Of a DNA stretch of 64,000 nt, positions 1 through 64,000 are shown in pieces; the stretch's first letter is position 1, and each line of letters begins with the position of its first letter. The translations under genes and the position numbers were made by a program. The DNA lies in contig DF236976.1 of assembly GCA_000708835.1 (NCBI GenBank), forward strand, positions 186,001 through 250,000, in the 5' to 3' direction. Below the pieces are notes generated by a model. The model was given only the letters and a program-made list of their open reading frames with translations. It did not search any database and was not told where the DNA came from. This stretch comes from Klebsormidium nitens (taxonomy: Eukaryota; Plantae; Klebsormidiophyceae).

Positions 1-3000
1 TTCAGCGAGGGACATAAATTCTGTGCGCGAACAAGTAGTGGAGTTGTTTGTTCTTCTAGTAAGGAAGACAGTTTACATGAGAGGAAGAGCCAGCGTCCTT
101 CTCAGCAGAGTTGCAATGGCAGGAATGCTTGGTGCCTTCACAGGAGGCTTGGCTACCCTCAACTTTTAGTCGTCATGCACAGTGAAAAGCCCCTGCCGAA
201 ACTGAGAACGAACCAATGGACGTAATCGACCTTCAGGATTGGAGCGAATAAATCGACATATATGTGAATTTTAGGTCAGACCCGCCTGCTCTTGCTTCAT
301 TCAGGACCTTCAGGCGACTCGTGAAACAGATAGGAACCCTCAGCATAACCTCCAATAATTGATCAATCTCCCGGCTCATTGGTGCGAAGGAAACATTCTA
401 CTTATAGCCTGTCCCCAACACTGCGAACTCCCAAACCTTCAGACCCCAAAGCTAAAAAAGCTGGAAAAGCATAACCTCAAAAGCTGATTCTTCGCTCGAG
501 GAGGCAGTAGTACCTCGGGCCCGGTTTCCACGTCGTCCCCATGCGCTCTCCGTTTCAGCAGGTCCTGCATCCGCTTCTGCGTGAGCGTCGCGTCGGAGCC
601 CTCGATGTGCGCCAGGCACTGCTCCAACAGCTGGTATGCTGCGTCGGTCACATCGCCCAGCAGCTGGCGCGACTTCTTGTGGCACTGCCGCATGTGGCTG
701 GGTGAGGGAACGAGGAGAGAAGACTTAGAAGCTTTGTGAGATTCAGTCCACTTATGCTAGGCTGCTCCTGCGACTTCTTGTGGCGCTGCCGCATGTGGCT
801 GGGGAGAAGAAGCAGAAACAGGGATGAGTCATCATCAAGTATTATTGCTGAAGGGGCCTAAGGCAATTATCGATATGGAAAGCTAGCTCCAGCAAAGAAA
901 TGCAACCCTCCTCACAGAGCGAAAGGCAAAGTACATCTCAGAGCCTCTTGACACAAGCAGCCAGAGCAGGCTTCTAGCTAGTCGGGGGGAAACTGAAAGC
1001 AAGCCTCTTGAAACAAGCAGCCACAGCAGCCTCCTAGCTAGTTGGCGAAGTAACGAGCCGCACCTCTGCACCTTTTCTAAGCGTCCTAGACCAAAGAGGA
1101 AGAGGGACCGCTTGAACGCCTCCCGTTCCGGATCCGTCCACGGGGCTTGGCTTCGTGGGGCATCGATCGGCCCAGTCTCGACCGAGGCCGCCAGCTCGTT
1201 CTGGATCATGCGCCGCATCTTGGCGAGGTCCTGACGTCAGCAAAGGCTGGGTTAAGTGAGGCACTAGTAGGCCGGAATCCCAATCTCAGATCCTTTCTCC
1301 GAGTGAGTGACCGGTGATCCACGCAACTCTATGGAACGCCCGAAGATGATTTGGTGACAGCTGGATTATTTAAGTTCGTAAGGAAGAGGCGACCTTTGAC
1401 AGTTTGCACAGCTGCCGTTGCGTCTTCAAGGCAGGCAGAATTGCTCACAATTACCAGATTACGTAAGCTGATCGTCTTCGACTGAGATAAGTTCTCTCGC
1501 ACACAACAAGTATCAAACACTCTATTGCCCTTGGATGCCCTCCCGACTCAAAGCCGTCAACAGAGCATGTCGGATGGCAGGCAACAAGATTCTGGCTGGC
1601 CACAAGCTACCGACCACTTTGAATTTGAAGCAGACGGGCCAATGGAAAGGCCATTGGTGAGAAGAATTGCTTCACGAGCAATTGTGTCGCAGCCCCAAGT
1701 ATGCTCACCTCCTCTTCAGGCGTTAAGAAAAGCACGGTCTGTCCTTCTTGCCCCTCGTCCCCTGGCTTCACGTACTTGCCGTGCGTTTTGGCCACCCCCT
1801 TATCTTTCCTCGTCTTCCGTCGCCGCACCAGCACTCCCTCCGCATTTTCCGTCACATCCTCTTCCCCCTCAGACGATTGCCTCCGCCTTTTCTCCTTGAG
1901 CTTCTTCCGTCGTATGACGATGTTTCCGGACTGCCCCCTCATGAACAGATTGCCGTCCTCGGACTTCTGCCACAGGCGCTTGGGACCTGAGGAAAGCTTG
2001 GGCGCGTGGAGCTTTTTAAAGAGGGCCACGAAAGGGGGGGGTTCTGAGGAAGGGGGGGCAGAACCGGGGGCTTCGCGGGCCTCGTCGAAGAGGAACTCGG
2101 TGAGGGGGACGACATACCCGGGGGCTGGAGCTTCAAAGTCCTGTTGACAACTTCAACACAGTCAGTCGTGTTATGGAAGCGAGCCTGAACAAAGCCTTCT
2201 GGTGTCATCAGATCATGAAAGTGACGTTAAAAAAGCTCTGCCTGCGACACCCAGACCAGACGTGTATCCTGCAATTTGTGTGGATACTGCTGGGTTACCA
2301 TGTTATCCAACAGAACCAAACAAAGGGATATTGCTTGTAAAATCACTTAGCTAAGCAACCTGAACAAAAGATGCGGATGCTTAGGTGAGTTTACCCCTGC
2401 CTCTATGGAGAAGCAAAGAAGAAAGAAGGAAGAGAGAAAGAAAGAACCGAAGTGGACACTGAAAAGTAGCTTACCTGTCGCCACTGTTTCTGCAGTGCCA
2501 ACAACTCCCCACAGAAAGCCAGGCACTCGTCTCCGTACAGGTCCCCCATCTCACGGAAGCCCCGCCTTCGCGCCGCCGCTTGCCCCTCCGGGGTTCTCTC
2601 ATCCAGGTCATCCTCCGATCCCTCACTCTCCAGGTCAGATGGAATTGTTGAGACCTCGAGGTTTGATCCTAGCGGGGGGCCAGGCTGAAAGGGCTTTCTA
2701 GGCTTCCGCTGGGGGGGCACTTTCTCCCCTGCGCTGTCGGTCTCAGTTTCTGAGCCGCCAGATCTCGCCCCTTCCAAGATTCCTGCAAACCACCGGTATT
2801 TTGATGGGTATAGACAATTGGTAGGCACTAGAAACATCCAGACTTTAAAGAGTTGACGCGGCAGAGTGAAAGCTTCCCATCCATTTCATGACAGAATAAG
2901 GAAGAGCGGACCAGTTTAAAGCATGTAAGACACACCTCAATGCAGCCAGATATGTCGTTCTTGGCCATTTGATGGTTGTCCAACTGAGATGGCAATCTCC

Positions 3001-3373
3001 GCTCACCACCACTGAACAAGATTTCCACAAACAGTCAGCCACCCAACCAATGCAGACTCTCTCACTATTCCAGATTGTTTGTCCATCTGACCACCGCACC
3101 TTCCTCAACAATTTCAGCCTCTGGCACCACATTTTTGCTCAATTGGGCCTCATTTTCCGCACCTTCCTCTCCTGTGCCCTCCAAACCTGCCTGCTCCATT
3201 TTAACTCGCGCAGTTGCCTCCCCATCGCCGTTCTGTGGCCGCTTCACCTTGCGCTTCTTTGTTCTAACGGGCTCATCCCCATCGCTTGGCTTTTTCTTCA
3301 CTCCGATGCCTTTCACCCCCTTGCGCCAGCCCTTGCCCTGGCCAGCAAACGCAGATTTCTTGGCGCCCGTCAT
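1..3373 (-). CDS. Multi-exon gene, 3' end outside the window; acidic/basic low-complexity protein with a CHD6-9-like SANT domain
   Basis: Spliceable in-frame exons at ~3373-3100 (MTGAKKSAFAG...), ~2785-2475, ~2142-1705, ~1231-1064 (WTDPEREAFKRSLFLFGLGRLEKVQ) and ~697-510 (HMRQCHKKSRQLLGDVTDAAYQLLEQCLAHIEG). The W-x-x-x-E...F-G-x-G-R pattern followed by DV...LL..CL resembles the SANT region of CHD7-family remodelers. The start codon is uncertain. Confidence 0.6.
942..1042. repeat. Intronic tandem duplication, ~41-bp unit at 60-bp spacing
   Basis: agcctcttgacacaagcagccagagcaggcttctagctagt (942-982) versus agcctcttgaaacaagcagccacagcagcctcctagctagt (1002-1042). Confidence 0.85.
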
Positions 3374-3949
3374 TGCATTCCGTGAGGCACCCAACTCAGA
3401 TTCAAAACATGTGGCTTAAATGCTTCAAAGGTCCCTCCGGCTCGTCCTGTTGAAATCATCAAAGGTTGAACCGCCAACCACAACAGACTTCACCTCAGAA
3501 GAGGTCCTCAACACGGAAGATGTTCATGACATTCTGCCATAGCCTCGATGAAAATCCGAGCCTGAAAGTTGGAAATTGGAAGGTCAACAATGGGCGACTC
3601 AAGACTTGCACCCTGTCAGTGTGATAAAATCTGGTCCCAGAGTCATACCGTCATACGTCCATACATGTTGACCCCCAAACTGATTTGATCCATTATTCAG
3701 CTAATAATGTAGGCTTTCGATGTATTCCGGGGGCGCTGTTCCGCTCGCGATGTTCGATCTTGCCTTTTCAGTGCCATGCTTTCCGTTCCGCTCCAATCCA
3801 GCGCTCACCCGGATCTCCGCAAAGCCTCGCAGAACCGACCGGAAGATACTCAGTTGCAGCCCCGCAGGGAAGTCCATTGGTATTTTATATGACTGTTCAG
3901 GTTTCCGGGTTATAGGACCCTAGGCAATTATAAGCGCAGAGGAATTTGG

Positions 3950-6900
3950 ATGACGGAATTACGACTCAACTTCTTTGTCCACCTTTGCTTCACGCTTTAC
4001 CAGCATTCACTACATTGCAGACGAAGTGCGCTGCAGATCAGGCGTTTTGTCAAAAGAAGAAGCTGTTTTAGAAGAAGTGGACACTCAGGTACATACTCTT
4101 TGGCGGCTTCTGTTTTGCTAGTGAACAAGACAGCTTACCCCGTTCTCTTCTTCACCTAAGGTGGAGCTCAAATTGACAAAGTTGTCAAAGTGGTGGTGCT
4201 CACTGCTACAGCCTCAGGTAATCATCAGATTGCAGATTATCAAGCAGCTCCAGGCATCAGCAATTGTGTCGTAGTTGAAAAGGAAGCACCAGGCTCCGTG
4301 GATCAGCCATTGGACACAATGGAGAGGGCAGTTCAGGCGGTCGAAGATTCCGACTCCCTGTCGGGGAAATACTGTTACTTTCCTAGAGATCTGGGACTGA
4401 ATACTTACGGTGGAGATGTATCGTGTCTGCAACAGTTTCTAAGTCATGAGGTAGGTGAATTGCATTGTTTTGCTGACTTAAAGGGGGCGTCTACCCTACG
4501 TCATAACCGGTCACCTTTTAGCAGGGGCACTGCTCGGGGGAAACACCGCTGATACCAAGTTCTTGGCGACAACCTACCATAAATTCTCACTTTGATGTCG
4601 CTTATGTGACGTCAGGGGGGACCGGTCCCCCAACGCCCTCTTTAAAGCACAAATCTATCAAGTTGGTGGAAGTTTCAAACTAAGGCACTCTGATTTACCA
4701 CAACCGTGCCGTTTTGTGATGCATTTCTTGAAGGCGTCTGGCAATCTGGTTATAGCTAAGGTCAATTTCTGTGATGATCGGGTTGATGGAACAATCGTAC
4801 GATGCAAGGAATGCACACTCACTGCCGATGTATAAGCAGTACCTTTATGGGCCACAATTGTATGAGGGGGGCCAACCTGATCGATTTGGGCGCAATTGCA
4901 CCAGGGGAAGTGCTGATTGAGACTACCATTTTCTTGTTGGCTGCAGGGATACTTTTCGGAAGAACCGACAGGCTTTTATGGCACCCAAACAAAAGATGCA
5001 GTTGCAAAGTGGCAGGTAAGCGTCTGCCTCATTAGTACCTTCAGAAGTCTTGCTTGACCTCAGATAGGAGGCGACGAGCGAGACGCTGGCGCCACGCTGG
5101 GGGACCCTTGAGCCCCGCACAAATTTGTGATGTGGAAAACCTTTGCAAAGGGGCACAATGCCAATTCTTCATCCATACTTCTCCTGCAACAAGAATCTTG
5201 TACGTTATGTTATGAAAGACTCTGGGGCAGAACCAATGTTGGGGCCATATGGGGCCTACTTTGCGGCTTCACTCATGCTCTGTAGTTTGCTTTCATGACA
5301 AGACCCTCAAGGGAATTGCAGGTTATGAAATCTCTCGAGAGTGGTTACTAGGTGTATTCAGTCATTGCCTTGGCTGGGTTGGAAATGGCTACCTGATGAA
5401 AAGATTGTTATCTTTGAAAGTGCCGAAATGAGCAGGCACCTCGTCGTATTGCTTCAATATGTCGGCGTTTTGTGTCTCCTTATCTTTGGTATTGGCTGCA
5501 CATGAGATGAAGGGTATATACTTCTCTCTTGTGTTTCAAGAGCTGGTTTTCTTGGAAAGAATTTTAGAACTGGGAGAGAATGAAAGTGGCTCCACTCTCT
5601 GCTCTGTTGCAGAAAGCTTCCGGTATAGAGCCAGCTGAAGGTTACATGGGGTACCCGACCCGGCTAGCATACGCCAAGCGATGTAAACTGCCAACTGCGG
5701 AGCAAATGCGTGCGGTCGAGGCCTCTTTGGATAACGATGTAAGCATTGTTTTCTGTCAAAGCGACAGCCGACGGACTGTTACAAACAAGAAAATCGGCCC
5801 AACAGCATGCGTTCAAGTCCCAATGGATGGCAAGCGAGTCTGTTCTCTTGGCCTAAGTTTGCACTGATGCTTCCTCGAAAAACTTCTTGCTGAAACGGAG
5901 TAGATTCAGCTTCTTCTACTGTTGGTCAGTCTGGCTCCCTTGCTGCCTTCCTTGAATCTCCTACATTTGAGCTCACAATCTCCATCGATACGGTTTTCAT
6001 CAGCTCAAAAGGATGTGGGCAACCTCCCAACGTTGGTCGTTGCTGTCTTGCAGAATGTGAGTGAGAAGTTGTGTATAGACGTGTACTCGGCCCCTGACGA
6101 GTCAGGAACGGAACTCTGCGAAACCCGCTGTGTGAGGTGAGCACTGACGCCACCTCTCTTTGCCTGCAGTTCTCACAACGGCCTTGCATAGAAGTCTGTT
6201 CACGAGCGGACACAGAAGGTGTCGAAAGCTGCGAAAAACGTTTCGTCAGGTATGCAGTCATTCGGAAACGCTTTTAGGCGGTCAGAGTAGAGTCGCCGTT
6301 GAAGGACGACAGATCACATTAGAAAGATTGAATTTGAGTGCTTTGTATTTACTCATACCTGATTGCCACGCGTCCGTGGTTTCTAAGATTTCTATCCAAC
6401 TGGAGTGGCTCGCGTTTGAAGCTACGCATATATTCTTCTTCTGTCCCCTGGGCTTCAATCGAGCAGTGTTGGACATTCTTCAGCGGAAAAAAACCGCTGG
6501 AAAAATGAAAAAGGAGCAAATTTCTAGCAGTTCGTAGCAGCAAAGAAACCTGAAACCTACACTTGCCGCCCAACCTTTGTTACTCTGTTGCAGGACGAAC
6601 GAACAAAAGGTGCACGCCTGCAGAGAAGCTTGTCAAGTCGCATACAGTAAAGCATGCAACAAGGTGAGAGACACAAAACAAGCTAGGACGGCTTTATTCC
6701 GGTGCTTCAGTCCTTCACTTTCGAGGGCCACGTTGCTTCTCAACTCACTTAGACTGGTTGAAGGTAGATTGATTGTCGTAGTGCCATATCTATTGTCTCT
6801 GCGGCTTGCTTTCTGGTCGATGGACCGTCTGCCCTTGGTATGATATCCAGCTTTTTGTAGGCAGTTGTGATCGTTCAATTTCAACAGTCCATGCCTCCTC

Positions 6901-7267
6901 TCTTTGGATTGTCAGTCCGGAAGTTATATCCGATAAGAGCTCACATCGGGTAGTAAGAGCTACCTGAGAACGGACGTCCTTCCCTTTCCGCAATTGCTTC
7001 TGTGGACACTCTCAGTTGCGAAGGACGACACTGCAATGCGTAGAGGACGCAGCGCATTCGAGTCCGTTCCTACTTTCATTCCAGTGTGCACGTCCGCTTG
7101 AGCGATCGGAAGGAATTCGCGAAGGACGCCGCTGACGTAGTTTAGGTATGTCGCCCCTCCTACAGGCGTTTCCAGCGGGGAAGACCTTCCCGGAAGGTGC
7201 TGACTACAAGGCTTGTCTTCGAAAACTACCATCCGTCTGCAAGAAAACGTGTGCTCATTACGAGTAG
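3950..7267 (+). CDS. Peptidoglycan-binding domain (PG_binding_1-like) protein with Cys-rich C-terminus, probably plastid-targeted
   Basis: Exons 4161-4450, 4948-5015 and 5613-5738 join to RDLGLNTYGGDVSCLQQFLSHE/GYFSEEPTGFYGTQTKDAVAKWQ/KASGIEPAEGYMGYPTRLAY, the PG_binding_1 pattern. Later exons 6054-6131, 6170-6249, ~6595-6662 and 7166-7267 (TAG) are Cys-rich. The start is uncertain (ATG 3950, or 3720/3750). Confidence 0.75.
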
Positions 7268-8249
7268 CGTTGTCCAACGCCGTACGAAAGACAGACAGTC
7301 AAGTAGCTTGATGGCAGTGGAGTCGAAGCGCAGTGACGTATTGAGCGACAAGTCTAATTCTTTTCGACGCGTGTCCTGCCGGGCCAGTTTAATAGAATCT
7401 CTAGGTACATGAGAAGTCTACAAAGTGACGTTGAGACTATTGGATCATATTTCAAAATGTGTTAAAAGTTCGCTTATATGCATGGCAATCATTGAATCAG
7501 AATCCGCATACGATTTACAAGTCTTATTTCAACCTTGAAAGGGCTCGTGCATGACATAGGGCCATCATATTCCAAGGAGTCCGGGTAAGTTTGCCCGCCA
7601 TCCACGTGACGGTGCGACCAATTGGTTCACATTATCACTAAAGTTCTAAGCCAAGTTGCATCCGAGTGATCCCCCGTGTAACAAACATGCGTTTAAGCAG
7701 CGCTGGCGGCTGCATGGCGGGCCGGCCCACGCGGCACCCATAATTCTAATACGATACAGTATACCTGGCGCCGTGCGTACCCTTTACACGCGGTGCAAGT
7801 GCATCATTGAACATGATTGCATATTGGCCATGTCGGTTCACCATTAAGGCCTTTAATTCTATATCGCAATCGTCCGCCCTCATGGCTATGATCTTCTTCT
7901 CTGCCATGCAGCGTTGAACACAATTAAGCAGGGGCCAATTCTTATCAAGCAGCTGTATGTACATGCGGCCCGCGCCCAGGTTGGAGCTTGTCAGGATAAT
8001 CTGCACTGTACTAGCAGGTTTCGTGAACGTACTACCTAATGCACATGTTCTTCAGAATCAGAGACCATGTGATGTAAGTATCAGTGACCGTTGGATCTCT
8101 AAGCTCGCATCGGCCTCGCAATTGTTAAGTTGCATTCTGCAACTTGCTTAAAGCTATAGCCGGCTTTGCAGATTATGTATATACAGCCTTGCAATGTGCG
8201 CAGCAAAGAGTCCTGTGCGCGTATATTTGATCAATCATTATTGACGAAG

Positions 8250-8275
8250 CTGACTGACTGACTGACTGACTGACT
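8250..8275. repeat. (CTGA)6 microsatellite
   Basis: ctgactgactgactgactgactgact read directly. Confidence 0.95.
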
Positions 8276-8390
8276 TAGCCGACGAACCGACTAACTTCGA
8301 GTATAGCCTGTCCGATATCCTTAAACCCCACCACGAGCAGCTAGCAGAAGGCACCACTATTTAAGCTACATATCCCTATTCATGTCTCGA

Positions 8391-11300
8391 CTACCCGTAC
8401 AAACGCTCGAATATCCCCAACCATCCAGTCTTGCTTTGAGACTCTTTCGATGTGGAGGGCTGATCCGCCAGTTTTGCTACGGAATTGCTTTCGGACACCA
8501 GTTCCTCGTCCAACGGCATCGTTCGGCCTTGCTTGGCCAACTGCGAGCGGGCACTTAAAAGGTTAGTACTCGGCTCAAGAAATGGTTCAATTGGAAGTTT
8601 TCAAATAACGAAGGTTTTCTTTGACAAGCTCGTAGCGACAAATACAGTGTCCAATCCTTCGAACGTCAGTATTCGAAGACTTGCAGTGCGCATCTCGCTC
8701 GGCTTGACTTACACGAGAGCACAGACAAAAATGAAGGCGGGAGCAACTAAAAGCAAGGAGCTCCCGACGCCTCAAGGCCCTCTGATTCTGTCGGCTGACC
8801 TCTACCTCACTGCTTGTTGTCGCACTCTGTGCTATCGTTGTAACTCCTTGATGCGTTGCAGAATTTTATATGACCCTCGAAGTTTGGATTTGCATCGGTC
8901 CTAACCGGGGCATTGTAACGTTAAAAAGAGGACGCGCATAGCTCACTGCAGGGCGTACAAGCTTCTCGCTTTGAAAAGGTGTCGGATCTGGAAGCCTTGG
9001 AAATCAAACAAGCAGGCATGAACGCGGGAAACCGTCCTTAAATACAGAGAGCATATATAGCAGAGTGGCCCGGAAAGCTGTCCTTGTGACAAAGCGAGAT
9101 CAAAAACAAAATGGCGAGACTCAAGCCGCGAAGTAGTCGAGCACACAAGGCCAGAGGGCCTATGCAAGCAAAGAGATGCACCCATTTGACGAAGATATAA
9201 GTAGAGCGTAGAATCTGGAAGCTGAAAAGCTCACGCTGATGTGTTCCTGCAGCACTTCGTACGCTTGCGCCACGTGTTCCACCAGCAGCCGCTCGGGGAA
9301 CGCGTCCTCCAGGCTCACGTCCGGAACTGTGACCGCCCCGTCCGGCCACGTCATAAAGTCGGCGTCCGCAAGGTACAGGCTCGCTTGGACGTCCGGCCCG
9401 CAGCGCTCGGACGTCAGGAAGCGCACCGCGAAGCGCTTGAGCGCGTGCGCGAAGACGTCGGCCGAGAGCGGGCCCCCGTGCAGGTCCGTCGACGCCAGCA
9501 GCTCCCGGCGGACGTCCGGTGGGAGCGGCGCGCGGTACGCGGCCGCGTCGAGGCCGTCCGAAGACGCCAGGATGACGTCCGCGACGCACTCCTCTAGGGT
9601 CTCGTAGAGGGCCGCCACGTGGCGGAGCTGGAAGCCCCCGAGGAAGGGCTCTTCGAAGTGTCGAATGGCGTAGTCGGGGAGCCACTGCTGCGCGTATTCG
9701 ACGAGGCTTTGGTTCGGATCGCCGCCGGTCTTCTTGAGCATTGAGAGGGCCACGCCGAAGGCCCCGAGAAGGGCCGCGGTGTCGCGCCGCGCGGCCGCGA
9801 GCGCACGGAACGCTCGCGCGCGTTCCGGTGAGAAGGTCTCCTGGGGGATCTTCTGGGCGACGTCGGACAGCAAAGTGGCTGACACGTGGCGGAAGAGCTC
9901 GAGGCGGTAGGGGAACTCACGGATGTTGTCCTGGAGACGGTTTGAGGACCCTCGATCAGGTCAAGGCTTGTGGGTTAGCGTTACGAGCGTTTAACCTTGA
10001 CCTGAATTCTTTCTGCATCAATGCAGTGCGCAGCTCATTCAAAAACAGCGAAAAACGCTAAGTTTTAAGTCGAGACTGACTGTGAGATACTCGGTGTCAT
10101 TTAACGACGAGTTTCCACGAATCAAGACGAAACAGCTTCCTAGCAGTCTACAGGATGCCTGGTTTCAAAACACTGGCTGAGGCCCTCAAGTGATTTGGTA
10201 TTAAGCCAGATTAACATGCCAGCATTTCGATTGATTTGCATTCAACCAGGTCCATTGATCCGGCAAAGTACCATCAAAACGGCATTAGGCGATTGGTGGT
10301 AAGCATTGGATGCATAGGCGATCATGCATCCGATACGGTGCCTCCGAAAGTCCACCTTTTCAAGCACAGTCCACAAAAAGGTAAGGATTTGGAAGAACCT
10401 GTCGCCACACACCGACGGATCTTCATAACACCAGCACAGGAGCCAGCCGGAAGGACCGCAAGAACTCGGCGCTCGTTCGCTGCTTTTTCGCTTGAAAGCC
10501 CCGTTGAATCCAACTCTTCCGAAGCTTCGTCGAAGAGGCCAGCCGAGAGCTGCCCAGCAGAGCTCACCGTTTGGAGGAGCGCCTTTCCGGCGACCAGCGC
10601 TCCCGCGAGCTCTGCCTCGATACCGCCGAAGTCGTACAGCACTTCCTGGCCCCGCCCGAAGTCGGGATGGCAGCAGCTGTGCCGCTCGTACAGCGACTCG
10701 TCTCGCACGTAATTGATCACTTGGTGGGGCTGCGAAAGAATCAAAACCTGATGGTATGAGCGAGTGAATTGGATTCTCGATGATCTCCGCTTTTGCAAAC
10801 GGAAGCTGCCGTGTTTGGCAATCCCACTGGTCAGAAGGTTTTCTGAGTAAGCATAGCTTTTTGGCAGCCGGAAGACTGAGTAGATCCGTCACGCTATGTG
10901 ATCGGCCTCTGCTCCAAGCAATTCTTTAAGGGATTACCATCTGCGGCGACCGGTTCAGCACGCCCACACCATGAAAGACTTTTTTAAGAGGATCCTTGTC
11001 GTTCTATGAGCCACTTCTGAAGGCAATCCTGAAGAGATTCATGCGCCCAAGCAATCTCATCCGTGGCTCCTATCGAATGCGCTTTTTGCACGTTCATCTC
11101 CAAACGGGCTCTCTAAGACGACTCTTAGGAGTCCATCGACCGCTCTCAGGAAAGGGATACTCAACGATTCAAAACAGCAACATCTCCGTTTTCTTCGATG
11201 ACTTCAAGGCCCTACTTACCTGCACGTCTTGCAGCGCCACCTCCGGCAGCTTGCCCGCGCGCTCCGCCCCTGTTCCATACTGCAGGTCCCGAAGCGCCGC

Positions 11301-14300
11301 GCACCCCCGCGCGGCCGCGTCAGCCGCGGCGCCCAGGAGCGCGTTCTGCCTCTGCGCGAGCGCGTGTATCATCGCGCACAGGAACACGCCGGGCTCGCGC
11401 GTTTCGACGCAGCTGAAGGCCAGGGGCTGGGAGGGGTCCATGGGCGGAGGCGGGGGCAGATCTTTACACTGCCAGCGCAGCGGTTCGGACCGGAGGGCGT
11501 CCCAGGCAGCGGTGAAGCGCTGAAATTGGGACCGGAGGAGAGGCCTGAGGAAGACAGAAAAGGTTAGTCAGCAATGAAAGGGGAGCGAAATTGACGGCAG
11601 AGCCGACAAGAATCTTGAACCTCGGCAAACGAGGCATCATCCAAGGCGCTCGACTACTGATAGCGCTGGTTCAACAATTATTTGCCGCGGTTGTTGCAAA
11701 GAACGATGCATGAGAGGACTTATTAAGAACGTGATGATATCGGGACTTGGTGGATGTGGGCTCAAGATGCTTGGAGGAAGGTGAGTAGCGAGAAAGAATA
11801 TGCACCCCACATGGGATGGAAGCATTGTAATAGAATCAGCATAACCGATTCAGCATATTACCAGGTTGACAGGAGACGAGTCGACTAGCACCTTAAAAAA
11901 CATTCCTCCTGCATCGGCATTGATCGAAAGTTCGTAACGGGAACAGCCTTCATGGAGGCGACTTTTCAGACTGCTTTCAGGGCGTTCGGGTCAGAAACTA
12001 GGGGTTGCTTCCGTGCGCAAAAACCCTGGCAAATCTCTGGCAAGAAGACTTTCAAGAAACCATTCAAATAGACTGAGACCGTGTGGTACGCCTCACCTTT
12101 GTCCGAGACGCTCCAAGGCCTGCTCCACGGACGTCCGCTCCGCCTCCCGGCGGTCCACCTGGTTCCCAAACCGGGTTAACACCTGGTTACTCCACTCGAC
12201 CAGCGGAAACAGCTCCTTAACCAGCTCCAACTGGTCTTCCTGCTCCAGGAACGCCCGCAGAAAGGGGTACCGGTCGTTGTTCTTCGCGTCCAAGAGGAAC
12301 GTGGCTTGGAAGTGAGAGAATGATGGGCGGCCACGTGTCCGCAGCAGCCGCGGCCGCCACTCCGCGCGGTACTCATTCGTCATCGCGAATTCCGTCTCCT
12401 CAATCTCCATCTTGAGAGCCCTGGAGCGGATTCCGGCGGAGCTCTCTTCCGTTCCCTTGTCACGAGTCAGTGCCGCCAAGACGGACTGCGGACGCGTGTC
12501 TTGCGTCACAGGACGTACGAACTCGTCCGCAAACGCCGTCTCCCAAACCTCGACGCTCCCAGGCACGGTGAGCTGGCCGGGAAGTTCGGAGAGTCCGCTG
12601 TCCGCCGTTCCGCTGATAGCCTCCCCCAGGGAGCTGAGGACGGAATGCACGACCGCCGACGCCTGCTGCACGTCACACGCCAGCTGCTGCCGCAGGAGGC
12701 GCCAGTCGTTGCACACGTGGCGCTGCACCAGATCACGTGCCTTGCCGTCATCCTCCGCTGAGCGGTTTCCGAGAACTAGACCGGAGAGCTCCCCCGGGGA
12801 ATGAAAACCGAGCTCAGAGCCGACTAGAAGGGCGGAGTGGGTGAGGAAGTGGAGCATGCGGAAAGCGACCGGGGAAAGGTTCCGGACGGTGTGCGAGAGA
12901 GAAGACACGCTCTCGGGCGTCTCTTGCAGATAACCTGCACAGAAAGGCACGTCGATAAGGCGTGCGTCGGGAAAAGGATGCTTGTTTAGCGCCAAAGTCA
13001 AAACCCTGAAAGCATTGGGCTGGACAACAAACGTACGAGAAGATAGTGATGCAAATCGTCAAAAAGTGAGGAAAGTAAACAAGCTGAGTTGGGAGAGAAA
13101 GTAGTGAGCTACTTGTGAATCTATGAACTTACGAACTTGCTTGATTTCCTTGCTTGCTTGCTTACTGACACTTCTTGCTTCTGCCCCAAAAGCTATGTAC
13201 GCATACACCTGTCTTTCCAAGACAATTCCGATTGCCGCCATGGGTTTCACATGAAGGAAAGGTTTCTCTGATAGCATCCGGAAGCCGCCAGATTACGCTG
13301 AATATGAAAGTGATTGAACGAAGCAACGAAAGTACTCTGCGCAGTTGAAGAATGCGCTCGCAGGAGCTTGGGAACGCTTGCGTGACCCAGTAACTAAATG
13401 GTCGCAATCCCTCACTGCTCAGAATAGGCACACCACGTCTGCACTTTAAAAGAGCTGACGAGTATCATCCAATCACTAAGAGCCCTCATAAGCTGGAAAG
13501 AAACAGACCCTACCAAGGAACGACATAAGAAAGTTGGGTCTTACCCGGGCGCTCCGTTCTTTCGCCCCCCGCAGCCATCGTCGGCTGTCCGTCCAGCCTC
13601 TGCAGCCCCCCGCCCGGGTTGAACGCTTCATGGTACCCTCTACCAATCTGGTTACGGCAGTCGGGGCACTGGGCTATGTCATTGATGGCCCCGCAGTTCC
13701 CCACAAAGAACAGCGCCCCGCACGCGCACCGGTAGCTCGTCAGCGCCTCGCGCCGTCGCAAGAGGTTCCCGGCGACCGCCTCCATGTCGGCCGCGCCCGC
13801 AACGAAGAAGTGCGCCGCGGCCGCGGCTGGGCGTTTCGCGTACTGGTCGAAGGGGGTTTGGACGCGCGGGTTCGGCGCCAGGACCAGCGCGAGGTGCGCG
13901 CACGCGGCCGCGAGGTGCTGTCCGGAGGCGTCGCCGTCGGGACGCATGAACAGGACGCTGTCTCTGCCGGTGGAGAAGGCGTTGTCCGCGAGGGCGACCA
14001 GCCCGCGCGCGACGCTGCCCGGCAGGTCGCCCCTTCGGACCGCGGACTTGAGAGCGGCGGCCGCGCGCTCACGCGGCCGCCCGAGGTCGCCTGCGGCTCT
14101 TTGGACGTAGAGAGAAGACGCGACGCCGTAGAGAAGTCCAAGCTGGATGGAGGGGTCTGCGGCGCTCTCTTTCACCAGCGCGTTGACGTCCTCTGCGTTG
14201 TTGCGCGCTGCGGCGAGCTCGAGACTGGCGCTCACTCTATCGAACACCGCGGAAACGTCTTCGCTGCGCGGCTGAAACGGGTCGAAACCGAGGGCCTTCT

Positions 14301-17300
14301 CCGCGCCAGCTGCGCTCCTCCAGGAGAGCGAACGCAGGGTTTCTTGAAAAGAGTCGCTCGGTACTTTGTCCCCCAGCCGTTCGATGATCTCGCCGACGGA
14401 CTGGAGCGAAAAGCGCTGCCGGAGCGTCTTCAGGATAAACACCAGGAGGGCGTCGGTGCCGGGCGCGCCCGCGGGAAGCTCCCGCCCCAGCGCAGTCACA
14501 ACCCGCTCCTCTAGTTGCTCGACATCGACGGTCCAGGCGTCCCGATCTCTGGTGTGAGCGGCCGCCGCCGCGAACGCGCCCAAAAGCGCGCGCAGAAAGG
14601 CGGCCGCGCACAGGTGGCGCAGGATGCCGTGAGCATCGGCTCCGGCGCGGAACAGCCTTCCCGCTGACGTCAGCAAGGGGATGAGCCTTCCAACCTTCCA
14701 CCCGTCGGCTTCTGAAGTTGCCACGTCACCCCCAACCTCCTTTGCCACGAGCACGGCTTCGGGACCCAGCGAGCCGAACAGCGCTCCTTGCATGACGTCA
14801 CAGACGAGCGCTTCGAGAGGGCCGTCCACGTCATCTGTCCACGTCCTCTGCTCTCTGAGTGCGTCTTCCAAAACTTTCAGGCAGAGCGGAACAGCGGATC
14901 CCCCGTCGTCTAGCAGAAGCGTCCCGGGCAGGTCCACCTTTTCCCCGGCCACCGTCAGCAGGCGCTCCAGCACGGGCTTCAGGAACCGGTTGAAACGACC
15001 GGCCTTACAGATGAACCGCGCAACGAGTGGACTCGTTCGTTTGTCCGAGAGGCTCGCGCCGAGCACTAGCGCCCAGAAACGATCCACGGAGTCTTCGAAG
15101 CGCGTCCCGGCCGTGACACTTTCCCGCAGACGGGTGAGCACGTGCTGAATCTGGTCCAGGCCCTCCGCTTGCGTCAGCAGGTCCGCGCCCCTCGTGCGCG
15201 CGATTTGGAGCAGCTCGCGCAGTGCCGCGCGCGTCTCTTCGCCTTCGAACGGAAGCGCGACGACCGAGATGAAGTCGCGCATCAGCGTCAGGAGCGCGCG
15301 CCACCCCTCGAGCGCGCGGCCGCGCGCCGCGCCCATGGCCGCGATCCGCCGCAAGACCCTGCTGGCGGCCGCCAGCCAAGCCTCCAAACCCCCAAGCCGC
15401 GCGAGCACGCGCTCGTCCGGCAGAAGCGCCTCGCTGAACGCCCCCAGCAAGAACGCGTCGAGTGATTCCAGCGGCTGTTCCCGGCGACGGGTTCCGTCCC
15501 ACTTTCCGAGAAGCTCTTGGAAGCTGAGCGCCCGGTTGCACGCCCCGAGCAGATTCAATCGCTCGGCGATGGCGGTCTCGAGCTCCCAGCAGGCGGCGTG
15601 CAGGGCTACCGGGTGCCCGGGGATCTCTGCCGACTGCTCCAGCAGCCAGAGGAAGGCCTGGCGAGCCTGCTCGGGGGAAAGGCCATCGACCGGGGGAGCT
15701 TGCAGGCACACGAAGTCAAGCACGTACTGGGGGAAGTAATCTTCGACCACCCGGGCCAGCGTCCCGGGCACCGAATTGGCGACCGCGACCAGGAGTTTGC
15801 CCGGATCGGTCGCCCTCGGACCAGAAACCGGACCGTCCGCATCCTGCGTCCGCTCCGACTCGTACAGCGTCCGCAGCTCCTCGACGGCCTTGCAGTAGAG
15901 CCCGCTGAAGGGCAGCGCCAACGGCAGGCGCGGCGGGAGCGCGTAGCACTCGAGGCCGCGCGGCTCGGGCAGGGTTTCGAGGTTTAGCGCGCGCTCGTCC
16001 AGGATCAGATCCAGCCACGCGGCCTTCACCTCCGGCGGCGCGTGGAAGTAGCCGGCGAGGGCCCCGTTCCGCTCGAGGGCGCACAGAAGCATGGCCAAGG
16101 GGCGGTGCACGCTGTCCTCCACCCGCTTCAACAGGGCCTCCCGCAGCGACGGCGACGTCAGCAGCGCGCGCTGGCTGCACGCCACGTGGCGCTGCCAGCC
16201 AATGGCGTCGCCGTTCGCGCGCAGCCAGTCGACCGCGCGCGCGCCGAGCGCGCGCAGGAGGTCCGCGTCGCCGGACACGGACGCCACCATGGTGCGGACG
16301 TGCGCTGCGGACGCGTTGGTGTTGTCGTACTTGATGCACAAGAAGGCCTCGTACAGCTTGCGGCGCGCGACGGAGGCGAAGGGGCAGCCCGGGGATTGGA
16401 GCAAGTCGACCAGGCTGCCTCGGCACAGGGCCCTGCACAAAGGATTGAGGAACGAATATGTCCACAATGCCTAAAATCTGTATTGCGCAAAGGACTCTGA
16501 TTGAGTGGATGCCGGATGATGCCGTGGGTCTTCACATTCTGGGATGTGATTTGGCAAGCCCCACCGCCTGATTCAGGGGTTCAAAACAAGCGAAAAGTCC
16601 AGCTTTTGTAATGTCGTAATCAACGCTTTTCTTAGAAGGATTTAGCGTGGAGTTGATCCAGTCTTGATCGTGCAGGAGAGTACTGGACGAGCATACTTTG
16701 ACCGGCGCTGACCTGGAACTGCATCAATTGAGCGTCATACAGCAGCTTTGGTGGACCGATCACACGGACACAAGAAGTGACTTTTTATGACAGAACTCAT
16801 TCAGAATTACCACTATCCTCCCAAACATTCCCTCACTAAAGATGATGTCCTCAAGTTGTCAGCAAGCCTTTGCAATCTCACCTGACAGAATTCTCCGACG
16901 GCTCCAAACAGTCCACGGCCGCCTGCCGCCAGCCGCACAGGAAGCTAAACCCCCGGAACCCTTGCGCGCCCGTCTTGGCGGCCCTCTCCATGTGGATCAC
17001 CAGCACCACGTGCTTCTGCGCGGCCGCGGCGGGCGCGGTCGCGGAGCGCGCGGCCGCGTGCTCGTCGACGAGGAACTTTGCCAGCTGGATGTGCGCGCGG
17101 TCGGCACGTGCCTCGCCCTGGAGGACGAGCAGCGCCGCGTCGGACGTCCAGAAGTGGTCCACGCGTGCGGCCAGGTGGCGCTCCGCGGTGAACGCGCTCA
17201 GCTGCTCGACCTGCGGGTGGGGTTTGAGGATTTAAAGATCTGAGGTTCTGAGGGTGGTGTTGTTTGACGGGTTTGATTGGTTGAGGATCTGAGATTCATA

Positions 17301-20300
17301 AGGCGAGTCTGGAAAACGGATTGTACAAATCCCGAAGATGGAAACAGGTGGGGATTCGATGTTTCGATCCCTCCGTATTTTCAACGTTCAGATTTCCGCG
17401 CGTTTCAGTAGATACAAGTTAGGATTTCGCCAAGACTTTCCTATAAGGGATTGTCTCTAAGAGAGCAAACCTGAAAAATTAGAAACCTCAGAAAAAGCTT
17501 TTTGCATCCTTCGGGACTGTGAGCTGATGCGACCTGCTCACCTGTACGTCAAAGCGGCTCTCTAGGATTGCGCGCACGTCTGTGTGAACGCTCGAGTATG
17601 TCATCACGATGGCCCGCAAGCCGGACTGCCCTTCCGGCGGAACGTCCTGCACGGAAGAGAGAACGGAAGGTGTCATTGATCAGCATACAAGGCCCTCAGA
17701 AACAGGCTTCGCTTCCACAGATTCTCAAAAAAAGGAGGTAGCGTGCGATAAGGTATAGGCGGGTTTGATGACCACTCAAGAGTCCCCTGCTTTTCAGAGC
17801 AGCCGCCAGATGCAACCTTGCCAACAGAGCTTTTTTGGCCTTTTAAGCGGAGCCTACAGAAGGGGCCGGTCAAAGCTCTTTTCTCCGCGTAACATCATCA
17901 GAACACCGTTTTCACTGCGTTGCATAGGCAGAAAAGCTTCGGCAAAGTAGAGATAAATTAGCAAACAGAAGCTGACACGAAATCTGACAGCCTCTTCTCA
18001 TTCTCTTCTGATTTTACCCAAAGGCAAAAGGCCTCACCGCCAGCTCCGCGGTTAGATACGCCGGCAGATCGCCGTGGCTCTGCTCGTCGAAGTAGGTAGA
18101 GAACCAGCGCTGCGCCTCAGCGGGGTCCATCTTGGAGAGCGCCGAGTCCAGGCTGCGCAGCATGCCGTCCGCTGTGGCGATGCGGACCAGGTCGCGCTTG
18201 CACCTTGACAGAAGCAATTATGACTTTCGGTGTTGAAGAATGACGTGTAAGATTAGTTGAGCCGTTGATAAAGGTTTCTGAGACGGATGGGCCTTCCTTT
18301 GACCAGGATTTACATTTGTGGGCTGGATATGCTATAGCACGACGAACAGTTTCGCTTACAGGTCAGGCCGACTCAAGCGGGAGACATCTTCGGGATTTTG
18401 GGACAAACTGAGAGATTGAATGGGCAGCTTGAGAGGTCGAGGATTGTAGAAGTCAAGTGTCCGAAACTGACCGCTTTTGCCACCAACTTGATTAACACGG
18501 CGGGCATGCGTTCTGTCAGCTCGCTACTGCTGCACGCATCGCTGCACGTCCACAAGGCAACTGGGCAGAAGCAAGGGGGCGAGAGGGTAGCAAAGGGGAT
18601 GGCCCAACGACCATACTCCCTTGGAAACATTCAATTCATCTCCGAGGGCACCTTTCCGCTTTTGTTGGAGTCCGTTTGGGACACAGAAGACCCCATTCTC
18701 TTGGCAATACAAATTCGCGAGGAGTCGCCTTTGCTCACCTTTCCAAGACGGTCTCGACACCTTCCGTCCCTCTCTCCGCACTATGGTGCAGCACCAGGGA
18801 TGGTAAGGTATCCCCGTGCAGCCCGCAGAAGACGTCATTCTCATCGAACGGCGCGAGCTCCCCCCCGGGCGCGTACGCGGTGGCCATTCCCACCGCCCAG
18901 TTGTGCAGCTCCGCCACAGCCGCGGTGAGCGCCGGTGTTAATACCCTCTGGTACGTGAGGTGGTGCTTTTCGAAGCGGTTCAGGAACGGCGGGTCGCACT
19001 GCGCGAGCGCGCGCTCGTCGACGAGGACGATGCACCGGAAGCGCGGGGACACGTGGCACATGGGCGAGCTGAAGGCGCCGAGCGCGACGCGGCAGTTGCG
19101 CTTGGTGCCGACGATGGAGTAATTCTGGTTCAGCATGTCGTATAGGCTGCCGTACACCGGCTCCATGCCCTTGAGGATCAGCGTGCTGTGGGAGGAAATA
19201 GGATTGGATCAGAGCGCTGTGGAAGGAAGTGGAGGCTGAGGACCGTATTGCCGGTCGAGTCGCAATACCCCAGAAAGTCTCCATGGATCGACGTCTTCTG
19301 TAGACATACATGAAGGGCGCAGCCTACGAAAGACCCATTCGGCATCAAATTCAACATAGTCCACGCAGAAGAGGAAGGCAATGATGCATTTCCAGCTTGA
19401 AGCAAGGGGCCAAGATTCTCAGGCAACTGAGAAGTGTGAGACAATGACTTTCTTCAAACCCCTCAGACGTTGTAAAGCGTTCCAACCTCGCAGAGAGCCT
19501 GGAAAGCAAAACAATTGCCTATCAAACCATAGCCGACGTTTATAACTCTGAGCCTACAGACCTGGACTTAGTCCCACCCGAACAGCCCGGTTGGCATCCC
19601 CGGGCACCCACCTGCCAATCTCCATGCAAGAGATGATCTTGCTGAGCACCCGGTAGCTGTACTCCTCGCTCTGGTCCTCAGCATACGCGCTCCCAAACAG
19701 CTTCACCGCGCCGGCCACCCCAACAAACTGCTCCAAAATCCCGAGACCCGCGTCGCCGTTCGTGATGATCATCAGATGCCGCGCTTGCTCGTCCCTCAGG
19801 TTCTCGCCCACCAGCTCCAGAACGCCCGGGGGATCCCCCACCGGGCCCCCGAGGCCCTGTTCCCGCAGGAAGATCTGCTCCACCGACTCCTCCCCCGGGT
19901 CCAGGTTCCCGCCGAAGTTGCGCCCCAGCGCGGCGACGATGTCGGCCGGGGTCAACGGGCCCTGTACGCGGCCGCGCAGGCACTTTATGAGCGAGTAAAA
20001 GTCGCGCAGGCCGTGGAAATGGGGCCTCGGCTGGCGGGCCTCGTACCCATGGTACGCGCGCGCGAGCGCGCGCAGCTGCGCGTCGAACGGCGCGCTGAGG
20101 GCCTCCCCGGAAGTCTCCAAATAGGCCTCCAGGATTGACCGGGCGGTTTCGTAGAGGTCGGTGACTGTGGGCTCGGGGCGCGAGAGGTGGATCGCCCGGT
20201 TCATCTTGGCCGGGTCGAGCTCCCAGTTGCTGATGCCAACTACGGCCACGTCGAGGAGGGCACCGGGGGCTGCCCCCGGGGGGTCCAATATGCTGTGCAA

Positions 20301-23300
20301 GACCTGAGGGGAAGGGTGCACAGGGTTGAAGGCTTTGAAAGAAAGGCGTTCTGAAAAGCGGCGGGCTCGAGACTTTAAGTCTTCGGCTGAATATGTCGTT
20401 GATTAGTTGGTGCTCTATGGAGTGTCCCTTGGTTCCGTAGGAATGACACGGCAAAAGGGCGGTTCAATGAGGTTCTAGGAGATGTATGAGTGGGACTTGA
20501 TATTTGTTTAAAAAAAATTCGAGTGGTCTTTGTTCTTCCACAAAATGCAAAGCTGGGACCAAGAAAGAGAGGATACTTTGGAAAGTCACGAATCCTCACC
20601 ACCTCAGAGTCTGAAGAACCTCAAAAATAAATGCTCAATAGTTCACATAAGTTTCAAGGATGCATGGTCACATGCTGGCAGTCTCACGGGAAGGCTAAAA
20701 GAACGCAGTAGGTTAACGTAACGGGCGGCGTTCCTTGCTTCACTGCTTTCTTTCTTTAAGCTGTCAAATGGGAGGCCCTCGCTACTAACGGCACGAGTTC
20801 ATCGCAAAAAGAGGCGATCCCTTATGTGGCTGCAACTCGAGATTGGATTCGGTAAAGGAATCCCATACCTTGAGCGGGTTGTGGCGCGATACCTCCGCGA
20901 GGCCCACTTCGTCTAGCAGCACCACCGGCAGCACGTCCTCGCTCTTGTTGCGCGCCTTGTATGCGCGCGCCTTCTCGAACACCTGCAGAAGCCGGAATTT
21001 TCCGCACGCACTCGTCTTCTCAATTCGAAGCGCATCTCCATTTCATAGCAACAAGTTTTTCCTGTATGGAGGGGCTTCTTGAGGCTAGCGTGGCCTGATT
21101 AGCAATGGAACAACGTTGCAGTTTTTGTTTGTCAGGCGCGGAAAAGTCGTTGATGATGAAATCAATCCGACTTCGGTTGAGTGTCCACTTGTTGCCTTCA
21201 GTTCAGACTTGCTCAAACACTTGCTCACTCGAGAATCTCGATGCAATGAATGTCATTAAAAGCAATGGACCAGATAGGCCTTTTCAACCTGCAGATTCAG
21301 GTCACGGAGACGGCCTTGAAGAGTCCTCTCCCGCTTCAACATCGAACGTTCTCTGTCTGGATTGAGCAAAACTTTAAGCAAAGTCCAAGAGGCGACTTTG
21401 GTAGTCTGATTTCCGGCGAAGTCCTGCTATTAACGTCACATATCATTAGGCGACTTACCTTTCTGATCCCCTCAGAGGTCGAGGACTCTGAGCCTTGGTA
21501 CGACATGACGTAGACCTGAGGGAGCTTCTGGAAGAAGGGGTCGCTGGAGTCCGGGCCTCGCAAATTGCTGCAGTGAAAGATGCAACCATCTTAAAGGCTG
21601 GTAAGGAGTTCGCAACAACGTAGCACCTTTATGTCTTTGTTAGCGACGATGTTCAGCGGACCGACCCGCTCTATATCTTCTACCAATCCAGTGACCTCAT
21701 GATCACGATACAATGTATCCCAAACGACAAAAAGAGTTGACATTCAAAGAACCATTCTTAATCTTAGGCTGCATTTTAACTATTGACCCGCTGTGGGCTG
21801 CTGAAGTCAAACATGATCATGACAGCCCAACTGCCACCAAGAGCAGGTTCCGACCACAAATTATACCCAAGAATGCACAAACAGGTCTTCGTGCCAGCGA
21901 GGGGGATTTCACGAGAAACAGGTGACAACGAAAAATCAGACTGCTTGAGTGGATCAAAGCTTTCTGCAACCTGCCGACCCTTTCTTCATACACAAGTCAA
22001 AGTAACTCATTATCTGCGTCCGCCCCAAAGCGCATAAGTTTGGATCCATTCAATTGTTTGTAGTGCCCACTTCGAAGATGGAACGCCCAAGAAGCAGAGA
22101 CGACACTGAGGAATCCAGTACCCGGCTTGATACAATTCCAGAAGATCGTGCTTCTCTCCACAGATTCAACCGCCCAGTTCGCCCACCTGTTGATGAGCTG
22201 CATGCAGAGCGACTTGCTGCACCCCGGCTTCCCAATCATGAACACCGGGATGCGCGTCAGCACGCACACCAGCGTCACGAACACGTTCTCGCGCAGCGCC
22301 GCGTTTTTCGCCGTCCCGGGGGGCAGCGCCATCCTATCCAAGTAGTCCATCTGCTCCCCCCGTAAAATGTCCTCGAACTCCCCCTCTCCCAGAGTGACTC
22401 CGTGCCGGGCGAATGTCCCCCTCACGAGCTCCCGGAAGCGCCGCCGCTGCTCGTCTGATGGGAGGCGGCAGTAGTAGCAGTGCGCGAGCGCCAAAACCAC
22501 GGACCGGAGCTCGATCTGGGCGCCCGGTTCGTTGCCCCGGTCGGCATTCAGCACTTTCCGGACGACGGACCCGACTGCCCCGAGCACGGACTCCGCTTTC
22601 CGGACGCGCCGCCGCTTCTTCTCGCTAGGTGGGCGGTCCGTCAGGCTTTGCGAGAACCACCGCTGAAGCGTCAGCCAGCGGCTGACGTCACGGAGGCTGA
22701 CGCAGCTGTCCTTTTCCTCCGTCCGGACGTACGCCTGGGACGTCGCCAGCAGGTCCACCAAGAGTTCGGACCGTCCGAGCGGGACGGACCGTTCGAACCG
22801 TCCGGAGACCATCTTCGAAATGTACAGCCGCTCATCCGCCGGGTTAAGCGAACCGTAGTCCCACGTCCAGTCCAGCATCGCCTCAGGCAGCTCGTTAACC
22901 CGGTACACTAACCGCGACTGGTCGTCCTTAACCCGCTGGTTAGCCAACCCCGCCGGCGCTTGGCTGGGCTCACCCCTCAACCGGTACGGGTTACAGGTCG
23001 CCAACAGGGTTAGGTTAACCGGGAGGGATATGCCGTCCAGGGAGCGGTGACAGACCAAATCGTTCAGGAGCCCCAGGTGCTGACACGTGTTCACTTCGTC
23101 GAGCAGGCCCCAAACCTCGCCGCCAGCGGCCGCGGCCTCGCAGCAGTCGCCCACGAACTCGAGGATGTCCTCTTCCGTCGTTCCGGCGTGGATGTTCAGG
23201 CAGCGGAACGGAACTTCCACGACCCGGGCGAGGTACGAGATCAGGCTCGTTTTCCCGCACCCCGTCTCGCCCATGATGACCACCGGCACGCGCGCGCGGA

Positions 23301-26300
23301 TTCTGAGGGAGATCAGCGTCATCTTGAGAAGGTTGTCCGCGGTTAGCGCGTACGGGGGCAGGTTCAGCTCGCCGTGCCTAGTTCTCACCACTCTCTCCAG
23401 CCGCTCGTGGAGCTCGTCGATCGGCAGCGTTCGGTAGTCGGGGAGACGGGCCTGGCCGAACGTCTGGCTGTTGAACAGGCGTTGGATCTCGAGCGGAACT
23501 TGGGTTACGTCTCGGTAAAGCGCGGTTACGGTGTTCGGGTCTTGGGAGTGGAAAATGACCAACAGATGGTTGCTCTGCCGCCATTGAATCATGTCCTGGA
23601 CACGTGTCGCCAGCCGCTCCGCCGTGCCCCCAGATGCCGCGCTCGCGGCCGCTGTGCCGGAGGGGCGCACCGCGCGCAGCGCAAAGTCCCGTGCCACGGC
23701 GACCAGTGATTGGACGAGGAGCGAGCGGACGTTTCTGGGGGCGCCCATGTCCGCAAGGACGCCGGACTTGAAGAAGACGCTGTCCGACAGGTGTCCGAGC
23801 TGGGCGGCTAGAACGTTCAGGAACGTGTTGAGGAGGGAGAACGACGGCGCGGCCACGTGCGCCAGAAAGTGGCGCTGCAGGAGGTCCTGACACGTGTCGG
23901 CCGGAAGAGGCGCCGCGTCCCGGCAGGCGCCCGAGAGGATGAGGTCGTCGCGGTCGACGCGCCCGCTCTCGAGCGCGTGCAGGTACACGCACACGGTCCG
24001 TACCGGGCTGCTGACGTCATCGCTGACGCGGAGGTTGGTCAAGTCCCAGGTCAGGTGCTCCCGGCGGAACCAGTGGCAGATGGGCAAGTCTTCGAACAGC
24101 CGGTTCCGCATGTCGTTCGCGAGCTCGACGAAAACGGAACGGAATCCGGCGCGGTAGACGCCGGCGGTCGTGCAGCTGAGGGAGCCCAGGATGAGCAGCT
24201 CGAAGAGGGCGTTGCTGACGTGGGCGGGGTCGTCGAGGGTGCTGACGTCAGCGTGGAGGCAGCCGGTTGCGCCGGGGCCCAGGGCTTGGAGCCGGGCGAT
24301 GATCTGGGTGCGCGAGGCGGCGCCGGTCACGGACAGGCAGTGGAGGGAAGCACCCTGCAAAAGTGATTGTGTGAGGTTCAGGCTCCAGATATGGGACTTT
24401 CGTCAGCATATAGTTTTCCGGTATGCGGAGGCTTTGTGCCGACGCATCGCCTTGCTGGCTTGCTAAGTCAGCAAGCCGCGCGATGCGTTGGTAGGAAGTC
24501 CTGTGAAAAGACGATAACGAGGACCCGTCTCGAGAGCTACTCCGCAATTATCGCGTCGCGAAAGGCCTTTTTGGGTGCCAAAAAGTAGACAAAAACCAGT
24601 TGTCATCCCATCATTTATCAGAGGATTCGATGTACTCTGCTTCTATATAGCTCGTTCTGTCCGTCAGATCCCTGTCTACCAAGTCAGATGCACAAATCTT
24701 CTGCACCCGACTTAACAACAATGTAATTATTGATTAGAGCACGTCTGCAACGAGTGCTCAAGTTCGTTTGTCAGACGAGTCTGATAGTCGGACGATTCTG
24801 ATAAGGATTCCCTTTTCACAAGAAGTGACCTTTTGCTTGCGGTTCTACCACGACCTCAGGACTGCCATTTCGAAGCAGGTCTCAAACTCTGTTTGCATTG
24901 GAAGAACATGATTGGGCTGACTTCAACCTGGAGATGCGATCAGCCTTCTCGACCCACGCAAATTTAGTTGAGCTGCCTAGGCCGGAAAAAAACAAAAAAA
25001 ACCCACTGAATGTTCGGTGCTCAGAATCACCGTTTCGTGATCTGCTCCCCGGAGGTTGAGCACTTGCCTCGCATAAGGCTGCTAAAGATTGTCGAGTCCG
25101 ACCGATTTGAGAAGAGACGCAGAATGTCTCACAGCTGATAGCCAACAAGCGGCTCAGCGAAAAGCCTAGTTTCGAATCCTTGCCCCAGACAACATGACTT
25201 CTTTCACAACCCACAAAAGACTCCTTCAGAAGCGAGATGTACTTCCTGCTTGGACAGGCTTTCCTCTCCCGTCAAAACTCAGAAAGTAAGTCGTTCCGAC
25301 AATTCAGCATGCCCCACCTTCTGAGCCGCCAGCTGTCGGATCGTCTCCGTCTTGCCGACCCCGGGCCTGTCTGACGTCACCACGACCACCTCCGGCAGGT
25401 CCGGCACCGCCCCCAGCAGCGGCTTCAGCTCCTCTGACGTCAGCTTCCCAACCATACTCCGCACCGGCACCCCAAAGCTCTGCCGTTTGCGGTCACCCGA
25501 GACGATGATTGCGAGCTTGAAACGGCTGACGTCGGTCGTTTTCGCCGCCTTCTGGAGCTCCTGAGCCAGCAGCGTGTGGCACGTGAAGTCGAGCTGGTCC
25601 GCGAAGGCGACGCAGAAGAGCGGATCGTCGGCGGAACCGGTCCAGCGGAACCGGAAGCAGCGGAGCAGCAGCAGGTGCGCCTCCTCCCAGGACGTCCGAG
25701 CGTCGCACAGCAGGACGTCCGACGGCTGCGGCAGCTGGCCCTGGTCCAAGTACAGCGACATGACAGCTGTCAACACTTGGCCTGGCTCATCGACGGCGCC
25801 CACGAAGACCTCCCCAGGCGAAACGGAATCCGCCGGAAAGGCGCTGCCTCCGCCAAGTCCAAACGGCCGTCGGGGGCGGTTCAGGCCCTGGAAGGCGCTC
25901 CTCAGAGCACCCCCAAGGAGGCGAAGCCTATCCCCGGGCTCAGTGGGCAGCTTTTGTAGGGTTCGCTTAAGCGCTCGGTCTTCGGCGCTCGGGTGAATCC
26001 ACGTCAGCAGGTCACGTGCGTGGCGCTCCGCTTCCGCTTCCGCTGTCCCCGTGAGCAGGTCCCACAGTGGCCCCAGCTGGTGGGACGCGCAGAAGTTGAG
26101 CTCGTAAAACTCCTCGCGCGAGGCCGCGAGGGCGGCCTTCCATTCAGACAGCCGGCCGCGGAGCCCCTCGAGCGTCCGCACGAGGTCCAGGTCCGCGAAC
26201 CGGGCTGTGAGCGCCCAGGAGCGGAACTCGAAGTGGCCCGCGGCCGCGAGCGCGGCCGCCGTCGCGGCCAGCTGCTGCGCGGCGTCGGCCTGCGCGATGA

Positions 26301-29300
26301 AGCGCGTCAGGAGCGCGCGCACGTCGCCGCTGACGTCATCGAAGCGCGGCCGCGTGGCGAGCGCGCCCGCGTTGACGAGGAGCAGCGCGCGGCTGCGGAG
26401 GTCGCCGATCTCGGCGCTGCTGCACACCGTTTTGCCGCGAGCGCTGGGGTAGGAAACGCTGAGCACGCACTCCGGGCCCCGGGTTTTGTCCACCCCTAGT
26501 TGCAGCTCCCCCGCGTCCATGGCTGCGGCTACCCCTTCCAGCGTAAGCTCTCCCCGGTTGGCCACGTTTCTGTACAGCCTCTGGAGCCCCCACGCGTTTT
26601 CCACACACTCGTGCAGCTTTGCGACCATGCCCCCCTCACTCCCGGCAAGCAGCTCATCCACCGTGTTTAAGAACTCACCCAGGGTCTTGCCCCGGGCACT
26701 CTTGAGCAGCCCGCGCATGAACCGTTGGTGGACTTCGATCAAGTCGGAAACCGTGGCCTCCCGGATGATCTCCCCCGAGTGCTCCTCAACTGCGTCGATC
26801 ATCAGCCTCAGATCCTCGCCCCCGGCTTCTCTCAGAAACGAGACCAGCGTCTCCCCCCGGGACAGTTCCCCGAGCGCATCCCGCACGTCCTCGCGCATGT
26901 CTCCGGCCACGCCTTCCAGCTGGTAGAGAGCCCCGGCCAGGCCGGACAGCGTCAGCTCTGCCACGTCATCCGCAAACACCTGCTTGCACCGCTGCGCGGC
27001 CTCCAGGAAAAAGTCGCCATCTAGTTCGAACAGTCGCGCGACCGCCAGCAGCTCTTCCGCCAGCTCCTGCAGCCGCGCCGCCTGCAGGAACGCGCGCACG
27101 GCGGCCGGCCCGAGCGCGAGCGCGTCGCAGTCGCCGGGCCAGCCGTTCCGCTCGGCCGCGCGCCGGAACTCCGCCTCAACTTCTGCCACCGGAACGCCCT
27201 GCCAGAGCTCCTCCACTTGGGCCAGCGGCAAATCCTTCCCCTCAAAGTGCGCGCGCCACCGCTCCTCAAACGCGCCAATCGCGGTCGGTAGGAGCTCCCG
27301 GGCCGCGGCCGCGACGGTGCGGTCCGCGGCCGCGGGGTTTAGGAAGTTTGGGAAGGTTTTCGATTCGGCGGGCTTCAGGAAGTTCGGGAAGGTTTTGAAG
27401 TCGGCCAGGGGGGTCAGGAGGGGAAGGCAGTCCAGAATCGGCCGGTGCAGCTCCCACTCCTGGGCGCTTCGAATCGAGTCCAGGGTCAAGATTCCGGTCG
27501 AGAAGAGCGTCGCTTTGGTGATGACGTCATCTCGGTAGAGTTTGAGGTCGGTGGGGCGCAGCGGCGCGAAGAAGGTGCGCAGGGTGGAGCCGACGACGTC
27601 GAGGCGGCGCTCGTAGTTGGCGAGGGCGGTCCGCAGAGAACTACAAATAGAGGGCACGAAAAGTAAGAAGAGGAGATTCAGGAGGGGAGGTTCGTAAAGC
27701 AAAGCAGCAAGAGCCGAGGTGAACAGAGAGAGACCGTTTTGATTTTTTTCCTGGCTGTCGATGTTACCAAAGTGCGATGAAAGACAGAACATTCTAGTCT
27801 ACTTCTGAAGACAAAACAAGATACGTTGTGGGACTGATAGACCTCCATACAAAAAGCAAGTTAATAAGTTTCGATCCCTACATCCATCCTTAAATATTGG
27901 GCCGGCCCTGACGTGTCGCTGTTTTGTGCAATATCCAGCTTAGCATCCGCTTTGTCAGAGGACGCTTCAAAGGAGCCTCTGAGAGCACTTTCATCTGCTC
28001 TCCGCAGCTCCGGATCAGCTCCGGATTGCAAATAACCCACGAGAATTATCCGAGTCAACTAAGCAGAAATAGCTTAGTAAGTTGCATCTCTGCAAGACCG
28101 CTTTCTATTGTGCACACTCAAGAGTTTTTTCTCGCACCCAACGAAAAAAGGACGATCGTGACTTGTTGCTCAAAATGATTTCGGCGAGCTTGGATAAATG
28201 TAGACAATGTTGGAGAAGCACGAAAGCGGGCGGAGATGCAAAATCAAGTAAGCGGCCTACCTGAGATCCTGGTGACTTTCGCCGCAGCCGGCCGCGCGAA
28301 ACGCGGCCGCGATGCGCTCTTCCGGCACCGCCAGCACGTTCCTCAGCTCTCGGACAGCGATCGTTCCGTCCGCCATTCCGGCGGACGCTTTCCGGACAGC
28401 CTCCCCTGCTTCCTTCACCAGAGGGTGGCTCTTCACCGCATCGCATTCCGCTGCTGACGCGCAGAGGGGCCAGAGTTCCGCGCAGTACACCGCTGCGGCG
28501 CTGCCGAGAGCGGAACAGAGGGGACGGACGAAATCCAAGAGGTGGACGACTAGCTCCTCTGCTTGCCTGCGAAGGCGAGGAAAAGTAATCAATGACTTAA
28601 AGCCATCTCATGAACGAGTTTTGGTCAGGCAGCCGGCTGACCTGGATGAAAGGTCAGCATCGACGAAAGTTCGGCCTGTCGTTTTCGTGGCCTCGGTTTG
28701 GTTTTGGGTGCAAATGTGTGCATTAGCACGGGGTGACCGTGGAGCAGATAGTTTTAAAATGATACAGGATGAGCTGCAATCGTCGAGAAGTGGCCCGTGC
28801 CTAGGTTTAAAAAGGGAGTACACAGCCGCTTGAAAACGGGATAGATGTTCGCAGTGCCGCTTCAACCTACAAGAAGGGAACCAAGTAGACAGGAGATCGC
28901 GTTCAACGACATGATCCAAAAGTGATTTCGAAAATAACTCTGCTCCTAGAGACGGAAGCGGAGCTGCCCACCAAGCTTGCTTACATATCCAAGTATAGGG
29001 ATGTTGGTTCTAAGTTGGTTGCCTCAATCAGCAAAAGCCCATGGGAGGCAAACTCGACCGAAACCAGTGGCTCCTTTCTTGTGTTATTGAGGAGCAGCCC
29101 TCTGTTCCTTGTTCCTCGAAGACCGCAATCGTTGCTTTGCCCGAAAGTTGTGAAAGCAATGTTTTTTCGAAGAATTACGAATACCACGGATCCACTTATT
29201 CTACACACACCACAGCAGTTTCCCTCATTAACGTAGTCCCAGAGGACTTCATGAGCGAGTTTGCCCAGTACTTTTGATATAGTGACCGAACACGTCAAAA

Positions 29301-32300
29301 GCATGTCTCTTTCGACAAAGGATCGATGGCAGACCTGGCACGAGACTGATAACACTTGTGGATTACTAAGAGCAGACAACTTTGTGAAGCTGCATTTCAG
29401 AGACCCAGCCGTTGTTTCAATATAAGCAAACGATTGATCCGCCCAGCCACGCCAACCGCGCAACTGCGCCCTCGTCATGCCAGATCCCCTCATCCATAAG
29501 AGCCACAGGGTATGCGATTACTCACCTTGAGGCCACTTGGACCGAACCATCCTCCCTCGCTGACGTCAGCAGCCGCACCGCGGCCGCCGCCTTGTCCAGG
29601 TCCTCCGCGAACGAGGCCACGGCGGTGCGGGCGACCCCATAGAAGGCGTCAGCAGTCTCCGGTCGCCCTTCGCCAGCGCACTTGAGGACGTCCGACGGTG
29701 CGAAGTCGGACGCCAGCTTGGCGGCGTGCTCGGACAGGCGCTCCACCACCGGGCCCCACTCTTCCGACTCCAGTTGCTTGACTTGCCGCTTCAGCTCTTC
29801 AGTTTTCTCAAAAGCGCTTAGGGGCGTCTGCGTCGCTCGGTCGATTGTCCCTGAAACGTATGCCAAGCACGCGGCTTCCACGGCAGCCGCCAGAACCCGC
29901 GCATCCCGCGTTCCGTTTCCGGCCGGCCCCGTTCCGTTGTTGTCACCGCTGTCTTTGTCCAGAGAAAGCACCCGGGAGAGCAAACCGGGCAGCAGATCCA
30001 GCGGCTCTCGAGCCCCAGACTGCGCGATACTCCGCAGAAGCGCCACGGCCGGTTTCTTCGCCGCGAACAGCTCTTTCGTGAAGACGAGCTTCGAGAGGGT
30101 TTGCAGGTTTTCCGGCGACCACTCGGCGGGCCCTTTCGCGCTACGGATCACGTGGCCCCGCAGCGCCTCGATCAGTCCCGGGTGCTGCGCGAGCGGTGCC
30201 AGCTTCTGGCACAGGTGTAAAAGCGCCCGGTCGATCCCAACGGCCCCCCGCGTCTGGAGCAGCGCCGCGAGACGCCGCGACACGTGTTTTGCGATCGGCT
30301 TTTCACACTCGCCTACCCGAGGCATCTGGAGAACTTCCAACAGAGCCGCCGCGCACGGTGCGGAAACAATCACCCGGCCGACGATCAGCGGGAAGTCGTC
30401 CCCCGAGCAGGACGCAAGAAACGGCAGCGCGGCTCGCACGTCGGCGCAGAACTGGTCTCCGTCCGTGGGCGCGCCTTCTCGGACGTCCGCAAGGAAGCGG
30501 AGCTCGGCGTCCGCAGCGGCCAGTCCCGGGAGGTGGCGCAGCCAATCGGATGCCGGGGCGGTCGCCCGCACGAGCAGGGCGGGGATTGGGCGCAGCGCCT
30601 CCCTGACCGCTGACGTCAGCGCCACGTCACCGCTGGCGTCAGCGAGGCCCTGCAGCGTCGCCATGACGCGGCCGCCCAGCGCCCGGTTGGACGCGGCCGA
30701 CGCAGAGGATACGGACCGCCACGGACGGCTTTGGAGGTCCAGGGCCCGTCCGAAGATGACGCACGCGGCAACGCAGAGGTAAACGCGTGCGCGCGCGTCT
30801 TGGGGCTCGGGGGCGGGGGCTTCCGGTTCGCAAGAGTCGTAGAGATCGACCAGTCCCTCTGCAATCGATGCGGCGACGCTCGCGCTGAACCAGGGCGCGT
30901 TGCAGATCTGCGCATGGAGCCCGCGCAGCTCGTCGAGAACCTCCGGCAAACCCTGGCCGTCGAGCAGTTCGCCAAGCAGCATGCCCGCGTACGTCAGTGC
31001 CGCGTCCGCGTTGGTGGGCAGCTGGGCCGCCACGTGTCGCTCCAGGAGCAGCCCCTCGGCGAAGCAGAACTGGTGCCGCCCCGGCTGCAGCCGATACCCG
31101 CCCCGCGAGACCCTCTCCTCCTCTGCCTTTGAGAAAACGTGCTGGAATCCGCCGCGCTTCCGGGCGACCACGAAGTTGAACCGGAGGCGTGACTGGTCGC
31201 CCGCCCCGCGCACCCGTACCCGGTCCGAAGACCAGAGCGTGCGTTCGTAGGGGGCTACGAATAACGGCACTCGGAGGGGCCGGCCATTCTCCTCGGTGAA
31301 GAGAGACCCGACTGCAAAGACTTCGAAGAAGAAACCTCCCTGGCCTTGGGCGACCTCCTCCGGCAGGACCACGTGAAAGGCGACCGTCCTCAGCTTCGCC
31401 ACCTCTTGGTTGGTCGCCTTCGCTCCCCCCCCCTCATTGCCCACGTCAGCTTTCAAGCGCTTCGAGGAGTGATCAGGCCCTTCCGACGCTTCTCCTCCTT
31501 CCGTCCGCTCCTCTTGCGAGACAAGACGCCGCGTCGCTCCCTTGCCTCTGAGTCCTTCCGAGATCAACGACGCCACGTGCGCAGACTCCACCACGTGGGC
31601 AGGTTGGCTAAGCCGGGGGCTTTCTTCCTTGTCGGCGGATTCTGCGACGCGAGCCACGTGTTCCGTAGTTTCTGCCACGTGGGCGCTTCCGATTGGGGTC
31701 TGGCCCACGTGGGCGGTGACCCAGTCGAGCCCACTTGCGAGGACGCCCGCATATGAGAATGGGCGACTGCTCTGGACGGGCTCTTTGGACTCGGGGGACG
31801 CCGCGGGAGGGGTTCGAGCTCCGGGTGCCAACGGTTCCACGTCAGCATCGGACTCTGGTCCTTCCACTGTCACACTCTTGCCTGGTGAGTCGCGAGCAGC
31901 GGGTTGGGTGCCAGACAGAAGGGAGGAGCTCCAAAGTCCCCCGAAAAGGGAAGATCCAGAGCCCAGCTCGAAGGGGTTTACGGATCTCGCTCCAGATCCG
32001 GTCTCTCCCCGTTCGTCTAGCAAAAGCTTCTTCTTCCGTTCGTCTGCCCAGTTCTGGCTCCCGAAGTAGGCGCCCTCTTCCCAGGCCCGTTTTCCCCGCC
32101 ACATGCTCGCATCAAAGGGGAGGGGCCCGCCAGCAATAGACGATGGGAAGCCCCAGTTGCTCGGGGAGGAAGGGCTCGAGAATTGGGGGGTAGAGAAAGC
32201 GTCCGGGGACTGGGGGTTGGAGAAAGAATTGTGGGCCTGGAGGGGCAGACATGGCTGGGGGCGCAAGTCAAAAGACTCGGAAGAAGATGGAGACTCCAAG

Positions 32301-32419
32301 TTGAACGCGGCGCTTCCGGTTTCCTGGGTTTCGTGGCTTGATGGGGCTGTGGGTTTCCTTGAGTGGTTGAAGCTCTGCTTATCTACATGGTCTCCAGCCT
32401 GGCCCTCGTCGCCACCCAT
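8391..32419 (-). CDS. RNF213: RNF213/mysterin-like giant AAA+ ATPase - E3 ubiquitin ligase (~4,900 aa, ~17 exons)
   Basis: Phase-consistent GT-AG exons: 32419-29526, 28566-28261, 27640-25318, 24354-22187, 21567-21459, 20982-20869, 20303-19612, 19185-18739, 18203-18038, 17646-17542, 17210-16882, 16432-13545, 12934-12097, 11544-11220, 10729-10568, 9930-9235 and probably 8540-8391. RNF213 signature motifs: VIMGETGCGKT...LLDEVNT...CNPYR, LVYRVNELP, SLRDV, IGKPGCSKSL, SYQGSESSTSEGI, VLLDEVGLAE...NPLKVLH, VGISNWELDPAKMNRA, GLRDFYSLIK, RNFGG, LYDMLNQNY, PFLNRFEKH, plus an RZ finger. The last exon is uncertain (alternative 8846-8832). Confidence 0.93.
13630..13740 (-). other. RZ (RNF213-ZNFX1) zinc finger within the RNF213-like gene
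   Basis: Translation YRCACGALFFVGNCGAINDIAQCPDCRNQIGRGYH fits the RZ consensus YxCxxGHxxxxGxCGxPxxxxxCxxCxxxIGGxxH. Confidence 0.9.
27334..27396 (-). repeat. In-frame tandem duplication (36-nt period) in the RNF213-like exon
   Basis: Two 27-nt units, 24/27 identical, encoding KTFPNFLKP-AES-KTFPNFLNP. Confidence 0.9.
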
Positions 32420-34934
32420 TCTGGCGAGGACTGCTGACTGGTTGCCGTTACCTGAGATGGCGGGTACACGAGGTGAGGCTGAAATTGCTAAGATTTTTCA
32501 TTCATCTTTGAAAATGAGAATTCAGGAAATATCAATCAGATACGCAGAAGCTCAGATAGAACCTGGGCGAACAACACCTTCCAAGCGATATTTCAAACGG
32601 TTGCAATAAGTACTGTGTGACCTCGTTGAAGTGTTTTAGGTTGGTGGAGATAGAGAAGCAACTTAACGTGCATGTGGAAAGTACGGGGAAACCAATAAAC
32701 TTGGGAGAAGAAGATTGTGTTCATGCTGTTCCCAAGAGGCACTGCAAGTAAGTAGGAGTGGACACGTTTCACAAACAAGCAACTGAATCAATAAGAACAG
32801 GTCAGCCAGAGTCACACAAGTCGTGCCACACAATCACGATACAACTGGTTGAAAGAATTATGATGCAACCAATATCAGGGCCTTCATGAGGAGGAAAGGA
32901 CAGATGAAGGGGCTAACTCCAGAGATAACAAATCTAATGGCAAAGCTGCGATGACTTTGCTCAAAGTGGGACCCATTTTGAGGTTGTATGGATGAGAAAA
33001 AGGCTGACTGCCTGTCAGTGTCTTTGTTATATGATGGCTGTCCATCAGAACTATGCGCCATTGAACCAGGAATTGTCTGGAACAGCTCTGTAAGTTCTTT
33101 TGTTCAGCAGGCTGATTGTATTGGTGACCAGCTCTTGAAAGCACGAAACAGGAGAAACAAGAGAAACAAGTACGAGCTTTCTGGTCATACACATTCCATG
33201 CCCAGAGTTTCTATTTCCTGAAACAGAAAATCTAACCTAGCCTGTACTGCTTGAAGGGTCGATCATTGGCTGTCCCTTTTCAGCTACAGAGTTCAGCTCA
33301 AAACCTTCTCCATGCTTTGAACACGGTCCTTTCGTTATACTTGAGTTCTGGGGACTCACCACTCAGCAGAGGAGACCTTAGTGGAGCGTCTCCAGAGACT
33401 TGGCGCTCAGCATGCTCGCTGCAGAAAGAATTGTTGGTCTAAGAGGAGTTCAAACGAGCCAGACAACCTCAAAACCACAATCTCCTTCATGCATCTTGAG
33501 CGAGCGCAGAACTCTTCTATGTCTCCATGTTGAGCGTAACTTCATCCTGAGCAGGACTTGTGATTCCAGGAACCTCTGTTTCTTCCTTTCACATTTGCGA
33601 AGGCCATCAGTTGCCATTTGGCATGGCTGTTGCCAAGACAGAGGAGTTGATGTCCAAAGCATATCAAACCAGACCTTAAGTTTCAGGGGATTGAAGCAAG
33701 GAAAGATGAAAGAAGACTGCAATGAAAAAGCTGGACATAGCATTGAACGTCTGTTTGTTGAGGTGACAAGTCTGAAAACCCAAAGATCACTGGTGGTGCA
33801 AAAGTCTGTGTGACTTGGGAGCCACAGAAGGTTTTCAACAACAATTATACTTCTTTGCATCACCCTTAAGCAGCTTATCGAAGAGCAAAGAAGCATGTCA
33901 GGAAGAGCAACCTCACCTGACAGGTGCACTTTGTAGACCACTTCATACCTTCTTGCTTCGCACAGCGCTTGGCGCGTTCTCCAGCAGCTGACATCACCAT
34001 GTTGGTTGCACAATATTCGCAGCATTGCATCCGCAAGCTACTTTGCAAGCGCCCAAATGTCGGGAGACCCCCGACCTTGCTTTGAGCCCAGACCTGGCGA
34101 GGGGCAGCCTGCTCTAGGATCGTTCAACGCCATGGCTTGGGGGATCGCGCATTTCTACCCTGAAGGCCAAGTTTTTTGTCATCACCACTGCTTTCGGTGT
34201 TAAGCTCCGAATATTGAGTACTATGTCTCAGGTCTTTGACACAAATTTTGATATCTGAGGTCCACTATGTAGGCTGTGTATTATCGTTCGATTCAAGTTC
34301 AAGTTGGGACGGACGGTCTGGGATCAATTGGGGCAAGATGCGTCGCACTCCGCGGCCGCGCACCGCCCCAGGCTGGCGCGCGCCGCGGGTGGCCAGTTGC
34401 AGCCGCATTGCAGGCCCCAGTCCAGACCATTGGTTCCACAAGTCCACACATACAAGCTGAGCTCTGAGAGTCGGTATGCTATCCTCGACTTTCGGGTACG
34501 TGAAGTTGATCGCAGGTCCCGTCACCATTGCGAAGAGGCAAAACCATTAGCACAAAATAGCAACGTCATGTTTGGCCATGAGGATCGATATTGCGCTCTA
34601 GATTTATAGCCAAAGTAGACAAAGCCCTCAGAAAGGATGTAACATGAACGGAAACATGGCCGTTTACATCGTACGATGGACTAGTCACTCGAAAAATTTC
34701 TGGGCACTTAAAGTAATCTGGGCCAGGGCGCGGGTCCTTGTATACTTCCAAAACATGTGATTCACATGCGAGTAGGAACACGTTTTGATGAACTCCGGTA
34801 CACTTCAAGATTGCTTGCATCCGCGCCATAGGCCCAGCAGGTTCCTAAGCGCGTACAAATTGAAGTGGCCATCCACCGCGCTAGCTAGATTTGAGCCGGC
34901 CGGACCAGCCAGCCTGATTATAATCTTCAGACTT

Positions 34935-34966
34935 GAGACGACGTCGTCTTACATCGACGTCGTCTC
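34935..34966. repeat. Perfect 12-bp inverted repeat (hairpin) with 8-nt loop
   Basis: gagacgacgtcg-tcttacat-cgacgtcgtctc; the arms are exact reverse complements. Confidence 0.9.
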
Positions 34967-35535
34967 ACATCGAGATATATTTGACGCCTTTGTGACACAA
35001 TTATTTGCAACCAGATGGGCATTCTTCATTGACCCAGGCCTAAGTTTCATTACACTATTATACCTTGATCGACCTTTCCAAGCTGTCGTAAGTAGAGAGT
35101 GCATGGTTAATCAAGCCACGAGCGGCCGCCCCGTTGGTTTTGAAGCGGGTTTGGAGCAAGTATTCCAGAAGCGGCGCCGCTTCAGGGACTACCCGTCGAC
35201 TTCGAGCACACACCGAACGTCATGCATCTATCTACATTTGTCTGCAAGCTTAAGGACATGAAATCAGGACCTGTTTGACTGTGCCTTTCTTAGTTGACTG
35301 AGCGACTCTAATGACGCTTATTAAGACGTGATCAATCCTCGAGTTCGGTGCCTTTCCCCTTTCTAAAATGGTATCTTCGAATCTCAGCACAGACTCCCCG
35401 ATTGCAGGAGATTCATGGTGCGTAAGATTACCTGGAGATAAGAACTTCTTCTTGACAACGGCAACAGGTTTGCTAGCACGAGCTCCTGACACTCACAGCT
35501 ACTCGCACCTCTTCCGTTCTAAGCCACGGGACTTT

Positions 35536-37810
35536 TTAAGCACCCCCTAGAATACCCTCCAAAGCCAGAAAGAGGCGCTGTTGGCAGTCTGGTTCTAAGA
35601 GGGAAACGTTTACTTGATTCACGTTTGCTAGAAGACCGCGTCCACTACCTGGCAAGAGGAGAGGAAATTCGCAATTTTTTGGGCGGATAAACTAAATTTG
35701 GTCAATACGTCCAATTCGTCGAAATGCACACAGGTTCAAACTTACTGTTGTGAAGATTATGGTCAAAATACTCCGGAAGCCCCGCCAAACAAATCAATTT
35801 GCCATGCAGGACAACGAGGAGATGTACCCGCCTCAACAGCAACTGAAAGCTGGTAAGAAAAAAGCACACCAAGAGAAGCAAATACCGTAAAGCGAAGCTG
35901 TATGGACGGATTCCGAAACCTTAATCTTAGATTTATCACAAGTTGCATTGCACGGAAACTTGAAATCTCGTCAACGCACTTGCAAGCTGGTGACTTCAAT
36001 CAAGCATCACGCGGGGACCTTCACGAGAGCGTAATCACAAATGGATGAGCTTTGCTTATGAACAAACTTCGAAGCCAGTGACAGCCCTGCCTGCAGCTTT
36101 TCTGATTCTGAGATCATAAAAACTTTAGACGACACCATGGATAACTCATCGCGTCGCCCACTGGGGGCCTCAAACAGCTTTAGTTTCTAGAAGGAGTCAG
36201 CCAGTCACAGTGAGTCGCGAGGGCCCATGATTGGCGGGCTTCTTTGAAGTATGCCAGCTGCTTGAAACGACAATCAAGAAAAACGTGAACACGAAACAAG
36301 CTTCCCTTCTGCTTCTTCGAATCTGGGAATCTACAATCTATGCACGCTGCCTACAAAGGAGCTTTCTTGGAGAATCTTCGGAAAGCTTCTCACTAAGTTC
36401 CCACGATAAGCAGGTATTCAACACACATGAAAATCGCTGTGTAGCAAACCTACCTGCTGGCAGTCCACTGACGCCTCCGTTGGATCGGCTGACGTTGACA
36501 ATGACGCACTGGCTTGCCTTCAGACGGTTCGGTGTTGCGAACACTTTGTACCTACATTCGGTGGAGCAAACCCTGAACGTGAATCCAATGAAATCCTGGA
36601 TTTGCTTGCTTGCTGAAGAGCGAAGCCCATTATCATGTATTCATGCATTTGATGCCTTCAGGCCCGGGCTAGTTTGAACGGCCTTGTGGACTGGCAGCTT
36701 GTAGTGTGCACCATTTACCAACAGACCTCTTGCCTGTTCGCCCCTCCTCGTACCTCCAAAGGAGAACGCAAAGGGCAGAACTTTTCACCATCTTTTTCAA
36801 GGTCTGGCACCAGTCTGGTTCTGTAGGCATGATTCCATGGATCTTTAAGTTACCTTGGTTCTGACACAGTCAGTGGAAGCTTAAATCTATGAAAGCTCGG
36901 TCCGGTTCCAGACTCACTCAGCTCTATGATAAATGGCTCTGTTGGCCTCATGAGAAGGAGACATCGTTTGCTCTTCAGTCTCTCCTGCCCGTTTTATAGC
37001 CTCTTGAAAGCCAAACGCCACCAATCATTTTCAGAGCCTGAGAGCGACAAGGGAAAGCTTGATGGATTGCATTTGACTATCTTCATAGCATCTGCTCGAC
37101 TAGCTTTGTGAGCACTCATCCAGCTCACCAATTTTCAAGCTGCTTCTCTTGCTCTTCCAAAGATGCCTCAGCATTCCGCACCAGGATCAGTCCGTGTGCC
37201 CCTCTCTGCAGTGCTGGCCAGCAGGGCTGGAACTCGGAATCCCCGCTGCAGTCCCACAACTGAATAGAGAAGCGCTTCTTGCCAAGCGACCGGTCAAGCT
37301 CCTGCATGAAACATTCAAACTATTTATCACACATTTCGAGCTCCAGGATTTAGACCTGAAGAATGGAACGAATTGTCTTAATTGTGAGGGGAAGCGCGTA
37401 CATCGGGTAATGAGCATTTGTCATGGAGATCCATACCAAGTCTATACCACCACTAAAAACGACAGCTCAAAATCTGTGCCAGGGCTTGCCACGCCATGCC
37501 AAGAATTTTTGATTGTTCACCTGAAGTTGCGCATGCTTAAAGGAATATTGATTCCTAGAGCTTTTTCCATCTCATGAGCTCAACAGCCTCTAGCTCACTG
37601 TTGCACACTATGCAGTGTGGTTGAGAAAAAGCTTGTGCGGCCAATTGGATGGCTTCAGAGGTACTGCTGCCTGCTGACCTGGATCCTCAGAGCCTGCGTT
37701 GCAACATATGGTGCCCCTGCACTGGTGTCCCAGTCAGCAAGGAGTCTGGCGATGGCAGTCTTTCCTACTCCTGGCGGCCCGACCACGCATATTTTAGTTG
37801 CAGATTCCAT
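35536..37810 (-). CDS. IFT22: Intraflagellar transport protein 22 (RABL5), Rab-like GTPase
   Basis: Exons 37810-37679 (MESATKICVVGPPGVGKTAIARLL, P-loop), 37301-37129 (FSIQLWDCSGDSEFQPCWPALQRGAHGLILV...EQEKQLENW) and 36551-36454 (YKVFATPNRLKASQCVIV). WDCSGD, CWPA and the L-E-x-W-Y pattern are IFT22 hallmarks. The last exon (35648-35536) is tentative. Confidence 0.85.
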
Positions 37811-38102
37811 CCTAAGAGCTCACCAGTCCGAAACACAAGAGGTCTAGTCAATTTGTTTTTGTGTTGGGGTGAAGCGCAAGGGAGCACCCGAGGACTATGA
37901 AACTGCAACAAACAAATGGTGCATGTTAAGTAGCTTCTGCCACAACAAATAGCACGGATGCTTCCAGCTTTCCGCTAGCTTGAAATGGCGGCAAACGTGT
38001 GCACTGTGGCATGGAAAGAGTGAGGAACGTCCAGCTACAAGTAGCTCAAGAAGCGCAAGAGATCCTGGAACACAACAAGCTGCGCACCTACAGTAAATAG
38101 CT

Positions 38103-38305
38103 GTACCTTAGCCTGCTTAGGTACTGTCAACATCAGGTACTGTTCTACCGTACTTCCTGGAACTAATCATTGAATGTGTCCAGCTAGACTAAGATGGCAC
38201 GGAGCCGTCGATGAGTGGCATTTCTTGGCAAATGGACGTCCATAAGGGTACTTAAAATTGTGCGCGCGTAGCCTATTTGCAGATGGCAGCACCTGTGTAC
38301 CGTAC
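38103..38305. promoter_or_regulatory. GTAC-core cluster in the shared IFT22/DNAI7 upstream region
   Basis: Seven GTAC tetramers at 38103, 38121, 38137, 38150, 38248, 38297 and 38302. Regulatory function is inferred only. Confidence 0.4.
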
Positions 38306-38696
38306 CAGCTTTATGCGTCACAGCCTTGGGAATAAAGATGACTGAATCCTTAGCTTTTGGTTATCTGCCGCAAAGCAAGCTGACCTGAGTTCAGGCCGAG
38401 ACAGACGCCTTCTTCTTTGTTAAACGAGCTCAAGTTGGACACCTGAAGAATAGAAAAGAGAGCTCACGTGGGCGCCACTCTATAGAGCTTGAGAGATTGT
38501 GGACCTTCTTTGATATACTATTATCTGCTAAACAGCTCTCAGATTGACGGGCCTGTATCGAGGCGAAGAACTCAAAAGAAGAGCTTAGCTGCTTGACAGC
38601 TTGTGCCTAGCCTGACATCAGAGTTCGACACTCAAGGGTGCCAACGAGACCGGCAATTTGCTGAAGTGCGACGGGCAATCCTTCAAGTGTTCAAAC

Positions 38697-41600
38697 ATGG
38701 TAGGTCATCTTCTTGAAACAGATGTGAAGTGTCTCGAGGCTCCTTTTTCTGAAGTAGAACTGGGTGTTGTGTGTGGTTGAAGCTTGCAGTCTGATGCCAT
38801 CTCAGAAGTGGCTGAAAATGGTTTCTCAAAACTTGCATGCCAAAACAATCTTCTGATTGAAGATGTGAAGAAGATGTGTAAGCATCTTTCAAATGGAGCC
38901 TTTCATCCAATGAGCGGCCATTATTATGGTATGAAACTACTGAGAGATAAATGCAGTTAATATGAAGGACCCCACTGAGGTGAGGACGTACAATATTTAA
39001 AATCTTTCTGATGCACATACCATCGGGTGCGCGGACCGCTTACCATCCCATGAACTTTGCTGTACAGCCTCCCAAAAAGAATGATCCCAACTCCCCAAAG
39101 AAGAAGAGCAAAAAGGAGAGAGAGGCAGAGAAGAAAGCTGAGCAAGGTGAGAGGCTGCCCGATTCTTTCCTTGTAATCTTTATGCTGAACATCGTCTGCC
39201 ACCTCCCCTATCTCAGCTCCTTAGAAGTTGCTAGAGCCAAGCAGTCATCCAATCTTTTCAACCTGTCCAAACTGGCGCATGATGGTGGTGGTTCAGGACC
39301 AGGTGTCCGATCATAGAGTGAGGTATTTGCTGTTCTGCATGGTCTCGAGCCCGCATCAGGTTGTCCAACTTTTTAAGGAGGCAATGACGGAGCACCCTGT
39401 AAGCATTGCAATGAAAAGTTCCGTAGGAGCAATTGCGCAGGGTAAAGTATGTGGATAAGCAACCGTTGCGTGTCTTAGCCGCTCGGCAGGTCACTTTCCT
39501 ATTCATCGCTTTGGACGCGCCTGGTTGAGGGGCCTAGTGGTGGGGCGGCTGTGGCTGGGAGCGAGTTGGCTTATACGAGGGCAACGGAGGCCATAGTCTA
39601 ATAATCAAATCTTAAAAAAACAGGTGCAAGTCTTAGAGCGCCTTTCCCCAATAATTTTGACCCCGGTGACTCTTCACTGCAGAGCGCCTAGCGGAGGAGG
39701 AAAGGCTTGCAGAGATCGAGCGACTGCGGCTCGAAGAGGAGGAGCGCCAGCGGAAGGCAGAAGAGGACCTGCTCGCTCGCGAGGCAGAGGCGGCGCGGCT
39801 GGCGGTGGAAGCGGAACGGATTGGCAAAGAGAGGGAAGGGCTGGAAGGCCTCTGGAAGAGGCGAGAGCACAACCTGGAAACGCTGGAGCGCAAAGCACGG
39901 GAGGTGGCGGAAGTAAGCGTTAAAAGCAGTTGTATAACATCGGCTCTTTGACTTCTTTTTCGAAGAGAGTGAGGGCTAATAGGAGAGGCTGTTTTGGCGA
40001 AAACGACACTTCCTAAGTGTTCTTGGGACGTTCGTCTGTTCTGAGGGTTCCGGGTCCACTGTTGTGGGAGAAGTAAGGACCTTCCTTGCACATCGGCGTT
40101 CGTTTTCAACAAATCTGAATCATGCACCTTCGCAAAAAAGGTTTCAGCAATCTGGCGTGTTCCCTTCAAATTTGAACGTGACACGATTTGTCAGTGGTGG
40201 TAGAAAGGGGAGGTGTGGGCCTGTGCAGTGGGAGCGCTACCTGGCATGCAGCTCCTTACCAGACCCCAGGAAAGAGGCGGAGGTGAATGAGTACATTGCG
40301 GAGATAAGCAAACACCCGGATGAGGAAACCGACTTGCAATCTGCGCTGCGAAGCTGCGGAGAGATAGAAAAGGTGAGTAGGGCTGGCGCTCTTAATGGTC
40401 GGATCAATAATAGGGACCTTGCGTCAGCACTTTGACTGAAAGGAAGTGCCCTAGGTGTGCGAGGATTCGCTCTTGAATAACATCAGGGTCAAGCGTCCTT
40501 GCCCGCCAGGATGCTTGCTTTGATTTAAAAGCGCGAAGACCGTGCTTTTAAACGCCTCCCACACAACTTGGAAGCTTTGGCAGACCTAACTAGAGTGCTT
40601 ACCAAAAGAGCTGCTTAAGTCTGACCAAGACTCCTCACTGCAGCATGAAATCGAAGTTCAAATAGAGGGCCATGTATGACGTGTTCAGCAATCCTTCCTG
40701 GGCAGAGGATATCCAAAGCACTCGAGAAGGGTCATATCCTTAAAGCTGGCGGCTTCCAGCCGAGACGAGAGTGCACTTTCAACCATTCCTTTTGAAGTCC
40801 GCTTAGGTAGGCTCGCTGAAACTGTTTGGAAAGGAGCAGAGTCTAGTCTGAGGCCACCATTTCTGATGCAGGTGATTGCGGACGCCGAGATCTGCCAGCT
40901 GGAAGCCAGAGAGCGAGGGGAAGACGGCCACGTGGCCAGGTGAGCGGCAAGTAGTGGCGCAACCCCCTGCTTTAAAAACACTTCTTTGTACGAGCAGCAC
41001 TCAAATGAACGTGAACGAACCATGGTGGCAGAAGACTGATACTCTCCTCCGTCCGTCTTGCCTCCGGTTTAGAGGTTCGCTATCGTTTGGAGGGAAGGCA
41101 GCACTCTTAACGTCTTCGGTCTTTTGCGAACGTGGTTTTCTTACGGTTTTCAACAAGGCAGAAGGAACAAACTCAGTTAGGGGTTGACCAGAGGTTTTTG
41201 GTCCAGAATGCGTCTGTAATTCGGCCTCATCAATCGGTCCAATGGTCTCAGCTCTTCGTATGCAGATACGAGAGTGACATCTCGCGACTCCGGGGCCTGG
41301 GCAGCGCACGGCTCGATCGAGCCACTTCGGAATCACTGCAGGTACGTCGACTGTAGGGCGTCTCCTGTGAACAAACACGTCCTTTCGACAGAAAGGGAAT
41401 CGAGTCGATGTCAAGAAGGGGAGAAAGGTCTTGAACCTTAAGAGAAGAGCTGTCTAGTACTAAAGGCAAAGACGTCGATCTCCGTCTTGACAAACCATGG
41501 CTTTGCATGTTTGGCATCGGATTGCTATCAAGCCAAGTGGGTGTGAGATCTAGAACATCCAGAATATATGGCGGTCCAAGTTTCTCGTAAGGACAGAAAG

Positions 41601-44600
41601 GACGCTTCTCGTATGCTCAGCAGAACATCCTCGCGCTTTGCTGACGGAGCAAAAGCTACAATTCGCTTGTCCGAGTGCCCGAAGCTAGCCCTGAGTGCCG
41701 AAATCAAGCCGCGAACATCGTCAACTGACAGCTCGCAACATGATTCCCAGCCGTCTTTTCCTATTCCCCGCCTTTCCTGCATTCTTGATACACGTCTCTA
41801 ATTCTAAGTGATTCACCCTCGTTTACTTATCTCGCAGAGCTCGTACGCCGAGTTTGCCGCAAGCGGCGAGGCCACGTGTACGGCCAGCAGCGATTCCTCC
41901 AAGCTGGCCATCTGGGTCAACCACGCGCGCAACCCGCGCGCGCGCACCTTCGACTTCCCGGCCGTAGGGTTTACAATGGAGCTGCCCAAACCGCTCGCCC
42001 TGGCAAACGTCGCGGTGCGGTTGCTGCAAAAGGAGGCGGATCCGGGGCTGCGGTCGAGGAACGAGTTCTCGAATCTGGCAAGCAATAGAATAGCTTTTTG
42101 CACACGCGATGCTTTTGATGTGAGCTGTCTAAGTCGAAGAGTGCACTGATTCCTCGACCTTAGTAGTGATGAGGGCAACTGCATGCTCGAGGGTGTAAGG
42201 AAGGATCTGGCGGCTCATTGACGGGCTTTGCAGTGTTCTGTATGACCTGAATCGACACTTACCTTAGCATAGGATGTTTTTCGGAGTGGGCCAAACACCC
42301 AAGTCGTCATTGTTAGACAGCAGATCTCAAATTGGACTCGGGGCAGGACGCTGATCCACAGATTGAAGAGTGATATCCTCGCAGGGCGCTGGGTTGGTCA
42401 TGCCATCTCAATGTTGGCAGCCAGAATGGATTTTCAAAAGCCTGCCTGAAACTTTGTTCGTTGCTCTGCAGGGGGGCACCTTCAGCATTGACGTCTTGGC
42501 GGTTCCCCCGGCCCCCAAGCAAGTCAAGGGATGGACACTGAAGCACGGTGAGCATCCGCCGCGCTTGCACCCGCGATATGAAGCAAACAACTTCACGGCG
42601 TCCCGCCTCCCGCATAATTTTAGTTGTTTGTTCAAGTGATCTTCTGACTTTTTGATGATCAGAACCTGGATTGAGAAGTAGAGTGGCATTTAGTCTCGTT
42701 GTTAACATTGGTTTATTCGCTCCATCTTGCTGGCTCAATCGAACCGCTGCGTCTTTCCACATGAACTGCCGCTGCTTATGAGGTGCCATGGAATGTGGCA
42801 CGATAGTCCATAAAACTCATATCAAAGATCATGATTGTTTGCACCGGTAAGGCAATCTGCAGTTATCGTGTTTCAACCCCTCAACGGCAACATCCTGTTT
42901 GTGGGGATTGTGGAGAGAAACGATTGCGTACGGAACACTGCCTGCTGGGATTTCGTAGAGAAGCACCACACCAAATTAAGAAATGGTGCAGCAGGTCCTT
43001 CCGTTTCCGTTTGAGCAATCCGGTGCTAATACGCGCCTATTCTGGGTTGGGCATGTCGGACTGTCCCGGCTGATCATTCTCCACTCGCATTATCTGGCAG
43101 TGACGCCATTGTCGACGTCAGTGAGCCGGCTGCCCTACCCACTTGTGACACCTGGCGGCGACATGTCGGGCACGATGGCCACCGCCCCTCCCATGGGCGT
43201 CTCGCTCGTGCTCGCGCACAATGTTGTACCGAGCGGGACCGCGGTGCAAGTGGGCTGGTGGGACCAGGTACGGACCGAAAAACTGCGTATAAGTGGCCGC
43301 TCCCGTTGTCCGTGGTGGTCAAGACGGAGGAAGTGACGCAACAGGCTGTAGCAGATGCACTCTGGCAGATGGATTCGTAATATCTGCAAGTCGGAGTTTT
43401 TGGCGGATCGGAACAGGCCCTCCCTTGCGGTGTAGTGTTTTGAGTCTCGTCAAAGATAATCCTCGAAGAAGATATCTGCTGATTGCTGGCTTCATCACAC
43501 TTTCTCTGAGGAGCATTGCAGCCATCGTAGGCTCGTGGATCACTGTTCTCACTTCTTCTTTCGCCCGAATAGTTAGCCCAATTCGACTATATCTTCGAGG
43601 GATCCTCGTAAATGCAAATACAGCACGACAAACAATGACACTGCGTGTGGATATTTCGAGACTTTGCAAAACCCCGTCCGCAGGAGGAGCAGTGCTGGCA
43701 AACTGACGGCGTTTCGGAGGTCAGCTACGACGGAGCGACCCGCCGGCTGTCCTTCCAGACGACCAAGCTGAAAACCCTGGCCGTGCTTCAGGTAAGAGGG
43801 CTTGTATCTTGGAGCAAGACAGATGCTTGGAGTCTGTTGATGTCGCGGCGACAAACGTTGGCAGACAAAAGTGCTACTGATCTAGGCCTAACGGCGTGCC
43901 TTTGGCCACTGAGTGCGGGCCGTCTAGAGAACGGAGTCAACAGCTCTGCTTTGCCGCCCCCTTTCAATATTATCCAACGCCTTGATTCAGAGGAGAAAGG
44001 TCGCTTATTGCTTATTACCCTTCCCGTCAAGCGTCTCGCCAAAGAGTCTTGAAGCCTCTTGGTACGATGTTCTTCCTCTTTCTTTCCCCTCCCTCTTTCC
44101 CTGCACCCTTCAAAGTACTCGGCAAGAAGTTCTTTCTCTTTTTGTCCGCAACCGTCCGATTCCTCTGGTGCAAAAACATTTTTCTATTTTGCCCCCAGGA
44201 CCGTCTCCGCCTGTTTCCGTACCAGAGCTGGACCGTCCGCCCGACGTCCGAAGCGTCCGCGGTGCTCACCCTCCAGACCGCGTCCCTGGTCGTCGAGATC
44301 GAGATCGGCGACGGCACGTGCCGCTGGGTTTCGCCAAACCTCCCCGAGGTTTCGGACCTGGTGGGCGTCGCGATGCGGCCGCGCGAGCTGCTGTGCCGCG
44401 CGAGCCGACGCGGCATCCACCTGGCGCCGGAGGACGGGGAGGCGCTGCTCATGGGGCGGGAGGTCAAGGTGAGAGCGGAAGTGGCGTCGTTTTTCTCTTT
44501 GCAAACACGCTTCTTGTGCTCGGATTGAATCAGCACAGTGCAGACCCCGTTTCGCGATGAAGTGTTGGTGCGCAGGCGAGTGGAGGAAACTACTTGTGTA

Positions 44601-46631
44601 AAGATTCTCTTCTTCGCGGCCTTTTTTTTTTGCGTTTCTCCGCGTGGTGAGAGCGAAGAAACGCGTTTGGGATTCCGTGCAAAACATCTTTCATACTGGA
44701 TCGCTCCTGAACAGTACTGAGCCTGGGTCAATGGCTGTTGTTGAGGTAAATCTGAGAGCAAAGTGGTGCCATATTTGTCTGCGAACAGGATTTCTATGGT
44801 CGGATCCGAACCAGCGGTACAGAGCCCGTTTCCTAACGGGACGTCAGGAGCGGTGGCCAGGCGAGCGGAGGAAATCCCCTGTGTCTGAACTTCCTCCCCT
44901 CAGGACCTTTCCCTTTGCGTTTCCCCTGAAATTTTCACCGTACAGGCGGGTCTGTGAGGTGACAGCAAAAAGCCCGTCGCTTGTCACTGCTTCCCTTATT
45001 GGAGGTTTTTAGAAAGCCTTTAAAGATCTTTCACTTTGAAGGAAGTCCTGAATTTTGTCGCAAAAGCTCAGGTGACGCGAGCTGCTTCCAATCAAGTTCG
45101 CGCGTTCACCTCACTGGCTTTTGCCGGCGCCGCGGAAAATCAGAGTAACACCTCGACGCGGCGTTTCTTGCTCTATCTCTAACCTGATTCTCACCTGTTT
45201 CTCACCGCTGCTTCCAGGAGCACTCTGGTCTTTCCCGGCGCCGTTCCAATTCAGACCAACATCTCGAACACTTTTTTTACTCGACTATCTACCAAAGATC
45301 ACCTGTTTTTTCACTGCTGCTTCCAGGACCCTCTGGTGGAGTCTTCTCTGTGCGCGGACATGGCTCCGTTTGCGGTCGCGTGCACTCTCGGCAGCAGCCG
45401 ATGGAACTCCGCCCCGGGGCCGCAGGCGTGTGTGTTACGACTCTTGGAGGTCAACGAGTACAAGTTCCCCTTCAATATCGACAAGGTGGGCTTTTGCCCT
45501 GCTTCCAAACCAGCATCCGATTGTTGTTTCTTCCTCAAACTGTCTTCTTCGTGACCTCGGCTCCTCGTCTTTGTTTTTGCTGGTATCAGATCCGGGGAGC
45601 TGAACGGTGCAACACAACGCCTACAGGGAAGGCAAAAGATTCGATCTCACGAATGTCTGGAGTCTGAAAAGTCGACGACGATCTTTCAGTACTAGGATGG
45701 GTTCAAGTCTTCGAAGGTGGCAGAGAAATGATTGGATTCAGATCACTCTCAGCTTTCGCTCGTCCGGCCCCAAGCTGCTAGCAAGCATGCATGGCAAGAA
45801 TGGTATGCCTTCCATTACACGAAGATTTCTGCGACGGTAGCATCCGAAGCCGGCCGTTGCAAACGATCCATGAGAATCCCCAGTTGAACGCTTTCTCCCA
45901 GAGAGACTCCTGCTTTCTGTCGTTCTGATTCATGGGCGCGCCTGTTGGACGTAAGACCATGAAGACATGCGCACTCCTCATTTGTTCCTTGTGTGTTGTG
46001 TCCGCAGAGCCAGGACGTACGGACGATTCTCCACCGGGCCAAGGGCAACGCTCTACTGACAGACCTGGACGAGAGATCACCCGAGTTCCGGGAAGGGCCG
46101 CCCAGCGAGGTAAGGCCGCAAACCCCAGCCCTGCGAAACCCGCGCTTTTCTGGATTCCGAGAGCTTAAGGAGTGGGGCGCTTCAGTGGCCCTGACTGGAA
46201 CCGGCTACAGTGCTTGTTTTGTAGCAAACCAAGCACGCAATGCGCGTCTTGACGTGCAGATCGGAACGGGTCAGACTGGGTTCCTTTCCCTGTAAAAGGA
46301 ATCTCGTCGTTTCAACAGTGTTCCTGCCGAACTCTGTTTTGGTGATTGGCCGTGTGAGTAGCGCCCTTGCAAAGCACGACGCCTGTTCCGCTTCTCTTTC
46401 CTCCCCATTTCCCCACTAAGCTTGACGGCCGTCCTTGTTTCCAACTTTGGATGAACGGATCTGAGTCTGACCATCTCACCGCAGGTCGAATACCATGCCA
46501 GCCTACTGGTCACCCTAAGGAGTCACCTGAGTGAGGACGCCGTTCGCCGTGTGGAGAAAGGAGCGCCGCTTTTCACGAAGACCGTGGAGCGACTCTGCAC
46601 GGCAATGCGGTTGCTGAGCTTCGCGCAATGA
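38697..46631 (+). CDS. DNAI7: Dynein axonemal intermediate chain 7 / CASC1 (FAP94-like)
   Basis: ATG-only first coding exon (38697-38699), then PPKK...KKSKKERE, an E/R-rich coiled coil, WERYLACSSLPDP..EVNEY (Casc1_N), IWVNHARNPR...LPKPLALANVAVR, GGTFSIDVLAVPPAPKQVKGWTL, GWWD, FPYQSW, and C-terminal FTKTVERLCTAMRLLSFAQ* (TGA 46629-46631). About 12-13 phase-consistent exons. Confidence 0.88.
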
Positions 46632-47702
46632 GTGTGCATACGAGTACAACCCAAGGTCCAGATTATAGCGATTGCCCTTTCAAGTGGAAAGAAGTGTGCA
46701 AGCTTGATCGCGCCCTACTCAAAGGCAACAAAGCCGTGACAATGAGCAACGTCTTATGAGTGGCACTAGCTGCTTGTGACGCGGCCGCGTCGAAAGAAGC
46801 ATGTAATCACGTGCTATGTCGCTTGCCTCTCGAAAGCCAGCCGTGTGCAATCACGCCCTTCGAAGTACGAGCTTTGTTGCACCACCACCAAGCTATGTTA
46901 ACCAGTTTGCGAATACTCGGTATATTGCAACCAATGATTGCATACGTGCTTTCGTGGTAAAGGTCGGTCGCGCGTAAGCTCTTATCTTATAGTATTTCAC
47001 AATATGTTTGCAATTATATTGTGAACTACTATAATAACCGGTTTTATACCCTAGGTTTATACAAACATGATTTTTTGCAGGAGGCCGGCATTTGCATACC
47101 AGTGAACTTCATATACGATATTCGAGTCGTAGCTCAAAACACAGCTAGCTATGTGTTCCATGCCAGCAAGCTTGCGCGTGTTGGCACCGTTTGATCTGGT
47201 CGCCGCCATCATTACATGCAGAATTTTGCTCACTGCCCACTTTTAAGTTGTATTCGAATGAAGCAGCATGCAGGGTGCACGCATATGGGGGTGAGTTTTA
47301 AATGGAAAAGAATCTGTGAATAGAGGCGATGGTATATATTGGGATGCCAAGCTGTGGCCCCGCAGACTGATTCAAAGGAACTGATTCAAAGCCGTTGTGG
47401 ACGCAACGCCGATATAAACCCATCATGTCATGGGAATCATGGTTCACCTACCCGGACTAGCAGGCTTGCACTTGATCGAGCACGAAATTCAGTACGTGAT
47501 TTACCTATGCTCGGCTTACTTATAAAGTATGCTAAGGATCAGCAATACAAATACCTCCGGGTTCCGAAGTCTCCACTTCCAAATGTAGACATGCTACGAA
47601 CTCGCAGCAACTTTTTTGCTTCCCCAACCATATTGGGAGAAACAAAGCACGACATAAGCATTGGCCGTAGGATTCTTCGGTTGGTCCTTTTTATGATGCG
47701 TG

Positions 47703-50700
47703 CTAGAACGGGGGCAGGTCACTGAAGTCAATGTCGTCATCGCTGTCGTCTGCGTCCCCGACTTGCTCCCACGTCATGTTGGTGCGCAGCTTCTGGTTGT
47801 CGCGGTATGCTATCAGCAGGCACGCAGCTTTGTAGGCAAAGGACCCCAGTATCAACGGCGCGAACTGCAAGCGCCGAAGATGCATAAGCGAGCTGTTCCG
47901 AGCTCCAAACTGTTCTTCGACATGCACGGTTTGAGCTTTCAGGGGACGCCGGCTAGTCTAACGTCGGCACTGAATCTAGAGAGGAGTTCAAAACGAGCAG
48001 GAGTAGTTGGACGGACGCACACAAGGGAAAAACACTGGACCAAACACTCCCCAAAAAAATAAATTACTCCCTCGCAGGTCAACGATTTGGCGTCAGTCAA
48101 GCTGTACAGAATTTCATCAACGGCGGCCAATAACACCAAGGGCGACCAAGATTGAAAGCTCCTGGGGCAACGCAAAACTGCTGGTATCACAGTTCGCTGA
48201 CGTGCTTGATGACCACAGCACAGCGCGGGGCGCTGACCCCAAGAAGCGACCTTAAGGATAGTAAGCTTTGTATTCGTAAGGCACCAGTCTGAGAGTGGTA
48301 GGGTTACTTTGGAGATCTAGAACGGGTCAGGTGCGGAGCAGACGACCTCAAGAGCGAGGGTTTAAGTGTTTACTTTGGAGCTTACAATCCCTGACACGAA
48401 AAAGCACTACATTTGTCACGACATGCTGACCTTAAGGTGGAACCCCGTTGGCTCCGCGGCCAGCGCGTTCCACTGCGCGAAAACTAGGATGAGGCCCGCG
48501 AACGGCAGCAACCGTGCGGACGACCACGGCTGCCGCACCCCCGACGCCAATTTCTCCGCAAACGCACTTACACCGCGACTCGTCACGCCTCGAGTTTGCC
48601 GGCTGCACGGCGAATTTGTTTCAATTAGACCAGGCGGAGAGCGGTTTCTGCTTGTTCTTTCGACTTTTGTTAAAGCAGCAACCACTGTTGGGTACTTCTT
48701 GCCCCCCTTCTAACAGACCGTCGTCCGATCTTCGGCCGAAACTAGTCTGGCTGAGAGCAGCCCCCTCTCTAAAATGCCCTCATACCCGAAAGTACTATCG
48801 AAAAAGCCTTTCTACGAACTCTGCTTCGTGCTTCCTTGCTCGTTACTTTGCAGGTTGCATTTGTTGGCTTTGACGACCAGAGCTGAGCACCGGGCAAACG
48901 GAGGACGGTAGGATTGCACGGAGTCTGGCAAACTAATACGGAAATGGTCGGAAACGGTCTCACCTCCTAGACCTTCGTTGCCGAAAAACTTCCGAGACGT
49001 CCTTGCGCTCGACGCTGTCGGCATAGCGCATGAGCAATGCCAAGTATGCAAAGCTGCAGGCAGGCAAGCGGAGGTCGATCATTGGGTGCGAGTGGATTGG
49101 GACGAGGAGGTAGGTGGTGAACAGCGGACGCAACGGAGAGGTGCTGGATAGGCGTGTCCACAACTGTGCATGGCAATTTCGTCACCCGTGTATACTGTGA
49201 CTGATTCCGTCTGAAACAGTCCAGCGTCTAGGGTGGGCATGAGGAACCTTGACGGCAAAGAATGACCGGGAATGTAGGCGTAGTCCGCAACAGCCAACCC
49301 AAACGATGCATCAAATCACCAAGGTGCGGAATTCTTTTTCTGCTCGTCCTTTCTGAGCAAAGTAAAAGACAAAAGAAACCGTGCCGGCCCGTGAGAGCTC
49401 TTCAACGGTGGGGCGTTGCATGTGCTTCCAGCTCTTGCTCGAAGTTTCACAAAGCAACGGGGGGTAAACTGGAGAACGGCTCACCTCCCAGCAACACCGA
49501 CTGCATAACTCACAGTATTCTGCACAGACAGCACACACCGTTTGGCTTCAACTTGGAATACGAGTTGCCAGCAATATTTAACACAAATCTACATGCAAGG
49601 TCCATCGCTACAACATTCCTAAGCAGGGTGCAAGAGCTAAATTAGAAGAGGAAGAACCACAGGCCCGGCTGCCGAGTCCACTACGCATCAGAACGTCGGT
49701 CCAACTAAGGCCCGAGGACAGAAAGCGTAAACTTCGGTCGCCGTTTCGGGACCCCACCTTGGCGATGGATGGATGAATATCACGCCTCCAAATTACACTG
49801 AGTAGGGCAACTTCGGCCGTCGATGAAATGGGTGATAGCCAAGGCGGAATCAGAATTTACGACGAGAACCTTGTTCTTGGGCTCTGCTAGCATCCCAACC
49901 ATGAGGCTGCCTTCCCGCAGACATCCAACGGAAGGACGGTGTCGCTGTTACGCAAAAGCCGCTCAGAGGAGCTTAACGGGAAAGGTGCCCACCTCTATGT
50001 CGAACGCAAAGAATATGTACAGGTCGACCGCCGCGGCAATGGCCCCGGTCATCAGCAAAAGTTCCTTCTTCAACTGTGGGGTAAGGCAAGGGCACCGGTC
50101 AGAGCAACGTAATTGAGTTGCTTGAGCAAACAAGCAGCTTCTGGTTTACTGCACAAGTGCTTTCCGACCTTGAAATAATGCACGACTTGCGGATGGGGCA
50201 TAAGTATGATTCTTGGAGGAACAGGCAATGATGTTGTTGCCCTGGTCTTCAATTGAATCATGCCAGTTCGATTTTCAAGAGCTGCGGCCTGAGAAACGAT
50301 TGAATCGCTTCTCACCGCATCATACGCCGCTTGCGCCTCCTGCTTGCGTTCCTCAGGACTCTGGTACTCAAACTGCAACACAATCCCAGCTTAGCATTCA
50401 CTAGTTCCTCAAATCAAACGTGGCTGCACTATCTGCCCGGTCACATGTTCACATGTCAGGCAGGACAGTCGACAGTGGGAATCCTTTCACCGCACAGGTA
50501 TCACGAGAAACTGCAAATAGGCAAGAAACAGCACTGTTTTGTCCACAAAGCCAACAACGGGTTACGACGCTATCCACCTGTCCGAGGAAGAGACGACCAC
50601 TGACTTGTGAATCAAAAAGGAACATCAGGAATCATGCTACGCTGGCGGAGCCGGGTTTTGCAAGCTCACCTGAACTTCTTCCAGTGGGGCGGTAGTAGGG

Positions 50701-52015
50701 GGCTCCCCAACGCCCACCACCCAGTCTGCCGCCTGGGTTAATCGCAAGAAGCCCTCCTGCAACACATTCGGCGCGGCTTCCTGCAGGACAGATTACTAGT
50801 TACAGGGCTGCCTTTCAGGAAGGCGCAACAACAAACATGTTGGTCCACATAGAAGTCGTCCACGGTGTCCAGCTTTACCTGCAAGCCACTGCTTGGGCCC
50901 CCAATTGCCCGCAGGCCGAGTCCAGCAAACAACCACTCTTTGGAAGGAATGGCAGATAAAGGAAGACCCCTTGTTTCAGTGCAGCCATGAGTGGTTGCCC
51001 GAAGTGCAAAGATCTAGCATCTGAGGCATGTGATTGGCCTCAAACGGTTGCGAGCACATATTCCAGAATCTAGGAGAAGACAAAGTGCACTTTTACGCAC
51101 CCCCTCTTGGGGCCTGCTGCTTTCAGCCCTGCTTTCAGCCCTAGTGGGGGAGGAGGTTTTCGGGGCTTCCGCCCGACTGGCTTCCCTCTCCTGCTTCAAC
51201 GTCTCCGCCGCAACCTTGTCGGAGATGACTGAAGCTGGCGTCTGCGTTTTGGCCAGCGAATCAAAGTACTCCTGCAGCGTCAGCTCACCGCCTGAAAGCA
51301 CAGGGCAGAGATGCAACTGAGAGAAACGGCGGTCCAGATCTCATCGTACTGGCTGTAGCAGCATATTCCCGCCGTCTTGTGAGTCTTGTCATTGTAGAAT
51401 TCTGCTTTGAAACGTTACTGACGCAGCAAGGCAAACTTAAGCCCAGCCAGCGAGCCAGGCGTTGGACGAGAGACGATGTTTGTAAGACACATAGTGGCTG
51501 GAGAGTGACATTTGGAACCAGCAATTGTCAGAAGCTGGAATACAGAAGGTTCAATGCTTTTGTGAAAGTCAACCACTGCTGTTTGGTTTCAACGAGCGCC
51601 CTGCACCAACTCCACCACCAGAACCATCGCAACGTTTAGTAGCAGGCTACAGTTATAGGAAATCCGCTCAATCAAGCCAACAGGTGCACATTTAACACCA
51701 CCATTAGAGATTGACAAGGACTCCACATTCCCTCTCTACCATTGTGTAGAATTGGACCTCCAATGGTTTGGCTACAGCTTTCGAATGTAAGATCTTACGT
51801 GGGGCGTCTCTGTCCTCTGCCACCGCCATCATTTGCACTTTTCGGCGACACCTTAGTCTCCTTGAAGCCCTTTGCGTTCTCTGCGCCCAACTTTTGGCAG
51901 CATTGTTGCAGTGCAACTGAGAATGCGGGGTTGCGGGGCTTTTCGAAGCCTGATGAGTTTTCTGAAAGCGTGCAACGTATATGACACGCTGCACGAGCAC
52001 AGAACCGGTCGCCAT
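47703..52015 (-). CDS. CGL160/Atp1(AtpI)-like plastid membrane protein
   Basis: Transit-peptide-like first exon (MATGSVLVQRV...RRLRCRRKVQMMAVAE), then QEGFLRLTQAADWV, YDA/LKKELLLMTGAIAAAVDLYIFFAF, TVSYAVGVAGSFAYLALLMRYADSV, SSARLLPFAGLILVF, HLK/FAPLILGSFAYKAACLLIAYRDN. This gives four hydrophobic helices arranged like the CGL160/Atp1 membrane domain. The family assignment is from memory of motifs. Confidence 0.7.
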
Positions 52016-52164
52016 GGTTCTGCAAAATGATATACAGGGATGGTTCGACACAGAATCTGACTAGAACAAGGGGCGCCACACCATCAGTGTGAGGGTTAAA
52101 GCTTGCTGTTCGAGGATTTCAAGTTTCAAGAGCGAACAGAACCGTAGTCTTAGAGCGCCCATTA

Positions 52165-52448
52165 CTGGATCACCTTATTTTTCGCACCGCTTATTTGCAA
52201 TATTTTTTAGCGAATTTAGGATTTTAAAGTGCGGTTTTCTCCACATATCCAGGTTTTTCAAGAGCTATCTGCCGATGACGTTCGATCCAGAATTGACCAA
52301 CTGTAGGTCATGCTCCGGAGTCAAAAACCTCGGTTTTCCGCACAAAAGAGCTGATCCAGTTTTGGACAGTTGGAAATACGAGACTGGATCAAGATAGGTC
52401 CAGTTTAGGGCGGAGGTGATCCACTAATGGTACGTGATCCGGTTTTGG
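52165..52448. promoter_or_regulatory. Repeated TGATCCAG-like motif in the divergent promoter between the CGL160-like gene and the thiolase
   Basis: ctggatca (52165, 52384), cgatccag (52283), tgatccag (52352), tgatccac (52417), tgatccgg (52435). The 14-mers tgatccagttttgg and tgatccggttttgg differ by one base. Confidence 0.35.
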
Positions 52449-52766
52449 GCGCTCTACGGTAGGTACAATATTATGGAATCCTCCACGTTGAAGAAACTCT
52501 GAACTTGCTGACATCAGCCGCTTTTTGCACTTTCAGGCAATCGCAGCCGTCAAAATACTCTACTAATATCATCCGACGCTACTCATTCCGCTGAGCTTTC
52601 CTCGTCAGGAGCTCAGATCATAGCAGCACTGGCAGATCAGCCGCTGTGATCAACAAAAGCAGAGAAGAGAGGGACAGAGGCTGCACAGAGGAGCACAGAT
52701 TGCCAGTCCTCTACACACCTTCGATACCAGAAAAGCCGTGTTCAGGGTGGTACACAGCGCTTCAGA

Positions 52767-56795
<4,029 letters not shown>

Positions 56796-57329
56796 GCGTC
56801 GACATAGGTTGTTGTTTCGTAGACCTTGAGCTGCTGTGTTGCGGAAACATTCAATGAGTTGGACTGCCCTTGGGTGCACCTTGTTGCCCTTGCGTGCATT
56901 CAAAGGTTTCTTAGAAGGTTCTTGATGACATTTCACTTTTCGAATGTTGCAGGCAAACGCAACAATCGGTCATCGGCCAAGCTTCTCTTTGATCATCTTT
57001 GAAGTTCCCTTTGTACCCTTTCTTATTCTCCATTTTCCACTTTTTGGTGCTGGTTGTCAAGGTAGCCAAGCCTTTGCACGCACGTTACAAAGATTGGATA
57101 AGGCAAGTTCAGTGTGGCGATCTTACTCAAAAGAAGTGGAATGATGCTTGGAAACGTGAAGGAGTCAATCTGCTTGATGGTGGCAAAGTGGTGTCAACGG
57201 TGCTCATGACCCTCATTGATGAGTCGGGGTCGTGATCACATCATTCGCTGAAGATGGTGGTCTGTATATGCTTCCAAGATGTTGTATATACCGTACGAGA
57301 TTGATGCTGAGCTGCGACAAGCTCGAGGA

Positions 57330-57800
57330 TCATTTTGGCCTGTAGATACGGGGTCGTAGTGCACGAACATGCCACCGAACAGTACGATGCCCGCGTACGA
57401 TGCAACCATATGTGGCCCTAAAATTTTGCAACACATAAGCGGGCCATAGTGGGGACAGTCCGGTCTACCTAGTTGCATGTCAACGAACCGCGGAAGAATG
57501 GCAAAACAATGACTTTTCGCTGCCCGTAGCAATGTTGGCCCCTTTCTTGGTACCTTTAGCAAGGGATAGCAGCAACCGAACTGTCTCGCGTCCATTTGAC
57601 GAGCTACAAAGCAACGACATAGTAATGACCACGTCACCTTATGTAAGCCGCCGATCGGATGACGTCGACGGCTCAAAGTTGCTCCTGGACAATCTTTTGA
57701 TGAACATATTGCCAACTCGTCCCTCTAGTTACGGGAGAAGGTATGTCGGACACGTGGCGATATTTGGAGCAAAGGGGTTGGTCGCCGCCAAAGCGGTCAC
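57330..57800 (-). pseudogene. Possible decayed ankyrin-repeat fragment
   Basis: One minus frame reads ...NGRETVRLLLS...KGANIA...*...*TGLSPLWPA...RGHRTV, resembling G-x-T-P-L...G-H-x-x-V-V-x-L-L...G-A ankyrin motifs but interrupted by stops. Confidence 0.25.
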
Positions 57801-58416
57801 TTTTTGATTCAACCGGGCCCCAAGGCTCCTCGATCAGGGAAAGTATTCAGACCGGTCAAAGTACGCCGAAAGCGCTGCTCAGCGACTGCAGAATCTTGGG
57901 ATTCAGTCCTTTCACCTCAAGATCCACGTTGGTGCAAAAGCAGTTGCTTGGTCCGCCGCCTGTGCGTCTCCGTGATGCAGGAAAGAAGAAAACGTGCAAT
58001 GCTGAGGGGACGAGAGCCTTCCTGCCGCTATTCTGCATGAAAGCCCGAGAGCTCGACATCCGTTGAAAAGGTTTTGCTGCAGTGAAAAGGCCACTCTTGG
58101 TAGTTGTGTTTCATGTTTGTATCCGGCGCACCTGTGTTCCGTCAAAACACTGGGAGTAGAGCTGCAAAGCGTGTGACAGTCTGCAGCAGGAAGCGAGCTG
58201 AGCGGTTAAGTCTTTGAATGCTCAAGGACTCCCTTCCACATTGTTGCGCTGCCTGTATTTGTGGACGAGTAAAGTTTTAGGGGGTAAACTCCTTCGGCAC
58301 AGAGAAACTTACAGCAGCAGCGCCTAGATTTCTGCAAGGTCCTTTGAGGTTGGGAGGTCCTGACAGACAGGTAGAAAGGGCTCTCGCCGAGCCCTTGTCT
58401 TCTGGTGCCAGAGCTT

Positions 58417-61400
58417 ATGGCAGCTGCCGGGATGGCTAGATGTTTGCAGGCGCTTGATGTTCTGCAGGAACTGCAACCCTTCACACATAGCCGCAGTGCA
58501 GGAGCCGCGGCTTGCTCATATAGTCCAAGCTCGCCAAACCTCTCAAAACCGGTGCGGTTTGCATGCAATGCCAACCTTGATAGAAAGCACAGCAGGCCGG
58601 CGTTTCTGGCCGGAGGCCTGCCCATCCCTTCGCCCCACCGAAACAAACACCGCTTCCTGTTGCACTCAAAGAACGGCGGTCGGACAGCATATGCAGAGAA
58701 ACCGGAGAAGAAGGTGCCGTCAGTTTTGTCAGCAGCCAGTGATTTGAATGACCGGGAGCGGGGGAAGAAAGGGGCAGGCAATGAAAAGAGCGCAGCTGCA
58801 GATGAGGATGCAGACGGGGCTGCGTTGGCAAGCGGGGGAGCACTTGCTGGGGTGCTCTTGGTGGTCACCCTGGCGACGATGGCAGGACTAGGCTTTGTAT
58901 TTAAAGACCAGATAAATGCGGCGCTCATCCAATTTCAGGGGATACTCGAGAGTAAGTGTCCCAGTTTTTGAAGTTTCAATTTTTTCTTTTTTACTGTGAA
59001 CACCTGGTACGCTTGCGGTTGTTAAGACCGATTGAAGCAGGTCAAATCCAACATATTTAGGCCACTGGTAGTGCCCTGTGGCATCCCCGTGTAATCATGT
59101 AAGCATAGGCCAAAAACTGTTGTTGAGCAACGGAAAGTCGTAGGCCCCAGCGTTCTTTCTAGAAAGTTTGGCGTTGAACAACTTGTTTCATTGCACAAAA
59201 GAACTTGCAGTTGCAGGGATTTAGATCTCACCTTTTGCCCGGGCTTTGTGCCGTTTCTGGTGTTATACTTTCTCCGGGCTTGTTTGTCATCCTGTGCCAG
59301 TGCATGTTGAATCACTATTGGAATTCTGGTCTCACTGCTTGCTTAACAATTCAGTTACTAGTTACAATTCCAGTTTTCTAGTCACCATCTCACAATATTT
59401 TACATAGACACAGGGAGATTGCCATCGACTCTTTGGTTAATAGATGCATTGCTGCAAACCTCTTTGTTGAGTCTCAGATGTTCTATTTCAAGAAATGTTT
59501 TGGCACCTTGGTGAGGCTGGTGCGCGTGAAGTGCAAGCTTGAATGACCCTTCTGATCCACACAACTGGCTAAAACAAATCTGAAGCTTCTGGAATGCTGT
59601 TCTGAAATTACTTATTGAGTTGGCCCCCCTTCATGTATTTGAATTAATACCACAAGGCTTCGTCTGGCAGATCTATGCAGAGACCTCCTTGCTGCTTGCC
59701 AATGACTGATTGCCACCTGTCCCGCATGCAGCCCTCGGGCCGTCCGCTTACGTCATCTTTGTGTTTGCATATGCGGGCCTGGAGGTGAGGCCTTAGCATT
59801 GAGATGGCCTTTAAGCGACACATCAACATTTCTCCACTGGATTTGAGTATTGATCACACCCTCCCTCTTTTTTGCAGCACTAGGCCCCATAGGATATGTG
59901 TATTTTCTCCTAGCTTACGCAGGATTAGAGGTGAGCACTTGTCATAGCCGCACATACCCACCACTCAGGGCAGAATGTTGCAACCATCACCAAACAATGT
60001 CTCTTGCACCTGCAGCACACTCAAATCAGGCACACTCGAGTCATGCACTTCCGACCATCAGTCTATACATGCTCTGTCACATGTAACCTGATTCCCTGAC
60101 TTCAATGCAAATGTTTGCGGCTGGGCCGATTGCATTTCAAGAAGGTTTAAGAAGGTTTTAAGTCGGCTTGGGGTACAATCAAGATATTGCCCTGCACAGC
60201 AAGTTCCAATCAGTTGGTCCTAATATGAGGTTGCACCTGTCAAAAGTAAAGTGGCAAGGGGCAACAGATCAAGTGCTAAATTTGAACCTCAGAGCATTGC
60301 AACATAAAACGCCAATTCTGTTATGATGACCAGAACACAAAGGCAATCAAGGACGTCGCCACTGGTCTCTTGGGGCGGTTGTCACCGGCCGCTAAACTTG
60401 TGTGCGCGTGAAAGGAGCATCTATCACCTGACTCTGCACGCTTGCTTTCACTTACTTCGCTTAACCCATGGTTTGTGTTGACGTTTCTACAGGTCCTCGC
60501 AATCCCTGCTATCCCCCTAACCATGTCGGCAGGGCTCCTCTTCGGACAGGCTACGGGAACAGTCATTGTCAGTGCGGCTGGCACGGTAAGTCCCGATTGA
60601 AGACGTTTTTCTTGAGTTTTTTTATCATCATTTATCATCTCTTCCTTTGCTCTATTTTCCCTCGTCCTTTCCTTTCCCTGTTCTACAATGTTCCGCTCTT
60701 CGTGGAGGCATCGAGTACAGAACACAGGAGAATGAAAGCAAAGCTGTGGATTGAGTGCTTTTTGGCATTGGCAGTCCTCTCTACTTTTCTTCTGCTGGTC
60801 AAGATCCGTCGGACAGAACAATCAGGGTCTGTCGAAAAAGTCCCTCTGTTTCGTGGGACAATCTGTTCTCCGAAGAAACATCAAAATGCTGTTTCAATAA
60901 TCCGTGTGGCAGGATCCACACAGTCGAAAGTCGAGACCATCACCAGAATGAGTACTCAAGACGTAGACTACAAGAACAACTCTCTCTTGTCTTTCTCCCC
61001 AGCTCGCAGCCACCGTCTCCTTCCTGATTGCGCGCTACCTGGCGCGGGACCGCATCCTAAAAATCGCTGAGAAGAACCCCAAGTTTTTGGCGATTGACAA
61101 GGCCATTGGCAAGGAGAGCTTTAAGGTCGTCACTCTGCTGCGGTTGAGCCCACTGCTGCCTTTCTCTGTCGGCAACTACCTCTACGGCCTCACCTCCGTC
61201 AAGCTCGTGCCGTACGTCTTGGCCAGGTATGTTTTCACCGCTTCGGGCTTTTCAGGACTGTGGGGTTTTCAAGATCTAAGCTCGGGTTCACTTTTTTCTG
61301 CTCGTGACATGGTCCGGATATGGTGAAGGGAGGAAAGAGGTTCAGCTGTTTGCTCGTGACATAAGCCGGATATGGTGAAGGAAGGAAAGGACAAATAGTA

Positions 61401-62755
61401 AGAGTCTGTTGGCCCGCGTCTTGGCAAGGTCAGCGCGTGGCGGCTGGCTTGTGTTGCGCACTAGTGCACCTCCCTGGCCATCTCCTCGTAGAAGACGAGA
61501 TCTTGTTAATATCGATCCGGGAGTTCTCGAGTGCAAGTGGAAACTTCAGGAGGTGACACTAGCTCAAAGTGCAAGGACGTCAAGCGCTGTGCCCCTGGTT
61601 GCCATTACTTGGTAATAACGAGGGAGGTTTGTAAAGGTACGATGGAGGAAGCTTTAACCCTCTGGCCTAGTTCGATCACCCCGAAAAGCGGGTCTGGATG
61701 TGCATCAAACGGCGACTTTCTGTGCAATTGCAAAACTGACCCACCCTCTCCCTTGTGTAGTTGGATCGGCATGCTCCCTGGCACGTTCGCATACGTCAGC
61801 GCAGGCAGCGTTGGCAAGACTCTCCTGGTGAGACGCAACACGCGTGTCTTTCTTTATTACTCTTACGTGCGACATCCAACTTGCAGTGATTGAGTTCGCG
61901 GATTATTCACTTGGACGTTTGTACTTGATTCTCTTTCACATTTGCAAACCTTGTGTCGTCCTGGCCTCGATCTCGTGTCATGTGCCCCGCCTGTAAACAT
62001 CCGTTGCCCAAGCGGCAGAGTTATGCACTGGACTGGGTGGCGCTACGTCGATTGATCGGTCTAGTCAACGGAGATGCCTACACTCGTCCTTTTTGATGTG
62101 GTCATGCCTAACCAGGATACTCATTAGTTTTGACAAGCGTTCCTGTTGCACCCAAAGCTTGGTGCCGCGAACGCGGTTACTTCACTTGAGCCGCTTGAGG
62201 ATTTTGTCAGCGAGCCCTCAGCAATAAGTAAGCCTTGAGCCGTGCCAGCTGACTGATCCCCGTCGCTGTGTGTTGCAGCAAGATTCTGCCGACGGCATCG
62301 TTGGGAATGGCCCATCCGGGCAGATGCAGTTGATAACCCTGGGTTTGGGCCTGCTAGCCACGGTGGGAGCGACGTGGTATGTGGGCAAGTTGGCTAAGGT
62401 ACGTGGATACGTCTTTCTTTGCCGGCACAAAAATCAAGGCTGTGCTTTTGAGCCCTGCCGCCGTGCGTCTAGAAATGGAAGCACCGGGCAGTAACCTGGG
62501 TCTTTCAGAGGGACGACAGTGGTTTGCGCTTCTGTTTCAATGATCTGCCCTAGCGCTCGCTTTTGGATCTTCAGGAAATGCTGACGCGTTGGTCATATGC
62601 TCTTTGGGGATTCATATCGTCACATAAAAGTGCTCTGCACTTGGAGCGATTGGCAGGTTAAGGGTTGACTGCAAACCTTACGGAAAGTTCATTCGGTCTG
62701 ATTCTGACGGATTACTGCTCGTTATCTGCAGACTGCGGTCGATGACATTGAGTAG
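58417..62755 (+). CDS. TVP38/TMEM64 family (VTT/DedA, SNARE-associated Golgi protein domain) membrane protein with plastid-type N-terminal extension
   Basis: Exons 58417-58951, [59732-59784 or 59878-59930], ~60492-60586 (VLAIPAIPLTMSAGLLFG), ~61002-61226 (VSFLIARYLAR...AIDKAIGKESFKVVTLLRLSPLLPFSVGNYLYGLTSV), ~61761-61828 (WIGMLPGTFAYV), ~62279-62398 and 62732-62755 (TAG). Confidence 0.93.
59732..59930 (+). other. Tandem duplicated, mutually exclusive exon pair (2 x 53 nt)
   Basis: Exon A 59732-59784 (cag|...|gtgagg; TLGPSAYVIFVFAYAGLE) and exon B 59878-59930 (cag|...|gtgagc; TLGPIGYVYFLLAYAGLE) have the same length and phases. Including both would shift the frame. Confidence 0.8.
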
Positions 62756-64000
62756 TGAGGCGGGACTAGCACTGTACAGAGGAGTGAAGTTATTCTAGAG
62801 GAATCCCGTTTTTGCGACTACGGTACTCCACCAGTCCATGCAAGCAAGCGTGGCCAGCTTTGATTTTGATTCTATTGTTTGGGTCTAGCGGCGAACGGCA
62901 AACAGCTTTGTCACGATCAGGTAGGAAGAGTTGGACGCGTTGTCAGGGCAGTGTTGCAGGTTAAAAACCAATTATTGCATCATGCAGCACTGTACTTCAT
63001 TATGTATCGTCGAATTGAAGAACTTGTGCCTACTTTCTCTGTTAAGTTCGAGCACCACGTCATCATTAACTGCGTACGTCTAACCTAGCTAAAGATCAGG
63101 TATCGTGCTGACGCATGCACTGTTCGGGCTTGCGTGTCGGACGGCTTGAGCTCTGATCGGACGTTGGCCTAACCAAGAAGGATGAGTTTTTGGGAGACTG
63201 CATACAGCTGTCGTGATTAACTACCTAAGGTGTTGCAGTGCCGTGTAGAGTATATTGCGACGTGCCGTCACTGCATATGGGACTCCTGCCAGGGCAACTC
63301 GAGTCAAATATATATATAGCCGATCCAAAAGAATGGTGATCACCTTGGCTGCACATGATTTGCGTGCACACGTGGACGATTTTCACGCACGTGATGATCT
63401 TGCCACATGGCATCAATGAACGATGTGCGTGCGTGCAATTAGTACCCAGGTATCTAGCTACACGCGATCGGGGGCAACGGCCCCCGCAGGCTGCAAATGG
63501 TGAATGCCCTTCTACATATAATAGTGCGACTGAGGCATGGGCGCGAGCTCACGCCGGGCCCATGTGCTGCAAGTTGAGTGCACGCTCAAGAATCATGTGC
63601 AAGCTGTCGGACGGATCGATTCCCGTTTCATCGATCGCAACAACAGTGGCTGCTTTTGGACCATGTAACACATTACGTGCCCTTGCGGCGGCAAACGCCG
63701 AGTATGCTGCACTCAGTGGTGCAGCTGCCATGCTCGCCAGTGACTGGCAATTAAGACCATTGCACTAGCGGCAGATCTACAGCCTTCGCCTAGAAGCTTG
63801 CACTGCAAATGATCGAACCCTTCCATAAGGTACAAGCGCATGACTGTCGGTCGTGATTGCTCAATCTTACCAGTGTACTTTTTGATCATCGATTGAGACG
63901 GTCGGGTCTTCACCGCATTTGAAGTGGATGCTCGACTAAGAAATTTGGGATTATAAAGAGCTTCCCCGTTGACAATAGCGAAAGCACTGAAGACCAAGTC

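What the first reader, a model, noticed from the sequence alone, without database searches (positions are those of the whole stretch)
8391..32419. Complete RNF213/mysterin-like AAA+/E3 machine in a green-lineage (streptophyte-alga-like) genome
Seen: a ~4,900-aa reading frame assembles from ~17 phase-consistent exons with no stops or frameshifts. It shows the whole RNF213 order: disordered N-arm, stalk, dynein-like multi-AAA core, E3 module with RZ finger, C-terminal domain. Established: animal RNF213 is an innate-immune E3 that ubiquitylates bacterial LPS to trigger xenophagy, and is best known in metazoa; I know of no counterpart in land plants. Inference: the flanking genes (plastid-targeted proteins, plant-type AACT) place this copy in an alga, suggesting an ancient or acquired cell-autonomous ubiquitin-immunity system in streptophyte algae that land plants lack. 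This is the best candidate for an undescribed system in the window.
Basis: partly seen in the sequence, partly recalled or inferred. Interest (0 to 1): 0.92.

Follow-up and report, generated by a model that had tools for sequence, protein, structure and literature searches.

The report
RNF213-like giant ubiquitin ligase in Klebsormidium
This alga carries an intact, transcribed 4,903-residue relative of the human immune and Moyamoya-disease protein RNF213, but mosses, ferns, other green algae and many protists have it too, so it is an old eukaryotic machine kept in part of the plant lineage, not an algal novelty.

Summary
Observation confirmed. On the minus strand, 17 GT-AG exons (ATG 32419, stop 8393-8391) give one 4,903-aa frame. 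RNA contigs confirm the last five junctions, and one 15.4-kb RNA contig matches the model's length.

From about residue 1,100 to the end the protein is colinear with solved RNF213. The AAA model's best Foldseek matches are RNF213 (E 1e-30) versus dynein (1e-12). The hinge/E3 model's eight best matches are RNF213; nothing else reaches E 0.001. Walker A/B motifs of both active AAA modules and the RZ-finger catalytic Cys/His are present. No RING was found here or in 167 long relatives.

Land plants do have counterparts: mosses (Physcomitrium, Ceratodon) and ferns (Ceratopteris, Adiantum). So do Mesotaenium, Mesostigma, Cymbomonas, Cyanophora, Amoebozoa, Naegleria, chrysophytes, Glomeromycota and many invertebrates. 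No seed plant appeared.

Fourteen of 16 introns coincide with the moss gene's, nine of them exactly. Amphioxus and Cymbomonas genes are nearly intronless. This argues for vertical descent within streptophytes and against contamination or recent transfer. dN/dS against a sister species is 0.22.

An immune role is inference only. Verdict: new member of a known family, apparently undescribed in plants in the searchable literature.

The parts
29526..32419 (-). Exon 1 (aa 1-965). Start codon at 32419. Lineage-specific N-terminal region; aa 1-400 have a low-complexity, disorder-like composition.
   Evidence: The frame opens 26 codons upstream of the first ATG. Conserved with sister-species contig L001 at 82% nt, dN/dS 0.33. 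No Pfam, PDB or family similarity.
28261..28566 (-). Exon 2 (aa 965-1067), lineage-specific.
   Evidence: The acceptor CAG and donor GT are conserved in L001, and conservation stops at both sites. The frame is kept. dN/dS 0.26. Not confirmed by RNA.
25318..27640 (-). Exon 3 (aa 1067-1841). Family-wide conservation starts here, at about aa 1,100-1,170 (linker/stalk and entry to the AAA ring).
   Evidence: PDB RNF213 E 1e-7. phmmer against relatives reaches E 2e-72 from aa ~1093-1170 onward.
22187..24354 (-). Exon 4 (aa 1842-2564). AAA core, aligned to human RNF213 residues ~2196-2782.
   Evidence: PDB RNF213 E 5e-50, against midasin 2e-18 over only 70 aa. AF2 model pLDDT 80. Foldseek: RNF213 E 9e-31 with TMq 0.70, dynein 8.5e-13.
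23248..23271 (-). Walker A of the first active AAA module (GETGCGKT, aa 2203-2210). Its Walker B (LLDEVNT) lies at 23086-23109.
   Evidence: These columns are invariant in alignment A2.
22210..22233 (-). Walker A of the second active AAA module (GKPGCSKS, aa 2549-2556). Its Walker B (VVLLDEVG) lies at 20902-20925 in exon 6.
21459..21567 (-). Exon 5 (aa 2564-2600).
   Evidence: 66-76% identical to relatives by tblastn. Both flanking introns sit at the same column and phase as in the moss gene.
20869..20982 (-). Exon 6 (aa 2601-2638).
   Evidence: 100% aa identity to the sister species.
19612..20303 (-). Exon 7 (aa 2639-2869), AAA core continued.
   Evidence: PDB RNF213 E 1.5e-19, human ~2877-3097.
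18739..19185 (-). Exon 8 (aa 2869-3018).
   Evidence: 46-60% identity to relatives. Intron position shared with moss.
18038..18203 (-). Exon 9 (aa 3018-3073).
   Evidence: dN/dS 0.06.
17542..17646 (-). Exon 10 (aa 3074-3108).
   Evidence: Conserved block in L001, consensus splice sites, dN/dS 0.09. No tblastn match to distant relatives.
16882..17210 (-). Exon 11 (aa 3109-3218).
13545..16432 (-). Exon 12 (aa 3218-4181). Hinge, RING-less E3 module and RZ finger.
   Evidence: Family profile against PDB RNF213 gives E 1.5e-32, with two colinear stretches. AF2 model pLDDT 79. In Foldseek the eight best matches are RNF213 entries (seven at E 6e-9 to 7e-7, one at 2.4e-3) and no other protein reaches E 0.001. 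No RING pattern or RING Pfam match.
13630..13734 (-). RZ finger (aa 4118-4152, YRCACGALFFVGNCG...CPDC...H). C4131 aligns with the human nucleophile C4516 and H4152 with H4537. C4120, C4140 and C4143 align with Zn ligands C4505, C4525 and C4528. Human H4509 is Ala here, and C4122 two residues earlier is the likely replacement.
   Evidence: Pfam PF20173 E 5e-10. Residue-level alignment to human RNF213. The same CxC form occurs in most relatives that have an RZ finger.
12097..12934 (-). Exon 13 (aa 4181-4460), C-terminal domain.
   Evidence: Both junctions read from RNA. PDB RNF213 E 5e-4, mouse chain 4508-4742.
11220..11544 (-). Exon 14 (aa 4460-4568).
   Evidence: RNA junctions.
10568..10729 (-). 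Exon 15 (aa 4569-4622).
   Evidence: RNA junctions.
9235..9930 (-). Exon 16 (aa 4623-4854), end of the C-terminal domain.
   Evidence: RNA junctions. PDB RNF213 E 6e-3, human ~4990-5128. Relatives reach E 1e-60 to 1e-89 over aa 4181-4857.
8391..8540 (-). Exon 17 coding part (aa 4855-4903), with the stop codon at 8393-8391. The 3' UTR continues below 8300.

Best explanation
The locus is the Klebsormidium orthologue of a pan-eukaryotic family of giant RNF213 (mysterin)-type proteins. Shown: it is an intact, spliced, transcribed gene under purifying selection that encodes 4,903 aa. From about residue 1,100 the protein is colinear with solved RNF213. It has a dynein-like AAA ring with complete Walker A/B motifs in the two modules that hydrolyse ATP in RNF213. 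It then has the RNF213-specific hinge and E3 module without a RING, an RZ finger that keeps the catalytic Cys and His, and the C-terminal domain. Its gene structure is shared with moss orthologues, so it was inherited vertically within streptophytes. Inferred from mammalian RNF213 biochemistry: ATP binding to the AAA core switches on a RING-independent, transthiolating E3. An E2~ubiquitin charges the RZ-finger cysteine (C4131 here), which passes ubiquitin on to a substrate that may not be a protein. The lineage-specific, partly disordered ~1,100-residue N-terminus would supply targeting. The cellular role is not shown. I put cell-autonomous defence against intracellular microbes or viruses at roughly 0.3. 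Lipid-droplet or membrane-surface quality control is about as likely.
For: Gene model and RNA. Selection: dN/dS 0.22 overall and 0.05-0.2 in the AAA exons. RNF213 identity by sequence: all colinear. RNF213 identity by fold: with RNF213 far ahead of dynein for the AAA model and the only protein below E 0.001 for the E3 module. Motifs. Colinear over ~3,800 residues with full-length relatives from amphioxus, a mollusc and Cymbomonas. Streptophyte orthologues. In the ML tree Klebsormidium sits with Mesostigma, Mesotaenium, mosses and ferns. Nine of 16 introns share column and phase with Ceratodon and five more lie within 1-3 columns. The amphioxus gene has 5 introns and the Cymbomonas gene 1. At least 18 RNA runs from six studies hold the AAA exon.
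Against: Only five of 16 junctions were read from RNA. The streptophyte clade that includes Klebsormidium has weak support (43), and a sister-to-Metazoa position is not rejected (p-AU 0.39). The AAA-core tree alone therefore cannot settle vertical descent; the intron evidence carries that claim. One Zn ligand of the RZ finger (human H4509) is substituted. No RING and no CBM20 were found. No activity, localisation or induction data exist, so the mechanism and any immune role are extrapolated from mammals. The sister species' copy carries an in-frame TAA in the AAA exon, so the gene may be dispensable in some relatives.
Confidence: 0.85

Rival explanations
1. The gene is foreign: contaminating animal or protist DNA in the assembly, or a recent horizontal acquisition by Klebsormidium.
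For: The highest raw identities of the AAA core (~45-50%) are to invertebrate and unnamed metagenomic proteins. The AU test does not reject a position as sister to Metazoa.
Against: The gene has 16 GT-AG introns, and 14 coincide with those of the moss Ceratodon gene. Amphioxus and Cymbomonas homologues are nearly intronless. A sister-species genomic contig holds the same gene with exon-only conservation. RNA runs of six studies hold it. The metazoan clade (support 100) excludes it. A scan of 185,579 bacterial and archaeal genomes gave no credible homologue.
Confidence: 0.03
2. It belongs to another dynein-like AAA+ family (midasin/Rea1 or dynein) and only resembles RNF213 in its P-loops.
For: Pfam sees only generic AAA_5/AAA_7 signatures. 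Midasin matches at E 2e-18 over 70 residues.
Against: RNF213 matches span 565 residues at E 5e-50. Foldseek gives RNF213 E 1e-30 with TMq 0.70, against dynein 1e-12 with TMq 0.5. The non-AAA hinge, E3 module, RZ finger and C-terminal domain match RNF213 and no other protein below E 0.001.
Confidence: 0.01
3. It is a true RNF213-family enzyme, but its job in this alga is housekeeping, such as lipid-droplet or organelle-surface regulation or protein quality control, rather than immunity.
For: From established knowledge, mammalian RNF213 also acts on lipid droplets. The gene is expressed without any known challenge in many RNA runs. It is kept under purifying selection with no sign of an arms race in the core (dN/dS 0.05-0.2). 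It lacks the CBM20 carbohydrate module that PMC11549300 ties to pathogen sensing.
Against: The N-terminal third evolves fastest (dN/dS 0.33) and is lineage-specific, as expected for a target-recognition region. Patchy retention and loss across eukaryotes and plants is more typical of defence genes than of housekeeping genes.
Confidence: 0.4
4. The locus is a decaying or mis-modelled gene, meaning a pseudogene or two adjacent genes wrongly read as one.
For: The sister species' copy has an in-frame TAA in exon 4. Eleven junctions lack direct RNA confirmation.
Against: There is no stop or frameshift across 14,712 nt. A single 15,410-nt RNA contig has the length the model predicts. dN/dS is 0.22. 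Catalytic motifs are intact.
Confidence: 0.03

Closest known systems
Vertebrate RNF213 / mysterin (cryo-EM structures 6tax, 8s24, 9jw1, 9g08)
   Same: Giant single chain of similar length. Colinear linker, dynein-like AAA ring with Walker A/B in the two active modules, hinge, E3 module fold, RZ finger with catalytic Cys and His, and C-terminal domain.
   Different: No RING; the region that holds it in human RNF213 is the unaligned gap in the profile match. No CBM20 detected. The N-terminal ~1,100 residues are unrelated. RZ Zn ligand His4509 is replaced by a CxC arrangement. Core identity is only ~22-23% in the structural alignment.
Uncharacterised plant 'RZ-type domain-containing proteins': Physcomitrium patens A0A7I4D517 (4,704 aa), Ceratodon purpureus M758_7G045200 (4,842 aa), Ceratopteris richardii KP509_01G064300, Adiantum capillus-veneris GOP47_0011499, Mesotaenium ME000219S03302, Mesostigma Mv22211
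   Same: Same architecture and length, RZ finger, no RING Pfam family. Same clade in the ML tree. Fourteen of 16 intron positions are shared with Ceratodon.
   Different: About 28-30% identity over the full length. The second Walker A is GKPGCSKS in Klebsormidium, the form seen in most non-plant relatives examined, but GKPGSGKT in Mesotaenium, mosses and ferns. The moss gene has 23 introns against 16 here.
Invertebrate and protist RNF213-like proteins (amphioxus, echinoderms, molluscs, cnidarians, Physarum, Pelomyxa, Naegleria, Paratrimastix, chrysophytes, Glomeromycota, Cymbomonas, Cyanophora)
   Same: 40-50% identity across the ~1,150-residue AAA core, colinear to the C-terminus, and no canonical RING.
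   Different: Neither Pfam nor the local searches found an RZ finger in most of the animal copies examined. Some fungal or unnamed copies carry CBM20 or kinase domains. The amphioxus and Cymbomonas genes are nearly intronless.
ZNFX1
   Same: Shares only the RZ finger (Pfam PF20173), a ubiquitin-transferring zinc module.
   Different: ZNFX1 is an SF1 helicase with no dynein-like AAA ring or RNF213 E3 module, by established knowledge. It was not compared here beyond the Pfam family.
Dynein heavy chain and midasin/Rea1
   Same: Six-AAA single-chain ring. Second-best structural matches for the AAA exon.
   Different: Much weaker matches (E 1e-12, TMq ~0.5; midasin over only 70 aa). Neither has an E3 module, RZ finger or C-terminal-domain counterpart.

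Membership tests
RNF213 (mysterin) family | Dynein-like multi-AAA ring in one polypeptide, closer to RNF213 than to dynein or midasin | tested here: met
   PDB phmmer gives RNF213 E 5e-50 over 565 aa, against midasin 2e-18 over 70 aa, plus E 1.5e-19 for exon 7. Foldseek gives RNF213 E 9e-31 with TMq 0.70, against dynein 8.5e-13. The six units were not counted one by one.
RNF213 (mysterin) family | Intact Walker A and Walker B in the two catalytic modules (AAA3 and AAA4) | tested here: met
   GETGCGKT with LLDEVNT, and GKPGCSKS with VLLDEVG. The AAA3 motifs and the AAA4 Walker A lie in invariant or nearly invariant columns of A2, which ends before the AAA4 Walker B. They sit in the stretch aligned to human 2196-2782.
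RNF213 (mysterin) family | RNF213-specific hinge and E3 module fold (E3-back, shell, core), which PMC7311170 reports has no other counterpart in the PDB | tested here: met
   Profile against PDB gives E 1.5e-32. For the AF2 model the eight best Foldseek matches are RNF213 entries (E 6e-9 to 2.4e-3, TMq 0.41-0.54 over 855-1,084 columns), and no other protein reaches E 0.001.
RNF213 (mysterin) family | RZ finger with the catalytic Cys (human C4516) and His (H4537) | tested here: met
   Pfam PF20173 E 5e-10, above the cut-off. In the alignment to the human sequence, C4131 and H4152 are in register, and three of four Zn ligands are kept. H4509 is replaced, with a Cys two residues earlier.
RNF213 (mysterin) family | C3HC4 RING finger inside the E3 module | tested here: not met
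   No RING pattern in this protein or in 167 relatives over 3,500 aa. No RING Pfam family (Pfam columns). The human RING region falls in the unaligned gap. The RING is dispensable for RNF213's E3 activity (PMC7311170), so I treat it as a feature of the vertebrate branch, not of the family.
RNF213 (mysterin) family | C-terminal domain after the RZ finger | tested here: met
   Weak but colinear matches to RNF213 (E 5e-4 and 6e-3). Strong matches to family members (E 1e-60 to 1e-89).
RNF213 (mysterin) family | [quoted passage not shown] | tested here: not met
   No Pfam match in exons 1-3 even at E 1. Some relatives carry CBM20 (P0271, P0276). No structure was predicted for the N-terminus, so a divergent module is not excluded.
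RNF213 (mysterin) family | ATP-dependent, transthiolating E3 activity, including on non-protein substrates such as LPS | not testable with these tools
   Needs biochemistry.
Streptophyte orthogroup of RZ-type giant AAA+ proteins (moss, fern, Mesotaenium, Mesostigma) | Shared gene structure and common clade | tested here: met
   Nine introns at the identical column and phase and five within 1-3 columns of Ceratodon introns. One clade in the ML tree, but with support of only 43.

The most novel reading that the evidence does not exclude
RNF213 is not an animal invention. It is a RING-less, RZ-finger-only AAA+ ubiquitin machine dating back to early eukaryotes. Streptophyte algae, mosses and ferns still use it as a cell-autonomous defence that marks intracellular microbes or viral factories, possibly on non-protein molecules, and seed plants lost it. 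If so, non-seed plants have an immune arm with no equivalent in the angiosperm models, and the ancestral function of RNF213 could be tested genetically in Physcomitrium.
Probability: 0.2. Interest if true: 0.8.

Novelty: new member of a known kind. Interest (0 to 1): 0.5.

Why it matters
The papers I could search and read treat RNF213 as an animal protein. [quoted passage not shown] I found no paper that links it to algae, mosses, ferns or plants in general.

This locus and the relatives it led to show three things. First, the whole machine minus the RING exists across eukaryotic supergroups. Second, within plants it is kept in streptophyte algae, mosses and ferns, and was not seen in seed plants. 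Third, the RZ finger, not the RING, is the module that recurs outside vertebrates.

Together these give a route to the ancestral function of a human disease and immunity protein in tractable organisms such as Physcomitrium and Klebsormidium. They also flag a possible defence or membrane-surveillance component missing from angiosperm models. The Klebsormidium gene on its own is one more family member, already visible as unnamed database entries in related species.

Tried and rejected
1. I first forced exon 2 into the only stop-free frame of the conserved block. That gave only GC donors. The alignment with the sister species showed the true CAG acceptor and GT donor, and the other frame.

2. My consensus scoring picked the wrong acceptor for intron 14 and found no good pair for intron 15. 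RNA contigs corrected both.

3. Bacterial origin. Many ~4,000-aa intronless homologues from metagenome assemblies looked prokaryotic. Their flanks are gene-poor and hold a reverse transcriptase, and they nest inside cnidarians in the tree. Two scans of 185,579 prokaryotic genomes found only generic P-loop hits plus one fragmented match in a doubtful MAG contig.

4. The AU test was meant to exclude a position next to animals, and it did not (p 0.39). I relied on intron positions instead.

5. Vertebrate RNF213 sequences could not be brought into the tree, because no tool returned them as usable records. Whether vertebrate RNF213 nests inside the invertebrate clade is therefore untested.

6. Pfam on flanking ORFs was uninformative. 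The organism's identity comes from the scan's earlier notes.

7. No tandem 'splice-junction echo' arrays turned up in this gene.

8. The window's own annotated protein was not found in either protein library.
Full report
**What is in the sequence**

The finding's span holds one minus-strand gene. Four long open stretches and tblastn with full-length relatives gave 16 colinear coding anchors. A genomic contig from a sister species (L001, from a Logan assembly) aligns only in exon-sized blocks at 80-93% identity.

I chose splice sites by frame, consensus and that conservation. The resulting model has 17 exons, 16 GT-AG introns of 331-963 nt, an ATG at 32419 and a stop at 8393-8391. It gives 4,903 codons with no internal stop.

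**RNA support**

At least 18 RNA runs from six studies hold more than 90% of the sampled words of the AAA exon. I laid four runs on window 8300-14299. The contigs give junctions 13545|12934, 12097|11544, 11220|10729, 10568|9930 and 9235|8540. These corrected two of my predictions.

One 15,410-nt contig spans all five junctions and extends 12,070 nt further upstream. The model predicts 11,786 nt of CDS there, which leaves a 284-nt 5' UTR. The other eleven junctions were not read from RNA. Against the sister species, dN/dS is 0.22 overall. It is 0.33 in exon 1 and 0.00-0.21 in exons 3-11, which span the linker and the AAA core.

**What it encodes**

Every conserved piece matches solved RNF213 in colinear order:

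| Exon | Match to human RNF213 | E-value |
|---|---|---|
| 3 | ~1837-1912 | 1e-7 (best, to mouse RNF213 chains; the human chain scores 1e-4) |
| 4 | ~2196-2782 | 5e-50 |
| 7 | ~2877-3097 | 1.5e-19 |
| 12 | ~3601-3678, and via a family profile ~4069-4542 ending in the RZ finger | 1.5e-32 |
| 13 | ~4572-4800 | 5e-4 for mouse |
| 16 | ~4990-5128 | 6e-3 |

An AlphaFold model of exon 4 (pLDDT 80) finds RNF213 structures first (E 9e-31, TMq 0.70). Dynein follows far behind (E 8.5e-13, TMq ~0.5). For a model of exon 12 (pLDDT 79) the eight best Foldseek matches are RNF213 entries (E 6e-9 to 2.4e-3), and no other protein reaches E 0.001.

Both active AAA modules keep their Walker motifs: GETGCGKT with LLDEVNT, and GKPGCSKS with VLLDEVG.

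The RZ finger (Pfam PF20173, E 5e-10) aligns residue for residue with the human one:
- C4131 aligns with the nucleophile C4516, and H4152 with H4537.
- C4120, C4140 and C4143 align with three Zn ligands.
- The fourth ligand, H4509, is Ala here. A Cys two residues earlier gives a 'CxC' form.

The CxC form is the commonest among relatives that have an RZ finger. A few carry the vertebrate 'CPNGH' form.

There is no RING in this protein, in any of 167 relatives over 3,500 aa, or in their precomputed Pfam lists. The human RING region falls in the unaligned gap of the profile match. No CBM20 was detected. The first ~1,100 residues match nothing by sequence, and residues 1-400 have a disorder-like composition.

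**Who else has it**

An exhaustive HMMER scan of 1.84 billion cluster representatives found 3,354 relatives of the AAA exon, 702 of them below E 1e-30. The best full-length hits are ~45% identical. Named members fall into these groups:
- Invertebrates: amphioxus, echinoderms, molluscs, brachiopods, cnidarians.
- Chlorophyte and glaucophyte: Cymbomonas (two copies) and Cyanophora.
- Streptophyte algae: Mesostigma and Mesotaenium.
- Mosses: Physcomitrium patens and Ceratodon purpureus.
- Ferns: Ceratopteris (two copies) and Adiantum.
- Amoebozoa: Physarum and Pelomyxa.
- Other protists: Paratrimastix, two Naegleria species, and two chrysophytes.
- Fungi: Glomeromycota.

With fern and moss queries, the only plant hits among full-length proteins were mosses and ferns. 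No seed plant, liverwort, hornwort or lycophyte appeared among the best 120. Those searches see only proteins of 0.55-1.75 times the query's length, so fragmented gene models would be missed. The absence is provisional.

Prokaryotic genomes gave no credible relative. The many unnamed ~4,000-aa metagenomic proteins sit in gene-poor contigs and group with cnidarians.

**Ancient or acquired**

An IQ-TREE analysis used 47 AAA cores, 1,123 columns and the LG+C20 PMSF model. It recovers animals (support 100), Glomeromycota, and Mesotaenium with mosses and ferns (support 100). Klebsormidium joins the streptophytes in the best tree, but with support of only 43. Holding it next to animals costs 4.4 log-likelihood units and is not rejected (p-AU 0.39). 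The tree alone does not decide.

Gene structure does. I mapped the annotated Ceratodon protein onto its locus, which gave 23 introns. Nine of the 16 Klebsormidium introns lie at the same alignment column and phase. Five more lie within 1-3 columns; four of these have the same phase, and the phase of the last moss intron could not be resolved. One of the exact matches lies in the poorly alignable N-terminus and counts for less.

The amphioxus gene has five introns and a single 4,121-codon exon. The Cymbomonas gene has one intron. Only the last Klebsormidium intron coincides with an amphioxus intron.

This pattern, together with the sister-species copy and the RNA data, rules out contamination. 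It also makes recent transfer very unlikely. The gene is the streptophyte orthologue of an old eukaryotic family.

**How it probably works**

This part is inferred, not shown. In mammals, ATP binding to AAA3/AAA4 activates a RING-independent E3, and the E3 module has no other structural counterpart (PMC7311170). [quoted passage not shown]

Every element of that core mechanism is present here. The simplest expectation is an ATP-gated transthiolating ligase that uses C4131. Its targeting would come from the fast-evolving, lineage-specific N-terminus. Whether it serves defence, lipid-droplet or membrane surveillance, or something else is open.

**Novelty**

Searches of the paper library found nothing that links RNF213 or RZ fingers to algae, mosses, ferns or Viridiplantae. 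Database entries for the plant proteins exist, but only as 'RZ-type domain-containing' or 'hypothetical' proteins.

The Klebsormidium gene is therefore a new member of a known kind. The wider points are the pan-eukaryotic range, the RING-less ancestral design, and retention in non-seed plants. These look under-described and are worth a focused study.

Noticed in passing
L001:9926-9928 (equivalent to window 23466-23464): The sister species' copy of the gene has an in-frame TAA where Klebsormidium has CAG, in the AAA exon. This splits the called ORFs at L001 9925/10001. It could be a pseudogenising mutation, a strain allele or an assembly error. The other exons still show low dN/dS.
   Followed up: partly
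Relatives P0001-P0367: None of 167 RNF213-like proteins over 3,500 aa from invertebrates, protists, fungi and plants has a canonical RING pattern or a RING Pfam family. The RING that names RNF213 looks like a late addition on the vertebrate branch. Vertebrate sequences could not be included to date it.
   Followed up: partly
P0271 (Diversispora, 5,677 aa) and P0276 (unnamed transcript, 4,646 aa): Some non-animal relatives carry a CBM20 domain, as human RNF213 does, while Klebsormidium shows none. P0190 (Diversispora) is fused to protein-kinase domains. P0271 appears to hold two AAA cores in tandem (match range 1495-4483).
   Followed up: no
L012 (amphioxus) and L013 (Cymbomonas) versus the window and L011 (Ceratodon): Intron density differs sharply between orthologues. 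The amphioxus gene has a single 4,121-codon exon and the Cymbomonas gene one intron. Klebsormidium has 16 introns and the moss 23. The last intron (Klebsormidium aa 4854, phase 0) is at the same column and phase in amphioxus.
   Followed up: partly
L002, L003 (ENA metagenome contigs of 2.5 Mb and 129 kb): Hundreds of intronless ~4,000-aa homologues in 'metagenome' assemblies lie in gene-poor DNA, with a separate ~600-aa ORF just upstream and a reverse transcriptase nearby. They group with cnidarians, so they are probably host (coral or anemone-like) DNA. IMG labels such as 'MoxR-like ATPase' are misleading.
   Followed up: partly
L004:6001-7702: The only 'bacterial' hit (38% identity over 387 residues) is in a record titled Stappiaceae MAG 'chromosome 48'. 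It lies in no ORF of 250 aa or more, so it is probably eukaryotic DNA mis-binned into the MAG.
   Followed up: partly
window 22210-22233 versus P0051, P0061, P0272, P0274: The second Walker A is GKPGCSKS in Klebsormidium, Cymbomonas, Cyanophora, the animals and most of the protists examined. It is GKPGSGKT in Mesotaenium, mosses and ferns, and GRPGSGKS in Mesostigma. This could serve as a derived marker for the Zygnematophyceae-plus-embryophyte clade.
   Followed up: no
window 8511-9264 and 10908-11202: Low-depth RNA contigs run unspliced through intron 16 (depth 20 against 300) and lie within intron 14 (depth 4). This fits pre-mRNA or minor intron retention.
   Followed up: no
window 12347-12368 and 12678-12698: A different 5,174-nt RNA contig of run X11 shares two ~21-nt stretches with exon 13, on opposite strands, and has long unmatched ends. 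It could be a chance match or a related transcript.
   Followed up: no

Follow-up and report, generated by a model that had tools for sequence, protein, structure and literature searches.

The principal gene of Moyamoya disease, RNF213, encodes an immune ligase which ubiquitylates bacterial lipopolysaccharide. To our knowledge, the fold of its helical E3 module has no other counterpart in the PDB, and we know of no explanation for the role of its RING. This RING is dispensable in vitro (doi 10.1101/2021.05.10.443411), and the protein has been treated by the field as a vertebrate one (doi 10.7554/eLife.56185). The zinc ligands of the RZ finger were mapped in mouse RNF213 to C4451/H4455/C4471/C4474, a CHCC set said to be fully conserved (doi 10.1101/2021.05.10.443411), and the roles of the nucleophile and of the general base in the mammalian RZ have been described (doi 10.1101/2021.05.10.443411, 10.1101/2025.10.14.682297, 10.1101/2025.09.05.674436). 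The RZ of ZNFX1 belongs to the same finger family (Pfam/PROSITE RZ type) and has the nucleophilic Cys and the general-base His; however, the SF1 helicase ZNFX1 combines a CHCC finger with a Miz/RING-like domain for the E2, and has neither the CTD nor the AAA core (doi 10.1101/2025.10.14.682297, 10.1101/2025.09.05.674436). Likewise, RBR and RCR (MYCBP2) E3s combine a zinc-binding domain with a free catalytic Cys and a nearby His (doi 10.1101/2021.05.10.443411), but their folds are unrelated and they recruit the E2 via a RING, which is missing in the protein described here.

The window, i.e., the whole 64-kb stretch of Klebsormidium DNA that was analysed, carries an RNF213-like gene at 9121..32419 on the minus strand, on which all features given below also lie. 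An approximate splice model divides this gene into 18 exons, with a CDS of ~14.6 kb coding for ~4,880 aa, and its start ATG opens an ORF at 29522-32419. The transcript-confirmed junctions are only those from 12096 to 17647 (three introns), the remainder of the gene model being a prediction; the model reproduces these junctions with the exception of one acceptor, which is 12 nt off. A doubtful exon of 14 nt is also present in the model. Three other ORFs of the window yielded no informative Pfam match. The interval 13545..16432, which a previous sequence-only reading had singled out as an E3 module with an RZ finger, corresponds exactly to one exon of 962 full codons, which encodes the hinge, the E3 module and the RZ finger, without a RING, as delimited by contigs and family profile. 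It belongs to a 985-codon open frame with the RZ peptide close to its 3′ end. Four studies (four runs) yielded spliced contigs of 9-15.5 kb (longest 15,478 nt) which cover 13543-16431 with neither a gap nor a mismatch, and reveal flanking GT..AG introns at 12935-13544 and 16433-16881. The RNF213-like gene is thus transcribed. The contigs also confirm the junction to the next exon (12097..12934), across which ERTERP, G and YLQETPE are read in succession; to judge from the contigs and a weak match, this exon contains the end of the RZ domain and the start of the C-terminal domain, which in mammals is the E2-docking one.

Homology to RNF213 was detected along most of the protein. The AAA-core exon (22189..24354; Pfam AAA_5 and AAA_7) matches human RNF213 over 564 residues (phmmer, E 4.7e-50), and a further AAA exon at 18738-19166 matches it with an E of 1e-13. 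The core is dynein/midasin-like AAA+, with two modules bearing catalytic-type Walker A and B motifs: GETGCGKT (23248-23271) and LLDEVN (23089-23106) for the first, GKPGCSKS (22210-22233) and VVLLDEVG (20902-20919) for the second. The last of these motifs is located on a small exon (20869..20982) whose boundaries were modelled without transcript confirmation. The helical E3 module specific to RNF213 is also present: the family profile recognizes human RNF213 with an E of 1.4e-37 and extends into human residue 4599. The AlphaFold2 model of the RZ exon (pLDDT 77.7) consists of helices throughout, apart from short strands in the RZ that closes it, the RZ part having moderate confidence (pLDDT about 59-76). 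When this model was used in Foldseek, the top nine hits were RNF213 (E 2e-9, probability 1.00), and its VIA-align superposition on the human E3 module gives Z 11.1 over 602 aligned residues. As for the C-terminal part, the matches are collinear but weak: the next exon matches mouse RNF213 4508-4742 (residue count of chain 7oik_A) with an E of 5e-4, and a further match has an E of 0.01. The CBM20 found in vertebrate RNF213 gave no Pfam match in the 965-aa first ORF, whose first 300 residues are of low complexity. Apart from this, the order of the parts, with a putative C-terminal domain, is the same along the whole protein as in vertebrate RNF213/mysterin (human Q63HN8; structures 6TAX, 8S24, 9JWG). 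Sequence and model comparisons therefore support the view that the exon encodes part of a full-length RNF213 homologue, collinear from the AAA core to the putative C-terminal domain. The identity of the E3 module to mammalian RNF213 is only 13-15%, so that regulatory details may differ from those of the mammalian enzyme.

The C3HC4 RING inside the E3 module, the feature from which the family takes its name, is not found in the RNF213-like gene. No RING-family Pfam match was obtained in any of its large exons, in which the RZ scored above the cut-off; exon residues 298 to 844 include just four scattered Cys and no RING cluster; no Cys cluster occurs in any minus-strand frame between 7000 and 36000; and no RING-like pattern turned up when the whole window was translated in six frames. 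The family profile aligns human residues 3600-3896 and 4142-4599, leaving the RING region unaligned with ~100 extra human residues, and in the VIA-align superposition model residues 165-879 span human 3701-4484, a stretch in which the human protein is longer by 69 residues. Human RNF213 therefore differs from the RNF213-like protein in having a RING within 69-100 extra residues at this place. A RING exon missed between the AAA core and the RZ was considered and rejected, as spliced contigs span the RZ exon with both its neighbours and the Cys-cluster scans are empty in all frames. The protein is RING-less, the domain having either never been present or been cleanly lost. This agrees with the sequence-only reading, which had seen no RING between the AAA core and the RZ, had described the protein as a natural RING-less RNF213 and had proposed the Pfam scan.

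The RZ finger, ALTSYRCACGALFFVGNCGAINDIAQCPDCRNQIGRGYHEA, is encoded at 13624..13746, where translation returns the peptide quoted in that reading. Pfam ZnF_RZ-type PF20173 recognizes it in the RZ exon with 39.3 bits (E 4.9e-10, cut-off 27); this score and the family alignment rule out a chance resemblance. In the alignment to human RNF213, exon residue C902 corresponds to C4505, whereas C904, in the C-A-C motif at 13720..13728 (C902, A903, C904), is an extra Cys two residues past it. The human zinc ligand His4509 is replaced by Ala906 (codon GCG, 13714..13716), and the CHCC set mapped in the mouse enzyme is accordingly absent. C904 sits directly before the conserved Gly, while the human His sits directly after it. 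In the ten full-length homologues (alignment A1), C904 is invariant and C902 nearly so. Cys922 and Cys925 of the C-P-D-C motif (13657..13668), equivalent to human C4525 and C4528, are invariant in alignments A1 and A2, and the same applies to Cys913 of G-N-C-G (13693..13695), the predicted ubiquitin-accepting nucleophile, which aligns with human C4516. His934 (13630..13632), placed nine residues past the CxxC and aligned with human H4537, is the predicted general base and is conserved in at least 90% of alignment A2. Hence both putative catalytic residues, the free Cys in the G-x-C-G loop and the His beyond the CxxC, are present, and the Ala, the extra Cys and the intact GxCG cysteine are as first described. 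From codons, alignment and family conservation, we infer that zinc would be held by C902, C904, C922 and C925, i.e., CCCC instead of CHCC.

To place this finger in its family, 105 homologues were collected in a search begun from the RING-less exon (Glomeromycota, Endogone, a fern, a glaucophyte, a chrysophyte, Naegleria, amphioxus and fish), and the homologue of the green alga Cymbomonas was added by a separate search. A word-based search with the RZ region of one homologue (P0002) returned three proteins only and was too insensitive for a census. The RING is found in one of the 105 homologues, the vertebrate (fish) RNF213, and in none of the non-vertebrate ones. Among ten full-length giants, Pfam identifies the RZ in all, a RING family in none and CBM20 in three, and their consensus is YxCxCGFxYVIGNCG...CPxC...IGGxNH. 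The alignment of RZ fingers across eukaryotes, also proposed in the sequence-only reading, comprises 76 RZ-like fingers and has the C-x-C-G type in the majority. A Cys precedes the conserved Gly in 69 of them and a His follows it in 10; 65 have the Cys only, 6 the His only, 4 both and 1 neither, counts which are not phylogenetically independent. The near mutual exclusivity of the two residues, together with the near universality of having one of them, supports a swap of the ligands from CHCC to CCCC, in line with the alternative ligand set suggested at the outset. About 33 of the 76 fingers have no GxCG nucleophile; the relatives without the C913 nucleophile retain C902, C904 and the CxxC, which fits these four cysteines being structural zinc ligands. 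Within this sample, as judged by sequence, most members have a C-x-C-G finger and lack a RING, and the human combination of CHCC and RING is the unusual one. The RNF213-like gene is accordingly no special case, but has the usual family form outside vertebrates.

Overall, we think it probable that the gene encodes an expressed RING-less RNF213 homologue of ~4,880 aa with a CCCC RZ finger which, by analogy, would act by RZ transthiolation. The predicted layout is a disordered N-terminus, a helical arm, the AAA+ core with two intact Walker A/B pairs, a hinge, the helical E3 module, the RZ and the C-terminal domain. If the protein works like its mouse and human counterparts, ATP binding in the AAA core would switch on the E3 and E2~ubiquitin would dock on the C-terminal domain; ubiquitin could then be passed to Cys913 in the G-N-C-G loop, a transthiolation, after which His934 would help its transfer to a lysine or a hydroxyl group of the substrate. 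One zinc ion would hold the RZ fold through C902, C904, C922 and C925, the second ligand having presumably shifted from the His after the conserved Gly to the Cys before it. An immune or quality-control role, borrowed from the mammalian enzyme, is only a guess.

With the His missing, C913 itself might serve as the fourth zinc ligand, in which case the finger would be only structural and the protein no transthiolating E3. The ~33 of 76 related fingers without the nucleophile indicate that the family can accommodate an RZ-like finger of purely structural function. However, C904 is available as the fourth cysteine: it is invariant in 10/10 full-length giants, family alignments lack it only in fingers of the His type, 6 of the 7 fingers without the Cys have the His, and the relatives which have lost C913 keep C902, C904 and the CxxC, so that these four suffice. 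Moreover, His934 has been kept, and its mouse equivalent plays no part in the structure (doi 10.1101/2021.05.10.443411). A merely structural finger is therefore improbable in our judgement. Even harder to believe, in our opinion, is that a RING comes from elsewhere, either in trans from another protein or through an unsampled alternative transcript. Indeed, the transcript evidence consists of contigs of four runs, from which rare isoforms drop out, and ZNFX1 illustrates that an RZ can cooperate with a second E2-binding domain (doi 10.1101/2025.10.14.682297, 10.1101/2025.09.05.674436); nevertheless, the six-frame scan of the window is empty, and the activity of mammalian RNF213 requires the CTD and the RZ, not the RING (doi 10.1101/2021.05.10.443411). 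The RZ-dependent, RING-less ligase remains our preferred explanation.

A different question is whether the RING was gained or lost. The RING-bearing form could be ancestral, the domain having disappeared secondarily in this lineage or repeatedly, and the gene would then be silent on the original activity. A tree built from 46 E3 modules has no root and takes the form of a star-like polytomy, whose branches are long and whose composition is biased, and the nearest relatives of the RNF213-like gene are not separated in it; the direction of RING change is therefore not readable from it. In addition, a search started from a RING-less exon may under-sample RING-bearing invertebrate orthologues. On the other hand, the fish protein alone has a RING among the homologues sampled across fungi, plants, protists and amphioxus, to which Cymbomonas was added, none of the ten giants has a Pfam RING family, and one gain is more parsimonious than many independent clean losses. 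Secondary loss hence appears to us rather unlikely. The sequence-only reading had taken RZ transthiolation as the ancestral activity; with the RING added later, this is consistent with the distribution, in that no RING occurs in any of the non-vertebrate homologues found, but it is not proven by a rootless star. We put forward only tentatively the broader proposal, to which we give slightly less than an even chance, that RING-less AAA+ giants with a four-cysteine RZ (C-x-C-G ... G-x-C-G ... C-P-x-C ... H) date back to early eukaryotes, and that the vertebrate RING and CHCC finger came later. If this is true, ATPase-gated RZ transthiolation would be an old, stand-alone class of E3, tractable in Klebsormidium, Naegleria and mycorrhizal fungi.

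The existence of a transcribed, naturally RING-less homologue suggests that the AAA-E3-RZ-CTD machine is self-sufficient. The gene is one of about a hundred RING-less proteins across several eukaryotic supergroups, and its value lies in the family-wide pattern rather than in the single gene; the published mechanism is not contradicted. The four-cysteine finger provides a natural means of telling structural RZ residues from catalytic ones, and the sample corrects a bias, given that the mammalian finger is its minority form. Simpler organisms thereby become options for studying the function of RZ-type ligases.

We found no description in the literature of non-animal RNF213-like proteins, of the RING-less form or of the Cys-type RZ finger, and databases label such proteins merely "RZ-type domain-containing". 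The fungal, fern, protist and algal giants bear these automatic names only, and no paper on them was found. As far as sequence allows one to judge, the RNF213-like gene belongs with them: the proteins of Glomeromycota, Endogone, Ceratopteris, Naegleria, Cyanophora, Epipyxis and Cymbomonas have the same giant architecture and the same finger, and no RING, although the identity of their E3 modules to that of the RNF213-like gene is only 17-26%. Individual members deviate from the common finger. The Cyanophora homologue has a His at the first zinc-ligand position, and the finger of the RNF213-like gene has I-G-R-G-Y-H in place of the I-G-G-x-N-H of the family consensus.

The gene is a homologue of RNF213 over its whole length. 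Its AAA exon (window 22189-24354) matches human RNF213 with an E-value of 4.7e-50 over 564 residues, midasin being far weaker, and both Walker A/B pairs are intact. Exon 18738-19166 also matches RNF213 (E 1e-13). For the E3 module (exon 13545-16432, minus strand), a profile built from an alignment of the exon with 16 homologous segments retrieves human RNF213 with an E-value of 1.4e-37. The AlphaFold2 model of this exon (pLDDT 77.7) gives RNF213 as all nine of its best Foldseek matches (E 2e-9) and aligns with 602 residues of the human E3 module at a VIA-align Z of 11.1. Past the RZ finger, weak collinear matches link exon 12099-12932 to mouse RNF213 (E 5e-4) and the last large exon (9163-9885) to human RNF213 (E 0.01).

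The E3 exon stretch is present in 20 public runs from 8 studies, and contigs from 4 runs (4 studies) were mapped on window 11900-17800. Contigs 9-15.5 kb long match 13543-16431 throughout, free of gaps and mismatches, and skip 12935-13544, 16433-16881 and 17211-17541, each skipped piece being GT..AG on the minus strand; therefore, 13545-16432 is exactly one exon, and the gene, being spliced, is transcribed. No hidden exon lies inside this stretch, and the transcripts thus exclude a RING in a missed exon here, the refuting case that the sequence-only reading had itself named. The junction to the next exon reads ...ERTERP/G/YLQETPE. A simple splice model places 18 exons between 32419 and 9121; the resulting 14.6-kb CDS, encoding about 4,880 aa, is predicted apart from the transcript-confirmed junctions, and the 15.5-kb contigs agree with this length. 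The GC-rich exons, GT..AG introns and green-lineage homologues agree with an origin in Klebsormidium nitens. The model sets one acceptor at 12922 versus 12934 in the transcripts, and it includes a 14-nt micro-exon (19310-19323, minus strand) which may be an artefact. The first ~300 protein residues (31520-32419, minus strand) are Ser/Pro-rich and of low complexity, with no detectable CBM20 or N-terminal zinc finger.

The RZ peptide quoted in the sequence-only reading is present in a 985-codon open frame (window 13510-16467, minus strand), whose C-terminal part translates as YRCACGALFFVGNCGAINDIAQCPDCRNQIGRGYH. The exon matches PF20173, the Pfam RZ-type zinc finger, with 39.3 bits (E 4.9e-10; curated cut-off 27 bits). 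In pairwise HMMER comparison with human RNF213, the finger aligns residue for residue with the human RZ, and the codons of the following positions were checked; residue roles are those established for mouse and human (doi 10.1101/2021.05.10.443411; 10.1101/2025.10.14.682297). Exon residues C902, C922 and C925 correspond to the zinc ligands C4505, C4525 and C4528, and H934 to the general base H4537. The cysteine of the G-N-C-G motif, C913, corresponds to the nucleophile C4516 and is intact, as had been read. The two substitutions noted earlier are likewise found: A906 occupies the position of the zinc ligand H4509, and C904, two residues past C902, stands where the human protein has Asn.

The absence of a RING between the AAA core and the RZ finger, also claimed from the sequence, is borne out by concordant approaches. 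Pfam detects no RING family in any large exon of the gene. Exon residues 298-844 contain only four, scattered cysteines; no Cys/His cluster with paired CxxC motifs occurs in any minus-strand frame of window 7000-36000, and no RING-like pattern in any frame of the whole 64-kb window. The human RING lies at 3997-4036 of the UniProt entry. This position agrees with Ahel et al. (2020). The family profile matches two human stretches, 3600-3896 and 4142-4599 (positions in this alignment being chain numbering plus 366), leaving the RING-holding part unaligned, and at the RING site human RNF213 is longer than the profile by ~100 residues. Structurally, model residues 165-879 align across human 3701-4484, a stretch that is 69 residues longer in the human protein.

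Searching 1.84 billion representative proteins exhaustively with HMMER, using the exon as query, yielded 105 relatives. One metagenomic exon is 64% identical to it and a 61-residue fragment 58%, while the remaining relatives do not exceed 38%; giants of 3,000-5,000 aa are common. The organisms named as their sources include Glomeromycota (Acaulospora, Racocetra, Cetraspora, Gigaspora, Ambispora), Endogone, the fern Ceratopteris, the green alga Cymbomonas, the glaucophyte Cyanophora, the chrysophyte Epipyxis, two Naegleria species, amphioxus and one fish, and the automatic name "RZ-type domain-containing protein" is attached to several of them. A RING is present only in the fish RNF213. Among 10 full-length giants, Pfam finds RZ in all, AAA in nine, CBM20 in three and a RING family in none; their consensus finger, YxCxCGFxYVIGNCGxPMxxxxCPxCxxxIGGxNH, is of the same type as that of the window. 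The proposal of a natural RING-less, RZ-only RNF213 is supported, although not as a special case: judged from these sequences, the gene is an ordinary member of its family, and its form is the rule outside vertebrates. One giant, P0107 (4,646 aa), combines CBM20, AAA and RZ without a RING; the CBM20 seen in human RNF213 is thus not confined to RING-bearing proteins. The Cymbomonas protein (P0108, 5,532 aa) has NHL repeats in addition. In the partial fish RNF213 (P0080), the same segment with the RING appears at both residue 599 and residue 1973, probably through duplication in assembly or annotation. The 64%-identical E3 exon belongs to an environmental relative (L001:10001-13526, a contig of JGI metagenome 3300060285), in which an intron directly precedes the RZ finger, following ...RRRETLTR; the window gene lacks an intron at this point. 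The finger of the environmental relative has CPDCRTTLLAGYGTH as its end, without the IGG motif, and its His follows the CxxC by 11 residues instead of 9.

Aligning 76 RZ-like fingers and scoring the candidate second zinc ligand gave counts which are not phylogenetically independent: Cys before the conserved Gly only in 65, His after it only (the human type, C-P-N-G-H) in 6, both in 4, and neither in 1, which is degenerate. At least one candidate is thus present in 75 of the 76, and Cys and His are almost mutually exclusive. This complementarity supports the alternative zinc-ligand set suggested earlier, from which we infer a CCCC site in window-type fingers in place of the mammalian CHCC site. 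About 33 of the 76 fingers lack the GxCG nucleophile and retain C-x-C and C-P-x-C, as would be expected if the four cysteines formed a structural zinc site and the GxCG Cys were free. These degenerate fingers, among them those of P0011 (amphioxus), P0012, P0020, P0026, P0031 and P0061, usually also lack the His and resemble structural pseudo-fingers within giants that are complete in other respects. The four fingers with both residues are plausible ligand-swap intermediates; in two of them, P0039 (C-I-C-G-H) and P0077 (C-R-C-G-H), the nucleophile is intact. In Cyanophora P0019 (H-S-C-G), the first ligand position is occupied by His.

As to RZ transthiolation as the ancestral activity, the wide spread of RING-less forms favours one RING gain on the animal side, but the tree inferred from 46 E3 modules by maximum likelihood is silent on direction. 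It is an unrooted star with long branches, fish RNF213 being one long branch among RING-less ones, and neither supports nor rejects a single animal-side gain. Overall, the observation made in the sequence-only reading is confirmed and its interpretation supported, with the correction that the form is not peculiar to this gene.

RNF213 has been described as conserved in all vertebrates (Ahel et al., 2020, doi 10.7554/eLife.56185), its zinc ligands have been stated to be fully conserved in an alignment (doi 10.1101/2021.05.10.443411), and the RZ of ZNFX1 has been traced back to choanoflagellates (doi 10.1101/2025.10.14.682297). In the literature searched we found no description of non-animal RNF213-like proteins, natural RING-less homologues or the Cys-type RZ finger; as far as searched, the RING-less form and this finger are visible in databases and apparently undescribed. 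Elsewhere in the window, a 200-aa ORF (60468-61067, plus strand) weakly matches the Pfam family PigN (GPI ethanolamine phosphate transferase) below threshold, at 19 bits versus a cut-off of 25.4 (E 7e-4).

What the first reader, a model, noticed from the sequence alone, without database searches (positions are those of the whole stretch)
59732..59930. Mutually exclusive exon pair in the TVP38/TMEM64 (VTT) gene
Seen: two homologous 53-nt exons 93 nt apart, each with a canonical acceptor and a GTGAG donor and identical phases, encoding LGPSAYVIFVFAYAGLE versus LGPIGYVYFLLAYAGLE. The nucleotide sequences are strongly diverged while the peptide pattern and frame are kept, implying both are selected. 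Because 53 is not a multiple of 3, including both or neither breaks the frame. Established: tandem mutually exclusive exons are common in animals but rarely reported in plants and algae. Inference: two isoforms differ only in the hydrophobic segment entering the VTT/DedA domain, which could tune lipid-scramblase activity or localisation.
Basis: partly seen in the sequence, partly recalled or inferred. Interest (0 to 1): 0.72.

Follow-up and report, generated by a model that had tools for sequence, protein, structure and literature searches.

The report
Either-or twin exons in algal chloroplast membrane gene
A green alga's gene for a chloroplast-type membrane protein (TVP38/DedA family) holds two twin 53-base exons; each finished RNA keeps exactly one, related algae have kept both, and the preferred one flips between data sets, a kind of switch seldom documented outside animals.

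Summary
Confirmed. Exon A (59732-59784) and exon B (59878-59930) are homologous 53-nt exons with AG/GT sites and the same phase. They sit in a seven-exon TVP38/TMEM64 (VTT/DedA) gene.

- **RNA use in this alga:** spliced RNA contigs from four studies show e1>A>e3 or e1>B>e3, and never both or neither. A dominates in one study (about 265 against 10 in k-mer depth). B dominates in the other three.
- **Conservation:** three related genomic loci (two lineages) keep both exons with intact splice sites. A spliced transcript from a further lineage carries a B-type exon.
- **Both isoforms in a second species:** two environmental transcript contigs carry A and B respectively.
- **Selection:** both exons are under protein-level selection and extra nucleotide-level constraint. 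Third-position changes are 6/34 in A+B against 83/182 in the constitutive exons.
- **Age:** plant-type orthologues, some by their neighbours from land plants, have a single exon here, so the duplication looks confined to these Klebsormidium-type lineages.
- **What the exon encodes:** by my mapping, the first helix of re-entrant loop 1.
- **Off-frame stops:** exon B carries four conserved TAGs in the double-inclusion frame. They persist even where the amino acid changed.
- **RNA structure:** no RNA-structure mechanism is statistically supported.

The scan has noted the same kind of exon pair in other genes of this genome, but not in this gene. I found no paper reporting it.

The parts
58417..58951 (+). 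Exon 1 from the ATG. It encodes a Ser/Ala/Arg-rich N-terminus (transit-peptide-like by composition), one TM helix and an amphipathic linker. The donor is GTAAGT.
   Evidence: RNA contigs end or join exactly at 58951.
59703..59731 (+). Conserved end of intron 1: a branch-site-like TGACTGA and a C-rich tract before the exon A acceptor.
   Evidence: Alignment with L001-L003. This is one of the few intronic stretches conserved across the lineages.
59732..59784 (+). Exon A, 53 nt, encoding (T)LGPSAYVIFVFAYAGLE.
   Evidence: Joints 58951>59732 and 59784>60493. Conserved in L001, L002 and L003. Present in spliced transcript L065/P0124 of a relative.
59775..59793 (+). Candidate 6-bp hairpin (GGGCCU / AGGCCU) with the exon A donor in its 7-nt loop.
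   Evidence: Predicted in window, L001 and L002. Its energy is no better than shuffles (z 0.0 to 0.6), so it is a candidate only.
59785..59877 (+). Intron between A and B: 93 nt here, 107 nt in the relatives. It holds a conserved block ACACAyCAmC (59818-59827) and a branch-site-like GAGyATTGAyCA (59846-59856), then a T-rich tract.
59878..59930 (+). Exon B, 53 nt, encoding (T)LGPIGYVYFLLAYAGLE. It has four TAGs in the A+B reading frame, at 59881-83, 59890-92, 59911-13 and 59926-28.
   Evidence: Joints 58951>59878 and 59930>60493. Conserved in L001-L003 and L066. Present in spliced transcripts L014 and L066. TAG statistics.
60493..60585 (+). Exon 3, VLAIPAIPLTMSAGLLFG...: the turn and second helix of re-entrant loop 1.
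   Evidence: The IP turn appears in the model.
61003..61226 (+). Exon 4, the core of the VTT domain.
   Evidence: Pfam PF09335 at 47.2 bits against a cut-off of 33.9. Joints.
61761..61827 (+). Exon 5.
62279..62398 (+). Exon 6.
62732..62755 (+). Exon 7 coding part, ending in TAG. The 3' UTR runs on to at least 62900.

Best explanation
This is a genuine, evolutionarily maintained pair of tandem-duplicated mutually exclusive exons in a chloroplast-type TVP38/TMEM64 (DedA superfamily) gene.

Shown:
- Each mature mRNA carries exon A or exon B.
- The dominant choice is A in one study and B in three others.
- Both exons and their splice sites are kept in related Klebsormidium-type algae, and both isoforms are made in a second species.
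- Plant-type orthologues have one exon at this position.

Inferred:
- The exon encodes the first helix of re-entrant loop 1. The A/B differences lie at positions 4, 5, 8, 10 and 11, and four of the five fall within a 120-degree arc of a helical wheel. The invariant face (G2, Y6, F9, Y13, L16, E17) is untouched. The switch would therefore retune a lipid- or partner-facing surface and leave the core intact.
- Exclusivity is enforced at least by the reading frame. A+B stops at codon 2 of B, and skipping both stops in exon 4, so both aberrant forms should be cleared by nonsense-mediated decay.
- The four conserved UAGs in B either secure that stop or act as UAG(G)-type silencer motifs through which a trans factor flips the choice. 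B has the stronger T-rich acceptor and looks like the default.

The confidence given is for the core claim: a real, conserved, mutually exclusive pair with both isoforms made. The mechanistic inferences are much less certain, at about 0.3.
For: RNA in the window's organism:
- X1: e1>A and A>e3 at depth 264.8; e1>B at 9.59; unspliced at 5.3. These sum to 279.7, against 280.1 for exon 1.
- X5, X11 and X15: e1>B>e3 at 130.5, 68.6 and 39.2. X5 also has a minor A>e3 contig at 6.39.
- No A>B joint and no e1>e3 joint in any run. No sequence differences between runs.

Conservation:
- L001, L002 and L003 hold both exons with AG/GT intact.
- Between window and L002, A has 0 nonsynonymous and 5 synonymous changes; B has 3 conservative replacements.
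- Third-position differences: A+B 6/34 against 83/182 in constitutive exons, window vs L002 (binomial 6e-4, Fisher 0.002); 4/34 against 37/120 vs L001; B 2/17 against 81/175 vs L066 (Fisher 0.0085).

Second species:
- L014 is e1>B>e3 and L065/P0124 is e1>A>e3. Both are about 99% identical to genomic L003.

Single exon elsewhere:
- L004, L005-7, L008/9, L011/12 and L013.

Off-frame TAGs:
- All 4 of the 4 possible NTA|G sites are used in B. The probability under the gene's own codon usage is 1.2e-4.
- All four are kept in five sequences. At two sites the amino acid changed but the TAG stayed (CTA>ATA in L002, ATA>TTA in L066).

Topology:
- Helix 199-216, a break at I217-P218, then helix 219-230, with local pLDDT 73-82.
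- This matches re-entrant loop 1 of Okawa et al..
- Conservation of the face is shown.
Against: - All RNA evidence comes from assembled contigs, not raw reads. Contigs drop rare variants, so low-level A+B or skipped forms, and exact isoform ratios, are not established.
- The run identities are coded, so the condition behind the A/B flip is unknown.
- There is no protein-level evidence for either isoform and no functional assay.
- The roles proposed for the UAGs and for the donor hairpins are inference. The folding energies are not better than controls.
- The AF2 model is poor overall (mean pLDDT 53.9, pTM 0.29).
- Chloroplast targeting and orthology to AT1G22850 were not tested directly.
Confidence: 0.9

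Rival explanations
1. [quoted passage not shown]
For: Exon B uses rare NTA codons and has GC3 of 0.35 against 0.66 for the gene. In each run, one form is a small minority.
Against: Each exon is the dominant form in at least one study. Both are intact and under purifying selection in the three related genomic loci, and L066 adds a B-type exon. Both are found in mature transcripts of a second species.
Confidence: 0.03
2. Exclusivity and choice are set by RNA secondary structure, either competing docking and selector pairings or a duplex between exon A and exon B, as in insect exon clusters.
For: RNAalifold draws 25 pairs between A and B that cover the B donor. Substitutions fall mostly outside those pairs. 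Both exons have a reduced synonymous rate. Small conserved hairpins enclose each donor.
Against: The A:B duplex energy is not better than synonymous recodings: z is -0.3 to -2.6, and 379 of 1000 recoded B sequences pair as well in the window. The donor hairpins have z of 0.0 to 0.6. The introns are otherwise unalignable, with no conserved long complementary blocks. Only one pair changes on both sides, and it sits in a 3-bp helix.
Confidence: 0.15
3. Exclusivity comes from steric hindrance, because the A-B intron is too short to be removed.
For: The A-B intron is 93-107 nt, far shorter than the gene's other introns of 333-780 nt.
Against: The conserved branch-site-like element lies about 24 nt before the B acceptor. 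That leaves roughly 65-80 nt from donor to branch point, above the usual limit (established knowledge). A plant-type orthologue splices a 97-nt intron at the neighbouring position. The minimum intron length for this alga was not measured.
Confidence: 0.12
4. The A/B flip between studies reflects different strains or cis variants, not physiological regulation.
For: Only one of four studies shows A dominance, and the metadata are hidden.
Against: None of the four runs shows a base difference or indel over the covered parts of the 4.6-kb gene. X1 covers 30/30 bins and X5 covers 26/30. A trans-acting strain difference cannot be excluded.
Confidence: 0.12

Closest known systems
Tandem-duplicated mutually exclusive exon pairs of animals, for example pyruvate kinase M exons 9/10 and ATE1 exons 7a/7b (PMC7797038)
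   Same: Adjacent homologous exons of equal length and phase. Exactly one is included. The length is not a multiple of three, so double inclusion or skipping gives a premature stop. Both copies are conserved, and synonymous change is reduced.
   Different: The lineage is a streptophyte alga and the gene family is different. No supported docking/selector RNA structure was found. Exon B carries four conserved off-frame UAGs.
Other mutually exclusive exon pairs noted by this scan in the same genome (DTC carrier, MUT9-like kinase, LUC7, P4H, GSH1 and others)
   Same: Same organism and the same architecture of twin exons. Follow-up notes report either-or use in RNA, and in some cases conservation in related algae (AI notes, not rechecked here).
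   Different: This is a different gene. Here a near-complete flip of the dominant isoform between studies is seen, and both isoforms are recovered from environmental transcripts of a second species.
Arabidopsis TVPFP (AT1G22850), a chloroplast Tvp38/DedA protein (bioRxiv 10.64898/2026.10.13.758368; PMC3836016)
   Same: A long N-terminal extension followed by TM helices and a VTT domain. Named plant proteins of this family are the nearest full-length hits. The plant-type loci share the 53-nt exon 2 with its phase, followed by exons 3 and 4.
   Different: Plant-type orthologues have one exon 2 (consensus YGPAGYALFVAVYAGLE) and no A/B alternative. Direct orthology to AT1G22850 and plastid targeting were not tested here.
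DedA superfamily re-entrant loop 1 (TMEM41B, VMP1, bacterial DedA; Okawa et al., bioRxiv 10.1101/2020.12.18.423352)
   Same: A helix, proline turn, helix hairpin just before the classical VTT domain. Conserved aromatic and Leu positions sit on one face of the first helix.
   Different: In those proteins the loop is fixed. Here its first helix comes in two spliced versions.

Membership tests
Mutually exclusive tandem homologous exons | Adjacent exons that are homologous, of equal length and in the same phase | tested here: met
   53 and 53 nt, both phase 1, 12/17 amino acids identical.
Mutually exclusive tandem homologous exons | Both exons are used, and exactly one per mature transcript | tested here: met
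   All four joints are seen and no A>B or e1>e3 joint appears in four runs. L014 and L065 each carry one exon. Contigs cannot exclude rare aberrant forms.
Mutually exclusive tandem homologous exons | Both copies maintained by selection in relatives | tested here: met
   Three related genomic loci have both copies with intact splice sites and few or conservative replacements; transcript L066 adds a B-type exon.
Mutually exclusive tandem homologous exons | Regulated choice (by condition or tissue) | tested here: inconclusive
   The dominant isoform is A in study P1 and B in P2, P5 and P6. The conditions are unknown because the run ids are coded.
Competing-RNA-structure (docking/selector) exon clusters | Conserved complementary elements with covariation or significant stability | tested here: not met
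   The energies lie within the null distributions and no conserved long complementary intronic blocks were found.
TVP38/TMEM64 (VTT domain, PF09335; DedA superfamily) | Pfam VTT_dom match above the gathering score | tested here: met
   Exon 4 alone scores 47.2 bits against a cut-off of 33.9. All homologues carry PF09335.
TVP38/TMEM64 (VTT domain, PF09335; DedA superfamily) | Re-entrant loop 1 (helix, Pro turn, helix) preceding the VTT domain | tested here: inconclusive
   The model shows helix 199-216, a break at IP, then helix 219-230 with local pLDDT 73-82, but the global pTM is 0.29. The motif mapping to TMEM41B is my own.
TVP38/TMEM64 (VTT domain, PF09335; DedA superfamily) | Lipid scrambling or transport activity | not testable with these tools
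   Needs a biochemical assay.
Chloroplast TVPFP / AT1G22850 orthologue group | Plastid transit peptide and one-to-one orthology | not tested
   The evidence is the N-terminal composition only, and nearest full-length hits named 'TVP38/TMEM64 slr0305-like' or 'SNARE associated Golgi protein family' in many plants.

The most novel reading that the evidence does not exclude
Exon B has evolved and kept four UAG triplets that are held more tightly than the amino acids they overlap. They would work as a built-in safeguard, giving an immediate stop if A and B are both included, and as a silencer code through which a repressor flips the gene to exon A under a particular condition. Together with the many other pairs noted in this genome, this would mean that Klebsormidium-type algae use animal-style mutually exclusive splicing as a regular way to diversify proteins. 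In this gene, that would tune the lipid-handling loop of a chloroplast envelope/thylakoid contact protein.
Probability: 0.25. Interest if true: 0.78.

Novelty: new member of a known kind. Interest (0 to 1): 0.62.

Why it matters
Functional mutually exclusive exons are textbook in animals but are hardly documented in the green lineage. This case has RNA support from four studies and conservation in related algae. Both isoforms appear in a second species, and the dominant form flips almost completely between data sets.

The affected gene belongs to the chloroplast Tvp38/DedA group. That group was recently tied to envelope-thylakoid contacts and vesicles in Arabidopsis (bioRxiv 10.64898/2026.10.13.758368). 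The alternative segment is the first helix of the re-entrant loop thought to form the substrate site. The pair is therefore a natural two-allele experiment on what that loop does, and a handle on how exon choice is regulated in a close algal relative of land plants.

Tried and rejected
- **A:B inter-exon duplex.** RNAalifold proposed it. I rejected it as unsupported because synonymous recodings pair about as well.
It is present only in the window. L001 has a partial version and L002/L003 have none.
- **Local donor hairpins.** They are conserved in form, but their energy z-scores are 0.0 to 0.6. I keep them only as candidates.
- **Steric block.** It is unlikely given the position of the branch site.
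- **Solved structures.** A PDB sequence search with exon 4 gave no hit.
- **Structure prediction.** The AF2 model of the natural B-isoform transcript is poor overall (pLDDT 53.9), so I ran no fold search and used only the local secondary structure.
- **Look-ups that gave nothing usable.** P0023 returned no DNA. L010 is cut inside exon 2, so it is uninformative.
- **Literature.** No paper combines mutually exclusive exons with Klebsormidium in a relevant way.
- **Earlier scan notes.** There is no note on this gene.
- **Joined model.** I sent no joined model of the window's exons to any search or fold tool. Exons were concatenated only inside local scripts, to check the frame and count codon differences. 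For full-length work I used the natural spliced transcripts L014 and P0124/L065.

Full report
**Observation.**
- Exon A is 59732-59784 and exon B is 59878-59930, each 53 nt.
- Each follows an AG and is followed by GTGAG. Each is entered in phase 1, after one base carried over from exon 1 (58417-58951).
- They encode (T)LGPSAYVIFVFAYAGLE and (T)LGPIGYVYFLLAYAGLE.
- Nucleotide identity is 29/53. By codon position it is 12/17, 15/18 and 2/18, so silent sites are saturated while the peptide is kept.
- Including both exons gives a stop at the second codon of B. Including neither shifts the frame and gives a stop in exon 4.
- In six-frame translations of the whole 64-kb window, no other 17-mer is at least 9/17 identical to either peptide.

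**The gene.**
- With either exon the model has seven exons, all with GT..AG introns, ending at the TAG at 62753-62755.
- Exon 4 alone matches Pfam VTT_dom at 47.2 bits against a cut-off of 33.9.
- The nearest full-length proteins are named 'TVP38/TMEM64 family membrane protein slr0305-like' or 'SNARE associated Golgi protein family' in many plants.
- This is the family of Arabidopsis AT1G22850. That protein was discussed as a chloroplast Tvp38 homologue in PMC3836016. It was recently characterised as TVPFP, with a transit peptide, five TM helices and a VTT domain, acting at envelope-thylakoid contacts.
- I did not test orthology to AT1G22850 or plastid targeting directly.

**RNA evidence in the window's organism.**
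One run from each of four studies was laid on 58300-62900. All are Logan contigs. Their spliced joints show that they derive from RNA.

| Run | Dominant path | Depth | Minor forms |
|---|---|---|---|
| X1 | e1>A>e3 | 264.8 | e1>B at 9.59, with the downstream intron still retained; unspliced at 5.3 |
| X5 | e1>B>e3 | 130.5 | contig joining A to e3, with the upstream intron retained, at 6.39 |
| X11 | e1>B>e3 | 68.6 | none seen |
| X15 | e1>B>e3 | 39.2 | none seen |

- In X1 the three depths sum to 279.7, against 280.1 for exon 1.
- No run shows an A>B joint or an e1>e3 joint.
- No base difference or indel separates the runs.
- So both exons are used, one per transcript as far as contigs can show, and the dominant isoform flips between studies.
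- Contigs drop rare variants and the run identities are coded. Exact ratios and the condition behind the flip therefore remain open.

**Relatives with both exons.**
- A word search with exon 1 led to three genomic contigs. L001 is 91% identical in exon 1. L002 and L003 are about 50% identical to the window and are close to each other.
- All three hold both exons with AG and GT intact, 107 nt apart.
- Between window and L002, exon A has five synonymous and no replacement changes. Exon B has three conservative replacements.
- The introns are unalignable apart from the splice-site neighbourhoods, one mid-intron block and a branch-site-like element.
- Both alternative exons also change less at silent sites than the constitutive exons of the same gene:

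| Comparison | Alternative exons (third-position differences) | Constitutive exons | Test |
|---|---|---|---|
| window vs L002 | A+B 6/34 | 83/182 | binomial 6e-4, Fisher 0.002 |
| window vs L001 | A+B 4/34 | 37/120 | binomial 0.009 |
| window vs L066 | B 2/17 | 81/175 | Fisher 0.0085 |

- Reduced silent change is a recognised hallmark of regulated alternative exons.

**Both isoforms in a second species.**
- A scan of metagenome contigs with exon 4 returned L014. This is a 1756-nt spliced transcript, 99.5% identical to genomic L003, that joins e1 to B to e3.
- I used its natural full-length ORF (L014:381-1547, 389 aa) as the query for the last word search. That returned P0124.
- The contig of P0124, L065, is a spliced transcript of the same species that joins e1 to A to e3.
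- A further lineage (L066/P0125) has constitutive exons only 77-81% identical at the nucleotide level. It carries a B-type exon that is 92.7% identical to the window's B.

**Relatives with one exon.**
- Five other lineages have a single 53-nt exon 2 in the same phase, followed by exons 3 and 4. They are L004, L005-7, L008/9, L011/12 and L013.
- L005-7 have PPR and AP2 genes as neighbours, which points to land plants.
- For L004, L005 and L008 I also ran a lower-threshold scan. It found no second copy at 7/17 or better within 3 kb upstream or before exon 3.
- The duplication therefore looks confined to the Klebsormidium-type lineages sampled. It predates their split, in line with the saturated silent sites between A and B.
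- In 41 non-Klebsormidium orthologues the consensus is YGPAGYALFVAVYAGLE. Gly5 is invariant there. B keeps it and A has Ala.

**What the segment is.**
- Okawa et al. define the DedA domain as re-entrant loop 1 plus the classical VTT domain. The loop turns at a conserved proline, and conserved aromatic and leucine residues of the first half contact the second half.
- The model of the natural B-isoform transcript is poor overall (pLDDT 53.9, pTM 0.29). Locally it is fair (73-82) and shows helix 199-216, a break at I217-P218, then helix 219-230.
- The exon-2 peptide is residues 197-213. It therefore encodes essentially the whole first helix of that hairpin. This mapping is my inference.
- On a helical wheel, six of the seven residues invariant in all 44 sequences (G2, Y6, F9, Y13, L16, E17) fall between 60 and 160 degrees; the seventh, G15, lies at 320 degrees. 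Four of the five A/B differences (positions 4, 5, 8, 11) fall between 280 and 40 degrees (arithmetic).
- The switch thus swaps one face of the helix and leaves the conserved face alone.

**How exclusivity and choice may work.**
- Shown: the frame makes A+B and skip-both transcripts carry early stops.
- Exon B has a TAG at all four places where the peptide allows one in the A+B frame, through the rare codons CTA, ATA, CTA and TTA, each followed by G. The probability under the gene's own codon usage is 1.2e-4.
- All four TAGs are kept in five sequences. At two sites the amino acid changed while the TAG stayed (CTA>ATA in L002/L003, ATA>TTA in L066).
- I read this as selection on the UAGs themselves. 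They could act as fail-safe stops or as UAG(G)-type silencer motifs. This is inference.
- Exon B has the stronger T-rich acceptor and is the majority form in three of four studies. It looks like the default, with A requiring activation or B requiring repression.
- Structure-based mechanisms were tested and are not supported. Steric hindrance is unlikely given the branch-site position.

**Comparison and novelty.**
- The architecture is that of animal tandem mutually exclusive exons.
- I found no paper reporting such exons in Klebsormidium.
- The scan's earlier notes describe the same kind of pair in other genes of this genome. They name the genome Klebsormidium nitens, which I did not verify.
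- I class this as a new, well-supported member of a known kind. Its unusual extra feature is the conserved off-frame UAGs.

**Limits.**
- Both read tools were used once, as allowed.

Noticed in passing
window 59818-59827: A 10-nt block (ACACAyCAmC) in the middle of the A-B intron is conserved across the three related genomic loci, although the rest of the intron is unalignable. It may be a splicing regulatory element. It has no supported pairing partner.
   Followed up: partly
window 59913-59918 and 59931-59936: Exon B contains GCUUAC, which resembles the 5' end of U1 snRNA and can pair with exon B's own donor GUGAGC. Both hexamers are invariant in the relatives, but the fold energy is not better than shuffles.
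   Followed up: partly
window 59446-59782 and 59878-60238: The minor contigs are splicing intermediates of opposite order. A is joined to e3 with the upstream intron still present (X5). e1 is joined to B with the downstream intron still present (X1). This may hint that the order of intron removal differs between the two paths.
   Followed up: no
window 61299-61400: The exon 4-5 intron holds a tandem direct repeat of about 55 nt (gctcgtgaca..ggatatggtgaagg..aggaaag, twice), seen when reading the sequence.
   Followed up: no
L002 and L003 versus L014 and L065: Transcripts of a Klebsormidium-type alga turn up in JGI environmental data sets (Ga0315919, Ga0326789), with genomic DNA of a close relative in another (3300060284). 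Environmental data can therefore serve to check algal splice isoforms.
   Followed up: partly
one search hit list: No protein of the window's own species appeared among the full-length hits. The public annotation status of this gene, and which isoform is annotated if any, could therefore not be established.
   Followed up: no
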